IMG/VR virus record: IMGVR_UViG_3300046411_000702
Location: 1 to 50,057 of that record
Strand: one strand, 5' to 3'
Source of the DNA: a virus
Taxonomy: Duplodnaviria; Caudoviricetes
DNA: 50,057 nucleotides
Shown here: positions 1-50,057 of the stretch, one piece after another
How the letters are laid out: each line of letters opens with the position of its first letter
How positions within the stretch are numbered: the first letter of the stretch is position 1
Program-made: the position numbers and the translations under genes
Notes under the pieces: model-generated
Seen by the model: only the letters and a program-made list of their open reading frames with translations
Told to the model about the DNA's origin: nothing
Database searches by the model: none

Positions 1-29
1 AATTACTTCAATTAGTAATACATCAAGAA
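1..29. repeat. Terminal direct repeat, left copy (circular assembly overlap)
   Basis: aattacttcaattagtaatacatcaagaa is identical at 1-29 and 50029-50057; an ORF reads through the join. Confidence 0.95.
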
Positions 30-1261
30 ATCAAATTATGAAGATTATTAAAAAAGGGGCAGAGGAAGGTGATAATGCTAGAAAAATAGCTAGAGATGTA
101 CAATTATTTAGCAACAGTCCTATATCACGACAAAGAGCTAATATGATTGCAAGAACTGAAACGCATCAAGCTAGTGTATACGCAAACCATCAAGTTTCAA
201 TTGATCAAGAAGTTCCTGAGATGCAAAAACGTTGGATATCAACGAACGATGATAGAACAAGATCACATCATAGACAGTTGAACGGAAAGACTGTGAATAT
301 GAGTGAAGATTTTATTTTTAATGTTGGTTTAGCAGAGTATCGTATGTCACACCCTGCTGACCCAAGGGGTGGGGCAATCAACAATATAAATTGTAGATGT
401 GTTCTTGCTTACGTTGTTCCTGAAGATAGTATAGTTGAGCCAAATTATAGTCAGCCCAAACCTGTAATAGTTCCCCCTGCAAAAGTTAGTGAGGTTGATA
501 TTACAGACGTAGTCAAAGTAAAATTCAGAGGCAAGGACTTATCAAATGAATATAATGATTACTTCAAAGCAGGTCTAACACCATTACAAGCCATAGTTGT
601 AAGTAAACTTAGGAAACCAAACGCTATAGCAATAAAAGGTAAAGAGGGGTTTCATTCAACCTTAATAGGTCAAACAAGTGTAAACAGTACAATATTTGCA
701 AGAATAGACGAAGTGGGTAATAAGGTATTACACCATGAATATGGTCATCATATTGATTTTGTTTCTTCAACGAGTGGAAAAGAATACTGGTCATCAACTA
801 GTAATAAGTTTCGTAGTGCTTTTGAACAAGATAAGAAATTAAATAAGTTTGACATTGACCCCAATACAAGACGATTTATTCAAGGTGATGATAATGTTAA
901 GAATAAGCTTATAGAAATAAAAGAAAAAATATTTGATGAGGTTGAATATAAAGAACAAATAAAAAGAGGATATTTCAAAGGAAGTCAAAGGCTCAGAAAA
1001 AAATTAAAAGCTAAGATAAAAGGGGCTGAAGGAATATCTGATATTTATGATGCAATGACTAAAGGAGAGATGTATGCTCTTGGTTCTTGGGGGCATGGTA
1101 AATCTTACTATAGAAAAGAAAGAAACATGGATTTAAATGAAGTGTTTGCTAATATGTTTGAAGTCTACAATGAAAAACAAGGTTGGGAATATATATCAAA
1201 GAACTTTCCTAACACAGCTAGAGTCTTTGAAGAAAGGTTAAAAGAACTTGCTAATCTCTAA
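2..1261 (+). CDS. MuF/SPP1 gp7-like minor head protein, C-terminal part, with HExxH metallopeptidase extension
   Basis: RANMIARTE, KRWIST-D-RTR-H and INCRC are MuF motifs; later HHEYGHH and LNEVFANMFE. The frame is open from base 2 and continues from ATG 49673 (about 538 aa in total). Confidence 0.85.
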   Translation: MTSISNTSRNQIMKIIKKGAEEGDNARKIARDVQLFSNSPISRQRANMIARTETHQASVYANHQVSIDQEVPEMQKRWISTNDDRTRSHHRQLNGKTVNMSEDFIFNVGLAEYRMSHPADPRGGAINNINCRCVLAYVVPEDSIVEPNYSQPKPVIVPPAKVSEVDITDVVKVKFRGKDLSNEYNDYFKAGLTPLQAIVVSKLRKPNAIAIKGKEGFHSTLIGQTSVNSTIFARIDEVGNKVLHHEYGHHIDFVSSTSGKEYWSSTSNKFRSAFEQDKKLNKFDIDPNTRRFIQGDDNVKNKLIEIKEKIFDEVEYKEQIKRGYFKGSQRLRKKLKAKIKGAEGISDIYDAMTKGEMYALGSWGHGKSYYRKERNMDLNEVFANMFEVYNEKQGWEYISKNFPNTARVFEERLKELANL

Positions 1262-1448
1262 ACGAAAAGAAAGATTTGATAAATGTGAAACACTTGATGA
1301 TTATACCAAGCTTTATATAGATATATTTAAAGAAGAACCAGCAGTTAATGCCTCTAACTGGGGATTCCCACCTATTGATGATATTATTGATTCAATTATT
1401 ACTGGTAAAAAAATTAAGAAAGAACGTAAAAGAAAAGTAAGGTTATAG
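1248..1448 (+). CDS. Small protein, candidate immunity protein for the MuF extension
   Basis: 66 aa, TTG start overlapping the MuF 3' end; function inferred from position only. Confidence 0.5.
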   Translation: MLISKRKERFDKCETLDDYTKLYIDIFKEEPAVNASNWGFPPIDDIIDSIITGKKIKKERKRKVRL

Positions 1449-1467
1449 ACCCACACGATGGTGGGTC
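1448..1467. terminator. Hairpin between convergent transcription units
   Basis: GACCCAC-acgatg-GTGGGTC between the + stop at 1448 and the - stop at 1474. Confidence 0.6.
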
Positions 1468-1473
1468 ATATAA

Positions 1474-1617
1474 TTAGCCACTAAAATTTTGATAGTAGCA
1501 TTGATCATTGAGCAAGCATAATCCCCATATAGAATAATAAAGAATATACATAGTGATTATTGAGGATAAAATATATCCTAATAATTTGAGATAGCCTTTT
1601 ATGTAAGATGGTATCAT
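1474..1617 (-). CDS. 47-aa membrane protein (not in ORF track)
   Basis: MIPSYIKGYLKLLGYILSSIITMYILYYSIWGLCLLNDQCYYQNFSG; ATGA overlap with the upstream gene; one hydrophobic segment. Confidence 0.6.
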   Translation of the reverse strand: MIPSYIKGYLKLLGYILSSIITMYILYYSIWGLCLLNDQCYYQNFSG

Positions 1618-1838
1618 TTTGGAAACCTTTCATTTATTTCAATTAAAAGTGATCTTCTGGCATTATTACATATCTTAAGTAATTGAAAGGGATTCGTTCT
1701 AGGGGTACAATCAGAGTTTTCAATCCTTTTGAACTCTTTTAAATACCATGGAAGAATATTATAATGCCTCGCTAATGCTACATTGTCCTTAAGAAGTTTA
1801 GTAGCTTGATGTGATACTGAACTATCCATCATAACCAT
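1614..1838 (-). CDS. Hypothetical early protein
   Basis: ORF track; overlaps its neighbours in an operon arrangement. Confidence 0.55.
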   Translation of the reverse strand: MVMMDSSVSHQATKLLKDNVALARHYNILPWYLKEFKRIENSDCTPRTNPFQLLKICNNARRSLLIEINERFPK

Positions 1839-2013
1839 TCATCTTCAAGGCTCTTTTAATTACCCTTGACCTTTCTTTCCATTTAAGATCAGCAATTACA
1901 TTAAGAACTTTTATCGCATAAGTTCTTTCTTGCTCAACAGTGAATGTTTTGACTCTTGGCTTTTTTAAACCTAGCTTTTTCAAAGTTTCTGAGTCTAGCT
2001 CATTTATATTCAT
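1822..2013 (-). CDS. Small basic hypothetical protein
   Basis: GGAGG SD precedes ATG 2013, so the start is moved from 2025. Confidence 0.65.
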   Translation of the reverse strand: MNINELDSETLKKLGLKKPRVKTFTVEQERTYAIKVLNVIADLKWKERSRVIKRALKMNGYDG

Positions 2014-2028
2014 ATTTACCTCCATATG

Positions 2029-2048
2029 AAAAAGGGGGCTATGCCCCC
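2029..2048 (-). terminator. Intrinsic terminator within the leftward island
   Basis: Minus strand GGGGGC-ata-GCCCCC followed by TTTTT. Confidence 0.7.
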
Positions 2049-2054
2049 CCTAAA

Positions 2055-2336
2055 TTATATTGAAACACCATTTGCTTTTAAAACTGACAAAAGATGATTT
2101 TTTTCAAAAACGTTAAAAGAATTAGGCACTTTCTTTTTGATAACTTTACCATTCTTAATTTCATTTTTATCAACCATTTTGAAAAGCTTTGCACAAGACT
2201 TCGCACCTTTTAATTCTTTTCCTGTCAATTTAAAATGATTTATGGCTTGGATAAAGGTACAGAACTCTGTACCCAAACCATTTAATTTATCAATATTTGA
2301 ACCTTGATATTCAACACCAGTTACAAAATTTATCAT
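2055..2336 (-). CDS. Stand-alone ArdC N-terminal-like ssDNA-binding domain
   Basis: N-x2-TG-x2-Y-x-G-x-N, TF-x-QA, LKG-x-K and F-x-VF match the ArdcN pattern; GGAGG SD before ATG 2336. Confidence 0.6.
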   Translation of the reverse strand: MINFVTGVEYQGSNIDKLNGLGTEFCTFIQAINHFKLTGKELKGAKSCAKLFKMVDKNEIKNGKVIKKKVPNSFNVFEKNHLLSVLKANGVSI

Positions 2337-2337
2337 T

Positions 2338-2664
2338 TTAAGCCTCCTTTCCAAAATGTGGGTCATAACCTAGACCAGTAAAACCCATAGGCGATACTAA
2401 ATGACAACGTTGATTATCAGGGTCAACTATAATATCACCACAAGAAATAGAATAAAACTTACCAACCTTTTCAATTTGATCAGGCTCAGTATTACCTATT
2501 CTAAAAACTTCATTTAAATCTTCAGCAGTGATGAAACCTGTAACTTTGTAGTCGCCATCAATATTAGCTCTGAAGCAAGTATTAATATCTGCTCTACCAA
2601 TTTTAAAAGCTTTCTCATCGTTGATTTGATAATGATTAGGTTGTTTAATTATGTATTTTTTCAT
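2338..2664 (-). CDS. YodL-like domain protein
   Basis: LNEVFRIGN ... YSISCGDIIV ... LVSPMGF resembles the YodL pattern; AAGGAG SD. Confidence 0.6.
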   Translation of the reverse strand: MKKYIIKQPNHYQINDEKAFKIGRADINTCFRANIDGDYKVTGFITAEDLNEVFRIGNTEPDQIEKVGKFYSISCGDIIVDPDNQRCHLVSPMGFTGLGYDPHFGKEA

Positions 2665-2681
2665 TTATTTACTCCTTAAAA

Positions 2682-2730
2682 AATATATTTACACTTTCAG
2701 CATATATCATTGAAGCAAGGAAGTAAACCC
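2682..2730 (-). promoter_or_regulatory. Early sigma70-type promoter P1 with +1 box
   Basis: GGG-TTTACT-17 nt-TATGCT-5 nt-TGTAAATATATT, A-tracts upstream, SD downstream. Confidence 0.8.
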
Positions 2731-2849
2731 TAAAAAAGCGTTTTATTATAAAAAAAGTCTTTTTTTTTAATTTTTTTTATGTTCTAAGTATACATACACG
2801 TGTAAAAATGATGTAAATAGTTGAATTATACTTATTTATAGGATAAGAT

Positions 2850-3866
2850 ATGCCCATACCCAAAGTAAACAGGGGTGAAAAAGAAAAGGACTATATGTCC
2901 AGATGTATGTCTGACACCACTATGGTTTCAGAATATGATACAGACCAGAGGGTCGCTATTTGCTTAACACAGTTTAGAAACAAGAAGGAGCATAGCGTGA
3001 GCCTAAAATCAGAAATAAGAAAAGATGTATTCACAAGTGACTCTGAAGCCCAAGCAAGGGCTGATGAAATAGGTTGTACAGGAACGCATACGCATGATGC
3101 AGACGGCACTACTGTTTATATGCCTTGTGCAAGTCATGCAGATTATAGAAGATTAACAGGACAAGACCTAAAGGAAATCAATGATGAACTTGAGGCACAA
3201 TCTGATATAAATGAAAATGAAGGCACGCTAAATTGTGAAGCTGAATTAAAAGCATATGAAGATGACGATACTGAAAAAGGCGAGTTTACTGGATATGCTT
3301 CAATATTTGGTAATGTAGATTTAGGCAACGATGTAGTTGAACGTGGTGCATTTACTAAATCGCTTAGAAGAAAAGGATATAGAAAAGTTAAAATGCTTTA
3401 TCAGCATGACACCAAGCAACCCATAGGTGTTTTTGACATGATTAAAGAAGATGAAAATGGCTTGTTTGTAAAAGGCAGGTTAGCTATGCAGACTCAAAAA
3501 GGTAAAGAAGTATTTGAGTTAATGAAGATGGGTGCCATTGACGGATTATCAGTAGGTTATAGAGTTGATCAAAAGGGATACTCTTATGATGACAAAAAAG
3601 GCAAAAGAAGATTAAAAGAAGTAGATTTAATGGAGATTAGTGCTGTTACTTTTCCTATGAACCCCAAAGCTATGATTCAAGGGGTGAAAAGTGATAGTTC
3701 TATAAGAGAATGGGAAACACACATGCGAGAGGTTTGTGGTTTATCTCGTTCAGAAGCGAAGATGACTGCAAAAGCAGTTGTAAATGTCTTGAGTCAACGA
3801 GATGTTGATGATAGCGAGGCAGTTGTAACTGCAATAACAAACTTAACTCAACTTTTAAAGAGGTAA
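2850..3866 (+). CDS. HK97-family prohead protease with N-terminal extension
   Basis: FTGYASIFGNVD, MLYQHD, GLSVGY, EISAVTFPMN; precedes the capsid gene. Confidence 0.93.
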   Translation: MPIPKVNRGEKEKDYMSRCMSDTTMVSEYDTDQRVAICLTQFRNKKEHSVSLKSEIRKDVFTSDSEAQARADEIGCTGTHTHDADGTTVYMPCASHADYRRLTGQDLKEINDELEAQSDINENEGTLNCEAELKAYEDDDTEKGEFTGYASIFGNVDLGNDVVERGAFTKSLRRKGYRKVKMLYQHDTKQPIGVFDMIKEDENGLFVKGRLAMQTQKGKEVFELMKMGAIDGLSVGYRVDQKGYSYDDKKGKRRLKEVDLMEISAVTFPMNPKAMIQGVKSDSSIREWETHMREVCGLSRSEAKMTAKAVVNVLSQRDVDDSEAVVTAITNLTQLLKR

Positions 3867-3868
3867 CT

Positions 3869-5089
3869 ATGGAAAGCACGGAAGTGAAGTCTGCAGTAGA
3901 GGGATTGGGAAAAGCTTTTGAAGAATTTAAAGCTACAAACGATGCTAAACTAGCAGAACTAGAAAAAAAAGGTAGTGTTGACCCTGTAACAGAGGAAAAA
4001 CTATCTAAGATTGAAACTGAGCTTGATAGGTTAGAAGATATTAACCAACAACTCGTTCAACAAAAGAAAAGCCAAGAAACATTTGGAGAGAAGATTGAAA
4101 GATTAGAAAAAATCTCAAGTCGCCCATCTGTTGATGGTTCATCAGACCAAGTATCAGAGCAAAAGTCTGCATTCAATTCTTTTTTGAGAAAAGGAAAAGA
4201 GCAGATGGACGATATGGAAGTAAAAGCTTTATCAGTAGCTGATAATACTCAAGGTGGTTTTTTAGCCCCTGTTGAGTATGTCAACGAGCTTATAAAGACA
4301 GTTACTGAAATATCTCCTTTGAGAACAATAGCTAGAGTAAGGCAAACTACTTTGAAGTCAATTCAAATGCCTAGCAGAACAGCTACATTCTCAGCTCAAT
4401 GGGTATCAGCGACTGGCACAAGGTCAGAAACTACTGGTTACACAACTCAAATGGAAGAAATTCCAACTCATGAATATTATGCACAAGTTGATATAAATGA
4501 GCAATTACTTGAGGATAGTGTTTTCAATTTAGAAGCAGAGATGAATGAAGAATTTTCAACTCAGTTTGCTAAAGCAGAGGGAACAGCTTTTATTTCAGGT
4601 ACAAGCGTTGGTCAGCCAGAGGGTATCTTAACTAATGGTGATATTGGCACAACAAACTCAGGTTCAGGCACAGCATTAACTGCTGACGGATTATTAACAT
4701 TAATTCATAGCTTAAAAACTGAGTATGGCAGAAACGGAACTTTTATTTTCAATAGAACTACTTTAGGTGCTATTAGAAAACTTAAGGACTCTGCAGGTCA
4801 ATATGTGTTTCAAGCAGGAATGATGCTTACAAGTGGTGTTCCAAACACTATCTTGGGCTATCCTTACATTGAAATGCCAGATATGCCAGACGTTGCAGGA
4901 TCAGCAAAACCAGTTGCCTTTGGAGACTTTTCAAGAGGTTACATGGTTGTTGATAGAGTAGCTTTAAGTATATTAAGAGACCCTTTCACCCAAGCCACTT
5001 CAGGTAATGTAAGATATATTGCTAGAAGAAGGACTGGTGGTCAGGTAATCTTAGCTGAAGCTATCGTAACTCAAACAGTATCAGCTTAA
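3869..5089 (+). CDS. HK97-fold major capsid protein
   Basis: Coiled-coil delta domain, GGFLAP, KLKDSAGQY, ILGYP, FGDF, RDPF. Confidence 0.95.
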   Translation: MESTEVKSAVEGLGKAFEEFKATNDAKLAELEKKGSVDPVTEEKLSKIETELDRLEDINQQLVQQKKSQETFGEKIERLEKISSRPSVDGSSDQVSEQKSAFNSFLRKGKEQMDDMEVKALSVADNTQGGFLAPVEYVNELIKTVTEISPLRTIARVRQTTLKSIQMPSRTATFSAQWVSATGTRSETTGYTTQMEEIPTHEYYAQVDINEQLLEDSVFNLEAEMNEEFSTQFAKAEGTAFISGTSVGQPEGILTNGDIGTTNSGSGTALTADGLLTLIHSLKTEYGRNGTFIFNRTTLGAIRKLKDSAGQYVFQAGMMLTSGVPNTILGYPYIEMPDMPDVAGSAKPVAFGDFSRGYMVVDRVALSILRDPFTQATSGNVRYIARRRTGGQVILAEAIVTQTVSA

Positions 5090-5101
5090 GAGGAGATTGC
5101 T

Positions 5102-5566
5102 ATGAAAGATATGAGTAACACTATCGCAACTGCAGTTTCTATAAAGAACGCAGTCAAAACGTCAGCAGAAAATGGTACAGGGGTTGACCTTCAAGGTTAC
5201 GAAAGTGCCACAATAATCGCAGACGTTGGAGCAGAAGGGGATACACTTTCTTCATCTGTACACTTTGAATTATCACTTGAGCATTCTGATGACAACAGTT
5301 CGTTTTCAGATGTGGCTCAAGCAGATATTACTGATGGAACTATTTCATCTGGTGGTATTTGGTTGAAGCTTGATGGTACTGCAGGAGGTAATCCTGATAC
5401 CGCAGGTGAGATATTCAGAGTTGGATATGTAGGTGGAAAAAGATATGTTAGAGCAGTGCTTGCAAAAACAGGCTCACACTCTAATGGTACACCTATAGGA
5501 GTAATGGTTGTCAAAGGAAATGCTAGACATTCTGCTGATAACGCATTTACTGCTCACGCATCTTAA
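5102..5566 (+). CDS. Probable head decoration protein
   Basis: NGTGVDLQGY, HSDD, GYVGGKRYVR; directly after the capsid gene and before a terminator. Confidence 0.65.
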   Translation: MKDMSNTIATAVSIKNAVKTSAENGTGVDLQGYESATIIADVGAEGDTLSSSVHFELSLEHSDDNSSFSDVAQADITDGTISSGGIWLKLDGTAGGNPDTAGEIFRVGYVGGKRYVRAVLAKTGSHSNGTPIGVMVVKGNARHSADNAFTAHAS

Positions 5567-5570
5567 TGAT

Positions 5571-5595
5571 AAGGGGGTTAACACCCCCTTTTTTT
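5571..5595 (+). terminator. Intrinsic terminator after capsid/decoration genes
   Basis: AAGGGGGT-taac-ACCCCCTT followed by TTTTT. Confidence 0.85.
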
Positions 5596-5608
5596 AAATG
5601 AGGTTTTA

Positions 5609-5917
5609 ATGACTATAAAAATGTTACATGACGCAAAAGGAGCAACAGACGCTTCAGGTGCACATGTCAGACTTTATAAAGCAGGTGAAGAACTGCCAGA
5701 TAATGCTTTTGGTAAATCACTTGGGCAATCTTTTATAAACGCAGGTCTTGCGGAAGAAGTTAAAGTTGTTTCAGTTATGGAAACTAAAGATACAAACGTA
5801 ACTAAAACTACGCTGACTGGTAAAAGAGCTAGAAATAAAAAAGGTCAATTAGTTGCTGATGACCCTAATACCCAAGATTACAATGAAGCTTGGGAGGGTG
5901 GTGTAGCACCAAAATGA
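5609..5917 (+). CDS. Hypothetical head-region protein
   Basis: GAGG SD; C-terminal RAR-x2-GQ-x2-DDP-x-T-x3-NEAW motif. Confidence 0.7.
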   Translation: MTIKMLHDAKGATDASGAHVRLYKAGEELPDNAFGKSLGQSFINAGLAEEVKVVSVMETKDTNVTKTTLTGKRARNKKGQLVADDPNTQDYNEAWEGGVAPK

Positions 5918-6267
5918 CAGCAGGACGTTATCATGTTAAAATTGAAAAAGGTGCAGACTTGCTTTTAACTATAGACGTAAAAGATAGTACATCTTCAGCA
6001 GTAAATTTTAGTGGGTATCCAACTGTAAGATCAAAGTTTAAAAATACTGTAAACGACACATCATCAGTTCTTGAGGCAAATAATGCTAATAGCAGACTTA
6101 CTTTTAGTAGCACAACTGGTCGCATAGATTTTAATGTTCCTGCAAGTGTTACTGGTGGATTAAGTGAGGGCGAGGGTGTATATGATATTGAGGTTGTTTC
6201 AAACTCAGGTCAGGTTTATAGAATTTTAGAGGGAACATACGAAATTAGCCCAGAGGTTACGGATTAA
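5914..6267 (+). CDS. Beta-rich virion protein (BppU N-terminal-like adaptor?)
   Basis: GVYDIEV...VYRILEG..EISPEVT; ATGA overlap sets the start at 5914. Confidence 0.6.
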   Translation: MTAGRYHVKIEKGADLLLTIDVKDSTSSAVNFSGYPTVRSKFKNTVNDTSSVLEANNANSRLTFSSTTGRIDFNVPASVTGGLSEGEGVYDIEVVSNSGQVYRILEGTYEISPEVTD

Positions 6268-6488
6268 TGAGTACAGATATAAGCGTCATACAAATAACAC
6301 CTAATAGCTTAACAGCTACTACAGTTGGTGTTCAAGGACCAGAGGGACCAAATGCTATTCTTGGTAAAAATATAGCAAGTGGTAGTGTTAGCAACGATGG
6401 TTCAATTTTATTATATTCAGGAAGTCTTGATAAATGGGAAGCTACATTGCAACCTAGAAACCTTACGATTGATTGTGGGAATTTCTAA
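6267..6488 (+). CDS. Small fibre-associated protein
   Basis: GVQGPEGP collagen-like stub; ends IDCGNF, similar to IDGGTF of the 6761 ORF. Confidence 0.6.
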   Translation: MSTDISVIQITPNSLTATTVGVQGPEGPNAILGKNIASGSVSNDGSILLYSGSLDKWEATLQPRNLTIDCGNF

Positions 6489-6757
6489 TGGGAGTTACAC
6501 ATTTAAAACAAAACGAAGAAAATTTACTAATTGATGGAAATATGGATAGAAAAGTGATATTAAATCAGTTAGTTAAACAATATGAGTTTAAGGATAAAAA
6601 AAAGAATCAAGAATATGTATATGAGGTTTTTTATTTAGTCAATACGACTTTACCCAGAGTTGGTACAATTTTAACAGAAGATGAGGTCTTGGAAACCTTA
6701 GTGAAAAATAAAATCCAATATGAAATTAAATCAAATAAAGCAACAGTGGTGAGGTAA
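6488..6757 (+). CDS. Hypothetical protein
   Basis: TAATG coupling gives ATG 6488. Confidence 0.55.
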   Translation: MGVTHLKQNEENLLIDGNMDRKVILNQLVKQYEFKDKKKNQEYVYEVFYLVNTTLPRVGTILTEDEVLETLVKNKIQYEIKSNKATVVR

Positions 6758-6760
6758 AAA

Positions 6761-8191
6761 ATGTCAAATACCATTCAAATAAAAAGGTCAACTGGCACCA
6801 ACACTCCTAGCAGTTTATCAGCAGGAGAGTTAGGGTATTCTGAAGCTTCAGACAAACTATTCATAGGATTAGCAGGTGGTTCTGTTCAACCCATAGCAGG
6901 TCAAGGGGCTTTTCTAAGATCAGATACAAATGATACCTTTTCTGGTAACTTAATTGTAACAGGAAACTTAACTGTAAATGGTTCTACAACAACAGTTTCT
7001 TCAAATACAGTAAGCGTTGGCGATAATATCATAGTTTTAAATTCAGATGAAACTGGTACACCATCACAGAATGCAGGAATAGAAGTTGAAAGAGGAACAG
7101 CAGATAATGCTATATTTCAATTTAACGAGAGTGATGACGGATTTGAAGCCCTTATAGGCTCTGCATCAGCACCTTTAAAAGCTTCTAACCTTACTCTTAC
7201 AGGGAATGCTACTGTAACAGGCACAACTGATTTAAATGGTAACACTACTATTGACGCAGGAAGCATATCATTAGACGCAACCACATCATTGAATATAGAT
7301 AATTCCAACACCTCCAATGGAATTACTATAGGTACTGCAACATCAGGAGTGCCAATATCTATTGGACATTCAACTTCAGAAACCACTATTAATGATAATG
7401 CCACAGTAACTGGCAATCTTGGTGTTACAGGCTCTATTACTGGTTCATCTACAGTTCAAGGTACGACGATAACAGCAACAACTGCTTTCGTTCCAGATGC
7501 TAACGATGGTGCGGTGCTAGGTACTTCAAGTCTTGGTTTCAGCGATGCTTTCTTTGCAGATGGGGCAATAATCAAGTTTGGTAATGACCAAGACGTATTA
7601 TTAACCCATGTACACAATACTGGATTGTTATTAGGCACTAATAGACAACTTCAATTCAGAGATAGTGCTTTAAAAATATTATCAAGTGCTGATGGTCAGT
7701 TAGATATAGACGCTGACGCAGAAGTTGAAATAACTACACCTCTAGTAGAAATATCAGCAGACGCAACAGTAGGAGATGATTTAACATTAAAATCAGACGC
7801 TTCTGTTCTTGGTTTTGGAGCTGATACTGAAGTAACACTTACTCATGTTCATAATACTGGATTAATACTTAACTCTACAAATCAATTACAGTTTGGTGAT
7901 AGTGCTACATATATTCATCAATCAGCAGATGGTGTTCTTGATTTAGTATCTGATAGTGAAATAGAGATAAATGCTACTACAGTAGATATAAATGGTAACG
8001 CAGATGTATCAGGAACATTTACAGTAGCAGGTGCTTTTACTTCGCTTGGAATTGATGACAACTGTACTGCTGAAAGATTGCAATTAGCTGATTCAACTAT
8101 TGAGATTATGGCATCAGGTGTTACACTATCAGGATATGCAAGTGGTACATCTACATTAGATAAATTTGTTATTGATGGTGGAACATTCTAA
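6761..8191 (+). CDS. Fibre protein with internal 79-aa tandem repeat
   Basis: IQIKRS..P..L..GELG N-terminus; two THVHNTGL..QLQF..SADG repeats 237 nt apart; G/S/T-rich. Confidence 0.75.
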   Translation: MSNTIQIKRSTGTNTPSSLSAGELGYSEASDKLFIGLAGGSVQPIAGQGAFLRSDTNDTFSGNLIVTGNLTVNGSTTTVSSNTVSVGDNIIVLNSDETGTPSQNAGIEVERGTADNAIFQFNESDDGFEALIGSASAPLKASNLTLTGNATVTGTTDLNGNTTIDAGSISLDATTSLNIDNSNTSNGITIGTATSGVPISIGHSTSETTINDNATVTGNLGVTGSITGSSTVQGTTITATTAFVPDANDGAVLGTSSLGFSDAFFADGAIIKFGNDQDVLLTHVHNTGLLLGTNRQLQFRDSALKILSSADGQLDIDADAEVEITTPLVEISADATVGDDLTLKSDASVLGFGADTEVTLTHVHNTGLILNSTNQLQFGDSATYIHQSADGVLDLVSDSEIEINATTVDINGNADVSGTFTVAGAFTSLGIDDNCTAERLQLADSTIEIMASGVTLSGYASGTSTLDKFVIDGGTF

Positions 8192-8403
8192 TGGCTAATA
8201 CTCTTAAAATAAAAAGATCATCTAATGCAGGTTCAGCACCTTCAGCAAGTGATTTAGCCCACGGAGAAATAGCAGTCAATGTTGCTGATGGTAAATTATT
8301 TTTAAAAAAAAGCGATAATTCAATAGTTACAATTAACAACGATACAAACAATCCACCAGCAACGACAGGAACAGTAATAGCTTTAGCAATCGCATTGGGG
8401 TAG
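8191..8403 (+). CDS. Short paralogue of the 6761 N-terminal domain
   Basis: LKIKRSS..PSA.DL.HGEIA; ends IALAIALG. Confidence 0.7.
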   Translation: MANTLKIKRSSNAGSAPSASDLAHGEIAVNVADGKLFLKKSDNSIVTINNDTNNPPATTGTVIALAIALG

Positions 8404-8406
8404 CAA

Positions 8407-8739
8407 ATGGCAGAAACTTTTAAGACCAAGACCAAAGCAGGGGTTACGACAGAAGCAACTGTTTATACTTGCCCTAGTAGTACATCAACAATTATGATTG
8501 GTGGGACGATAGCAAATAAAACCACGTCAGGGATAACTTGCTCAGTTATATTACAATCAGATACAAGCGATACTGAAACAAATGCTAATGTTTCTATTGC
8601 TCATAACACACCTATTCCTGCAGGTTCATCAATAAAACCTTTTGCAGATAATAAACAAGTATTACAAGCAACTGATGTATTAAGAGTATCAGCATCAGGA
8701 AGTGCAGATGTTTCTTTTAGTATATTGGAGATAACATAA
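8407..8739 (+). CDS. Beta-sandwich virion protein
   Basis: VYTCPS, IAN, KQVLQATD, SILEIT; located within the fibre array. Confidence 0.65.
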   Translation: MAETFKTKTKAGVTTEATVYTCPSSTSTIMIGGTIANKTTSGITCSVILQSDTSDTETNANVSIAHNTPIPAGSSIKPFADNKQVLQATDVLRVSASGSADVSFSILEIT

Positions 8740-9641
8740 TGCCTTTAAGTAGGATAAATGCACAATCACTAACAGATGCTTCAGTAGTAACTGCTGAGAT
8801 TGCTGATAATGCAGTAACGAGTGCAAAATTAACTTATCCTTTAACTGGATTTTCATCTACTGGTATTGATGACAATGCTGATGCTACAGCTATTACTATC
8901 ACAAGTGCTGAAAATGTTTTAATTGGTAAAACAAGTGCTGATAACACAACAGTAGGAGTAAGAATACAACCAGAAGGATTTGCCTCTTTTGCAAGAGATG
9001 GTAATTTTCCTTTATTATTAAATAGGAAATCTGATAATGGAACTATTCTTGATGTTCGTAAAGATGGTACTACTATAGGTCATATAGGTGTCCATGATGA
9101 TGATGGATTCTTTTTTACAAGAGGAGCAACCCAACAAGGAATAGTATTAAAAAACTCTTCTTTGATGCCTTGTCAATCAGATGGAAGTAATTCTGATGCT
9201 GACCAAGACTTAGGAATATCATCAGTAAGATGGAAAGACCTCTACCTATCAGGTGGTGCATTTATAGGTGGTACTGGTTCAGCTAATAAGCTAGACGATT
9301 ATGAAGAAGGAACTTGGACACCAAATTTTACTAATAAGAATAGTAGTGCAACTCAAGGGTCTTATACAAAAGTAGGAAATTTTGTTACTTGTACTTTTGA
9401 TCTTCAAGCTAATGGAACAAATACTGATGTAAATATAACTGGAGTGCCTTTTGCTATGTTAGTTGGTGCTGGTCAACGAGGTGGTGGACTTGCAACTTAT
9501 CAAAATAGAAATAGCACAGAAGTATGGACAGTAATTCCAGTTAGTTCATCTGCTATCAATCTTTATCATGGTGCAGCTTCAAGAACTCTTACTGCATCAG
9601 AAACTGCGATTGGTACTTTTTCTTTTTTTACAACGGCATAA
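8739..9641 (+). CDS. Fibre protein (paralogue of 9946-10902)
   Basis: IADNAVT repeats, GIDDNA, RWKDLYLS, LDDYEEGTWTP, YTKVG. Confidence 0.75.
   Translation: MPLSRINAQSLTDASVVTAEIADNAVTSAKLTYPLTGFSSTGIDDNADATAITITSAENVLIGKTSADNTTVGVRIQPEGFASFARDGNFPLLLNRKSDNGTILDVRKDGTTIGHIGVHDDDGFFFTRGATQQGIVLKNSSLMPCQSDGSNSDADQDLGISSVRWKDLYLSGGAFIGGTGSANKLDDYEEGTWTPNFTNKNSSATQGSYTKVGNFVTCTFDLQANGTNTDVNITGVPFAMLVGAGQRGGGLATYQNRNSTEVWTVIPVSSSAINLYHGAASRTLTASETAIGTFSFFTTA
9234..9310 (+). repeat. 77-bp imperfect direct repeat (second copy 10495-10571)
   Basis: aaagacctctacctatca...ggtggtactggttcagc...gacgattatgaagaagg is shared by the two fibre genes. Confidence 0.85.
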
Positions 9642-9654
9642 TTAGGAGCAAACA

Positions 9655-9945
9655 ATGGCAATAACAAAAGAAGCAGTAATAGAAAAAATAGAAGTGGTAC
9701 AATCTTGGAATGTCCAAGTAGCTACTGATACAGTAATCAAAGAAGATGGTACTGAAATTAGTAGGTCAAGGCATAGGCACGTTTTAGTACCATTCTCATC
9801 ATCAAAAGATACAGATGACAAGTGGACTCATACTGATACTGATATTTCAGGTGAATCATCAGAGGTTCAGGCAGTTGCTAACGCAGTTTGGACAGATACA
9901 GTAAAAGCTAATTATAAAACATTTGTAGAAAGCCAAGAGGTATAA
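9655..9945 (+). CDS. Small fibre partner/assembly protein
   Basis: IEVV..VQV..IKEDG.EISRS.HRHVL..VWT; AGGAG SD; role inferred from position. Confidence 0.65.
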   Translation: MAITKEAVIEKIEVVQSWNVQVATDTVIKEDGTEISRSRHRHVLVPFSSSKDTDDKWTHTDTDISGESSEVQAVANAVWTDTVKANYKTFVESQEV

Positions 9946-10902
9946 ATGCCATTATCTACCATTGGTACAAATCAAATAGCAGATGGTGCTATAGCAGTAG
10001 CAGATGTAGCAGATGGTTCTATAACAACTGCAAAGATTGCTGACAATGCAGTTACAACTGCTAAAGTAGACCCTGCACAAACTGATATTACTTCTGTAGG
10101 AACGCTTACAAGCTTTAGGTCAACAGGAATTGATGACAATGCTGATGGGTTGGCGATTACCATTGATAGTTCTGAGAATGTTATGGTTGGTAAGACTTCA
10201 ACTAATTTTCAAACTGTGGGAGTAGAAGCTAAGACAAATGGAAGTCTACATGCAACTGCTGACCAAAACAATCCAATAGTTGCTGTTAGGAAAACAAATG
10301 ATGGTAAGATACAAGCATTTTACAAAGATTCTACAGAAATAGGTTATATTGGGAATGCAGGTGCTAGACTATTTATCAACAGTGGAAATGTAGGATTAAA
10401 TTTTGCAGGTGATGGGTCAAATCAAATTTTACCATCTAATGCAGGTGCTAACAGGGATGGTCAAATAGATTTAGGAACAACTAATGTCAGATTTAAAGAC
10501 CTCTACCTATCAAGTGGTGTATTCTTAGGTGGTACTGGTTCAGCAAATCAGCTTGACGATTATGAAGAAGGCACTTTCACTCCTGCATTTACTAATGCTC
10601 CGTCAAGTGGCACTGTAAGTTCTTTATCAGGTAATTATACAAAAATAGGTAGATTAGTATATATACAGATACTTGTGCAAGGTTCTGGTTTTGCCATAGC
10701 ATCTTATGCTAGAATACAAGGGTTACCATTTTCTGCCTCAGATGATTCTAATACTGGGACTTATATAATGGGTTCAATAGCCACAAGAGGACATGGTTGG
10801 ACAAGTCTTGCTTCAGGTACTACTCAATTGTATTTGAGTACCTCTGGCACTGTGTCAAGTAATAATCAAATTAATGTATCAGCATTATATAGAGCTTCAT
10901 AA
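9946..10902 (+). CDS. Fibre protein (paralogue of 8739-9641)
   Basis: Same motif series: GIDDNA, RFKDLYLS, LDDYEEGTFTP, YTKIG. Confidence 0.75.
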   Translation: MPLSTIGTNQIADGAIAVADVADGSITTAKIADNAVTTAKVDPAQTDITSVGTLTSFRSTGIDDNADGLAITIDSSENVMVGKTSTNFQTVGVEAKTNGSLHATADQNNPIVAVRKTNDGKIQAFYKDSTEIGYIGNAGARLFINSGNVGLNFAGDGSNQILPSNAGANRDGQIDLGTTNVRFKDLYLSSGVFLGGTGSANQLDDYEEGTFTPAFTNAPSSGTVSSLSGNYTKIGRLVYIQILVQGSGFAIASYARIQGLPFSASDDSNTGTYIMGSIATRGHGWTSLASGTTQLYLSTSGTVSSNNQINVSALYRAS

Positions 10903-10916
10903 AAAAGGAGATAAAA

Positions 10917-10967
10917 ATGGCAATAACATTGATTATAACAACTAAGATGAGAAAGCCAAGTAAATGA
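10917..10967 (+). pseudogene. 16-codon remnant of a second copy of the 9655 gene
   Basis: AAGGAG SD, starts ATGGCAATAACA as 9655 does, contains GAAAGCCAAG as at the 9655 3' end; its stop overlaps ATG 10964. Confidence 0.55.
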
Positions 10968-12358
10968 GTAATGCTCGTAATTTAGCTAATTTATTAAATA
11001 CTGACACAACCATAGCTACTGCTGATGTAGCCAATGGTGGTATTACTACTGCTAAACTAGCAGATGACGCAGTAACCTCAGCTAAATTAGATACTAATAT
11101 CGCTATAGGTGGTACTTTAGGTGTAACTGGAGAAACTACTTTAGCTACACATCTTAATCTTGGAGATGATGATAAGATAAAACTTGGTGCAAGTGGTGAT
11201 TTAGAAATTTATCATGATGGTAGTAATTCATATGTAGATGATACTGGAACTGGAGATTTACGGCTTAGAGGAAATGACCAAGTTAGAATACAGAAATATA
11301 CTGGCGAAAATATGATCACTTGTAACGTAGATGATGGGGTACAATTATATCATGACAATGTAGAAAAATTTGTAACGACTTCAGGTGGAGCAAAAGTAAC
11401 TGGTGACCTTGAAGTTACTGATGACATTGATTTAAATTCTGATGGAGCAAAAATAACCTTTGGTGGCTCAAGTGAAACAATAACTCTTGAGCATGTTGCT
11501 GATACTGGTCTTATATTACAAGGAAGTGGAACAAACACACAATTAAGTCTTTTATCATTTCATACATCAAATGGCACAATACCAGATTTAAGACTTGGAA
11601 AATCAAGTAGTAATACAGTAGGAACATTTGCAGAAACAGCAAATGGAGAATCAATAGGTCAAATAAGATTTACTGGTCAAGATTCTAATAATGGCACAAG
11701 AAGTGCTGGGCAAATTTCTGTAATACAATCTGCTAATTCAACAGGTTCTACTGTTCCTGCATTTATGAGATTTGATAATAGTGGTTCAGAACGTATGCGT
11801 ATAGTTGATGAAGGTCTTTTAATAAACACTACTGATACTATGCATACTGGTGTTCCATGTGCTTTAGAGGTCTTTCAACACTCTGGTAGTGGTTTTGTAG
11901 CAAGATTTAAAGGTGGAACTGCTGGTAATGAAGTTATGGCAGTACATAACTTTGCCACAAGTGGTACAAGACTATTAATAGCATTTAAAACTAGTGGTAG
12001 TACTGGTACACTTGTTGGTCGTATTACAAGTGATGGTTCTACAACAAATTATGCAACATCTAGTGACTACAGATTAAAAGAAAATGTAACCTATGATTTT
12101 GATGCCACAACTAGACTTAAACAGCTTAAACCTGCAAGATTTAATTGGATTGCAGATGAAGATAATAAAACAGTAGATGGTTTCATTGCCCACGAAGTAT
12201 CAAGTATAGTGCCTGAAGCAGTCAATGGCGAGAAAGATGCAGTAGATGCAGATGGTAATATTGACCCACAAGGCATTGACCAAAGCAAACTTGTGCCTTT
12301 ACTCGTTAAGACCATACAAGAATTAGAAGCAAGAATAACAGTATTGGAGACTGCATGA
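10964..12358 (+). CDS. Fibre with C-terminal peptidase S74 intramolecular chaperone
   Basis: TSSDYRLKE..LKP.RF..GFIAHEV..PEA followed by a coiled coil. Confidence 0.85.
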   Translation: MSNARNLANLLNTDTTIATADVANGGITTAKLADDAVTSAKLDTNIAIGGTLGVTGETTLATHLNLGDDDKIKLGASGDLEIYHDGSNSYVDDTGTGDLRLRGNDQVRIQKYTGENMITCNVDDGVQLYHDNVEKFVTTSGGAKVTGDLEVTDDIDLNSDGAKITFGGSSETITLEHVADTGLILQGSGTNTQLSLLSFHTSNGTIPDLRLGKSSSNTVGTFAETANGESIGQIRFTGQDSNNGTRSAGQISVIQSANSTGSTVPAFMRFDNSGSERMRIVDEGLLINTTDTMHTGVPCALEVFQHSGSGFVARFKGGTAGNEVMAVHNFATSGTRLLIAFKTSGSTGTLVGRITSDGSTTNYATSSDYRLKENVTYDFDATTRLKQLKPARFNWIADEDNKTVDGFIAHEVSSIVPEAVNGEKDAVDADGNIDPQGIDQSKLVPLLVKTIQELEARITVLETA

Positions 12359-13808
12359 GTTATTTAGGCAATAATCCAAATAAAGGCTCATTCTTCCAAC
12401 AAAAGTTGGCAGGAGATGGCTCTACAACATCTTTTACTTTATTACAATCTGTTACTGATGGTTCACAATTATTAGTAACTATAGGTAATGTTATTCAAGA
12501 AGAAGGTAATGGAAAAGCTTATACTGCATCAGGTGCTACTCTTACATTTGATTCTGCCCCTACTAATGGTGATGTAATAGTTGTTAGATACTTAGGTAGA
12601 TCACTAGATACACCAACAACTTATGCTACACAGATAACTTTTAAATATGTTGCTACTAATGGGCAAACTGCTTTTACTGGTTCAGATGCGAATGGAATTA
12701 CACTTTCTTATACGATTGGTAGTGTAGATGTATATTTAAATGGTGTACACTTAGATACTACTGATTTTACAGAAACGAATGAAAGCACGATTACATTAGC
12801 ATCAGGAGCAACAACTAGTGATGAGGTGGTAATAGTAGCCAAGAGGACTATAACCCTAGCTGACGTCGTTCCTAAGAGTGCAGGAGGTACTTTTGCAGGT
12901 AATGTTATAGCAGGTGGCAATCTTACAGTTAATGGTGCTTTTACTTCTCAAGGGATTGACGATAATGCTAATGCTATAGCTATAACTATAGATAGTGATG
13001 AAGATATTACAATCACTAAACAAGGCACTAATACAACTGATTTAAGATTTGCTAATAGTACTAACGATTTTGGTGGTAATATTAAATACGACCACAATAG
13101 TGGTATAATGAAATTTGATGTTCATAATTCTGAACGTATGCGTATTGATGCTTCAGGAAATTTAGGTATTGGTACTACTCCAACTGCTAAGTTATCGTTA
13201 CCTGCACAAGCATCAGGAGATAGTGGTGTTGCTCGTTTTGCTATAGAAAGTGCTGTTGATTCAAATGATTTTACTATTGCTCAATATGAAGATAGCAATG
13301 GAACGTATACACAAATTGGTCAAAATGTTTCTCTTAATAGTGGAGGAAGCACTACTGTTTTAGATAGTGGTCATAAAACTGCATCTATGTTTTTTGATGG
13401 TAGGGGTAATGGTGCATTAATGTTTCATACTGGTGGAACTAATGCTAATTCTGAACGTATGCGTATTGATTCGTCAGGCAATGTCATTATTGGGGAAACC
13501 TCACAAATAAATGGTGGTAATCTAAACCTTGCGACATCTGCTTCAGATGCAGTGCTATCTTTTTTGTGTAGGTCAACAACAGACTCACATCACCCTAAAA
13601 TAATAATGCAAAAATCATCAACTAATAGTGGTAACTTTGCATCAACAGCAGATGGAGAATTATTAGGAAGTATAATATTTAGAGGTGTAAACACTTCTTC
13701 TGTTTCAGATATTGGTGCTCAGATAATTGCTGTGCAAAATGGAACATCAAGTTCAACAGTGCCTACTGATTTAGTTTTTAATACAACTGAAAATGAACGT
13801 ATGCGTAT
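11789..13808 (+). repeat. Four exact copies of GAACGTATGCGTAT (ERMRI)
   Basis: Copies start at 11789, 13132, 13453 and 13795; the middle two share 25 identical bases. Confidence 0.85.
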
Positions 13809-14445
13809 TACTGACGGTGGCAATGTAATAGTACATAGCGATCTTTGTGTAGGTACATCTACTGCTGATGGGAAGATAACTGTTTCAGGTAGTACTAATC
13901 CACTTGTAAGATTTACACATACACAAAATGCTAATGAAAAGTTATTAATACTAACACACACCTATGCTAGTGGCAGTCAAGAAGCAACAATGATTGAATT
14001 TCGTGATTCAGGTGGAACTATAAGAGGTTCTATTAAAACAAGTAGTTTTGGAACAAGTTATGCTACATCTTCAGACTACAGATTAAAAGAATCAATTACA
14101 TACGACTTTGATGCTACTACAAGATTAAAGCAATTAAAGCCATGTAGATTTAACTTTATAGGAGTTGCAGATAATACTGTTGATGGCTTCTTAGCACATG
14201 AGGTGTCAAGCATTGTACCAGAAGCTATAATTGGTGATAAAGATGCTATGACAGAAGAAGTCCTTTATGTTGATGGTGATGAAATACCTGATGGTAAAAA
14301 GATTGGTGATGTAAAAGAAGCGTCAGTGATTGACCCACAAGGAATAGATCAATCTAAAATTGTGCCTTTACTCACAAAGGCATTTCAAGAAGCATTAGCA
14401 AGAATAGATACACTTGAAGCAGAAGTAAAAGCACTTAAAGGATAG
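12355..14445 (+). CDS. Fibre with C-terminal peptidase S74 chaperone
   Basis: YLGN..GDGSTT.FTL N-terminus, GIDDNA, three ERMRI, TSSDYRLKE. Confidence 0.85.
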   Translation: MSYLGNNPNKGSFFQQKLAGDGSTTSFTLLQSVTDGSQLLVTIGNVIQEEGNGKAYTASGATLTFDSAPTNGDVIVVRYLGRSLDTPTTYATQITFKYVATNGQTAFTGSDANGITLSYTIGSVDVYLNGVHLDTTDFTETNESTITLASGATTSDEVVIVAKRTITLADVVPKSAGGTFAGNVIAGGNLTVNGAFTSQGIDDNANAIAITIDSDEDITITKQGTNTTDLRFANSTNDFGGNIKYDHNSGIMKFDVHNSERMRIDASGNLGIGTTPTAKLSLPAQASGDSGVARFAIESAVDSNDFTIAQYEDSNGTYTQIGQNVSLNSGGSTTVLDSGHKTASMFFDGRGNGALMFHTGGTNANSERMRIDSSGNVIIGETSQINGGNLNLATSASDAVLSFLCRSTTDSHHPKIIMQKSSTNSGNFASTADGELLGSIIFRGVNTSSVSDIGAQIIAVQNGTSSSTVPTDLVFNTTENERMRITDGGNVIVHSDLCVGTSTADGKITVSGSTNPLVRFTHTQNANEKLLILTHTYASGSQEATMIEFRDSGGTIRGSIKTSSFGTSYATSSDYRLKESITYDFDATTRLKQLKPCRFNFIGVADNTVDGFLAHEVSSIVPEAIIGDKDAMTEEVLYVDGDEIPDGKKIGDVKEASVIDPQGIDQSKIVPLLTKAFQEALARIDTLEAEVKALKG

Positions 14446-14448
14446 TTA

Positions 14449-16410
14449 ATGGCATATTTAGGAAATACACCATCTGAAACATTTCATCAGGCAACTAGCC
14501 AAGTATTCAATGGCGATGGTAGTACAACTGCTTTTACTTTAGAAAAAAGAGTTAACAGAGCAGAGGAAATAGAAGTATTTGTAAATAATATTCAGCAACA
14601 ACCAACAGTTGCATACTCTGCCAATAATACTACTTTAACATTTACAGAAGCACCTGATAGTGCAACTGGTAATATCTATGTAGTTTATAGAATGTTTGCA
14701 CAACAAAACACATTCAATGCCTTACATGATTTTACAGATGCAGTAACTATGGCTAGTACGTTAGCCGTTACTGGCAATACTACAATGGCAGGTACTTTGG
14801 GGGTTACTGGAAATACAACAGTAACTGGCTCTGTAATCACATCAACTGGTTTTTCAGTTGGAAATACTGCTGTATTAGGTCAGGAAATAGATGTTTCAAG
14901 TGGAGATTTTACACTTGACGTAGCAGGGGATATAATCCTTGATGCTGATGGTGGAGATGTAAAAATTAATGATGGTGGTTCAGCAAGATTTCATATTCTT
15001 ACAAGTGCTACAGAAACACAGCTTTTCAATCAAGTACAAGATGCAGATATTGTTTTCAAAGGAGATGATGGTGGTTCAGCCATAACTGCACTTACTCTTG
15101 ATATGTCAGATGCAGGTTCTGCTTATTTTAATGGTAATATATATTTTGCTGAATATTTAACTCATGCAGGTGATACTGATACATATTTACAGTATACTAC
15201 AAATCAAATTGACCTTTTTGCAGGAAATAAAAGGGGAATAACTCTTACAGCTAATGAAGTTATTATTAATCAAAATGGTGTAGATTTAGACTTTAATGTT
15301 GAAACAGATAATGACACTAGTACACTTTTTGTTCAAGGTAGCTCAGATCGCGTGGGCATTGGGACTCCATCTCCTGATGATAGATTTCATGTAAAATTAT
15401 CTAGTGGTCAAAGAGTAGCTAGATTTGAAAGCAATGATAATACTTCAGCACACATAGCATTTAAAGCACCAAACACATCTTTGATGCCAACTGTAGGTGT
15501 AAAAGATGAGGTTTTATATTTCAGTACTGGAGATAGTTATGAAAGAGCAAGAATTTTAGGACCTAGTACTTCTCATAGTGGATTTTTCAAGATATCAGAT
15601 TCAGGAAGTTATCAGGGTAGTACTGGGGCTTTTCATGAGATTCGTTCTTCTAGTAGTAACCAATCAGGAGTTGTTATTGGTGCGTCACACGCAAGTTTTT
15701 CAGCTAATGTTATTTCAATAATTACTCAGAGAGCAAATAGTAGTAGTTTTCGTTATATTCAAGGCTTATCAAGCAATACTGGAGATACAGACTACAGCGT
15801 AAGAGGAGATGGCGAAGTCTTTGCTGATGGTTCTTTTAACTCAGGTGGTGCTGACTATGCTGAAATGTTTGAATGGAAAGATGGCAACACAAGTTCAGAA
15901 GATAGAGTAGGCAAGACAGTCGTTCTTGATGGAAATCAAATAAGGCTATCTACAAGTGATGATGCACAAGCAACTATTATAGGTGTTGTTTCTGCAAGAC
16001 CAGTAGTTCTTGGAGATGCACAAAGCGACAAATGGAAAGATAAATATGAAACAGACAGCTATGGCAGATATGTTTTTGAGGAATACACACAAACAGAATG
16101 GACAATAGAAACTGATGATGGTGCTAAAGAATTAAAGTCATATCAAACAGATATGATACCAAGTGACGTTACTGTTCCTGATGATGCAATAGTTACATCT
16201 AAAGATCAAAATGGTGATAATCTCAAAAGAAGAAAACTTAATTCATCATTTGATGCAAGTAAAACCTATATTCCTAGAGAAGATAGAAAAGAGTTTAGTG
16301 CCATAGGACTAGTTGGAAAACTTAGAGTCGCTGTTGGTCAAACTATAGGCGATAGATGGATTAAGATGAGAGAAATATCTGATACAGTACATGAATATTT
16401 AGTAAGATAA
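14449..16410 (+). CDS. Fibre with C-terminal peptidase G2-like autocleaving chaperone
   Basis: YLGN..GDGSTT.FTL N-terminus; GADYAEMFEW, IGVVS, GLVGKLRV. Confidence 0.8.
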   Translation: MAYLGNTPSETFHQATSQVFNGDGSTTAFTLEKRVNRAEEIEVFVNNIQQQPTVAYSANNTTLTFTEAPDSATGNIYVVYRMFAQQNTFNALHDFTDAVTMASTLAVTGNTTMAGTLGVTGNTTVTGSVITSTGFSVGNTAVLGQEIDVSSGDFTLDVAGDIILDADGGDVKINDGGSARFHILTSATETQLFNQVQDADIVFKGDDGGSAITALTLDMSDAGSAYFNGNIYFAEYLTHAGDTDTYLQYTTNQIDLFAGNKRGITLTANEVIINQNGVDLDFNVETDNDTSTLFVQGSSDRVGIGTPSPDDRFHVKLSSGQRVARFESNDNTSAHIAFKAPNTSLMPTVGVKDEVLYFSTGDSYERARILGPSTSHSGFFKISDSGSYQGSTGAFHEIRSSSSNQSGVVIGASHASFSANVISIITQRANSSSFRYIQGLSSNTGDTDYSVRGDGEVFADGSFNSGGADYAEMFEWKDGNTSSEDRVGKTVVLDGNQIRLSTSDDAQATIIGVVSARPVVLGDAQSDKWKDKYETDSYGRYVFEEYTQTEWTIETDDGAKELKSYQTDMIPSDVTVPDDAIVTSKDQNGDNLKRRKLNSSFDASKTYIPREDRKEFSAIGLVGKLRVAVGQTIGDRWIKMREISDTVHEYLVR

Positions 16411-16431
16411 CAACCTTAGAAGGAAAATAAA

Positions 16432-16635
16432 ATGGAAACTATAGACATAGTAATACACAAGGCATTAACATCAGCTTTGCAAGAGCAAAGAGACAGAGCC
16501 ATGAATGAAGCTTGTAATGCAAAAGCAGAAATGCTTATACTAAGAGAAGAAAAGACTGAATTAGAAAAAAAGGTTGAAGAACTTAACAATCAATTAGGTA
16601 ATGTAGTATCTATGGATAAAAAAGAGAAAAAATAA
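16432..16635 (+). CDS. Coiled-coil protein
   Basis: LQEQRDRAMN heptad pattern; SD present. Confidence 0.65.
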   Translation: METIDIVIHKALTSALQEQRDRAMNEACNAKAEMLILREEKTELEKKVEELNNQLGNVVSMDKKEKK

Positions 16636-17297
16636 TGGCAGGACTTACTACTGTTTCACAAGCACAACAACATGCTATAACTTATAGTGAGGCATCAGAG
16701 TATTTAAGACTAGATGAGCAACAAGACGTTGACCTTATTCGTTCTCTGATAAGAAGTGCAACTAATTATGTTGAGACCTATACAGGTAGATCATTAATAA
16801 ATAGAACATTGAAATACTCTATTGATCATTTAAACGAGGTTGACCTTCCTTTGCATGAGGGCATGAGGACAGGTGCAGATATTAGTATAAGACAAAGACA
16901 CCTTGAATTACCTAAACCACCAGTTTCCTCTGTAACAAGTATAATTACATTTGATGACAGTGATAATGCTACAACTTTTGCTTCGTCAAAATATTATGTT
17001 GATAATCAGAGAGAGCCTGCAAGAATAATCCTAAGAACTGGAGAGGTATTCCCTACAGCTCTAAGGGTAGGTAATGCTGTTGAGGTCACATATGTATCTG
17101 GTTATGGCTCTGCAGGTTCAAGTGTTCCAGAGGCTATGAGATTAGCTATGCTTCAATTCGTAACGTTTAATTATGAACACAGAGGTGATACTGAGGGAAA
17201 AACACCTATGTTGCCACAAAATATAAGATCATTTTTAGACCCATTTAAAGTATTAAACTTTTCAAGAAACCCTTTTGGTGGTTATGGTGGGTATTAG
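16635..17297 (+). CDS. Head-tail connector (HK97 gp6 / phiE125 gp8-like)
   Basis: EYLRLD, LIRSA..VE.YTGR.L, PVSSV.SI, Y.SGYG, VPE, YEHR. Confidence 0.88.
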   Translation: MAGLTTVSQAQQHAITYSEASEYLRLDEQQDVDLIRSLIRSATNYVETYTGRSLINRTLKYSIDHLNEVDLPLHEGMRTGADISIRQRHLELPKPPVSSVTSIITFDDSDNATTFASSKYYVDNQREPARIILRTGEVFPTALRVGNAVEVTYVSGYGSAGSSVPEAMRLAMLQFVTFNYEHRGDTEGKTPMLPQNIRSFLDPFKVLNFSRNPFGGYGGY

Positions 17298-17635
17298 TGT
17301 CAGTAGGTTCATTAAACAGAAGATTACACTTTCAAACACAAACTAGAACTTCAGATGGTGGTGGAAGTCAAGCAGTAGCTTTTTCTGATAGCTTTTCTAC
17401 GTTTGGTAAAATCACCCCAAAGACAGGACAAGAAACTCAGTTTGGAGATCAGTTAGAGGAAAGAATAACCCATATCATAACTATAAGGCATAGGATTGAC
17501 GTCAATCACAGATTAAGAATCCAATACAGACCTACTAATAGTACAACAAGAATATTTAACATAAAAAGAGTTTTATCAAGAGATGATAAAAAAAAATACC
17601 TAGATATTCAATGTGTTGAGGGTGTTGCAACTTAA
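17297..17635 (+). CDS. Head-tail adaptor (SPP1 gp16-like)
   Basis: G.LN.R..Q..DGGG, TH.ITIR, FNI; GTG start. Confidence 0.85.
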   Translation: MSVGSLNRRLHFQTQTRTSDGGGSQAVAFSDSFSTFGKITPKTGQETQFGDQLEERITHIITIRHRIDVNHRLRIQYRPTNSTTRIFNIKRVLSRDDKKKYLDIQCVEGVAT

Positions 17636-18045
17636 TGGCTAATGTAACAGTAAAAATTAAAAGTATTAAACCTAAATATGATGCTTCATTTAAAGGTTAT
17701 GATAAAGAATTAAAAAAACTAGTAAAATTTGCAGTCAATGATGTAAGAAACTTTGCTGTTCAAAATATTGCACAAGGTGTTAAATCAGGAAAAATTAGAC
17801 GAGATGGTAGTAGGGCTTCTGCATCTGGTGAGTTTCCTGCCACGGATCAAGGTACATTAATACAAAATATTACAGGTATTATAGCTCCTTTAGGTCTTTC
17901 AGGCACAGTTGAAAGTAAGGCTAACTATTCATCTTTTTTAGAGTTTGGGACTTCAAGTATGGGGGCAAGACCTTTTTTACAGCCCTCGTTGGAGCAAGTA
18001 AGACCTAAAATAAAAAGATTAATAGCTAGAATTAAAGGTATATAA
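17635..18045 (+). CDS. HK97 gp10-like tail completion protein
   Basis: PATDQG.L, YSSFLEFGT..M.ARPFL.P. Confidence 0.88.
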   Translation: MANVTVKIKSIKPKYDASFKGYDKELKKLVKFAVNDVRNFAVQNIAQGVKSGKIRRDGSRASASGEFPATDQGTLIQNITGIIAPLGLSGTVESKANYSSFLEFGTSSMGARPFLQPSLEQVRPKIKRLIARIKGI

Positions 18046-18458
18046 TGGCATTACATAGTTTCGCACTTCAACAAGGTATATTCACAAAGCTTTCATCTGG
18101 AACATTGACTGACGTTGACGGCACAAGCATTACAAGTAAAGTGTTTGATGATGTTCCTGAGGGAACAGGATACCCATATGTTGTAATTGGAGAGGAAACT
18201 GCAACTAATCAAGGCACGAAAGATAAAGATGCAAATGAACATACTTTGACTATGCACGTTTGGTCTCAATATAGGGGAAGAAAAGAGATTAAGAATATTA
18301 TGAGTCAAATATATACAAGTCTACATAATAGTGCTATAAATTTAAGTGGAGCGACTTTAGTAAATATCAGACATGAGTTTGAGCAAACTTTATTAGAGTC
18401 TGATGGTTTAACACGACATGGAGTCATGCGATTTCGTGCTGTAGTATTTGATAACTAA
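18045..18458 (+). CDS. Tail terminator (DUF3168-like)
   Basis: VFDDVP..YPYVVIG, HVWS..G, HGVMRFRA. Confidence 0.85.
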   Translation: MALHSFALQQGIFTKLSSGTLTDVDGTSITSKVFDDVPEGTGYPYVVIGEETATNQGTKDKDANEHTLTMHVWSQYRGRKEIKNIMSQIYTSLHNSAINLSGATLVNIRHEFEQTLLESDGLTRHGVMRFRAVVFDN

Positions 18459-18473
18459 TAAAAGGAGAAAAAG

Positions 18474-18878
18474 ATGAGTGCACAAAGAGGTGGGGCTTTA
18501 CTTTTAAAAATGGATATTAGTGGAACGATGACTACAATAGGAGGTCTGCGTTCAACTTCTATCACAATAAATGACGAAGCAGTTGACATAACTAATAAAG
18601 ATAGTGGTTCTTCAAGAACTTTACTGCCCTCTGGAGGGGTTTTAAGTATGTCTATATCAGCTTCAGGTGTTTTTACTGATGCGACTTCAGAAACAACTTT
18701 GAGGTCAAAAGTACACCAATCAACATTTGAATCTTATAATGTCGTTATTCCAGATTTAGGTACATACGCAGGCACATTCATGATTGCAAGTCTTGAATAT
18801 GCAGGAGAATTTAATGGCGAAGTCACATATTCTATTACATTAGAGTCAAGTGGTGCTATTACGTTCACATCTGCATAA
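18474..18878 (+). CDS. Major tail tube protein (TP901-1/GTA-like)
   Basis: GGLRS, VDITNKDS, SGVF, LEYAGEFNGE.TY.L.SSG. Confidence 0.9.
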   Translation: MSAQRGGALLLKMDISGTMTTIGGLRSTSITINDEAVDITNKDSGSSRTLLPSGGVLSMSISASGVFTDATSETTLRSKVHQSTFESYNVVIPDLGTYAGTFMIASLEYAGEFNGEVTYSITLESSGAITFTSA

Positions 18879-18888
18879 GGAGTAAGAT

Positions 18889-19143
18889 ATGGCTTGGACA
18901 GAGGGAGTAATCAAACATCAAGGGGCAGACGTAATTATATCAAAAAATAATTCGTCAGATACGTTTCAAATGCCTATTGAAGTAAGTTTGAAAGTTGGTG
19001 ATTCGTTTGATTTTGAAAAAAAGAATTATGTAATTAATTCAATAACAAACTCAAGAGATGAATTTTATACAGTGTTAGCAGACGCTAACAATCAACCTAA
19101 ACCAGAAGGGAAAAAGGAAGATGACAAATCCAAAGAGGGGTGA
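18889..19143 (+). CDS. Hypothetical tail-region protein
   Basis: AAGGAG SD; ORF track. Confidence 0.6.
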   Translation: MAWTEGVIKHQGADVIISKNNSSDTFQMPIEVSLKVGDSFDFEKKNYVINSITNSRDEFYTVLADANNQPKPEGKKEDDKSKEG

Positions 19144-19465
19144 AGTAGAGCTACAGTTTGGCGATAAAAAATATCAAGGAAAAATTAATCTTGATACTAT
19201 TATGCGAATTGAAACTATGTTGGGGTGCAGTATTTTTAAGTTAACCCAACAACTCTCAGAGGGTTTATTATCAACTACTGAAATCATTGCGATTATTCAG
19301 CCAGTCCTTAGGAGCAGTTCTGAAAAACTTGAGGAAAAACAAGTAAAAGAACTAGTTTGGAGTTATGGTATAGCGAATGCTATGAGAGAATGTGGCAAGG
19401 TTTTAACTTTAGGTCTTTCATCTGGAGATGAGGGAAAGGAAGAACTGGAGGAGCAGACGACCTAA
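19121..19465 (+). CDS. Tail assembly chaperone gpG-like
   Basis: NPKRGEV N-terminus (GTA gp10-like); lies between tube and tape measure genes. Confidence 0.8.
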   Translation: MTNPKRGEVELQFGDKKYQGKINLDTIMRIETMLGCSIFKLTQQLSEGLLSTTEIIAIIQPVLRSSSEKLEEKQVKELVWSYGIANAMRECGKVLTLGLSSGDEGKEELEEQTT

Positions 19466-19656
19466 CTATTCCATGGAATGAGTTTATTAAGCTTGGTTTA
19501 GGTAAAATGATGCTTTCTCCTAATGAATTTTGGGATATGAGTTATTATGAATTTTATCAAGCTTGTGAAGGTTTTGCAGAATTCAACTCAGGGGGTAAGC
19601 CACAACCTCTTACACGAGATGAACTTAACGATTTAATGGAGCAATACCCAGACTAA
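19432..19656 (+). CDS. gpT-like extension reached by -1 frameshift at GGGAAAG (gpGT 19121-19656)
   Basis: G GGA AAG at 19432-19438; the -1 frame reads ...PWNEFIKLGLGKMMLSPNEFWDMS...PLTRDELNDLMEQYPD, and its stop overlaps the tape measure ATG. Confidence 0.85.
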   Translation, partial: GKGRTGGADDLTIPWNEFIKLGLGKMMLSPNEFWDMSYYEFYQACEGFAEFNSGGKPQPLTRDELNDLMEQYPD

Positions 19657-21677
19657 TGGCAACTGTAGATACATTACTAGTAGAAATTAAAGCTGATATG
19701 TCTGATTTGCGGAAGCAATTAAATCAAGCACGTAGAACAGTACAAGAGTCAACAGATAAACAGAAAAAAAGTTTTATTAGTCTAGGAACAGCTGTAAAAG
19801 GTGTTCTTGGTGGTGCTGTTGCTATAGCTGTCGCAAGATTTGGCATGAATATGGTCAATATGGCTTCAGCAGTTGAGGAAATGCAGGCTAAATCAGAAGT
19901 TGTATTTGGACAATTTGTAGGAAACGTTAGAAAAGAACTAGAAGAGTTTGGCGATGCAGTAGGAAGGTCAAGATTTGAGCTTGAAGGCATGGCATCAAGT
20001 GTACAGGATACGTTTGTCCCTCTTGGTTTTGCTAGAGGCGAGGCATCTCAATTATCAACGCAACTTACAAAATTAGCAGTAGACGTAGCATCTTTTAATA
20101 ATGTGCAAGACGCAGACGCTATGAGATCATTTCAATCTGCTTTGGTTGGTAACCATGAAGCAGTAAGAAGATTTGGTATTGTTATTACTGAGGCAGAGTT
20201 AAAGCAAGAACTCTTTAGGATGGGCATAACTAAAAATATTAATCAAGTTACTGCACAAGAAAAGGTACAAGCAAGGTTAAATTTAATTATTGCTGGTACT
20301 GCAGATGCACAAGGAGATGCAGAAAGAACTTCTGGTAGTTTTGCGAACTCAAGTAGGGCTTTAAGAGCACAGTTAGAAACACTTGGAACAGAGATTGGTC
20401 AAGAATTTTTACCAGCAATGACAAGATTAGTACAAATTACTACGAGTGCAGTAATAAGCATTAGAGATTTTTTGAGAGAAATGAATATTATTGGACAGAT
20501 AGATACTGCTACACGAATAGAAAAGTTGAATGAAGAATTAAAAGAACTTGAAGACAATATACAAAAAAATGAAAAACACTTAGAAGGTCTTTCAGATAGT
20601 GCGAAAAAATATGGTAGTAATGCTCTTGAGAAAATGATTGAAAAAGATAAACAAGAAGTCTCAAAATTAAAACAAGAGATTGCAGACCTGACTGAAGCAC
20701 AGAAAAAATTAAATAAAGCGACGGCTAAAACAGAAGATACGACAAAAATAACAGTAACTGCAAATCAAACATATATGAATACAGTAAAAAAATTAAAAGA
20801 AGAGCATAAATTGTTAAATTTAGAAATATCAGGGGCAACTGAACTTCAGATATTACAAGAAAAGGCAGTATTAAAAAGTAATGCGACAGGTGCAGAGCAA
20901 ATAATGACGATTGAGAATTTGATTTCAGCGAATGCAAGTCTAAGCGATTCTCTCAAAGAAATAAATGATGCAACAACGAGTTCAAAAAGTTTTTTAGAAA
21001 GCCTTAAAACAGAAGAAGAAAAACTAAAAAAACAACAAGAAGATTTAAATATTGCTTTTCTTGAAGGTAAAATAACACTTGATGAATTTAATAAAGGGAC
21101 AAAAGAATTAAATGAACAGTTATTTTTAACTTCAGACGAAGGTAAACTTGCACTTCAGGCGATAGATGGTCTTTCTTCAGGTTTAGCTGACACATTAGTG
21201 AACGCTTTAGAAACTGGTAAATTATCACTTAGAGATTTAGGTAACGTTGTGAAAGATGTTATGGCAGAAATGGCTAGGGACTTCATAAAAGCACAGATAA
21301 GAGCTATGATTTTAAAGGCAGTGTTAGCAAGTATGGGTGGTGGTCCTACTGCAGGTGGTGGAGGAATGGATATTGGAGGAACTTTTGCAGGTGGTGGTAC
21401 TGTTCAACCTAAAAAACCTATTTTAGTTGGTGAACGTGGTCCTGAGATATTTGTTCCTAATACTGGGGGTACGATTAAAAATAATATGGATAGTAAGAAT
21501 ATGGGTGGGAATACTGTAGTAGTAAATCAAAATGTTAACTTTACTACAGGAGTTGTGCCTACAGTAAGAGCAGAAGTAATAAATATGTTACCTATAATTA
21601 AACGAGAAACAATGAATGCCGTAGCAGACGCTAAACAAAGAGGTGGTTCATTTGCACAAGCTTTAGGGAGTAATTGA
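19656..21677 (+). CDS. Tape measure protein
   Basis: 673 aa, helical; C-terminal FAGGG.V..LVGERGPE.FVP. Confidence 0.92.
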   Translation: MATVDTLLVEIKADMSDLRKQLNQARRTVQESTDKQKKSFISLGTAVKGVLGGAVAIAVARFGMNMVNMASAVEEMQAKSEVVFGQFVGNVRKELEEFGDAVGRSRFELEGMASSVQDTFVPLGFARGEASQLSTQLTKLAVDVASFNNVQDADAMRSFQSALVGNHEAVRRFGIVITEAELKQELFRMGITKNINQVTAQEKVQARLNLIIAGTADAQGDAERTSGSFANSSRALRAQLETLGTEIGQEFLPAMTRLVQITTSAVISIRDFLREMNIIGQIDTATRIEKLNEELKELEDNIQKNEKHLEGLSDSAKKYGSNALEKMIEKDKQEVSKLKQEIADLTEAQKKLNKATAKTEDTTKITVTANQTYMNTVKKLKEEHKLLNLEISGATELQILQEKAVLKSNATGAEQIMTIENLISANASLSDSLKEINDATTSSKSFLESLKTEEEKLKKQQEDLNIAFLEGKITLDEFNKGTKELNEQLFLTSDEGKLALQAIDGLSSGLADTLVNALETGKLSLRDLGNVVKDVMAEMARDFIKAQIRAMILKAVLASMGGGPTAGGGGMDIGGTFAGGGTVQPKKPILVGERGPEIFVPNTGGTIKNNMDSKNMGGNTVVVNQNVNFTTGVVPTVRAEVINMLPIIKRETMNAVADAKQRGGSFAQALGSN

Positions 21678-22294
21678 TGTCAACACCAAGCTATCCTTTA
21701 TCATTACCTACCCCAAACTTTTCTTCAAGTATATTTGAAATAGCAAGAAAGACAGGATACACAGAAAGTACTTTTACTGGTAAACAACAAGTTCATGAAT
21801 ACCCTTACGCATTATGGAAAGCCACTTTAACTTTACCCCCTTTGAGAAGAGCAGATTGGAATAATTGGTCTGTATTTATTCTGCAATTAAGAGGACGTAG
21901 AGGTACATTTTTACTAGGTGACCCAGATAATACTGTTACCCAAGGTACAGCGACTGGGACAATCTTAACTAACGGAGCAACGAATGCAGGTGCTACACAA
22001 GTCAGTTTGAATGGTTTTAGTAATACAGGAACAATAAAAAAGGGTGATTACATTCAACTTGGTGCTAATGGCTCTAATACATTACATTTAGTAACTGCTG
22101 ACGCAACTGCCTCAGGTGGTGCTATGACAGTACATTTTGAACCAGCAACAAGAAGTGCTATAGCCAACGATACATCTGTTGTTTTTGGAAACACAGCTAA
22201 AGGTATATTTAGAATGGACGGTGATTTATATGGTTGGGAAGCTAACGCAGTTTCAACCTATGGGTTTTCATTTTCATGTACACAGGCTTTTTAG
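21677..22294 (+). CDS. Distal tail protein-like
   Basis: Follows tape measure; W.ATLTLPP, LRG, GDYIQLG. Confidence 0.7.
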   Translation: MSTPSYPLSLPTPNFSSSIFEIARKTGYTESTFTGKQQVHEYPYALWKATLTLPPLRRADWNNWSVFILQLRGRRGTFLLGDPDNTVTQGTATGTILTNGATNAGATQVSLNGFSNTGTIKKGDYIQLGANGSNTLHLVTADATASGGAMTVHFEPATRSAIANDTSVVFGNTAKGIFRMDGDLYGWEANAVSTYGFSFSCTQAF

Positions 22295-22867
22295 ATGACA
22301 AGAACATTAACTAATAGTGTAATTACAGAACTTACTGAAGATACAGTAAAACCTTTCTTTGCAGTCAAAGTTGCTTTTCCTTCAGGCACTTTAAGATTGT
22401 GGACTGGTTTAGGGGATATAAGCATCAGCTCTGAAACTTATAGTGGTACAGGCAATTTTTTAGGTGTATCAAATTTAAGTGAAACTGAGGAGTTTAAAGC
22501 TAGTGGTCTTGAATTAACATTATCAGGCATACCATCATCATTATTAGGCACTATGTTGACTGATAATTATCAAGGTTCTTTAGTCACAGTTCATTTTGGA
22601 TTTTTATCTGAGGCATCAACAGGTTTAAGCGTAGTAGCTGACCCTTTTGTAATTTTCCAAGGTTTATCTGATACATTAGAGCTTTCTGAAGGTGCTGAAA
22701 CCTTAACTGCTAAAATGAAAGTAGAAAGTAGGTTGATAGCCATGGAGGAAAGCAGGGCTAGAAGATACACTAATGAGGATCAACAAATTACTCATTCTGA
22801 TGATACTAGTCTAAGGTTTGTAGCAGGTCTTCAGGATAAAGAAATAGTATGGGGTAAGGGTTCGTGA
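22295..22867 (+). CDS. Minor tail tip protein
   Basis: LRLWTG.G, LTLSG, RYTNEDQ, IVWG. Confidence 0.75.
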   Translation: MTRTLTNSVITELTEDTVKPFFAVKVAFPSGTLRLWTGLGDISISSETYSGTGNFLGVSNLSETEEFKASGLELTLSGIPSSLLGTMLTDNYQGSLVTVHFGFLSEASTGLSVVADPFVIFQGLSDTLELSEGAETLTAKMKVESRLIAMEESRARRYTNEDQQITHSDDTSLRFVAGLQDKEIVWGKGS

Positions 22868-23328
22868 TTTGGTTTAAAAATAAAACAAGAGTTAATGATT
22901 GGCAAAAACGACTTAATGATGTTTTTGAGAAGTATGAATACAGCGAGTTTAAATGGGGATACACAGATTGTTTCTGTTTTGCTAGTGATTGTATCAAAGC
23001 AATGACAAACTATGGTCCTATGGACGGATTTAAGGGAATATACAGTACTGAAAACGAGGCACACGCACTTTTGACTAATGGTGGAAAGGGCATGGATAAC
23101 AAATACTATAGATATAATGGCACGATAGGTTTCTGGTCTTCATTTTTAGGAGAGCCAAAAAATATAGGTGGAGCTATGATTGGCGATATAGTTCTTACAC
23201 ATATTCCAAAACATGACCTTGTAACTGGTGTCGTTAATGATACTGGTAGATTTGTATATCTTAAGTCAATAGGTAAAGACCTTATAGAAGTTCCCATACA
23301 AAGAACAAAATATATCTGGGGAGTATAA
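22864..23328 (+). CDS. NlpC/P60-like tail assembly protein
   Basis: FKWG..DC..F, GDIV; GTG start. Confidence 0.7.
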   Translation: MIWFKNKTRVNDWQKRLNDVFEKYEYSEFKWGYTDCFCFASDCIKAMTNYGPMDGFKGIYSTENEAHALLTNGGKGMDNKYYRYNGTIGFWSSFLGEPKNIGGAMIGDIVLTHIPKHDLVTGVVNDTGRFVYLKSIGKDLIEVPIQRTKYIWGV

Positions 23329-26079
23329 ATGCCACCAGTCGTAGTTACAGCAGTAATAAGTGCAACCATAACAGCAGGGGCTTACGCTATCACTATAGGG
23401 GCGATAACATCTGCTGTTGTTACTATGTTTGTCGCTACGTTCGTTCTTTCTTTAGCTTCATCTATGTTAATGCCTAAACCTAAAATGCCAACTATAGGGG
23501 GGATTCAATCGTCTATGGACGAAAGAAAGCAGATGATTAAACAGCCTGCACACCCCAGAAGGACAATTTATGGTTATTCCAAAGTCAGTGGTGTTATATT
23601 ATTTATTGAAACAGCAAGTAATAATCAAGATTTATATATGGTTTTAGCTCTTGCCTCTCATGAAATTGATGGTGTTGCAAGAGTATATATTGGAGAAACA
23701 CCTGTTACATTTGATGGTGACATTACTTCAGGCTTTAGAACTTCAACAAACCCTACAGAGTTCTCAGGAAAAGTTCACGCTCAATTATTAACAGGAACTA
23801 CAACACAAACGTTACCTACTGATTTTACTTCAAATACTGAGTTAGCAACTACAGATAAATTTAAAGGAATAGCTTGTTTATGTATTAAAATGAATTATGA
23901 CAGAGACAGTTTCCCTAACGGAATACCAGCAGTTTTTGCTTTAGTAAGAGGTAAAAAAATACATGATTTGAATAGATCAGGCACACATTATAGTAATAAT
24001 CCTGCATTTATATTTAGGGATTACATGCTTGATACAAGTTTTGGAGTAGGTGCAGGCACAAGTGAAGTTGATGACACCCAACTCGCTTCAGCAGGGTCTA
24101 CTTGTCATTCATGGTTTGCTCATAGAGATAATACAGATAATAGGACAGATGATTATACAATATTTACATTAAGTGGCACTAATCACTTTTTAAATGATGG
24201 TACTGTAGTTACACTTCATGATGGTGATGAACTTACTATAAGTGGCACTGCTTACTATGTAATCCTTACTGACGCTTTAATACAACACCATGTAGGAACT
24301 GATAGTGCAACTTCAACTAAACATCAGTCATTTAGATTAGCCACTAGTCAATCAAACTGGCGAAGTAGAAACGCTACATTACCAACTAATACGACTACTG
24401 TAACTGCAAAAAGAACTAAAGAAATAAGATATGGTTGTGATGGCACTATATTATCAGAATCAACTCACGAAACCAATCTGACACAAATCCTTTCGTCATG
24501 TGGTGGTGCTGTTACTTATACAGGTGGAGTCTTTAGAATGGCTCCCTCTATTTTTCAATCGCCAAGTATAAGCTTTACTGATGATGATATAATTGGTCCT
24601 ATTGAGCTATCAACCAAAATACAAAGACGAGAAAGGTTTAATGGAGTAAAAGGAAAATTTATTGGTCCAGAAAATAATTGGCAAGAGTCTGATTTTCCTG
24701 CTTTTAATCAAACAAGCTTTATTACTGAAGATGGTCAAACTATATTTAGGGATATACAGATGCCTATGACTATTAGTGGTTCTCAAGCACAAAGAGTTGC
24801 AAAAACATTATTATTTCAATCAAGAAACGAAATACAATGCTCACTTCATGTAAATTTAAAAGGTTTAAGATTAATTCCTAATGATAGAGTGCAAGTTACT
24901 TCAACTAGATTAGGTTTTACTAATCAAATATTTCGTGTAGTAAGCGTAAGTTTTGGTTCTATGGGAGATGCTTTAGGAACTGTACTTACACTAAAAGAAG
25001 ATACATCAAACGCATATGATTTTGACCCTGCTAATGATGCAGTTATAGTTGACCCTACACCTGATACAACCTTACCTAATTTTAGAACAGTCAGCACTCC
25101 CACTATTAATAGTTTTACTAATACTGGTGATTTAAATAATGATGGTAATATTCTTTCAAGTGCCATTTTAAATTTTACTGAAAGTACTAGTGGGTTTATA
25201 AAACATACTGAAGTTGTTATTGAGGCTCAACTTAGTGGGTCATTCGTTCCTGTTGATACACAAATACTTCCTCAAGGCTCAACACAAACAAGGTTTGGTG
25301 GTTTAATAGTTGGTAGGGTATATAGGGCAAAAGTTACTTGTGTTTCAGTTCTTGATGTAAGTTCTTCTACAGCCACATCAAGTAATCTTACGATAACAGC
25401 AGATACAACTGCTCCAAGTGCATATACAGGTCTTACTGCTTCTGCTATAGCAGAGGGTGTTTTATTAGAATTTACTAATCCATCTGATTCAGATTTTAGA
25501 GGTGCAGAGTTTGTTATGAGAACTGGTACAGGAAATCCAAATAGTGGTGGAGATGCTACAATAAACTTCTCAATATCTGCAAACCCATCAAGGGTAATGA
25601 AAGTGCCAAGAACAAATCTTACTTCAGGAACTCAACAAAGATTTTGGGTCAGGTCTATTGATCAAACTGGCAATTCTAGTGCTTTTTTTCCAGATAATGC
25701 AGACGGAATTACTGCTACACCTGCAATAGGTGGTATAGACGTCAAGGTAGGTGGTTCATCAATAGTAAGTAATGGTGTAGCAACTTTAGGAAGTTTCGCA
25801 CAGATTGATCAGATTAGTGGTGCTAATCATGCGACTTTAATTGCAAGTGGGGCTATAGGCAGTACAGTTATTGCTGACGGAGCAATCACAACTGATAAGA
25901 TAAACGCAGGTGCAGTAAATGCAGGTAAAATTAGTGTAAGCAGTTTGAGTTCATTAACTGCTACTATTGGAACATTACAAAGTGCTAGTTCAGGAGCAAG
26001 ATTAGTAATTGAAACTGATAAATTAAGGGTTTTTGATAGCAACAATAATGAAAGAGTAAGAATTGGTAATTTATCATGA
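23329..26079 (+). CDS. Tail tip / central fibre (gpJ-like hub) protein
   Basis: IYG, GIP..ALVRGKKI, NPA..DY, FNGVKG.F, Fn3-like DTTAPS region; 916 aa. Confidence 0.88.
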   Translation: MPPVVVTAVISATITAGAYAITIGAITSAVVTMFVATFVLSLASSMLMPKPKMPTIGGIQSSMDERKQMIKQPAHPRRTIYGYSKVSGVILFIETASNNQDLYMVLALASHEIDGVARVYIGETPVTFDGDITSGFRTSTNPTEFSGKVHAQLLTGTTTQTLPTDFTSNTELATTDKFKGIACLCIKMNYDRDSFPNGIPAVFALVRGKKIHDLNRSGTHYSNNPAFIFRDYMLDTSFGVGAGTSEVDDTQLASAGSTCHSWFAHRDNTDNRTDDYTIFTLSGTNHFLNDGTVVTLHDGDELTISGTAYYVILTDALIQHHVGTDSATSTKHQSFRLATSQSNWRSRNATLPTNTTTVTAKRTKEIRYGCDGTILSESTHETNLTQILSSCGGAVTYTGGVFRMAPSIFQSPSISFTDDDIIGPIELSTKIQRRERFNGVKGKFIGPENNWQESDFPAFNQTSFITEDGQTIFRDIQMPMTISGSQAQRVAKTLLFQSRNEIQCSLHVNLKGLRLIPNDRVQVTSTRLGFTNQIFRVVSVSFGSMGDALGTVLTLKEDTSNAYDFDPANDAVIVDPTPDTTLPNFRTVSTPTINSFTNTGDLNNDGNILSSAILNFTESTSGFIKHTEVVIEAQLSGSFVPVDTQILPQGSTQTRFGGLIVGRVYRAKVTCVSVLDVSSSTATSSNLTITADTTAPSAYTGLTASAIAEGVLLEFTNPSDSDFRGAEFVMRTGTGNPNSGGDATINFSISANPSRVMKVPRTNLTSGTQQRFWVRSIDQTGNSSAFFPDNADGITATPAIGGIDVKVGGSSIVSNGVATLGSFAQIDQISGANHATLIASGAIGSTVIADGAITTDKINAGAVNAGKISVSSLSSLTATIGTLQSASSGARLVIETDKLRVFDSNNNERVRIGNLS

Positions 26080-26402
26080 GTTTTGGTTTACAAATCAAAG
26101 AACCTGCAGGTACAGTTTTTGATCTTGATGATACAACACTTTTACAAGTTGATTTCTTCGCTGTGCAACAAGGACAATCAATTACAAAAAATTTTAGCTT
26201 TTTGCCGTCAGGTGCAACTCTCTCAACTGCAATAGTCTTTCTTAATCAACCCCCTCAAGATGAGCAATTCGTCTTGCCAACGATAAGTATATCAGGAACG
26301 TCAATGACAGTAACTGGTATAAATAGCTCAAGTTCAACTAATGTTTCTGGTTCATTCACAGTTCAATCAGGGACAGTTTTTGTTTTGGTGTTTGCAAAAT
26401 GA
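26076..26402 (+). CDS. Tail tip accessory protein
   Basis: MSFGL.IK N-terminus shared with the next ORF. Confidence 0.65.
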   Translation: MSFGLQIKEPAGTVFDLDDTTLLQVDFFAVQQGQSITKNFSFLPSGATLSTAIVFLNQPPQDEQFVLPTISISGTSMTVTGINSSSSTNVSGSFTVQSGTVFVLVFAK

Positions 26403-27871
26403 GTTTTGGTCTTTCTATAAAAAATAATAGCAATGAGTTTCTTATAAGTTCTGATATGAGAAACTTGCATCATTTGACCACAATAACTAACCCAAGTATA
26501 AGTGTGCCAAACGTAAATTATGGTGGCATAACTAGATTTACTTATACATTCACCCTTAATTCAAACTTTGTTCCTGTACCTTTTTTTACAACACCATTTA
26601 CAGATAGATATTATGCAATAGAAAAAATAAGTAATTCAGGCAATACTTGGACTGTGCAACTTATAAGTAGTAGTGGATTTCCAACTACAACAGATACTGG
26701 TTCCAATCCTAGTGGTTCACAGATAACAACAAGTTTATCAAGTGTTCAGTATAATGCACAATCAGCCCAAATACAAAGTGGATTACTTACTGGTAATTTC
26801 TTCGTTGAATTGATTGCAGTTGGCAGTCAACCACTTAGTGCAGGAACTAGCTTCAACGGACAGGTTGGGTTAAGAATAAGATGGGATGGGTCAACTGTAC
26901 CATTACAAGGTGCAGATAGTAATGGCAGAGTAACTCTTAATGTAACAAATGGTGTTTATGCTACTGGTTATACAGCAGATGGTAATGCAGGTTTCGTTTC
27001 AACAGATGGTAATGCTTACTTTCCATTTGAAACTAACGGAACAGATCAACCCTCTCATGTTGCAGATAATCCACACGATACGGCAGGTGATTTTAATAAC
27101 TCTACTTTCGTTCACACATCAGTAGCTTTATTCAAGGTAGCAAGACAAACCTATACAACAACTGGTGGCTCAAGTGGAAATTCAGCATCAGGAAGTTATG
27201 GCTCAACACAAATCCCAAAACTTATAGTCTTTGCTGATGCTAGAGCAGTTTCATCAAGTGATACATACGGAATGAAAGTATTTAAAGACGATGGTACACC
27301 TGCATTTGATAATAGAAAAAAACCTTTAGTAATAAAACAAGTGACATCAGTTTCACACCCAACCAATGCTACGAATAATTTTTCAGGAAGTGGATTAAGT
27401 GCAAGAAACGCTAGTGGACCAACTTCAACTTGGTCAACACAAGCTACACCAAATCAATTCAATGAAATATCTGTAAATTCTATGCCAAATAATACAATGT
27501 TTTATTATGCAACAGTTACACAAGTTCATCAGCAATCATCAAAAACTGAATTAGAAGAAGAATGTGATGGAGTTGAGGTAAAGGGTAACTGCTTGGGTTC
27601 AAGAAGAACCTATACTTGGCGTTCAACGTATTGGAATTTTTATAGAGGTGGGGTACAAAGGCACGCTGACGATGAAATATACGCAGGATATATTAATGTT
27701 GAGTTTGGTTCTTACCATTCAAGAACTACAAGTGGTGGTTTCTTTGGGTTTGATACTGGTAATTCATCAGGAAGTTCTGTAGGAAAATGGCCATGGGATA
27801 GTGGGCAAATAAACACATCAGGCACAGGTGTAAATACAATTTTAATTGCAGATGCTACAAATTACATATAG
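26399..27871 (+). CDS. Tail tip accessory / candidate receptor-binding protein
   Basis: MSFGLSIK and internal YGMKVF..G..FD repeats; S/T/G-rich. Confidence 0.65.
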   Translation: MSFGLSIKNNSNEFLISSDMRNLHHLTTITNPSISVPNVNYGGITRFTYTFTLNSNFVPVPFFTTPFTDRYYAIEKISNSGNTWTVQLISSSGFPTTTDTGSNPSGSQITTSLSSVQYNAQSAQIQSGLLTGNFFVELIAVGSQPLSAGTSFNGQVGLRIRWDGSTVPLQGADSNGRVTLNVTNGVYATGYTADGNAGFVSTDGNAYFPFETNGTDQPSHVADNPHDTAGDFNNSTFVHTSVALFKVARQTYTTTGGSSGNSASGSYGSTQIPKLIVFADARAVSSSDTYGMKVFKDDGTPAFDNRKKPLVIKQVTSVSHPTNATNNFSGSGLSARNASGPTSTWSTQATPNQFNEISVNSMPNNTMFYYATVTQVHQQSSKTELEEECDGVEVKGNCLGSRRTYTWRSTYWNFYRGGVQRHADDEIYAGYINVEFGSYHSRTTSGGFFGFDTGNSSGSSVGKWPWDSGQINTSGTGVNTILIADATNYI

Positions 27872-27880
27872 TTATATAAT

Positions 27881-28549
27881 ATGGCAGAGATAATAACATT
27901 AAATGATAATACAATAATAAAGAATTATCCTAGTTTTCATGATAATTGGCAGACTAACTTTGATATTTTAAAAAATAAATTTGAATGGGTTACTGGAGAA
28001 GATACTTTAATGGTTCAAGAACCATTTAAACATGAATATTTTGATGAACTAAGCGTAAGGACATGTTTGCCAAGAAGAGTATGTAGTAAATACAACAATG
28101 ATAACTTTGCTACTTGTCATAGAGTTCATTTATTAGAAAGCCAAAAGTCAAGAATTTTACTATCAACTGGTTACTGGGTTGCACAAGAAGATTACCCTAA
28201 CTGGGCTGAAAATGGAATTTATATTATTGCAAAGTCAATATGGGTTACTGAAGATGGAAAAGACACAAAAAGTGAGTTTGATGATTTTGAAGAATATTAT
28301 TTTAGATGCACAAGTACGATAGCTAAAAACTCATACGGACACACTGTAAGTGATGATAATGATACAATATTATTGTCTGCCCTTGTTAAAACTGATGGAA
28401 ATGTGATAGCGTATAGAAAACACGAAACTAATTCAGAAATAGAAGATAATGAATTTTTGGATAATTGGGTAGGTGTTTATGTTGCAACAGCCAAGCAACA
28501 AAACAAAAAAGAGTTTGCAAAAAGTTTATTTCAGAGTGGTTTAGTGTAA
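27881..28549 (+). CDS. Hypothetical protein
   Basis: 222-aa ORF coupled to the next gene. Confidence 0.65.
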   Translation: MAEIITLNDNTIIKNYPSFHDNWQTNFDILKNKFEWVTGEDTLMVQEPFKHEYFDELSVRTCLPRRVCSKYNNDNFATCHRVHLLESQKSRILLSTGYWVAQEDYPNWAENGIYIIAKSIWVTEDGKDTKSEFDDFEEYYFRCTSTIAKNSYGHTVSDDNDTILLSALVKTDGNVIAYRKHETNSEIEDNEFLDNWVGVYVATAKQQNKKEFAKSLFQSGLV

Positions 28550-28755
28550 TGGATTTAATATATCTTATTGATGGTCTTATGGGAGTGGTAATAATGGGAG
28601 GTGGTTGGTTTTTAAATTCTCAAGCAAGAGAATTGAAAAGAGTTGAAATATTACTGAATAAAACTAGAGAAGATTATGCAAAAAGAGATGATGTGGTCAA
28701 TACGATTAACAGACTTGAAGAAAAAGTAGATAGAATATTGGAGAGATTAAAATGA
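28549..28755 (+). CDS. Small membrane protein with coiled coil (lysis region)
   Basis: TAATG coupling; N-terminal TM segment; RLEEKVDR. Confidence 0.65.
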   Translation: MDLIYLIDGLMGVVIMGGGWFLNSQARELKRVEILLNKTREDYAKRDDVVNTINRLEEKVDRILERLK

Positions 28756-29180
28756 AATTAGAAAGACTTACAGAACAGTTAAGATTCCATGAAGGTGTAG
28801 AACATAAGGTTTACAAAGACCATCTTGGCATAGAAACAATAGGTGTAGGCAGAAATCTTGTTGATAGAGGCTTATCAGATCATGAGATAAACGTTTTACT
28901 AGCAAATGATATTAATATTTGTGAAGAAGAACTTAATAAAAAAATGCCATGGTGGAAAGAATTAGACGAGGTTAGGCAGAGATGTTTAATAGATTTAGTT
29001 TTTAATCTTGGAATGCCTAGATTTTCTCAATTCGTGAAAACTATAAAGCACTTAAAAAATAATGAGTTTGAACAAGCTTCAAGTGAGTTACTTGACTCAA
29101 ACTATGCAAGACAAGTAGGGGCTAGGGCTAATCGTATAGCTGAAATGATAAGAACAGGGCAAGACAGCGAGGACTTTTAA
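28752..29180 (+). CDS. Endolysin, T4 lysozyme-like (GH24)
   Basis: HEG..Y.D.LG..TIGVGRN, FNLG, L.S.YA.QVG.RA. Confidence 0.9.
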   Translation: MKLERLTEQLRFHEGVEHKVYKDHLGIETIGVGRNLVDRGLSDHEINVLLANDINICEEELNKKMPWWKELDEVRQRCLIDLVFNLGMPRFSQFVKTIKHLKNNEFEQASSELLDSNYARQVGARANRIAEMIRTGQDSEDF

Positions 29181-29497
29181 TGTCAAAAAAACTTCAAGTA
29201 GACTCAATGTACGAAAACTACGATAGAGATGGAGATGGTATAGTTTCAGACGAAGAATTATCACATATGAGTGAGATAAAAAAACTAGAACATGACCTAC
29301 GAAAACAAAGAGCACAAAGAAGAATGGCAACTGCCAGTTTGGTTGCAATGGGTGCTTTTACTTTTGCAATGTTCTTGGTTGATGTTGAGAGGGTCAAGGC
29401 ATTATCTGATATTTCAAATTTATTTTATATTAGTGGTGCTGGTATCGTGGGTGCATATATGGGTGCGTCTGCTTTTATGACTAAGAATGGTAAGTGA
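29180..29497 (+). CDS. Two-TM membrane protein with EF-hand-like loop (holin candidate)
   Basis: DRDGDGIVSDEE followed by two hydrophobic helices. Confidence 0.6.
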   Translation: MSKKLQVDSMYENYDRDGDGIVSDEELSHMSEIKKLEHDLRKQRAQRRMATASLVAMGAFTFAMFLVDVERVKALSDISNLFYISGAGIVGAYMGASAFMTKNGK

Positions 29498-29699
29498 TGT
29501 GACTGCTTTTATGTTAGCATGTTATTTAAACGGAGTATTAGAAGGAGCTATATATTTTAAATCAGTAAGCGATTGTTCATATTATAGTAAATTTTTAAGC
29601 GAACAAGAATTTGATAGTGCGACAGGAAATACTATGATTTATAAATGTATATGTAAATTAGTTCCTAAAGTTGATCAAAATAAAGTGAGGGTATATTGA
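29487..29699 (+). CDS. Small Cys-containing protein
   Basis: YF.SV.DC..Y, CIC. Confidence 0.6.
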   Translation: MVSDVTAFMLACYLNGVLEGAIYFKSVSDCSYYSKFLSEQEFDSATGNTMIYKCICKLVPKVDQNKVRVY

Positions 29700-29845
29700 T
29701 GGAAAACATGGTTTTAGACGCATGGAATGATTTATCGTATCTTGAGGGAATATTATTCACATTTTGGTTATTTATACTGTATTACGGAAAAGTTTGGATT
29801 GATGCACGATTCAAAGGAAAGGAATGTAAATGCTCCAAGCGTTAA
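29699..29845 (+). CDS. 48-aa membrane protein (not in ORF track)
   Basis: MENMVLDAWNDLSYLEGILFTFWLFILYYGKVWID...; TGATG coupling. Confidence 0.6.
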   Translation: MENMVLDAWNDLSYLEGILFTFWLFILYYGKVWIDARFKGKECKCSKR

Positions 29846-30228
29846 TAAGCCCTATTGGTAGTTTAGTAGGAACTTGGCTACAAGGTAGAGTAGATAAAAG
29901 CAAGGCAGAATCAGAAGTCAAGGTTGCCAGAGCTAAAGCAGAAGCCAAGGTATTTGAAACTGAGGCTACTTCTCAAATGTTAAATGAAAAAAAACTAACA
30001 GATCAAATGGGTGACTCTATTAAGGACGAGATATGGACGATATGGTTTGTGTTAGTTTTAACAGGTTGTTTTTTGCCATGGACACAAGAATATGTTAAAA
30101 ATGGTTTCATATTTTTAGATCAACATACACCAAGTTGGTTTCATAATTTATTATATGTAGTTATAGGTTCATCATTTGGATATAGATTTGGAAAGCAGGG
30201 GTTACAATTAATAAACAAGAAAAAATAG
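29830..30228 (+). CDS. Holin-like membrane protein
   Basis: S.KDE.W, two C-terminal TM segments, P.WF, SFG.R. Confidence 0.65.
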   Translation: MLQALISPIGSLVGTWLQGRVDKSKAESEVKVARAKAEAKVFETEATSQMLNEKKLTDQMGDSIKDEIWTIWFVLVLTGCFLPWTQEYVKNGFIFLDQHTPSWFHNLLYVVIGSSFGYRFGKQGLQLINKKK

Positions 30229-30359
30229 AAATATGCTATATACATAAGATAGCAATGACTAAGAAAGTAGAGGAAGAACCTATTCCATTTTTAGGTATAA
30301 AAAAATGGGTAACATATGAATGTCCTATGTGTGGCAATGTGATAGAATATGATGAATAG
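30225..30359 (+). CDS. Small zinc-ribbon protein (ATA start proposed; first ATG at 30255)
   Basis: IEICYIHKIAMTKK...YECPMCG; the CxxH half lies upstream of the first ATG. Confidence 0.45.
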   Translation: MEICYIHKIAMTKKVEEEPIPFLGIKKWVTYECPMCGNVIEYDE

Positions 30360-30588
30360 GAAAAAAAACAGAACAGGATTAAGTAACACTCAAAATGTAA
30401 GACTAGGTGGCTTGATAGCTGTAATAGACAGCAGGGAACCATACCCAAAGATTATGGAAGATTTAGAAACCAGAGGGTTCGCATTACGTCAACAAGGTAA
30501 TGTAATTATCACAGATAAAGGGAGGAAAGAAACTGTCAGGCTTGCTACTTTAGCAGGTCTTATGACATCTATAGACAAGGGAGGCTGA
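30349..30588 (+). CDS. Hypothetical protein (winged-helix-like C-terminus)
   Basis: L..RGF....ITDKG. Confidence 0.6.
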   Translation: MMNRKKNRTGLSNTQNVRLGGLIAVIDSREPYPKIMEDLETRGFALRQQGNVIITDKGRKETVRLATLAGLMTSIDKGG

Positions 30589-30589
30589 A

Positions 30590-31327
30590 ATAGTTGTAGC
30601 AGAAATTCTTACAGGAATAGCCCTTGTTAAACAAAGTGTAGACTTCATAAAGAGTAATATAAATACAGTTTCAGATATTAAAGACATAGCTAAACAGATT
30701 GATGGTTTTTTTGAAGGCGAATCTCAAATGAACAAAAAATCTGGTAAAGGGCTAGGAATAGCAGAACAGTTTGGAATAGAATCAACTGCTTCTGACTTTA
30801 TTGATAGAAAACTTTTAGAAGAAAAAAGACAAGAATTAAAAAATATGATTAACCTAAGATTTGGACCAACTGCTTGGGATCAAATTATAGCTGAAAGAGC
30901 AAATAGAATTTCAGAGGCAAAAGAAGCAGTCAGACTTCAAAAGGTTGAAAAAAGACAACAACAAAAAGAAATTATAGATACATTACAAACTATGGGTATT
31001 ATATTTTGTGTAATAGCTGTAATAGGTATAGTGATAATGCTTACATTTAAAGCTTATGCTTATGAATATAAACCTAGAAATTACACAAAAAAACAACTTG
31101 AAAATCAAGGTGTGATTCAAAAACCAAAATACACTACATGTCGTTTACAAAAACGAATAAAATCAAAAAGTGGTATGATGGCTTGTATTTATATAGGTAA
31201 TAATCAAACTTATGAAATGATGATAGAAAGTTGGTGTCCCAAACAATATAAATGTATTTATAACCCTTGGGGCAAAGAGCCAAATATAGATGATGTCATT
31301 AACTCTCTTAATAGTGCTGTAAAATAA
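30590..31327 (+). CDS. Membrane protein with Cys-rich C-terminus; 46-codon extension upstream of ATG 30728
   Basis: GGAGG at 30580-30584 then ATA GTT GTA GCA...; frame open to 30728; TM segment GIIFCVIAVIGIVIML. Confidence 0.65.
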   Translation: MVVAEILTGIALVKQSVDFIKSNINTVSDIKDIAKQIDGFFEGESQMNKKSGKGLGIAEQFGIESTASDFIDRKLLEEKRQELKNMINLRFGPTAWDQIIAERANRISEAKEAVRLQKVEKRQQQKEIIDTLQTMGIIFCVIAVIGIVIMLTFKAYAYEYKPRNYTKKQLENQGVIQKPKYTTCRLQKRIKSKSGMMACIYIGNNQTYEMMIESWCPKQYKCIYNPWGKEPNIDDVINSLNSAVK

Positions 31328-31338
31328 ACTCTATAAAA

Positions 31339-31388
31339 GGGTTTACTTCTTTAAATTTTATATATATCATGAAATATGTAAATATATT
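31339..31388 (+). promoter_or_regulatory. Early promoter P2 with +1 box
   Basis: GGG-TTTACT-17-TATCAT-6-TGTAAATATATT then AAGGAG. Confidence 0.8.
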
Positions 31389-31402
31389 AAAAGGAGATTT
31401 AA

Positions 31403-31594
31403 ATGAACGATATTTTACACGACATCAAAAAACTAGAAGACATACAGGCTTCTGTGGGTCAATTTTCAGCATCAACAGTTAAATCTTTCATACAGGATAT
31501 GATTAACGAAAAACAAAATATTATCCTAGAGTTTGAAAGTAATGTTCCTGCTCACATTAAAGAATTAAACAATAAAATCAAAGGAGATATATAA
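31403..31594 (+). CDS. Hypothetical early protein
   Basis: AAGGAG SD; first gene after P2. Confidence 0.7.
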   Translation: MNDILHDIKKLEDIQASVGQFSASTVKSFIQDMINEKQNIILEFESNVPAHIKELNNKIKGDI

Positions 31595-31818
31595 TGGGTG
31601 GTCAAGCATTTAAAAATCATCTTGAAGATAGTTTTGATGATAAATTGATAACAATCATTAGCGATAGTCAGCATATTGAAGAAGCATTAAAAAAAGGTGA
31701 AGAACTTTTTGGTCAAATGTTTTCAGGTCAATGTACTGACGGCATACCAACTGATATGTTGAGTGAACATATAACAGATGTATGGAACGAATATTGGTCA
31801 AAATATTATGTCAGGTAG
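31594..31818 (+). CDS. Acidic hypothetical early protein
   Basis: AAGGAG SD; coupled to the upstream gene. Confidence 0.7.
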   Translation: MGGQAFKNHLEDSFDDKLITIISDSQHIEEALKKGEELFGQMFSGQCTDGIPTDMLSEHITDVWNEYWSKYYVR

Positions 31819-32020
31819 TTTTAATGAGGATATAATTATCAAGATATCCTTAAAAGAATTAAATAAAATGAAACTTACTAGCAGTGAATTAACCACTGTT
31901 AGTAAGATAATTGAATGGGTAGAACCTCTGCAAGATGATGCGAGTTTAAAAGAAGATTTTGAAAAAATTAATAAACTTAATAAAAAAATAAAAAGGTTAT
32001 TAGGAAATGCTGAATATTGA
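31808..32020 (+). CDS. Hypothetical protein
   Basis: ORF track 31778-32020; ATG 31808 gives a smaller overlap. Confidence 0.5.
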   Translation: MSGSFNEDIIIKISLKELNKMKLTSSELTTVSKIIEWVEPLQDDASLKEDFEKINKLNKKIKRLLGNAEY

Positions 32021-32267
32021 AGTAAAGAAAATATGGGCAGGTAAATATGCCTCAATTAGAGAGCCTCAATTAAAAAAGGCTATATCAAGTGGTGGTCTTA
32101 TTATTAAATTTGATAATAAACACATGATACTTAATAAAAATGAATTGATGAATTTAAAATCAAACACACGAGAATTTAAAAGTAAATTTGGTAACAAACC
32201 ATATAGACTTATTGATATTGTGTGGAAACCTTCTGAAATCCCTATAAACCAACTAAATTTAATATAA
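32007..32267 (+). CDS. Basic hypothetical protein
   Basis: VKKIW.G..SIR, SKFG..Y.L.D..WK. Confidence 0.65.
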   Translation: MLNIEVKKIWAGKYASIREPQLKKAISSGGLIIKFDNKHMILNKNELMNLKSNTREFKSKFGNKPYRLIDIVWKPSEIPINQLNLI

Positions 32268-32298
32268 TTACGTTTTTTTTAATAAAAACTCTTTTTTA

Positions 32299-32348
32299 GG
32301 GTTTACTTCTGTAAAGAATGGGTTTATGCTGAAAAGTGTAAATACATT
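32299..32348 (+). promoter_or_regulatory. Early promoter P3 with +1 box
   Basis: GGG-TTTACT-17-TATGCT-6-TGTAAATACATT then AGGAG. Confidence 0.8.
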
Positions 32349-32364
32349 TTAACAGGAGAAAAAA

Positions 32365-32943
32365 ATGAAAATAGTTATTCACGTTCAAGACTTAGAAGCT
32401 AGAGGCGATAGATGGAAATATACTTTTGGTGAGTGTTATGTCATTAGAAATATATCTGAAGTAGATTTAGCTAAATATGATAATGTTTACTTTAAGGAGT
32501 TCTTAGAGAACCATTTTAACTCATCATATACTGGGTTAGCACCTACTCAAGAATATGAGAGGCAATCTTATATTCATTCAATTGATATTAAGGAAGATAA
32601 TGAAGAAGAAACTGATCCTTGGATAGTCCCTTACGAACTTAAGGTTATTGAGCATCATGTTGATGCTGACCTTGCCAGAGGGGTAGCAGTAAACTCTTGC
32701 TCATTATTTGCTTCAAGATTCTGCCCTAGAGAAGACCATTGGTCAACAGCCCCTAAGTATCAAGATATAATAGGTTATGTTGAGCAGTGTGTTATCACCC
32801 CTACTTGTGATCATCAAAATTATAAAAAAGAGTATGTGTCAAAAGATACTCAAGAGATAGTAATTGATGGTTTTACTCATAATGATTTCTCAAGAAAGCC
32901 TTATGATATGAACGCTAATTATGATGAACAGGAAGCCTCTTAA
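32365..32943 (+). CDS. Acidic hypothetical early protein
   Basis: 192-aa ORF, strong SD. Confidence 0.75.
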   Translation: MKIVIHVQDLEARGDRWKYTFGECYVIRNISEVDLAKYDNVYFKEFLENHFNSSYTGLAPTQEYERQSYIHSIDIKEDNEEETDPWIVPYELKVIEHHVDADLARGVAVNSCSLFASRFCPREDHWSTAPKYQDIIGYVEQCVITPTCDHQNYKKEYVSKDTQEIVIDGFTHNDFSRKPYDMNANYDEQEAS

Positions 32944-32969
32944 TGAGGCTTCCCATGGGGAGATATAAT

Positions 32970-33248
32970 ATGAAAAAAACAATCTGCTTATTATTTATTG
33001 TCCTTGCATCATGCTCTAGTCAAGAAAGATATATCATTGACCCAAGAGCGAGTAAATACCCTAAAGAATTATTTAGGGATAAATTAGAGTGTAAGGAAAT
33101 CGCTAAAACCCTTATAGAGGCAAAGAACGAGACTATCTTTGGCTTTATACCTTTTTGTACGTCAAGTGAATGTATGAGATTTGCAGACGTTAATTACGAC
33201 CCAATCAAAAAATGCCTAGTAAATCGTGGGCATTCTGTTTTAAATTAA
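32970..33248 (+). CDS. Predicted lipoprotein
   Basis: MKKTICLLFIVLASC lipobox; D..EC and CL..RG pattern; GGAG SD before 32970. Confidence 0.7.
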   Translation: MKKTICLLFIVLASCSSQERYIIDPRASKYPKELFRDKLECKEIAKTLIEAKNETIFGFIPFCTSSECMRFADVNYDPIKKCLVNRGHSVLN

Positions 33249-33258
33249 GGAGAAAAAT

Positions 33259-34161
33259 ATGTTAAATACTGAAATAAGACACGCTTTAAATGAAATCAAT
33301 TTTCCAATAGCTGTTCAAGAAATCCCTACTATCCCTAATGATCAATTTAGAAAAATCGTTAGAACTGATAGTGATACTTTTTTAGGTATGTGTAAAACTA
33401 GATATAAGCCTATAAATCATATGGATGCGTTTGGTGGTGCTATTGAAAACATTATAAATGCAGGTCTAAAAGTAAATCCAGAAGATATAAAGGTTGAAAG
33501 CTACGAACATGGTGCTATGGCTAAAATGGAATTCACTATTCCTCAACAAAAAGTTATTGTTGGTAAACATGAACTCACATTGAAATATATAGCTAGAAAT
33601 TCATATAATGGTCGTTGGAAGTTTCAATCATTTTTTGGGTGGTTAAATGCAGTTTGTTTTAATACATTAGTATCAGGTCGTCAACTTGCCTATACAGCAA
33701 ACAGACACACAAAGCTTTTTGACATTGAGGCATCAAATGCAAAAATATACAATGCAGTTGAAGCAGTTACTGACGAAACTAAAAATTATACTGACTGGTG
33801 GTATAAAAGAATTGATGATGATCAAGTAGCAGATATGTTTAAAAAGACTATCTGCAAAAAAGACACCAACATTCAAAAATATGTTTCTGAAGATCAAGAA
33901 ACTAATAAAAAGCGTTTATCACAATTAATGGATTTATATGACGCTGAGAGACGTCAAATACATGGCAAGGGTGATTACACCAATGGATATGTAAAAGGCT
34001 CTCTATGGTGTGCTTTTCAATCAGCAACGTACTGGTCAACGCATATTGATTCTACTATGGCTAAAGATAATTATAAAAAACATATTATCCAACAAAAGAG
34101 GGAAACTTCAGTTAGAAATATGATTAATTCAAATACATGGAAAGAATTAGAAAAAGTTTAA
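33259..34161 (+). CDS. DUF932-like protein
   Basis: VRTD..LG....Y.PI.H, NSYNG, VC.N.L, RHT, LW..FQ..T.W.TH. Confidence 0.75.
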   Translation: MLNTEIRHALNEINFPIAVQEIPTIPNDQFRKIVRTDSDTFLGMCKTRYKPINHMDAFGGAIENIINAGLKVNPEDIKVESYEHGAMAKMEFTIPQQKVIVGKHELTLKYIARNSYNGRWKFQSFFGWLNAVCFNTLVSGRQLAYTANRHTKLFDIEASNAKIYNAVEAVTDETKNYTDWWYKRIDDDQVADMFKKTICKKDTNIQKYVSEDQETNKKRLSQLMDLYDAERRQIHGKGDYTNGYVKGSLWCAFQSATYWSTHIDSTMAKDNYKKHIIQQKRETSVRNMINSNTWKELEKV

Positions 34162-34182
34162 AAATTAATAAAAATTTAAAAG

Positions 34183-34207
34183 GAGGGTTAATAGCCCTCT
34201 TTTTTTT
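34183..34207 (+). terminator. Intrinsic terminator upstream of P4
   Basis: GAGGGTT-aat-AGCCCTC (one G-U pair) followed by a T-tract. Confidence 0.75.
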
Positions 34208-34226
34208 ATAAAAAAACCCTATTTAA

Positions 34227-34275
34227 GGGTTTACTTTAAAGTAAAAGTGTAGTACTCTAATAATGTAAATATATT
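34227..34275 (+). promoter_or_regulatory. Early promoter P4 with +1 box
   Basis: GGG-TTTACT-17-TACTCT-5-TGTAAATATATT then AAGGAG. Confidence 0.8.
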
Positions 34276-34290
34276 TTAAGGAGTAATTAA

Positions 34291-34530
34291 ATGAACGATA
34301 TAAATAATTCAAATGAATATGATGCTTATCTAGTAAGGCATTCAGTAGGTTATATGGTGACTCAATTTCTAGGTCGTGGTCAATATAATAAAACTGAATT
34401 TGATACTATTGATCAAGCTAATCAGTTTGTAAGTAAAGTAAAAGAATCAAATCCTAATGCTAGAGTAATGGTTTATGGTTTATCAATGCCACCTCATGCT
34501 ACTAAGCCTATTTCAATAGCTATAAATTAA
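34291..34530 (+). CDS. Hypothetical early protein
   Basis: First gene after P4; SD present. Confidence 0.7.
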   Translation: MNDINNSNEYDAYLVRHSVGYMVTQFLGRGQYNKTEFDTIDQANQFVSKVKESNPNARVMVYGLSMPPHATKPISIAIN

Positions 34531-34541
34531 GGAGGATTATT

Positions 34542-35771
34542 ATGAAAGCTTTATTATGCAGTGAAGTCATTAGTGCTTTGGGTAATCCTAAAAAGAGTAT
34601 TTTAGGTTATTGTGGGGGCAAGATAGCTGATGCTAAAATTAATCAATTAAGAAGTGAATTAGTTTTATCAAATAAGTTTAGTTTTTCAAATGAATTTTTG
34701 AAAAAGGTAACTCATGCAAGTTTTGAAAAACCTTCAGTTCTTTTAGATATGTGTGACTCAGCCATACCTCCATTTAATAATATTTGGATAGAGTGGGACG
34801 AAGATTTACGTCAAGAAATTCATGAGGAGTTCCATGGTTCAAAAATTTATAATATGAAAAGTTATAAAGATATTGGTGGTTTAGGTTATCACATTAAAAG
34901 TTTTGAAGATGACTTGGGTGATAGATACTTCTTATATCAAGCTTATTTTAAACACGATAAGTGGAAACAGATAGCCTCACAGCCTATGTGCTTTACTTTA
35001 AATAATGCAACTAATGACATGACTTATGACGATTATCGTGCCAAGCAAGAATTATTAGCTGAAATACCATCTTATATGCAGGCTAAAGATGAAAAGCAGT
35101 GGAATAATACAGTTTTTGAAGTTGGCTCAAAACTTATGGCACACTGGTATACTATGCAGTATGTTCCAAAGAAAGTGTTGAATAAACATGCAGAGATTAA
35201 TTCTGATGGTAATGGTTCTTTCATGGTTGATGCTAAAGTTGCTCACGAGTTAAAAAAATATAATAAATCATATGAGTGGAACTGCCTTTATGAATTATTT
35301 GAAAGATTAGGTTCAGTACAAGGAGCACCTATGCATTGGTCAATACCTGCACATAAATTTGAGCAGGGATATACCCTTGAAGAAATGAGGCAATTTAATA
35401 ATGCTTTTTTAGATTCATGTGAGGGTGATGCACGATTTATCATTTCAGCACTTGGGTTAATGAATATGGGTATACATGAGTCAACAGTTGTACAACCTGA
35501 TAATAAAATAATTCATACTTATAATAGTCAAAGAGTTCCAAGAAATGAGTATAAAGTTTTGAATATTAACCTTACTGAAAGGCAAGTAAGAAAGCTTTAT
35601 AAAAGTAAATTTACAGGTCAAGGGTCAGCCAAGCGTGAACATGAAAGGAGGGGTCATTGGAGGCATTATAGAGACGCTACTGGAACTATAATAAGAAAGG
35701 TATGGGTCAAATCTTGTACAGCAGGTAATAAAAATCTAGGCTCAATAGATAAAGATTATAATATTAAATAG
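34542..35771 (+). CDS. Hypothetical protein with C-terminal H-x-RRGHWRH motif
   Basis: PPFNNIWIEW near the N-terminus; REHERRGHWRHY..VWVK..GN..LG..KDY. Confidence 0.75.
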   Translation: MKALLCSEVISALGNPKKSILGYCGGKIADAKINQLRSELVLSNKFSFSNEFLKKVTHASFEKPSVLLDMCDSAIPPFNNIWIEWDEDLRQEIHEEFHGSKIYNMKSYKDIGGLGYHIKSFEDDLGDRYFLYQAYFKHDKWKQIASQPMCFTLNNATNDMTYDDYRAKQELLAEIPSYMQAKDEKQWNNTVFEVGSKLMAHWYTMQYVPKKVLNKHAEINSDGNGSFMVDAKVAHELKKYNKSYEWNCLYELFERLGSVQGAPMHWSIPAHKFEQGYTLEEMRQFNNAFLDSCEGDARFIISALGLMNMGIHESTVVQPDNKIIHTYNSQRVPRNEYKVLNINLTERQVRKLYKSKFTGQGSAKREHERRGHWRHYRDATGTIIRKVWVKSCTAGNKNLGSIDKDYNIK

Positions 35772-35780
35772 GAGGATAAT

Positions 35781-35999
35781 ATGAAAAATGTATGTATATT
35801 TGATGATTTATTTGAAGCAATTAAAAATAATAATCGTCATGAAACACTAAAGCTCTTTAAGTTATGTGTCAGGGCAAATACAAACCTTGATAAACTAGCA
35901 CAAAGATTGCAAAATAAATTTGATAAAGAGTTAATCTTTATTGATGACATTAGAAATTATCTTGCGAATTTTATTTGTCGTGCTAGGATGTATAAATGA
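35781..35999 (+). CDS. Hypothetical protein
   Basis: AGGAGG SD. Confidence 0.65.
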   Translation: MKNVCIFDDLFEAIKNNNRHETLKLFKLCVRANTNLDKLAQRLQNKFDKELIFIDDIRNYLANFICRARMYK

Positions 36000-36120
36000 T
36001 TGGTTATGGTCTGATGAAATATATTTACACATTTTCTTCTTAGCACCATTTAGCGACATAAAGCATCAGATAATATGTCGCAATGATTTAGTTTTGGTGT
36101 CCTTTCAATTCATTTACCAA
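35993..36120 (+). ncRNA. Candidate structured RNA in the convergent gap
   Basis: Nested complementary segments GCGACATA/TATGTCGC, GCACCA/TGGTGT, TAAATGATTG/CAATTCATTTA, plus TCTGATG complementary to loop CATCAGA. Confidence 0.35.
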
Positions 36121-36127
36121 AACTTAA

Positions 36128-36173
36128 GGGTGAACTTGATGGTTATGGTTGAACATTAGGTTCACCCATTTTT
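36128..36173 (+). terminator. Long hairpin terminator at the convergence point
   Basis: GGGTGAACTTGATG ... CATTAGGTTCACCC followed by ATTTTT. Confidence 0.6.
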
Positions 36174-36570
36174 AAATACCTAAACTTCTATGATTTGAGC
36201 TTTTAGTTTGCCAAGCACTTATTTTTATTTCTGCTGATTTCCATAAAAAAAGTAATCTTTCATGCTGATATATAGCAGTTTGTAAAGCTTTTATGTGGTC
36301 TTGATAATCTTGGTGTGCATAAGCTTCTCTTTCTTGTGCTGATATAGGTGATTCAATAAACTTTTTCATTAAAAGAGACTTAAGGGACTTTCTATATTCT
36401 TCCATATATTTTCTTTTAGCAGATGCTTCAGCTAAATTATCAGCATTATCTCTCATAAAATTAATTGCTTTTTCAATATCTAAATCGTTAAGTGTAGATA
36501 CACTAGGTCTTTCATCAAGTTTTTTTTCAGACATAGCTTTAATTACTTCCCTTTTAGTTTTAATCTTCAT
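36172..36570 (-). CDS. Helical protein, possible recombination mediator (UvsY-like)
   Basis: Coiled-coil pattern, AQEREAYAH..Y, W.T..SN.R; sits in the recombination operon. Confidence 0.55.
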   Translation of the reverse strand: MKIKTKREVIKAMSEKKLDERPSVSTLNDLDIEKAINFMRDNADNLAEASAKRKYMEEYRKSLKSLLMKKFIESPISAQEREAYAHQDYQDHIKALQTAIYQHERLLFLWKSAEIKISAWQTKSSNHRSLGI

Positions 36571-36707
36571 TTAAATCTTTTTCTTCTACTCAGTTCTTTT
36601 TTAGTACATAAGCAGTTGCTCAAAATATTTGCTGACCAGTCAATTGGTAATATTACGGCATTACAAATCTGACAATGTAAAGACTTACCTATTGTGTAAG
36701 GTCTCAT
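36567..36707 (-). CDS. 46-aa Cys-rich protein (not in ORF track)
   Basis: MRPYTIGKSLHCQICNAV...NCLCTKK; ATGA coupling to the downstream gene. Confidence 0.5.
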   Translation of the reverse strand: MRPYTIGKSLHCQICNAVILPIDWSANILSNCLCTKKELSRRKRFK

Positions 36708-36721
36708 ATCTAAAAAATAAT

Positions 36722-37042
36722 TTATTTTTTTGGTCTTGTTTCCCATAATTGTTTTGCTAATAGCCTTCCGTAATCATTTTGTAAATTAAAGTGTTTCCAG
36801 AACTTATCTTCGTCACCAAAAACGTCATGTAGTAAATGATGATGATATTGGCATAAAGGTATTACATTATTATCAGATGATTTCATTCCCATGCCTCTGA
36901 AGCCTTCATAGGGCTTTAAAAGATGATGGGCTTGTACATTATGAGTGCAACTAAAATAATCAATATCAGCTATACAACACCTCATTTTTGAAACATATAT
37001 TAAATGTTTTTTATCCTTAATTCTTGGTGTCTTTGCATACAT
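36722..37042 (-). CDS. DUF968 / HNH-like nuclease
   Basis: QAHHL..GMG.K..D..IPLC..HH..H. Confidence 0.75.
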   Translation of the reverse strand: MYAKTPRIKDKKHLIYVSKMRCCIADIDYFSCTHNVQAHHLLKPYEGFRGMGMKSSDNNVIPLCQYHHHLLHDVFGDEDKFWKHFNLQNDYGRLLAKQLWETRPKK

Positions 37043-37179
37043 TTATTTAAACGTTGTTTCTCATAATTATCATTATGTTTTGACGTAATTCCTAAACACT
37101 TTATACATATAAATTTGCTATGCAAGAAGAGCAATAAATATTGTCCACCTACATAGCATTTACTGCAAACTCTGGACAC
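37000..37179 (-). CDS. 59-aa zinc-finger protein (not in ORF track)
   Basis: GTG start after GGGGG; CSKC...CIKC. Confidence 0.45.
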   Translation of the reverse strand: MSRVCSKCYVGGQYLLLFLHSKFICIKCLGITSKHNDNYEKQRLNKCMQRHQELRIKNI

Positions 37180-37196
37180 TATAACCCCCTTTTTAA

Positions 37197-37595
37197 TTAG
37201 AATGGGTTATTTGTCTCCTTATCGTCAACATTTTTTTTAACATTTGATCCGTCATCAAAATCCTTTAATGATAAGCTTATATAATTATTTCCTTTATCAT
37301 TTGATTTTTTCCAAGCAGATATCACCATAGATTTAACGTTATTTAAAACATTTATCACTCCTTTTGCATCAGGGTGATCATCTTTCTGCTTATCTTCATT
37401 TTTCTTAAGAGTCCCCATAGCTTTGTATAACTCAAGTATAGGAACACCATCTTTGTTATTTCTTTGAACAGCTATTACTCTTTCATCGCCATTCCCAATA
37501 TTAATTTTACCTTGTTGAGTGATAATCCAATCATCAGAGTTTGAAAATAAAATCCCAGAATTAGTATTATCATATGATTTAGTATTATAATTCAT
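37197..37595 (-). CDS. Putative ssDNA-binding protein
   Basis: HPD.KG.I, SAWKK..G..YISLS, C-terminal PF tail. Confidence 0.6.
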   Translation of the reverse strand: MNYNTKSYDNTNSGILFSNSDDWIITQQGKINIGNGDERVIAVQRNNKDGVPILELYKAMGTLKKNEDKQKDDHPDAKGVINVLNNVKSMVISAWKKSNDKGNNYISLSLKDFDDGSNVKKNVDDKETNNPF

Positions 37596-37605
37596 TTAAA
37601 CCTCC

Positions 37606-38148
37606 TTATAAAACGTCGTTATTATTTGATTCATATTTTTGTTTAGGCTCAGTTTCAGGTACAGGGTGTACATAAGAACCATCATATAAATCAAAACCAA
37701 GCCCAAAAAGAGCTATAGTTTTTACTAAACATCTCATTTTAGTATCATTTATATCTTTTGAAGTAGGGTTTGCTATAGATTTATTTTTAAAATCCATAAC
37801 AGGAAGCCACATTTTCTTTGTAATTCCTTGAATAGTTACTTTACAAAAAACTGAAGCAGTATCATTAGGATAAAATAAACAATCATAAACATGACCATCT
37901 TTTTCAAATGTTTCAAAATCAAACTCTGCATCAGGATATTTAGCAATCAAATCCCTCCAACAAGCACTCCATTTATAGTAAGGCAAAGAGTAACTTTCTT
38001 CATGCCATTGATTATTTTTACCTTTAACATTCCTTGTATGGGTTCTGATTTCAATTTTATCAGGGTCTGTTTTATTATTTCCCTCAGTAAAAGATTCCCA
38101 TATATTTTTAAAAGCCTCTGCTTTTGATATTGTTACAACTTCTGTCAT
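37606..38148 (-). CDS. Sak3/DUF1071 single-strand annealing protein
   Basis: Y..WS..W, WLPVMD..N, DIN...MRCLVK.IA.FGLG; GGAGG SD and ATGA coupling at 38148. Confidence 0.82.
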   Translation of the reverse strand: MTEVVTISKAEAFKNIWESFTEGNNKTDPDKIEIRTHTRNVKGKNNQWHEESYSLPYYKWSACWRDLIAKYPDAEFDFETFEKDGHVYDCLFYPNDTASVFCKVTIQGITKKMWLPVMDFKNKSIANPTSKDINDTKMRCLVKTIALFGLGFDLYDGSYVHPVPETEPKQKYESNNNDVL

Positions 38149-38891
38149 AATGACCTCCATATTTTTGTTGCTTCGTTCTTCATTTCTGCTGACCACTTCC
38201 AATCATCAAAATTTGGTGTATAAAAGGAAGCTAATTCATATCTATCACTTGAAATAGAAAGGAATTTCATTAAGCCCAATATCGTATAATATATTTGACT
38301 TTGATAATATTTTGTATCTACAACTTTAAACTGAGCAGTTTTCGTTTGAGAAACATAAAATAGTTCTAAAGATTTATTAGGGTGAGCCATACCATAAATT
38401 GTTAATTGACGATTATTTGCCTCTGATTGTATGCTTGGCATTCTAGTAGTTGTTTTAAGATCAACTATTTTGTCTTTAAAAACGAAATCAATATAACCCA
38501 TAATTGGTATAGGACAGTCCTCAAAGAATACTTCAATCTTTTCCTGATATGATAAAGGGTCTTTATCTTCAAACCCTGACGCTAAATTATTTAACATTCT
38601 TATAAGATTTGATTGTTCTTTAACACCTTCAGAAAGATCAATATGATTTTCTACTAGAAGCTGATCAAACTGATTCTTTAGTTCGCTGTCTTTCATGTAT
38701 TTGATTTTCTTAGTCAAAAAGTCAGCATAATATTTTTCAAGTGCTATACCTCTCAAAGCACTAACGTTGGTTTTACTTCTTTTATTAAAAAGATAAGTAA
38801 GTATCCAATAGCATGGGTCTTGTATCCAAGTATTAATACTTGAGGGAGACAAGTGTTCAATACCATGCACCTTAAAGGGATTGTTTTCCAT
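38145..38891 (-). CDS. PD-(D/E)XK exonuclease (Cas4/RecB-like)
   Basis: HLSPSS, GYIDF, VDLKTT, QL.IY. Confidence 0.85.
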   Translation of the reverse strand: MENNPFKVHGIEHLSPSSINTWIQDPCYWILTYLFNKRSKTNVSALRGIALEKYYADFLTKKIKYMKDSELKNQFDQLLVENHIDLSEGVKEQSNLIRMLNNLASGFEDKDPLSYQEKIEVFFEDCPIPIMGYIDFVFKDKIVDLKTTTRMPSIQSEANNRQLTIYGMAHPNKSLELFYVSQTKTAQFKVVDTKYYQSQIYYTILGLMKFLSISSDRYELASFYTPNFDDWKWSAEMKNEATKIWRSL

Positions 38892-38923
38892 TTTTTCCTC
38901 ATTCTTTGTTCTTTGTTGATTTC

Positions 38924-38992
38924 ATTATATTGATTTGATATAAGAAGTAAACCTTTTTTAGAGTTTACTTATGTGTTAAAATAAATTATTAC
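38924..38992. promoter_or_regulatory. Back-to-back divergent promoters sharing the GTTTACTT -35
   Basis: AAGTAAAC (38945-52) N10 GTTTACTT (38963-70); leftward TTTACT-16-TATAAT, rightward TTTACT-17-TATTAC. Confidence 0.7.
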
Positions 38993-39013
38993 TTAAATAC
39001 TAAGGAGAATAAA

Positions 39014-39229
39014 TTGAGATTAATCAGCTACATAAAGCAAAATGGATTTAATATTAAAAGCTTTGCAAGAGAAATAGGGACGTCACATAGAAATATGGAA
39101 ATGTGGGCTAGAGGTGAACGTATGCCTAGATGGAAGGAAGCAGAAAAGATATTTATTTACACTAATAATGCAGTTACAGGGCATGATTTATATGAGGAAC
39201 AAATACAACGCAAAAAAGCAAATATATAA
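39014..39229 (+). CDS. Cro-like HTH regulator
   Basis: FAREIG.S....W..GER.P; TTG start with AAGGAG. Confidence 0.8.
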   Translation: MRLISYIKQNGFNIKSFAREIGTSHRNMEMWARGERMPRWKEAEKIFIYTNNAVTGHDLYEEQIQRKKANI

Positions 39230-39515
39230 AGGTATCAAATTTGATTCAAAGAAAGAGTTAGAAAGATATTTAGTATTAGAAAAGCTTTTAAAGTTCAAAC
39301 AAATAACAGAATTAGAAATACATCCAGTATATCCTTTGATTGTTAATAATATAAAGATTGGTAAATATACTGCAGATTTTAGATATAAAAATAAAAATGG
39401 AGAGGTTATAGTTGAAGACGTTAAAAGTAAAATTACAAAAACCAGAGATTACATATTAAGAAAAAAAATACTGGCTACATATCAGCCACCTATTTTAATT
39501 AAGGAGATACTATGA
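39192..39515 (+). CDS. DUF1064 endonuclease-like protein
   Basis: RNKYNAKK..GI.FDSKKE..RY, YTADF.Y, VEDVK. Confidence 0.85.
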   Translation: MRNKYNAKKQIYKGIKFDSKKELERYLVLEKLLKFKQITELEIHPVYPLIVNNIKIGKYTADFRYKNKNGEVIVEDVKSKITKTRDYILRKKILATYQPPILIKEIL

Positions 39516-40156
39516 GTTGGGAAGCACAAGGTTGGGCAATCAAACAGACCACAAGGTCAGCCACAAATAAATGGGTTTTAATGTGTTTAGCAAGTTATGC
39601 TGATGATAATAATGAATGTTTTCCAAGTATAAAAACGTTAATAAAGAGGACAGAACTAAGTAAATCAACTATTTTAAGATCAATTAAAGACCTTACAAGA
39701 AATGGCTTTATATCAGTTAATGAAAGATACGTTGAGTTTGGTGATGCCTCAAGACAAACAAGCAATCTATATAAATTACTCATTAATGATGATGGGTATC
39801 AAAATGAAACTATGGGGTATCAAAATGAAACCCACCCCAGTACCTCTGTGAAACCCCATATAATCAATCATAATAAATCAAAATATACTGATGCCTTTGA
39901 AACGTTTTGGAAACTATATCCAAGAAACGATGGTTCAAAGAAAAAGGCTTATGAATTATATTTAAAAGCTATAACCAAAGATATCAAAGAAAGTGATTTA
40001 CTTTCAATTGTAGAAAAATATAAACTGATAATGAAAGGCAAAGACGTTCAATACATTCCTCATTGTACAACTTGGCTTAATCAAAAAAGATGGGAAACTA
40101 TAAATGAGGAATACAAAAATAAATCAAAATTAAACCTTAATCAATTAGTAGGATAA
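39512..40156 (+). CDS. Replication initiator (N-terminal wHTH)
   Basis: L..LA.YAD...CFPS, FE.FW..YP, YIPH..TWLN..RW. Confidence 0.82.
   Translation: MSWEAQGWAIKQTTRSATNKWVLMCLASYADDNNECFPSIKTLIKRTELSKSTILRSIKDLTRNGFISVNERYVEFGDASRQTSNLYKLLINDDGYQNETMGYQNETHPSTSVKPHIINHNKSKYTDAFETFWKLYPRNDGSKKKAYELYLKAITKDIKESDLLSIVEKYKLIMKGKDVQYIPHCTTWLNQKRWETINEEYKNKSKLNLNQLVG
39794..39854 (+). repeat. Iteron-like repeats, candidate replication origin
   Basis: GGGTATCAAAATGAAAC at 39794 and 39815, a third TGAAAC at 39849, then an AT-rich tract. Confidence 0.65.
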
Positions 40157-40160
40157 AAAA

Positions 40161-41849
40161 ATGAATTTGAAAGAAAAACTTTTAGAGGAAGGGATAAGGG
40201 TCAACTCAAATTATGGTCAACAAAAGACTGTATGCCCTAAATGTTCACACACTAGAAAAAATAAAAAAGAGCCGTGTTTATCAGTTAATGTTGAGAATGA
40301 TATAGCCTTATGGCATTGTCATCATTGTGATTGGAAAGGTTCAGTATATGAAAATGTTGTAAAACCAACGTTTTATAAAGAAAAAAAGAATAATGTAGTT
40401 ACATTTTCAAAAGATAATGTTTTAGAAGATAATGCTTGTAGATGGTTAGCCTCAAGGGGCATATCAGAAAACACAGCAAATGAATTAAAAATATACAGCC
40501 ATAATGATAAAATATCGTTTCCTTATTTACTTGATGATAAAATAGTCAATGTAAAATATAGGGGCATAAGTGAAAAAACATTTCATCAACATAAAAATGC
40601 AGTCAAATGTTTATATAATATAGATAGTGTAAAAAAATTATGGTTCAGCGAAGAAAACAAACCTGATAAAAAACAAATCATATTTGTTGAGGGTGAGATT
40701 GATGTACTTACATTATATGAGTGTGGTCTAAAAAATGTAGTTAGTTTACCTGATGGTGCACCTAAAGAAGCTAAGTATGACGAAAATGATAAGAGGTTTA
40801 CTGCATTTGAGAATAGTGAGTGGATATTTGATGCAGATGAAGTGATAATAGCAACTGACCAAGATCAAGCAGGAAATGCATTAAAATTAGAACTGATTGA
40901 TAGGTTTGGTAAAGATATATGTAAAGTAGTTAACTTTCCTTTAAAAGATGCAAATGAAGTTTTAGTTAGTTACGATAAGAACACAGTTTTAAAATATATG
41001 TGTGAAGCTAAAGAGTTCCCTATTGAAGGCTTACATTCAGCATTTGATTATAAGCAAATATTACAAGATATGTATGATGGAAATACTCAAAAAGCTATAT
41101 CAACAGGATTTGAAAAGCTTGATGAAATATATAAAGTTATGCCATCAACATTTAATTTAGTAACAGGAATACCAAACCATGGGAAAAGTAATTTCCTTGA
41201 TCAAATTTTAATGAACCTTGCAGAAAATGAACATTGGAAATTTGCAGTTTATTCACCAGAACATTCAACAGCCAATCATATAAGAAGATTACTTGAAAAA
41301 AGATGTCGCAAACCATTTGACATAGGTGTTTATGAAAGAATTACAGATGAAGAAAAAAATGCAGGTATAGATTTTATTGATAATCATTTTAAATTTATTG
41401 AAAATACTCAAGAAATACCAACTATTGATTACATTTTAAGTAAGACAAAAATAGCAAAACTAAGGTACGGAATTGATGGGCTTATAATTGACCCATTCAA
41501 CCAAGTAAGTGCTGATAGAGAAAATAATAAGCGTGAAGATGAGCATATAAGGGATATAATAGCTAAATGTCAACAGTTTGCTAGAAATTATAATATAGTA
41601 GTATGGATGGTTGCACACCCTCATAAATTACATAGAAATGATAGTGGGGTAATACCTCCTCCAGATTTATATCAAGTTAGTGGCTCTGCACATTGGGCTA
41701 ATATGGCAGACGTAGGTCTTGTTGTGCATAGGGATTTTGAAGAAAACTCAACGAAAATTATTACAAGAAAGATAAGAGAGCAAGGTGTTTACGGACAGAT
41801 AGGACAAGCAGAATTTATTTTTAACTTTAGAACGAGGTGTTACCAATGA
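40161..41849 (+). CDS. Primase-helicase (T7 gp4/Twinkle-like)
   Basis: CPKC..CHHC zinc finger, TOPRIM EGEID / ATDQD, Walker A GIPNHGKS, IIDP, VAHP. Confidence 0.92.
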   Translation: MNLKEKLLEEGIRVNSNYGQQKTVCPKCSHTRKNKKEPCLSVNVENDIALWHCHHCDWKGSVYENVVKPTFYKEKKNNVVTFSKDNVLEDNACRWLASRGISENTANELKIYSHNDKISFPYLLDDKIVNVKYRGISEKTFHQHKNAVKCLYNIDSVKKLWFSEENKPDKKQIIFVEGEIDVLTLYECGLKNVVSLPDGAPKEAKYDENDKRFTAFENSEWIFDADEVIIATDQDQAGNALKLELIDRFGKDICKVVNFPLKDANEVLVSYDKNTVLKYMCEAKEFPIEGLHSAFDYKQILQDMYDGNTQKAISTGFEKLDEIYKVMPSTFNLVTGIPNHGKSNFLDQILMNLAENEHWKFAVYSPEHSTANHIRRLLEKRCRKPFDIGVYERITDEEKNAGIDFIDNHFKFIENTQEIPTIDYILSKTKIAKLRYGIDGLIIDPFNQVSADRENNKREDEHIRDIIAKCQQFARNYNIVVWMVAHPHKLHRNDSGVIPPPDLYQVSGSAHWANMADVGLVVHRDFEENSTKIITRKIREQGVYGQIGQAEFIFNFRTRCYQ

Positions 41850-42463
41850 TAGTAGAAATGTTAAATATTGATGATATTAAGCCATATCCATCAAACCCAA
41901 GGAAAATATCTAAAAAAGCTATAGAAATGGTAGGTAAGAGCATTCAAGAGTACGGATTTAGACAACCTATAGTCGTTGATAAAGATAATGTAATTATAAT
42001 AGGGCATACAAGATTTCAAGCCTCAAGACAACTTGGTCTTAAAGAAGTCCCATGTAATATAGCTGATTTACCTATTGAAAAAGCAAAAGCGTTAAGAATA
42101 GCTGATAACAGAATAAATGAGGAAACAGCATGGGACGATGCAAAACTAATTGAAGAATTAAATAGTTTACTTGAAGTAGATTACTTAATTGATAAATTAG
42201 GTTTCACACAAGAAGAACTTGATAGTTTATTCACAAAAGAAGACATATCTTTAGATGATGATAACGAAGACGATATTAATTATATTGATAATGATATGAA
42301 TGATGTTAAAATGGTACAACTATTCTATAACCCTGATGATGATAAGGTTTTTAGAGAAGGCTTAAATAATGTGATGGATAAATACAATATAACGAATATA
42401 TCTGATGCAGTTCTTAGGTGTGTAAAAAATGAAAACGATAAAATTAAATCCAGTAATAAATGA
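41846..42463 (+). CDS. ParB/sulfiredoxin-domain protein
   Basis: PY..NPR, GF.QPIVVD, GHTR, RIADN; ATGA coupling. Confidence 0.88.
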   Translation: MIVEMLNIDDIKPYPSNPRKISKKAIEMVGKSIQEYGFRQPIVVDKDNVIIIGHTRFQASRQLGLKEVPCNIADLPIEKAKALRIADNRINEETAWDDAKLIEELNSLLEVDYLIDKLGFTQEELDSLFTKEDISLDDDNEDDINYIDNDMNDVKMVQLFYNPDDDKVFREGLNNVMDKYNITNISDAVLRCVKNENDKIKSSNK

Positions 42464-43409
42464 TGAAGAAGCTAATAAACTTCAAGGTCAATTTATAGAT
42501 GAAAGTCTTGTTAAAATTGAAGTTAACGAAGATTTATGTGTTTTAAAAGAAGATGGTAGTTTATTAGCAGTTTTGAAAAAAAACGTTGTTCCAAAAGATA
42601 TTTTAGAAAAAGCTAGAGTCCCTTTTAGAAAAGCTTGTAAACAATCAAATAATAGAGGAATAGCATCAGGTGATATGTCTCAATTTTACAAAGTTGGTGA
42701 TAAGATTCAAGGGAGAACTATAGCTAAAATAGAAGGAGGAAGATATACAGCCCTTTTAAAAAATGGTAAACTTTCAACAACATCTTATGCTATGCCAGTT
42801 CATAGTTCAGTAATAGGTTATTCAGATAGATATCCAAGAATACCTTACTGTAGAACAACAGCTTATACTCAAAAATATTTTAAAGAATATGCAGAATGCT
42901 TGCCTTACATACATTGTGTAAATACATTTTTTAGCAAACATGCCCCAACTAAATATCATATTCAGAAGCAGTTAGCAGAGAATACTTCACCTGACTTTGT
43001 CATAAAAGATACTGCATTCACTACTGTAACAGTAAATAAAAACTTTAGAACAGCAGGGCATAAGGATAAAGGTGATTTAAAAGAAGGTTTTGGAAATTTA
43101 GGTGTTATTTCAAGAGGTCAGTATAACGGATGTATGACTGTTTTGCCTAAATATGGTGTAGGATTAAATATTAGGGACGGTGATATTGCTTTATTTGACG
43201 TACACGAAGTTCATGGAAATACAAAAGTAGAGGCAAAAAGCTATTATGAACGTATTTCAGTTGTATGTTATTATCGTGAAAAAATGATTTACTGTGGTAC
43301 TAAAGAATATGAATTGAATCGTGCCAAGACTGACACAAAGAAAGTTGCCTTAGACGAGGAAATACAAAAAGCAGATGAAATTAAATCAAAAATATTACAA
43401 GACAGCTAA
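42429..43409 (+). CDS. TET/JBP-family 2OG-Fe(II) dioxygenase
   Basis: T.FTT.TVN.NFRTA.HKD.GD (HxD), DVHEVHGN (distal His), RIS.V.Y.RE. Confidence 0.88.
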   Translation: MKTIKLNPVINDEEANKLQGQFIDESLVKIEVNEDLCVLKEDGSLLAVLKKNVVPKDILEKARVPFRKACKQSNNRGIASGDMSQFYKVGDKIQGRTIAKIEGGRYTALLKNGKLSTTSYAMPVHSSVIGYSDRYPRIPYCRTTAYTQKYFKEYAECLPYIHCVNTFFSKHAPTKYHIQKQLAENTSPDFVIKDTAFTTVTVNKNFRTAGHKDKGDLKEGFGNLGVISRGQYNGCMTVLPKYGVGLNIRDGDIALFDVHEVHGNTKVEAKSYYERISVVCYYREKMIYCGTKEYELNRAKTDTKKVALDEEIQKADEIKSKILQDS

Positions 43410-44133
43410 ATTATGTAAAAAATATAATTACATATTTTATAATAATTTTTCGTCAGAAGAAAATGTAAGCAAACATAAACAAAGTTATATACATTTTGTA
43501 AAAAACGAACAACAGCTTGTTTCAGCGAAATGTTTAGCTACTGAGTGGCTTATCAAAGATATAAAAGATAATAACTTAACTTTATTTGAATATTTTGCTG
43601 GGGCAGGGGTATCATCAATTATATTTAATAAAACTATGAATATAAACTATCATGAAGCAACTGACTTTAATCAAGATTGTGTGAATCAATTAAAAAAGAT
43701 GAAAATTATCCATAAAGCATATAAATCTGATTTCAGAAAAATTATTCTAAAAGAAAATAAATTTGATATAAAAGTTTTAGATTTTCCATACTCAAGTATT
43801 TTACAAACTACTAGAGGTGATTGGAATATGTTTGGATACGCTTTTAGCTCTGAACCAAAATATTTGATATGGACTGATACAGCTAGAACTTATCCTTTAT
43901 CAATTCATAAAAAAAAATATGAAAAGATTTTAAATGATTCACTTAATGATTATGAAGATTATTTTGAAAAATACTCAAATCTTTTGTTTCAAAATTATAG
44001 ATACAGAATAAATAAGGTTGCATGGAGAGGTAAAAACGCAAATTATATTTTGGCATCAAAACAAAATACAAATATAAGTCATAAAATGTTTGAACTTAAT
44101 GAAAAAAATGAGGGCTTTCAATGGATAACATAG
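43375..44133 (+). CDS. SAM-dependent methyltransferase-like protein
   Basis: Motif I EYFAGAG, acidic ATDF, DPPY-like LDFPY; no PC dipeptide of C5 MTases. Confidence 0.6.
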   Translation: MKLNQKYYKTAKLCKKYNYIFYNNFSSEENVSKHKQSYIHFVKNEQQLVSAKCLATEWLIKDIKDNNLTLFEYFAGAGVSSIIFNKTMNINYHEATDFNQDCVNQLKKMKIIHKAYKSDFRKIILKENKFDIKVLDFPYSSILQTTRGDWNMFGYAFSSEPKYLIWTDTARTYPLSIHKKKYEKILNDSLNDYEDYFEKYSNLLFQNYRYRINKVAWRGKNANYILASKQNTNISHKMFELNEKNEGFQWIT

Positions 44134-45242
44134 GAAGATATTGTGCTATTCATGATATATATGAAGATTCAAATTTAAAAAAAGGATATGACTTTCGTTT
44201 ACCACAGTACAGAAGAGAAGTATTTCTACGTTTATATGAATTTAATTTAAAGTATAATGCTCATGCAGGGTTTGTATATGGTGCTTTACCTTATTTGAAC
44301 AATAAATTTAATCTAGATAATGAGCAAAAACTTTGGTTAGGTTTTATTAATGGATGTACGCAAAATATTGTAACATCATGGATAGTCTTTGAACTGTTTC
44401 CTAATATTAAAGAATTTAATGTAGATACATTTAATAAATGGTGGAATATAAATTATAAAAAATTTATGGTTGGCAAAGGTTGGGATTTAGATAGAAGATA
44501 TTTTAAAATAGGGAAAACTGGTTTCCCACAGTGTATTGATTCTTATATAAAACAAGTTGTCAAGTTTGGTAATCAAACAAATATGTTTAATGCTATATGC
44601 AATAAAAATGATAAATATCAAAACTTTGAGAATTTATGGACATTTATAAGAGAGAACTTTTTGAGTTTTGGAAGATTATCAACCTTTTCGTATACAGAGT
44701 TTTTGAGGATTCAAGGTTTAAATATTGATTGTAACAATTTATTCTTAGAAGACATATCAGGAAGTAAGTCACATAGGAACGGATTATGTAAGGTTCTTGG
44801 TCGTGATGACTTAGATTGGTGGAAAGATAAAGTTAAATATTCACCAGAGATAATATCTTGGTTGAAAGACGAAGCAAATATGCTTTTTAATGAAATGAAA
44901 GCACGCAACAACCATGAACATTTAAGCTTTTACACCTTTGAAACAGCTTTATGTAACTACAAATCAATGCATAGACCCAAACGAAGATACCCTAATGTAT
45001 ATAATGACATGTTTTTTAATCGTATTAAATACGCAGAATCAGTATGGGAAAAGCCATTTGATATATTTTGGCAGATGAGGAAAGAATTATTACCAAGCGA
45101 ATTAAGGCTTGAAAATAATAAAAAAGATGTTGGCTTACATCACTTAAAACAAAATCATTATCTTAACACTGGAGAAGTTATAATGATGGATAAGGAGTGG
45201 GAGTGCTTTCAAAACTCTTATAATGATTATGTTAATGGCTAA
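44121..45242 (+). CDS. aGPT-Pplase2 / amino acid:DNA transferase
   Basis: DRRY, FGRLSTFSY.E.L, S.SHRNGL, FETALCNYK. Confidence 0.82.
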   Translation: MDNIGRYCAIHDIYEDSNLKKGYDFRLPQYRREVFLRLYEFNLKYNAHAGFVYGALPYLNNKFNLDNEQKLWLGFINGCTQNIVTSWIVFELFPNIKEFNVDTFNKWWNINYKKFMVGKGWDLDRRYFKIGKTGFPQCIDSYIKQVVKFGNQTNMFNAICNKNDKYQNFENLWTFIRENFLSFGRLSTFSYTEFLRIQGLNIDCNNLFLEDISGSKSHRNGLCKVLGRDDLDWWKDKVKYSPEIISWLKDEANMLFNEMKARNNHEHLSFYTFETALCNYKSMHRPKRRYPNVYNDMFFNRIKYAESVWEKPFDIFWQMRKELLPSELRLENNKKDVGLHHLKQNHYLNTGEVIMMDKEWECFQNSYNDYVNG

Positions 45243-45777
45243 AATAGTAGCTATAGGTGGCATACCTGCATCAGGAAAAACAACTATTATAAAAAAGTTC
45301 TTTTTTAAATACCCAAAGTTTAAAACATTTAAATGGAGACTTATATCAGGGCATTTCATAAAAGAATTAAATTTATTTATATTAGGAAGATATGATGGGA
45401 ACGATACATTCTTAGGCACAGATAAGCTATCAATGTCAGTACAACCAGATTACAAACGTTTTATAAATAAATATAAAGATGTAAATATTCTATTTGAGGG
45501 AGATAGACTATTTAATATAAAATCATTAGATGAATCAAAGCTTACACATAACCTAAAAGTATATATTATTGAGTCATACGATACTGATAAAAGACATAAA
45601 GATAGGAATGATAACCAATCAGAAAAGTTTATCAAAGGTAGATACACTAAAATAAAAAATATCAAAACTTATCTAAATAATGAATTTACTATATTAAACA
45701 ACGACTTATATGAAGATATACAGACTAATTTTGATACTTTATTAAGTGAATTTGATAATACTTTGATAAATAAATGA
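45235..45777 (+). CDS. P-loop kinase, 5-hmdU DNA kinase-like
   Basis: GGIPASGKTT, LG.Y..F.GTD.LSM.VQ, FEGDRL, R...R...Q...F..GR.TK. Confidence 0.82.
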   Translation: MAKIVAIGGIPASGKTTIIKKFFFKYPKFKTFKWRLISGHFIKELNLFILGRYDGNDTFLGTDKLSMSVQPDYKRFINKYKDVNILFEGDRLFNIKSLDESKLTHNLKVYIIESYDTDKRHKDRNDNQSEKFIKGRYTKIKNIKTYLNNEFTILNNDLYEDIQTNFDTLLSEFDNTLINK

Positions 45778-45787
45778 TTAAAATTTA

Positions 45788-45815
45788 TTGACTATTAATA
45801 TTTTTTTTTGATAGT
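45788..45815 (+). promoter_or_regulatory. Possible promoter for the packaging/late genes
   Basis: TTGACT-16-GATAGT just upstream of an SD-less ATG; weak evidence. Confidence 0.3.
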
Positions 45816-45824
45816 TATAAAAAT

Positions 45825-46367
45825 ATGGCTAAGATTCAAAGAGAAACTATTGATAAAATTAGAGTTGCTTTTGTTCAAGGTAACAAAGATGAACAAGGCA
45901 ATAGAGTTAATCCTACGATAGAACAATTATCAAAAGAATTTAATATTCCTGCAATTACACTTTACAGAAAATCAAAGTCAGAAAACTGGAAGCAACAAAA
46001 ATTATCCTTTAATGAAAACCTTGCAATTAAAGTAGATGAAGAAAAACAAAAGACTATGGCTTCCCAACATAAAGACTTTGATAGTAATAACCTAAGGATT
46101 GCTAAAGCCATTCAAGGTGAGATTATATCTATATTATCAGAAAATAATAGACAAAGAAGACAGGGTGAAAATAGCAAATTATATCCATCATCTTTAAACG
46201 CTTTAAGTCAAGCATTACAAACATGTCAAAAGGTTGGTAAACTAGCATTAGGAGAGGCAACAGAGCATACTCATGTTACAACAAAACAATCAACAGTTAC
46301 AGAAGCTTTCGCACTTATTGATGAAGTCATCAGAACCAGAGGAAAAAGCGAACCTCAGTTACATTGA
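45825..46367 (+). CDS. Probable terminase small subunit
   Basis: N-terminal HTH (L..EFNI...TLY.....W), helical; precedes the large subunit. Confidence 0.65.
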   Translation: MAKIQRETIDKIRVAFVQGNKDEQGNRVNPTIEQLSKEFNIPAITLYRKSKSENWKQQKLSFNENLAIKVDEEKQKTMASQHKDFDSNNLRIAKAIQGEIISILSENNRQRRQGENSKLYPSSLNALSQALQTCQKVGKLALGEATEHTHVTTKQSTVTEAFALIDEVIRTRGKSEPQLH

Positions 46368-47574
46368 CTATTATAAAACGTCAAGAGCGAAACAAAGAAC
46401 CCCAGACGGAGATTGGAATGTATGGCTAATTCTTGCAGGACGTGGCTGGGGTAAAACTAGAACAGGTGCTTACGACATTATTAATTACGCTATGAGATAT
46501 CCTAAAACTATAAGTGCTGTTATAGCCCCTACTACAGGCGATTTAAGACGAGTTTGTTTTGAAGGGGTTTCAGGAATAAATCAACTTATACCAGATGCTT
46601 GTATGAAACAAGGTGGAATAAAATCATATAATAGGTCACTTTCTGAAATAACTTTATGGAATGACAGTAAAATAGTAGGGTTTTCAGCAGAGCAACCTGA
46701 TAGATTAAGAGGCAGTCAATATCATAGAGCATGGTGTGATGAGTTAGCATCTTGGCGATATCCTGACGCTTTTGACCAATTAATGTTTGGTTTACGTTTA
46801 GGGGACAAGCCAAGGGTAGTAGTAACCACTACACCAAGACCCACTAAACTCGTTAAAGATTTGATTAAAAGAAATGCAAAAGATGTATTTATTACAAGAG
46901 GAAGTACATTTGAAAACGAAGATAATTTAGCTGAGAGTGCATTAAATCAATATCGTGAAATGTATGAGGGTACAAGATTAGGAAGACAAGAGCTATATGC
47001 TGAGGTTCTTGAAGATGTTGAAGGTGCTTTGTGGAATCATAGAATGTTTGAGTCACAGAGGATAAAGAAAGAAGAATTACCAGAGTTTAAAAGAATAGTT
47101 ATAGCTGTTGACCCTGCTGTTACTCACGGAGAGAGTAGTGATGAAACTGGTATTATAGTTGTTGGTAAAGGCATAGATGAAAGATTTTATGTCCTTGAAG
47201 ACGCCTCAATGAAGGCTAGTCCTGATAAATGGATGCGAACAGCTATTGACTTGTTCTATACTTACAAAGCTGATAGGATAGTAGCAGAAGTAAATAATGG
47301 TGGCGATTTAGTTGAAAAACTGCTAAGAACTATTGATAGGAATATAGCTTATAAGAAAGTCCAAGCGTCAAGGGGAAAACTTGTTAGGGCAGAGCCAGTG
47401 GTAGCACTTTATGAACAACAAAAGGTCAGTCATGTAGGCTCTTTATCTTCATTAGAAGATCAGTTATGCACATATGCAGGTGGGAATAACTCACCTGATA
47501 GATTAGATGCCTTAGTTTGGGGCATTAGCGAATTAATGACTGGGTCAGGAAATGTATTTTGGAGAGTTAACTAA
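46321..47574 (+). CDS. terL: Terminase large subunit
   Basis: AGRGWGKT, LRG.Q...W.DE, TTTP, AVDPA, SPDRLDA; start at 46273 or 46321. Confidence 0.95.
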   Translation: MKSSEPEEKANLSYIDYYKTSRAKQRTPDGDWNVWLILAGRGWGKTRTGAYDIINYAMRYPKTISAVIAPTTGDLRRVCFEGVSGINQLIPDACMKQGGIKSYNRSLSEITLWNDSKIVGFSAEQPDRLRGSQYHRAWCDELASWRYPDAFDQLMFGLRLGDKPRVVVTTTPRPTKLVKDLIKRNAKDVFITRGSTFENEDNLAESALNQYREMYEGTRLGRQELYAEVLEDVEGALWNHRMFESQRIKKEELPEFKRIVIAVDPAVTHGESSDETGIIVVGKGIDERFYVLEDASMKASPDKWMRTAIDLFYTYKADRIVAEVNNGGDLVEKLLRTIDRNIAYKKVQASRGKLVRAEPVVALYEQQKVSHVGSLSSLEDQLCTYAGGNNSPDRLDALVWGISELMTGSGNVFWRVN

Positions 47575-49610
47575 TGGGTATTTTTGATAACATAAAAAAT
47601 GTATTTACATCTACAACCTACGAAACAAAGCAATCACCAATGGTAATGATGCAAAACGTAGGATATGGATATTCTAGGAAAGATAAATATGAAGATTATT
47701 CAAAAGAAGGTTATCAAGAAAACGCTATAGTTTATAGGTGTATAAACGAAATATCAAATGGTGCTTCTTCTATACCATTTAAAATATTTGATGGTGATAT
47801 TGAACTTGATGAACACCCATTAAAAGACTTGTTGATGCGACCTAACCCTATGATGGCAGGAGTAGAATACTTTCAAGCATTATACTCCCACCTTTTATTA
47901 AGTGGTAATTCATACGCTACAAAAACAGAAATAAACAATCAGCCAACAGAACTTCATCTTTTAAGACCAGATAGAATGAGAATAGTTGCAAGTAAAACTA
48001 ATATTCCTAGAGCATATGAATATGTATTGAATGGTAAAGTCGTTCAAAGCTATGATATAGATGAGGAAACAGGTAGAAGCGATGTCAAGCATTTTAAAAT
48101 GTGGGCACCCATGGACGATTATTATGGTTGTTCTCCTATGATGCCTGCTTCAGTAAACATTGACCAACATAACGCTAGTGCAAAACATAATTATAATCTT
48201 TTAAATAATGGAGCAAGACCAAGTGGTGCTATAGTATTTAAGCCCAAAGATGAGTCAGGAATGAGTATTCAATTAAGTGAAAGTCAAAGACAACAACTTA
48301 TGTCAGACTTAGAAATGAGGTTTACAGGCAATCATAATGCAGGTAGAGCCATGTTACTTGAAGGCGATTTTGATTGGAAAGAGATGGGTTTAGCCCCAAA
48401 AGATATGGATTTTATTGAATTAAAAAATATGGCTTCAAGAGAAATAGCATTATGTTTTGGTGTTCCTAGTCAATTAGTGGGTGTTCCAGATAATCAAACA
48501 TATAACAATGTAGCTGAGGCTAGACTTGCATTATATGAGGAAACTATAATTCCATTAGCGAAAAGACTTGAAAGCGATTTAAATGAATGGTTAGCACCCT
48601 CATTCAATGAAAATGTAAGAATTCAATATGATATAGACTCAATACCTGCGATGGCAGAAAGACGTAAAAGAATATACGAAAACGTAGTGCAAGCTGTAAG
48701 AGAAGGCATTATAAGTAGAAACGAAGCAAGAGATAGACTAGGATATGAGCCAGTAGATGGTGGAGATGAAGTCTATATAAGTGCTAATTTATTTCCTCTT
48801 GGCTCTCCAAGTATAAGTGATGAAGAACAACCATCAGAAAAACAAGCAAGGGAGCTTTATCAAGAGGAAGAAGATACATGGGAGATAGATGATGAAAGCA
48901 AAGCAGAATCAGACATTGATACTCAACCTACTGAAGCTATGGCAAACGAAGCTAAAAGAGGTCTTGACTGGCGTAAAGAATACAATCGTGGAGGCACGGA
49001 AGTGGGTGTCGCAAGGGCTGTTCAGTTGGTTAATAGGGAGAACCTATCTCATAGAACGATTAAGAGAATGCACTCTTTTTTCTCAAGACACGAAGTTGAC
49101 AAGCAAGCTGAAGGTTTTGGAAAGGGAGAGGAAGGCTATCCGTCAGCAGGAAGAATTGCGTGGGCACTCTGGGGAGGTGACTCAGGGCAATCGTGGGCGA
49201 AAAGGAAAACAAGCGAAATCAATCGTGAAGAAGAAGAAAAAAGGGAAATAGAGCCATTAGCTACTGTAGATACATTAATTGATGACATTAAAGTATCAAT
49301 TAGTGCAAAAGTAAAAGAAGGGCTAAAAAATAAAGTTAAAGAACATAATGATAAACACGGAGATAAAAAAGGAAAACGTGTTACCCAAAGAATGTTAGAG
49401 GCAGTATTCAGAAGAGGGGTTGGTGCTTATAATACTAATCCACAATCAGTTAGACCAAGCGTGAGAGCAAGTGGTGGAAGTGATAGATGGGCTTATGCTC
49501 GTGTAAATGCTTTTTTATACGCTGTAAGGTCAGGTAAATACAGAGGAGGAAAGTTTGACAGAGACTTATTACCATCAGGGCATCCTCTCAAATCTTCAAA
49601 AAAAGACTAG
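47574..49610 (+). CDS. HK97-family portal protein with about 270-aa C-terminal extension
   Basis: VYRC, RPNP, NGARPSG, FGVP..G, NEAR..LG; extra domains after about residue 410. Confidence 0.92.
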   Translation: MGIFDNIKNVFTSTTYETKQSPMVMMQNVGYGYSRKDKYEDYSKEGYQENAIVYRCINEISNGASSIPFKIFDGDIELDEHPLKDLLMRPNPMMAGVEYFQALYSHLLLSGNSYATKTEINNQPTELHLLRPDRMRIVASKTNIPRAYEYVLNGKVVQSYDIDEETGRSDVKHFKMWAPMDDYYGCSPMMPASVNIDQHNASAKHNYNLLNNGARPSGAIVFKPKDESGMSIQLSESQRQQLMSDLEMRFTGNHNAGRAMLLEGDFDWKEMGLAPKDMDFIELKNMASREIALCFGVPSQLVGVPDNQTYNNVAEARLALYEETIIPLAKRLESDLNEWLAPSFNENVRIQYDIDSIPAMAERRKRIYENVVQAVREGIISRNEARDRLGYEPVDGGDEVYISANLFPLGSPSISDEEQPSEKQARELYQEEEDTWEIDDESKAESDIDTQPTEAMANEAKRGLDWRKEYNRGGTEVGVARAVQLVNRENLSHRTIKRMHSFFSRHEVDKQAEGFGKGEEGYPSAGRIAWALWGGDSGQSWAKRKTSEINREEEEKREIEPLATVDTLIDDIKVSISAKVKEGLKNKVKEHNDKHGDKKGKRVTQRMLEAVFRRGVGAYNTNPQSVRPSVRASGGSDRWAYARVNAFLYAVRSGKYRGGKFDRDLLPSGHPLKSSKKD

Positions 49611-49672
49611 GTTGAATCATACCTGAACTGTTTGTTTCGTTTCTCTGAGGGCTTCTGAGGAGGTTTTATTTC

Positions 49673-50057
49673 ATGGAATTATTGATAATACAGCGAAAAG
49701 CGAATGGAAGACTTGTTTCGCCAAGAAAAGAGCTTATTGAACAAACAAGAATAAGATCAAGACTTGAAAGTAAATTTTATACTAAATTATTGAAAATATT
49801 TATTCTTATAGGAGACAAAGTATCTGATGATATTTTACAAGGTCAGATAAATCCTAAATCATTAGAAAGAATAGAGCCTCTTATAGGTGATGAGCTAATT
49901 AAACATTACAGAGAAGTAATGCAAATATTTACTGAAAGAAGCTTATCACTTTTTACAAACCTTAAAAGAAGACAAAGAACATTTGAGGAATATGTTCAAA
50001 GCTACATAAGAGAAGTTGGTGGAATGAAAATTACTTCAATTAGTAATACATCAAGAA
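49673..50057 (+). CDS. MuF minor head protein, N-terminal part (continues at base 30)
   Basis: GGAGG SD, ATG 49673, open frame to the window end and in frame with 38-1261. Confidence 0.85.
   Translation, partial: MELLIIQRKANGRLVSPRKELIEQTRIRSRLESKFYTKLLKIFILIGDKVSDDILQGQINPKSLERIEPLIGDELIKHYREVMQIFTERSLSLFTNLKRRQRTFEEYVQSYIREVGGMKITSISNTSR
50029..50057. repeat. Terminal direct repeat, right copy
   Basis: Identical to bases 1-29. Confidence 0.95.

What the first reader, a model, noticed from the sequence alone, without database searches (positions are those of the whole stretch)
1..50057. Genome-wide purge of YCGR and several other restriction-type sites
Seen: reading the several hundred CG dinucleotides by eye I found no TCGA, TCGG, CCGA or CCGG (YCGR) and no GCGC, while ACGA, ACGT, TCGT, GCGA and ACGG are common. 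I also found no CCNGG, no RGATCY among roughly 50 GATC sites, one GGCC (27789) and one GCNGC (9573). GATC, AGCT, GTAC, TGCA, CTAG and GANTC are retained. Known: these are HhaI, ScrFI, XhoII, HaeIII and Fnu4HI-type sites; YCGR covers TaqI and HpaII sites and is the context in which E. coli McrA recognises 5mC. Loss of the non-palindromic TCGG/CCGA points to one degenerate YCGR specificity. Inference: this is a footprint of host restriction or methylation, and may mark the sites that the phage's own base modification cannot shield.
Basis: partly seen in the sequence, partly recalled or inferred. Interest (0 to 1): 0.8.

Follow-up and report, generated by a model that had tools for sequence, protein, structure and literature searches.

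The report
Marine phage stripped of restriction sites
A complete 50-kb marine phage genome has lost a dozen short restriction-type DNA words so thoroughly that its proteins almost never contain Ala-Ala or Pro-Gly, an extreme case of a known way of escaping host restriction enzymes.

Summary
Against codon-aware shuffles, TCGA (0 vs 53), TCGG/CCGA (0 vs 56), CCGG, GCGC, GGCC, CCGC, CCNGG, GCNGC and RGATCY are purged, while ACGT, ACGA, GCGA, AGCT and TGCA are normal.

I add ACCG, CCCG, GGATC and CGATC. The purge reaches the proteins: Ala-Ala 1 vs 66 expected, Pro-Gly 0 vs 31. The only GGCC, GCNGC and GGNCC sites left are Trp-Pro, Ala-Ala and Gly-Pro codon pairs.

The window is a whole marine siphophage. 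Its relatives show a mosaic of such purges: CCNGG and RGATCY are gone in 9 of 9 complete genomes, the other sites by lineage. Cultured pelagiphage HTVC019P shows nearly the same set.

Best reading: selection by many separate restriction-type host nucleases. YCGR is a union of separate losses, not one specificity. TCGA and TCGG are purged independently in relatives.

The "modification operon" is a ParB-dependent thymine dioxygenase pathway. It does not explain the purge: relatives without it are purged alike. Host and enzymes remain unidentified.

The parts
1..50057 (.). Whole phage genome (IMG/VR record with direct terminal repeats). It is purged of TCGA, TCGG/CCGA, CCGG, GCGC, GGCC, CGCG, CCGC/GCGG, CCCG/CGGG, ACCG/CGGT, CCNGG, GCNGC, RGATCY, GGATC and CGATC. 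GGNCC, GGATG, GCTGG, CAGCTG and TCTAGA are strongly reduced.
27788..27793 (+). The only GGCC (27789). It reads TGG CCA = Trp-Pro, which no synonymous change can remove.
9573..9578 (+). The only GCNGC. It reads GCA GCT = the single Ala-Ala dipeptide of the proteome.
15349..15352 (+). The only CGCG (CGC GTG, Arg-Val).
5400..5403 (+). The only CCGC on the + strand. The three GCGG lie at 5750, 7511 and 19709.
41837..42463 (+). ParB N-terminal domain protein, 208 aa, overlapping the start of the dioxygenase gene. Presumed activator of the dioxygenase.
   Evidence: PF02195, 3.1e-11. A ParB relative lies next to the dioxygenase in 72 of 82 loci. PMC13229309.
42429..43409 (+). Tet/JBP-type 5-methylpyrimidine dioxygenase (5mYOX), 326 aa. 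Predicted thymine dioxygenase.
   Evidence: PF12851, 4.9e-25, cut-off 34.9 bits, score 88.1. 49% identical to the gene beside ParB in pelagiphage HTVC112P.
43375..44133 (+). 252-aa protein with a class I SAM-dependent methyltransferase fold. Substrate unknown.
   Evidence: pLDDT 68.8; 76 PDB matches at E <= 0.001, all those listed methyltransferase or Rossmann folds, TM about 0.35-0.43. No Pfam match.
44121..45242 (+). 373-aa all-helical protein. Its only meaningful structural match is the 5-phosphomethyl-dU glycinyltransferase gp46 of phage PaMx11 (an amino acid:DNA transferase).
   Evidence: pLDDT 81.3, pTM 0.84; 8z2m E 3e-3, prob 1.00, TM 0.41/0.51; the next fold has E 0.8
45223..45777 (+). 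184-aa P-loop protein (Walker A GGxPAVGKTT), probably the 5-hmdU DNA kinase.
   Evidence: PF18751 in 8 of 12 relatives, best 4.2e-6; the window's own copy 0.0043, below cut-off
28752..29180 (+). Phage lysozyme, which shows that the host is a bacterium with a peptidoglycan wall.
   Evidence: PF00959, 4e-11
3869..5089 (+). Major capsid protein, used to find the phage family.

Best explanation
The genome has been swept clean of the recognition words of many different sequence-specific host nucleases of the restriction type: Type II and IIS-like specificities of 4 to 6 bases.

How it would work. A phage that carries no site cannot be cut, whichever strain it enters and whether or not its DNA was methylated in the previous host. 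Each mutation that removes a site raises the chance of surviving entry. Over long exposure to a host population holding many such systems the sites go to zero, first at synonymous positions and then by amino-acid replacement (Ala-Ala to Ala-Ser or Ser-Ala, loss of Pro-Gly).

The purged set is a sum of at least about ten independent specificities, acquired at different depths of the family tree: CCNGG, RGATCY and CCGG early; GGCC, GCGC, GCNGC and CCGC in some lineages; TCGA and TCGG/CCGA in this one.

The phage has no recognisable DNA methyltransferase. It relies on avoidance plus a thymine hypermodification pathway.

Shown: the purge, its depth and its mosaic among relatives. Inferred: that restriction enzymes are the agent, and that the host is a marine bacterium, probably an alphaproteobacterium.
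For: 1. Specific words are absent and their neighbours normal under three nulls. CCCC/GGGG (105 vs 97.7) and GCCC/GGGC (94 vs 75.8) are normal, so G+C-only words as a class are not avoided.

2. Selection acts on DNA words, not on codons. xTC, xCC and xGC codons are used 5-9% of the time elsewhere but 0 of 476, 0 of 271, 0 of 482, 0 of 304 and 0 of 235 times where they would make TCGA, TCGG, CCGA, CCGG or GCGC.

3. Protein-level cost.
- Ala-Ala 1 vs 66.1, Pro-Gly 0 vs 30.7, Gly-Pro 10 vs 30.7.
- All 10 GGNCC are in-frame Gly-Pro, the one GGCC is Trp-Pro, and the one GCNGC is Ala-Ala.
- Where relatives G005 and G007 have Ala-Ala in aligned proteins (70 and 80 cases) the window has none, mostly AS or SA.

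4. Mosaic among relatives.
- 9 of 9 complete genomes: CCNGG 0-1 vs 32-96 and RGATCY 0-3 vs 35-47. CCGG is 0-1 in 8 of 9.
- GATC 0-1 vs 127-139 only in G001 and G002. GCGC is 0 in the window, G001, G006 and G008.
- Pro-Gly 0-1 vs 27-41 in all 9. Ala-Ala is normal in G005 (118/105) and G007 (125/105).
- Among 75 loci of at least 9 kb: CCNGG purged in 55 of 68 testable, RGATCY in 50 of 75. ACGA, GCGA, AGCT, TGCA, CTAG, TTAA and AATT are purged in 0 of 75. One family member (L076) shows no purge at all, so the null is calibrated.

5. Cultured marine phages show the same kind of pattern. Pelagiphage HTVC019P: CCGG 0/15, CCNGG 0/31, RGATCY 0/30, GGNCC 0/33, GGCC 0/23, GCGC 0/23, GATC 0/96, GANTC 6/102.

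6. No DNA methyltransferase of three main families in six frames.

7. Literature.
- Site avoidance is an established anti-restriction strategy (PMC6286503, passages).
- CCNGG, GGWCC and GGHCC are among the commonest methylated motifs of marine viral MAGs (PMC8919816, passages). So these specificities are in play in the sea.
- GANTC depletion occurs in about half of 33 pelagiphages (PMC9516812, section 12).

8. The sequence is real. Pieces with no differences lie in contigs of 4 other runs from 4 studies.
Against: No host is identified and no restriction enzyme or methylome was examined. The link from word to enzyme rests on recalled enzyme names (TaqI, HpaII, HhaI, HaeIII, ScrFI, Fnu4HI, XhoII, AciI, AlwI), not on a database call.

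Some purged words are non-palindromic tetramers for which I know no enzyme: TCGG/CCGA, ACCG/CGGT, CCCG/CGGG.

If the host is SAR11-like, published surveys report R-M systems as rare or absent there (PMC9516812 and bioRxiv 10.1101/2022.09.19.508504, passages). That fits badly with a dozen specificities.

The near-universal loss of CCNGG and RGATCY, in phages of 26-50% G+C and in phages of hosts from two phyla, is wider than one host's R-M repertoire would predict.

My gene calls are crude (72 longest ORFs, 95% coding).
Confidence: 0.75

Rival explanations
1. Complement to the phage's own modification. The ParB-dependent dioxygenase pathway hypermodifies thymine in some contexts and so shields T-containing sites. 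Only sites without T, or with T in an unmodified context such as TC, had to be purged.
For: The operon is of the thymine-directed class (PMC13229309 sections 5, 8, 12).

Most purged words have no A/T (CCGG, GGCC, GCGC, CGCG, CCGC, CCNGG, GCNGC). The purged T-containing ones have T before C (TCGA, TCGG, GATC types), whereas TGCA, CATG, GTAC, CTAG and TTAA (T before G or A) are kept. The one ParB-dependent enzyme tested in print preferred NTG, then NTA (PMC13229309 section 8).

The low-G+C relatives G001 and G002 lack the operon and purge GATC completely, while the window keeps 51.
Against: 0 of 10 relatives' records carry the dioxygenase, yet G+C-only sites are purged there just as deeply.

For 15 MCP-family loci (taken as the no-operon group; absence of the operon was checked for only 6 of them) against 32 dioxygenase loci, all at G+C <= 40%: GATC differs weakly (median log2 O/E -1.17 vs -0.63, p 0.057), GANTC, ACGT, GTAC and TCGA do not differ, and CTNAG goes the wrong way.

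GANTC has T before C and is kept. Dioxygenase-bearing loci L100 and L103 purge GATC. The specificity of this enzyme is unknown.
Confidence: 0.15
2. One degenerate YCGR specificity, for instance a McrA-like enzyme that reads modified cytosine in YCGR, explains the loss of TCGA, TCGG, CCGA and CCGG.
For: All four YCGR words are 0 in the window against 122 expected together. The closest short relative, L002 (6.3 kb), also has none.
Against: The three classes are purged independently in relatives. CCGC, CCCG and ACCG are purged too, and 48 of 52 CCG survive only as CCGT, so the rule is wider than YCGR. There is no cytosine methyltransferase in the genome, and the dioxygenase is of the thymine class.
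Confidence: 0.04
3. Mutational decay. The words are methylated at cytosine (by host enzymes) and lost by 5mC deamination, without selection.
For: Single-step transition products are somewhat enriched: GTGC/GCAC 230 vs 171, TTGA/TCAA 903 vs 724, GGCT/AGCC 186 vs 147.
Against: Decay reaches an equilibrium, not zero out of 50-120 expected. It cannot remove conserved Ala-Ala and Pro-Gly against protein-level selection. CTGG/CCAG, the product expected from CCGG and CCWGG, is depleted (160 vs 212). Enriched neighbours are expected under selection as well.
Confidence: 0.03
4. Self-avoidance. The phage family encodes nucleases that cut these words in host DNA, and must lack them itself.
For: The core set (CCNGG, RGATCY, CCGG) is shared across the family regardless of G+C. 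A PD-(D/E)XK nuclease gene lies at 38145-38891.
Against: The nuclease sits beside a Sak-type annealing protein, the usual recombination pair. A dozen specificities cannot come from one or two genes. The same core is depleted in unrelated cultured phages. The variable part of the purge differs between close relatives.
Confidence: 0.03
5. Assembly or sequencing artefact at modified motifs.
For: None specific; it was considered because the record is a metagenome assembly.
Against: Frames are intact (95% coding). Identical pieces occur in contigs of 4 other runs from 4 studies, and the stretch is held by 23 rows of 17 studies. The same patterns occur in cultured, separately sequenced phages.
Confidence: 0.01

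Closest known systems
Restriction-site avoidance in phage genomes (surveyed in PMC6286503; the classical cases of Sharp 1986 and the GATC-free Staphylococcus phage K are recalled, not read here)
   Same: Short, mostly palindromic words are under-represented, differing with host lineage. Mechanism: fewer sites, more escape from Type II restriction.
   Different: The number of words taken to zero in one 50-kb genome (8 tetranucleotide classes at O/E <= 0.1, plus 5- and 6-mers). Removal at amino-acid-changing positions, so that Ala-Ala and Pro-Gly vanish from the proteome. Host and enzymes unknown. The survey paper contains neither 'amino acid' nor 'codon'.
GANTC depletion in pelagiphages (PMC9516812, section 12 and discussion passages)
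   Same: Marine phages whose clades differ by depletion of one methylation or restriction word, in hosts where no R-M system was found.
   Different: That work reports GANTC only. Here GANTC is mildly reduced (85 vs 116-136) and the purge concerns other words. My counts show that HTVC019P lacks CCGG, CCNGG, RGATCY, GGNCC, GGCC, GCGC and GATC as well.
E. coli McrA (recognition Y5mCGR; recalled, as in the finding)
   Same: The four YCGR words are all absent.
   Different: McrA needs methylated cytosine. No cytosine methyltransferase is encoded, and the YCGR words behave as separate targets in relatives.
ParB-dependent phage thymine dioxygenase (5mYOX, Clade C1) hypermodification pathways (PMC13229309)
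   Same: A ParB N-domain gene sits directly upstream of a Tet/JBP dioxygenase, with no neighbouring C5-methyltransferase. It is followed by a P-loop kinase and a protein with the fold of an amino acid:DNA transferase.
   Different: An extra SAM-methyltransferase-fold gene lies between them. Activity, product and sequence preference are untested. I could not see the paper's supplementary lists, which may already include this IMG/VR record.

Membership tests
Restriction-site avoidance footprint | Specific short words far below a composition- and codon-aware expectation, with neighbouring words normal | tested here: met
Restriction-site avoidance footprint | The avoided set varies between related phages (lineage- or host-specific) | tested here: met
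Restriction-site avoidance footprint | The avoided words equal the specificities of known restriction enzymes | tested here: inconclusive
   No enzyme database on hand. Names are recalled. CCNGG and RGATCY appear as m5C Type II motifs in a table of PMC11033074, and CCNGG and GGWCC as methylated motifs of marine viruses in PMC8919816. TCGG/CCGA, ACCG and CCCG have no enzyme known to me.
Restriction-site avoidance footprint | The host carries the cognate restriction-modification systems | not testable with these tools
   Host unknown. The two MAG contigs with a related capsid gene are 2.5 and 4.7 kb. About 100 kb and 200 kb sampled from those MAGs show only mild depletion (RGATCY 36/98 and 87/242).
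McrA-type target (Y5mCGR) | Phage DNA carries 5-methylcytosine in CpG | tested here: not met
   No PF00145 match in six frames. The dioxygenase is of the ParB-linked thymine class (PMC13229309).
McrA-type target (Y5mCGR) | YCGR behaves as one unit | tested here: not met
   TCGA, TCGG and CCGG are purged independently in relatives.
ParB-dependent 5mYOX thymine hypermodification pathway | Tet/JBP dioxygenase domain | tested here: met
   PF12851, 88.1 bits against a cut-off of 34.9
ParB-dependent 5mYOX thymine hypermodification pathway | [quoted passage not shown] | tested here: met
   PF02195, 43.6 bits against a cut-off of 26.3, in the gene overlapping the dioxygenase start. Conserved in 72 of 82 loci.
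ParB-dependent 5mYOX thymine hypermodification pathway | No neighbouring C5-methyltransferase | tested here: met
ParB-dependent 5mYOX thymine hypermodification pathway | Linked thymidine-hypermodification enzymes (P-loop kinase, amino acid:DNA transferase) | tested here: inconclusive
   Kinase: below the Pfam cut-off in the window, but 8 of 12 relatives match PF18751. Transferase: fold match only, E 3e-3, TM 0.41/0.51.
ParB-dependent 5mYOX thymine hypermodification pathway | Oxidation of thymine in DNA | not testable with these tools
   Needs enzyme assay or nucleoside analysis of virion DNA.

The most novel reading that the evidence does not exclude
The shared core purge is CCNGG, RGATCY, CCGG and GGNCC/GGCC. 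It is seen in this family at 32-50% G+C, in dioxygenase-bearing phages at 26-36% G+C, in cultured pelagiphages and in a flavobacterial phage. It would be the imprint of widespread sequence-specific defences in abundant, streamlined marine bacteria that are reported to lack R-M systems. These defences would be strong and old enough to ban a dipeptide (Pro-Gly) from whole phage proteomes.

The words would then point to defence systems not yet recognised in those hosts. Phage genomes could be read as a catalogue of the specificities at work in the sea.
Probability: 0.25. Interest if true: 0.75.

Novelty: new member of a known kind. Interest (0 to 1): 0.55.

Why it matters
Restriction avoidance is usually described as a modest under-representation of one or a few sites. 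Here it is complete for about a dozen words. It constrains which neighbouring amino acids the proteins may have, and it is shared as a mosaic across a large family of uncultured marine phages and some cultured pelagiphages.

This gives three things:
1. A clean natural example of DNA-level defence pressure reshaping protein sequence.
2. A sequence-only read-out of which nuclease specificities marine phages meet. That bears on the open question of how SAR11-type bacteria, said to have almost no R-M systems, resist phages.
3. A practical host or lineage marker for uncultured phages.

It also shows that a thymine-hypermodification operon and deep site avoidance coexist in one genome.

Tried and rejected
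- Nucleotide search of the phage collection with 6.4 kb found nothing. No tRNA genes.
- Host by related capsid genes in genomes: only 2 small contigs (2.5 and 4.7 kb), in an alphaproteobacterial and a Poseidoniales MAG. These are too small to trust as binned. Sampled stretches of those MAGs show mild depletion only, and the lysozyme argues against an archaeal host.
- Host by protein similarity gives only a lean towards marine Alphaproteobacteria: capsid 46% to a Rhizobium phage; portal C-terminal part and tail proteins nearest Roseobacter CRP phages and pelagiphages at 25-56%.
- Do natural variants avoid creating purged sites? 0 of 40 listed variants do. Only one or two would be expected by my rough guess, which was not computed, so the test has no power.
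- Does the dioxygenase operon go with retention of T-containing sites? No consistent signal. The loci are related, so the p-values are not independent.
- All-G+C words as a class: rejected, since CCCC and GCCC are normal.
- Literature. Searches for dipeptide-level avoidance, for marine or pelagiphage palindrome avoidance and for HTVC019P with restriction sites found nothing beyond the GANTC report (PMC9516812), which came up in the SAR11 search. Most subscription journals are not searched.
- Complex prediction, the search of protein representatives, the search for homologous proteins and the protein atlas were not used.

Full report
**What the window is.** The 50,057-base window is a whole IMG/VR virus record with direct terminal repeats, rated 100% complete.
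- It encodes portal, head protease, HK97-type capsid, tape measure, tail fibres, T7-gp4-like primase-helicase and large terminase. It also has a phage lysozyme and a Sak annealing protein with a PD-(D/E)XK nuclease. It is a siphophage of a bacterium.
- G+C is 33.5% and CpG is at 0.40 of expectation.
- The stretch 3000-12000 is held by 23 rows of 17 studies of seawater and viral metagenomes. Contigs of four other runs from four studies carry pieces with no differences.
- No cultured phage is close in DNA. The capsid is 46% identical to that of a Rhizobium phage. The portal C-terminal part and the tail proteins are nearest to Roseobacter CRP phages and pelagiphages.

**The observation.** I tested them three ways.
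- An order-2 Markov model on both strands gives TCGA 0 vs 46.6, GGCC 1 vs 35.1, GCGC 0 vs 19.2 and GATC 51 vs 157.
- 300 shuffles of synonymous codons keep every protein and the codon usage. Purged: YCGR 0 vs 122.3 (minimum 99), TCGA 0 vs 52.7, TCGG/CCGA 0 vs 56.0, CCGG 0 vs 13.7, GCGC 0 vs 24.6, GGCC 1 vs 24.0, CCGC/GCGG 4 vs 44.1, RGATCY 0 vs 33.2. Normal: ACGT 85 vs 83.2, ACGC 95 vs 93.5, ACGA 214 vs 176.7, GCGA 107 vs 76.8, AGCT 190 vs 206.7, TGCA 241 vs 245.5.
- 200 permutations of whole codons within genes also free the amino-acid order. They give the same picture and add ACCG/CGGT 5 vs 86.4 and CCCG/CGGG 0 vs 32.0. A further 60 such permutations give CCNGG 0 vs 39 and GCNGC 1 vs 75.

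Eight of 136 tetranucleotide classes have O/E <= 0.1. No class does in any of the 200 permuted genomes. CCCC/GGGG and GCCC/GGGC are normal, so this is not a general dislike of G+C runs.

**Selection on DNA words.** At codon junctions, codons ending in TC make up 8.6% of Ile/Phe/Val/Leu codons elsewhere but 0 of 476 before GA and 0 of 271 before GG. Codons ending in CC are 0 of 482 before GA and 0 of 304 before GG. Codons ending in GC are 0 of 235 before GC. The control xAC before GA is unchanged, 15.7% against 16.0%.

- 48 of the 52 CCG/CGG are CCGT/ACGG.
- GATC survives almost only with T before it on one strand: AGATCA/TGATCT 27, TGATCA 16, GGATCA/TGATCC 6, and 2 others.
- GGATC is 6 vs 50, CGATC 2 vs 18, GGATG 11 vs 46, GCTGG 12 vs 49, CAGCTG 1 vs 16 and TCTAGA 1 vs 12.

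**The purge reaches the proteins.** GCNGC in frame is Ala-Ala, CCNGG is Pro-Gly and GGNCC is Gly-Pro.
- In 15,766 residues there is 1 Ala-Ala (66.1 expected from composition), 0 Pro-Gly (30.7) and 10 Gly-Pro (30.7). These are the first, second and fourth most depleted of all dipeptides.
- The single GCNGC is that Ala-Ala, the single GGCC is a Trp-Pro (TGG CCA), and all 10 GGNCC are in-frame Gly-Pro. Every survivor of these three words sits where no synonymous change could remove it.
- In 30-33 aligned protein pairs, where relatives G005 and G007 have Ala-Ala (70 and 80 cases) the window never does. It mostly has Ala-Ser or Ser-Ala.

**Relatives.** The capsid protein finds 304 related stretches in IMG/VR, of which the best 80 were kept (64-77% identity, G+C 33-54%). 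I fetched eight near-complete genomes (42-51 kb).
- With the codon-permutation null, CCNGG is 0-1 vs 32-96 and RGATCY 0-3 vs 35-47 in all nine genomes. CCGG is 0-1 in eight. GGNCC is reduced in all.
- By contrast GATC is 0-1 vs 127-139 only in G001 and G002. GCGC is 0 in four genomes and GGCC 0-1 in five. GCNGC is 0-1 only in the window and G001. TCGA and TCGG/CCGA are purged only in the window.
- Pro-Gly is 0-1 vs 27-41 in all nine. Ala-Ala is normal in G005 and G007.
- Over the 75 loci of at least 9 kb, out of 160 fetched, CCNGG is purged (O/E <= 0.1) in 55 of 68 testable, RGATCY in 50 of 75, CCGG in 33 of 43 and GGCC in 26 of 65. Seven control words are purged in 0 of 75. One family member (L076, 19 kb, 50% G+C) shows no purge, which calibrates the null.
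- TCGG is purged without TCGA in L035 and L063, and TCGA without TCGG in L088, L102, L105 and L151. YCGR is therefore a union of separate losses.

**Cultured marine phages.**
- Pelagiphage HTVC019P has CCGG 0/15, CCNGG 0/31, RGATCY 0/30, GGNCC 0/33, GGCC 0/23, GCGC 0/23, CGCG 0/14, GATC 0/96 and GANTC 6/102.
- HTVC010P lacks CCGG, GGCC and ACGG/CCGT (0/40), and has GCGC 1/12, but keeps CCNGG (30/33).
- Prochlorococcus phage P-SSP7 is depleted mainly in GGCC (6/51).
- HTVC112P and the flavobacterial phage P12024L are partly depleted in the core words.
- In print I found only GANTC depletion in about half of 33 pelagiphages, with the remark that SAR11 MAGs lacked R-M systems (PMC9516812, section 12 and passages).
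- CCNGG, GGWCC and GGHCC are among the most frequent methylated motifs of marine viral MAGs (PMC8919816, passages).

**The 'modification operon'.** Genes 41837-45777 encode:
- a ParB N-domain protein;
- a Tet/JBP dioxygenase (PF12851, 4.9e-25);
- a 252-aa protein with a SAM-methyltransferase fold;
- a 373-aa helical protein whose only real structural match is the 5-phosphomethyl-dU glycinyltransferase of phage PaMx11 (E 3e-3, prob 1.00);
- a P-loop protein of the Ploopntkinase3 kind.

ParB lies beside the dioxygenase in 72 of 82 loci examined. This is the architecture of the ParB-dependent thymine dioxygenases described in PMC13229309 (abstract and sections 5, 8, 12 read). The expected product is a hypermodified thymine, not a modified cytosine or guanine. 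No C5, N6/N4 or Dam-type DNA methyltransferase is found in six frames.

**Does the operon explain which sites are purged?** The idea is attractive. Most purged words have no T, and the purged T-containing ones have T before C. The comparisons do not bear it out.
- 0 of 10 relatives' records carry the dioxygenase (8 of them at least 93% complete), and they are purged alike.
- Between 15 capsid-family loci, taken as the no-operon group (absence of the operon was checked for only 6 of them), and 32 dioxygenase loci at G+C <= 40% there is no consistent shift in T-containing sites.

I keep it as a minor rival.

**Verdict.** The restriction-footprint reading is the best explanation (0.75), though host and enzymes are not shown. 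The single-YCGR, McrA and shielding parts are not supported.

The kind is known. The degree, the protein-level effect and the family-wide mosaic are the points of interest. So is the tension with reports that SAR11-type hosts have few R-M systems.

The supplementary files of PMC13229309 and the other papers were closed. They may hold this record or the relevant enzyme preferences.

Noticed in passing
L212 (NC_020483, Pelagibacter phage HTVC019P), whole record: A cultured pelagiphage lacks CCGG, CCNGG, RGATCY, GGNCC, GGCC, GCGC, CGCG and GATC entirely (0 vs 14-96 expected) and has GANTC 6 vs 102. The passages and the one section I read of the paper on pelagiphage motif bias (PMC9516812) report only GANTC.
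   Followed up: partly
L211 (NC_020481, Pelagibacter phage HTVC010P): A different purge set in another pelagiphage: ACGG/CCGT 0 vs 40, ACGT 3 vs 38, GGCC 0 vs 13, CCGG 0 vs 8, while CCNGG (30 vs 33) and GATC (131 vs 111) are untouched.
   Followed up: no
L102, L105, L085, L090, L134 (IMG/VR loci with the dioxygenase): CCGG is frequent (30 in 14 kb, 20 in 10.8 kb, 13-15 in about 5 kb at 31-34% G+C), while TCGA is 0 in all five and GCGC and GGCC are also 0. This is the reverse of most relatives. A phage-borne CCGG methylase could explain it.
   Followed up: no
L076 (IMG/VR, 19.4 kb, 50% G+C): A member of the same capsid family with no depleted word at all (CCNGG 34, RGATCY 25, CCGG 57). It served as an internal control, but its biology (host without such defences, or full modification?) is open.
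   Followed up: no
window 8200-16400: Contigs of other runs skip or replace parts of the tail-fibre genes (joints such as 9332-10626, 13161-14064, 9258-9644) and depth rises several-fold there. This looks like modular, repeat-sharing fibre genes that vary between strains.
   Followed up: no
window 47574-49610 (portal), residues 451-677: The C-terminal third of the portal ORF is 56% identical to a stretch of Roseobacter CRP-8xx phages annotated 'major capsid protein | portal protein', while the N-terminal part matches other portals at about 38-42%. The portal gene may carry a fused extra domain.
   Followed up: no
L191-L210 (stretches of MAGs G011 and G012): Both cellular MAGs are themselves depleted in RGATCY (36 vs 98; 87 vs 242) and in GATC. 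The Poseidoniales MAG is also depleted in AGCT (226 vs 584).
   Followed up: no
L188 (HTVC112P) 6973-9195: A cultured pelagiphage carries the ParB plus dioxygenase pair (annotated 'DnaJ/SNF2 repair protein'), followed by an FkbM-type methyltransferase. It would be a culturable model for the operon of the window.
   Followed up: partly
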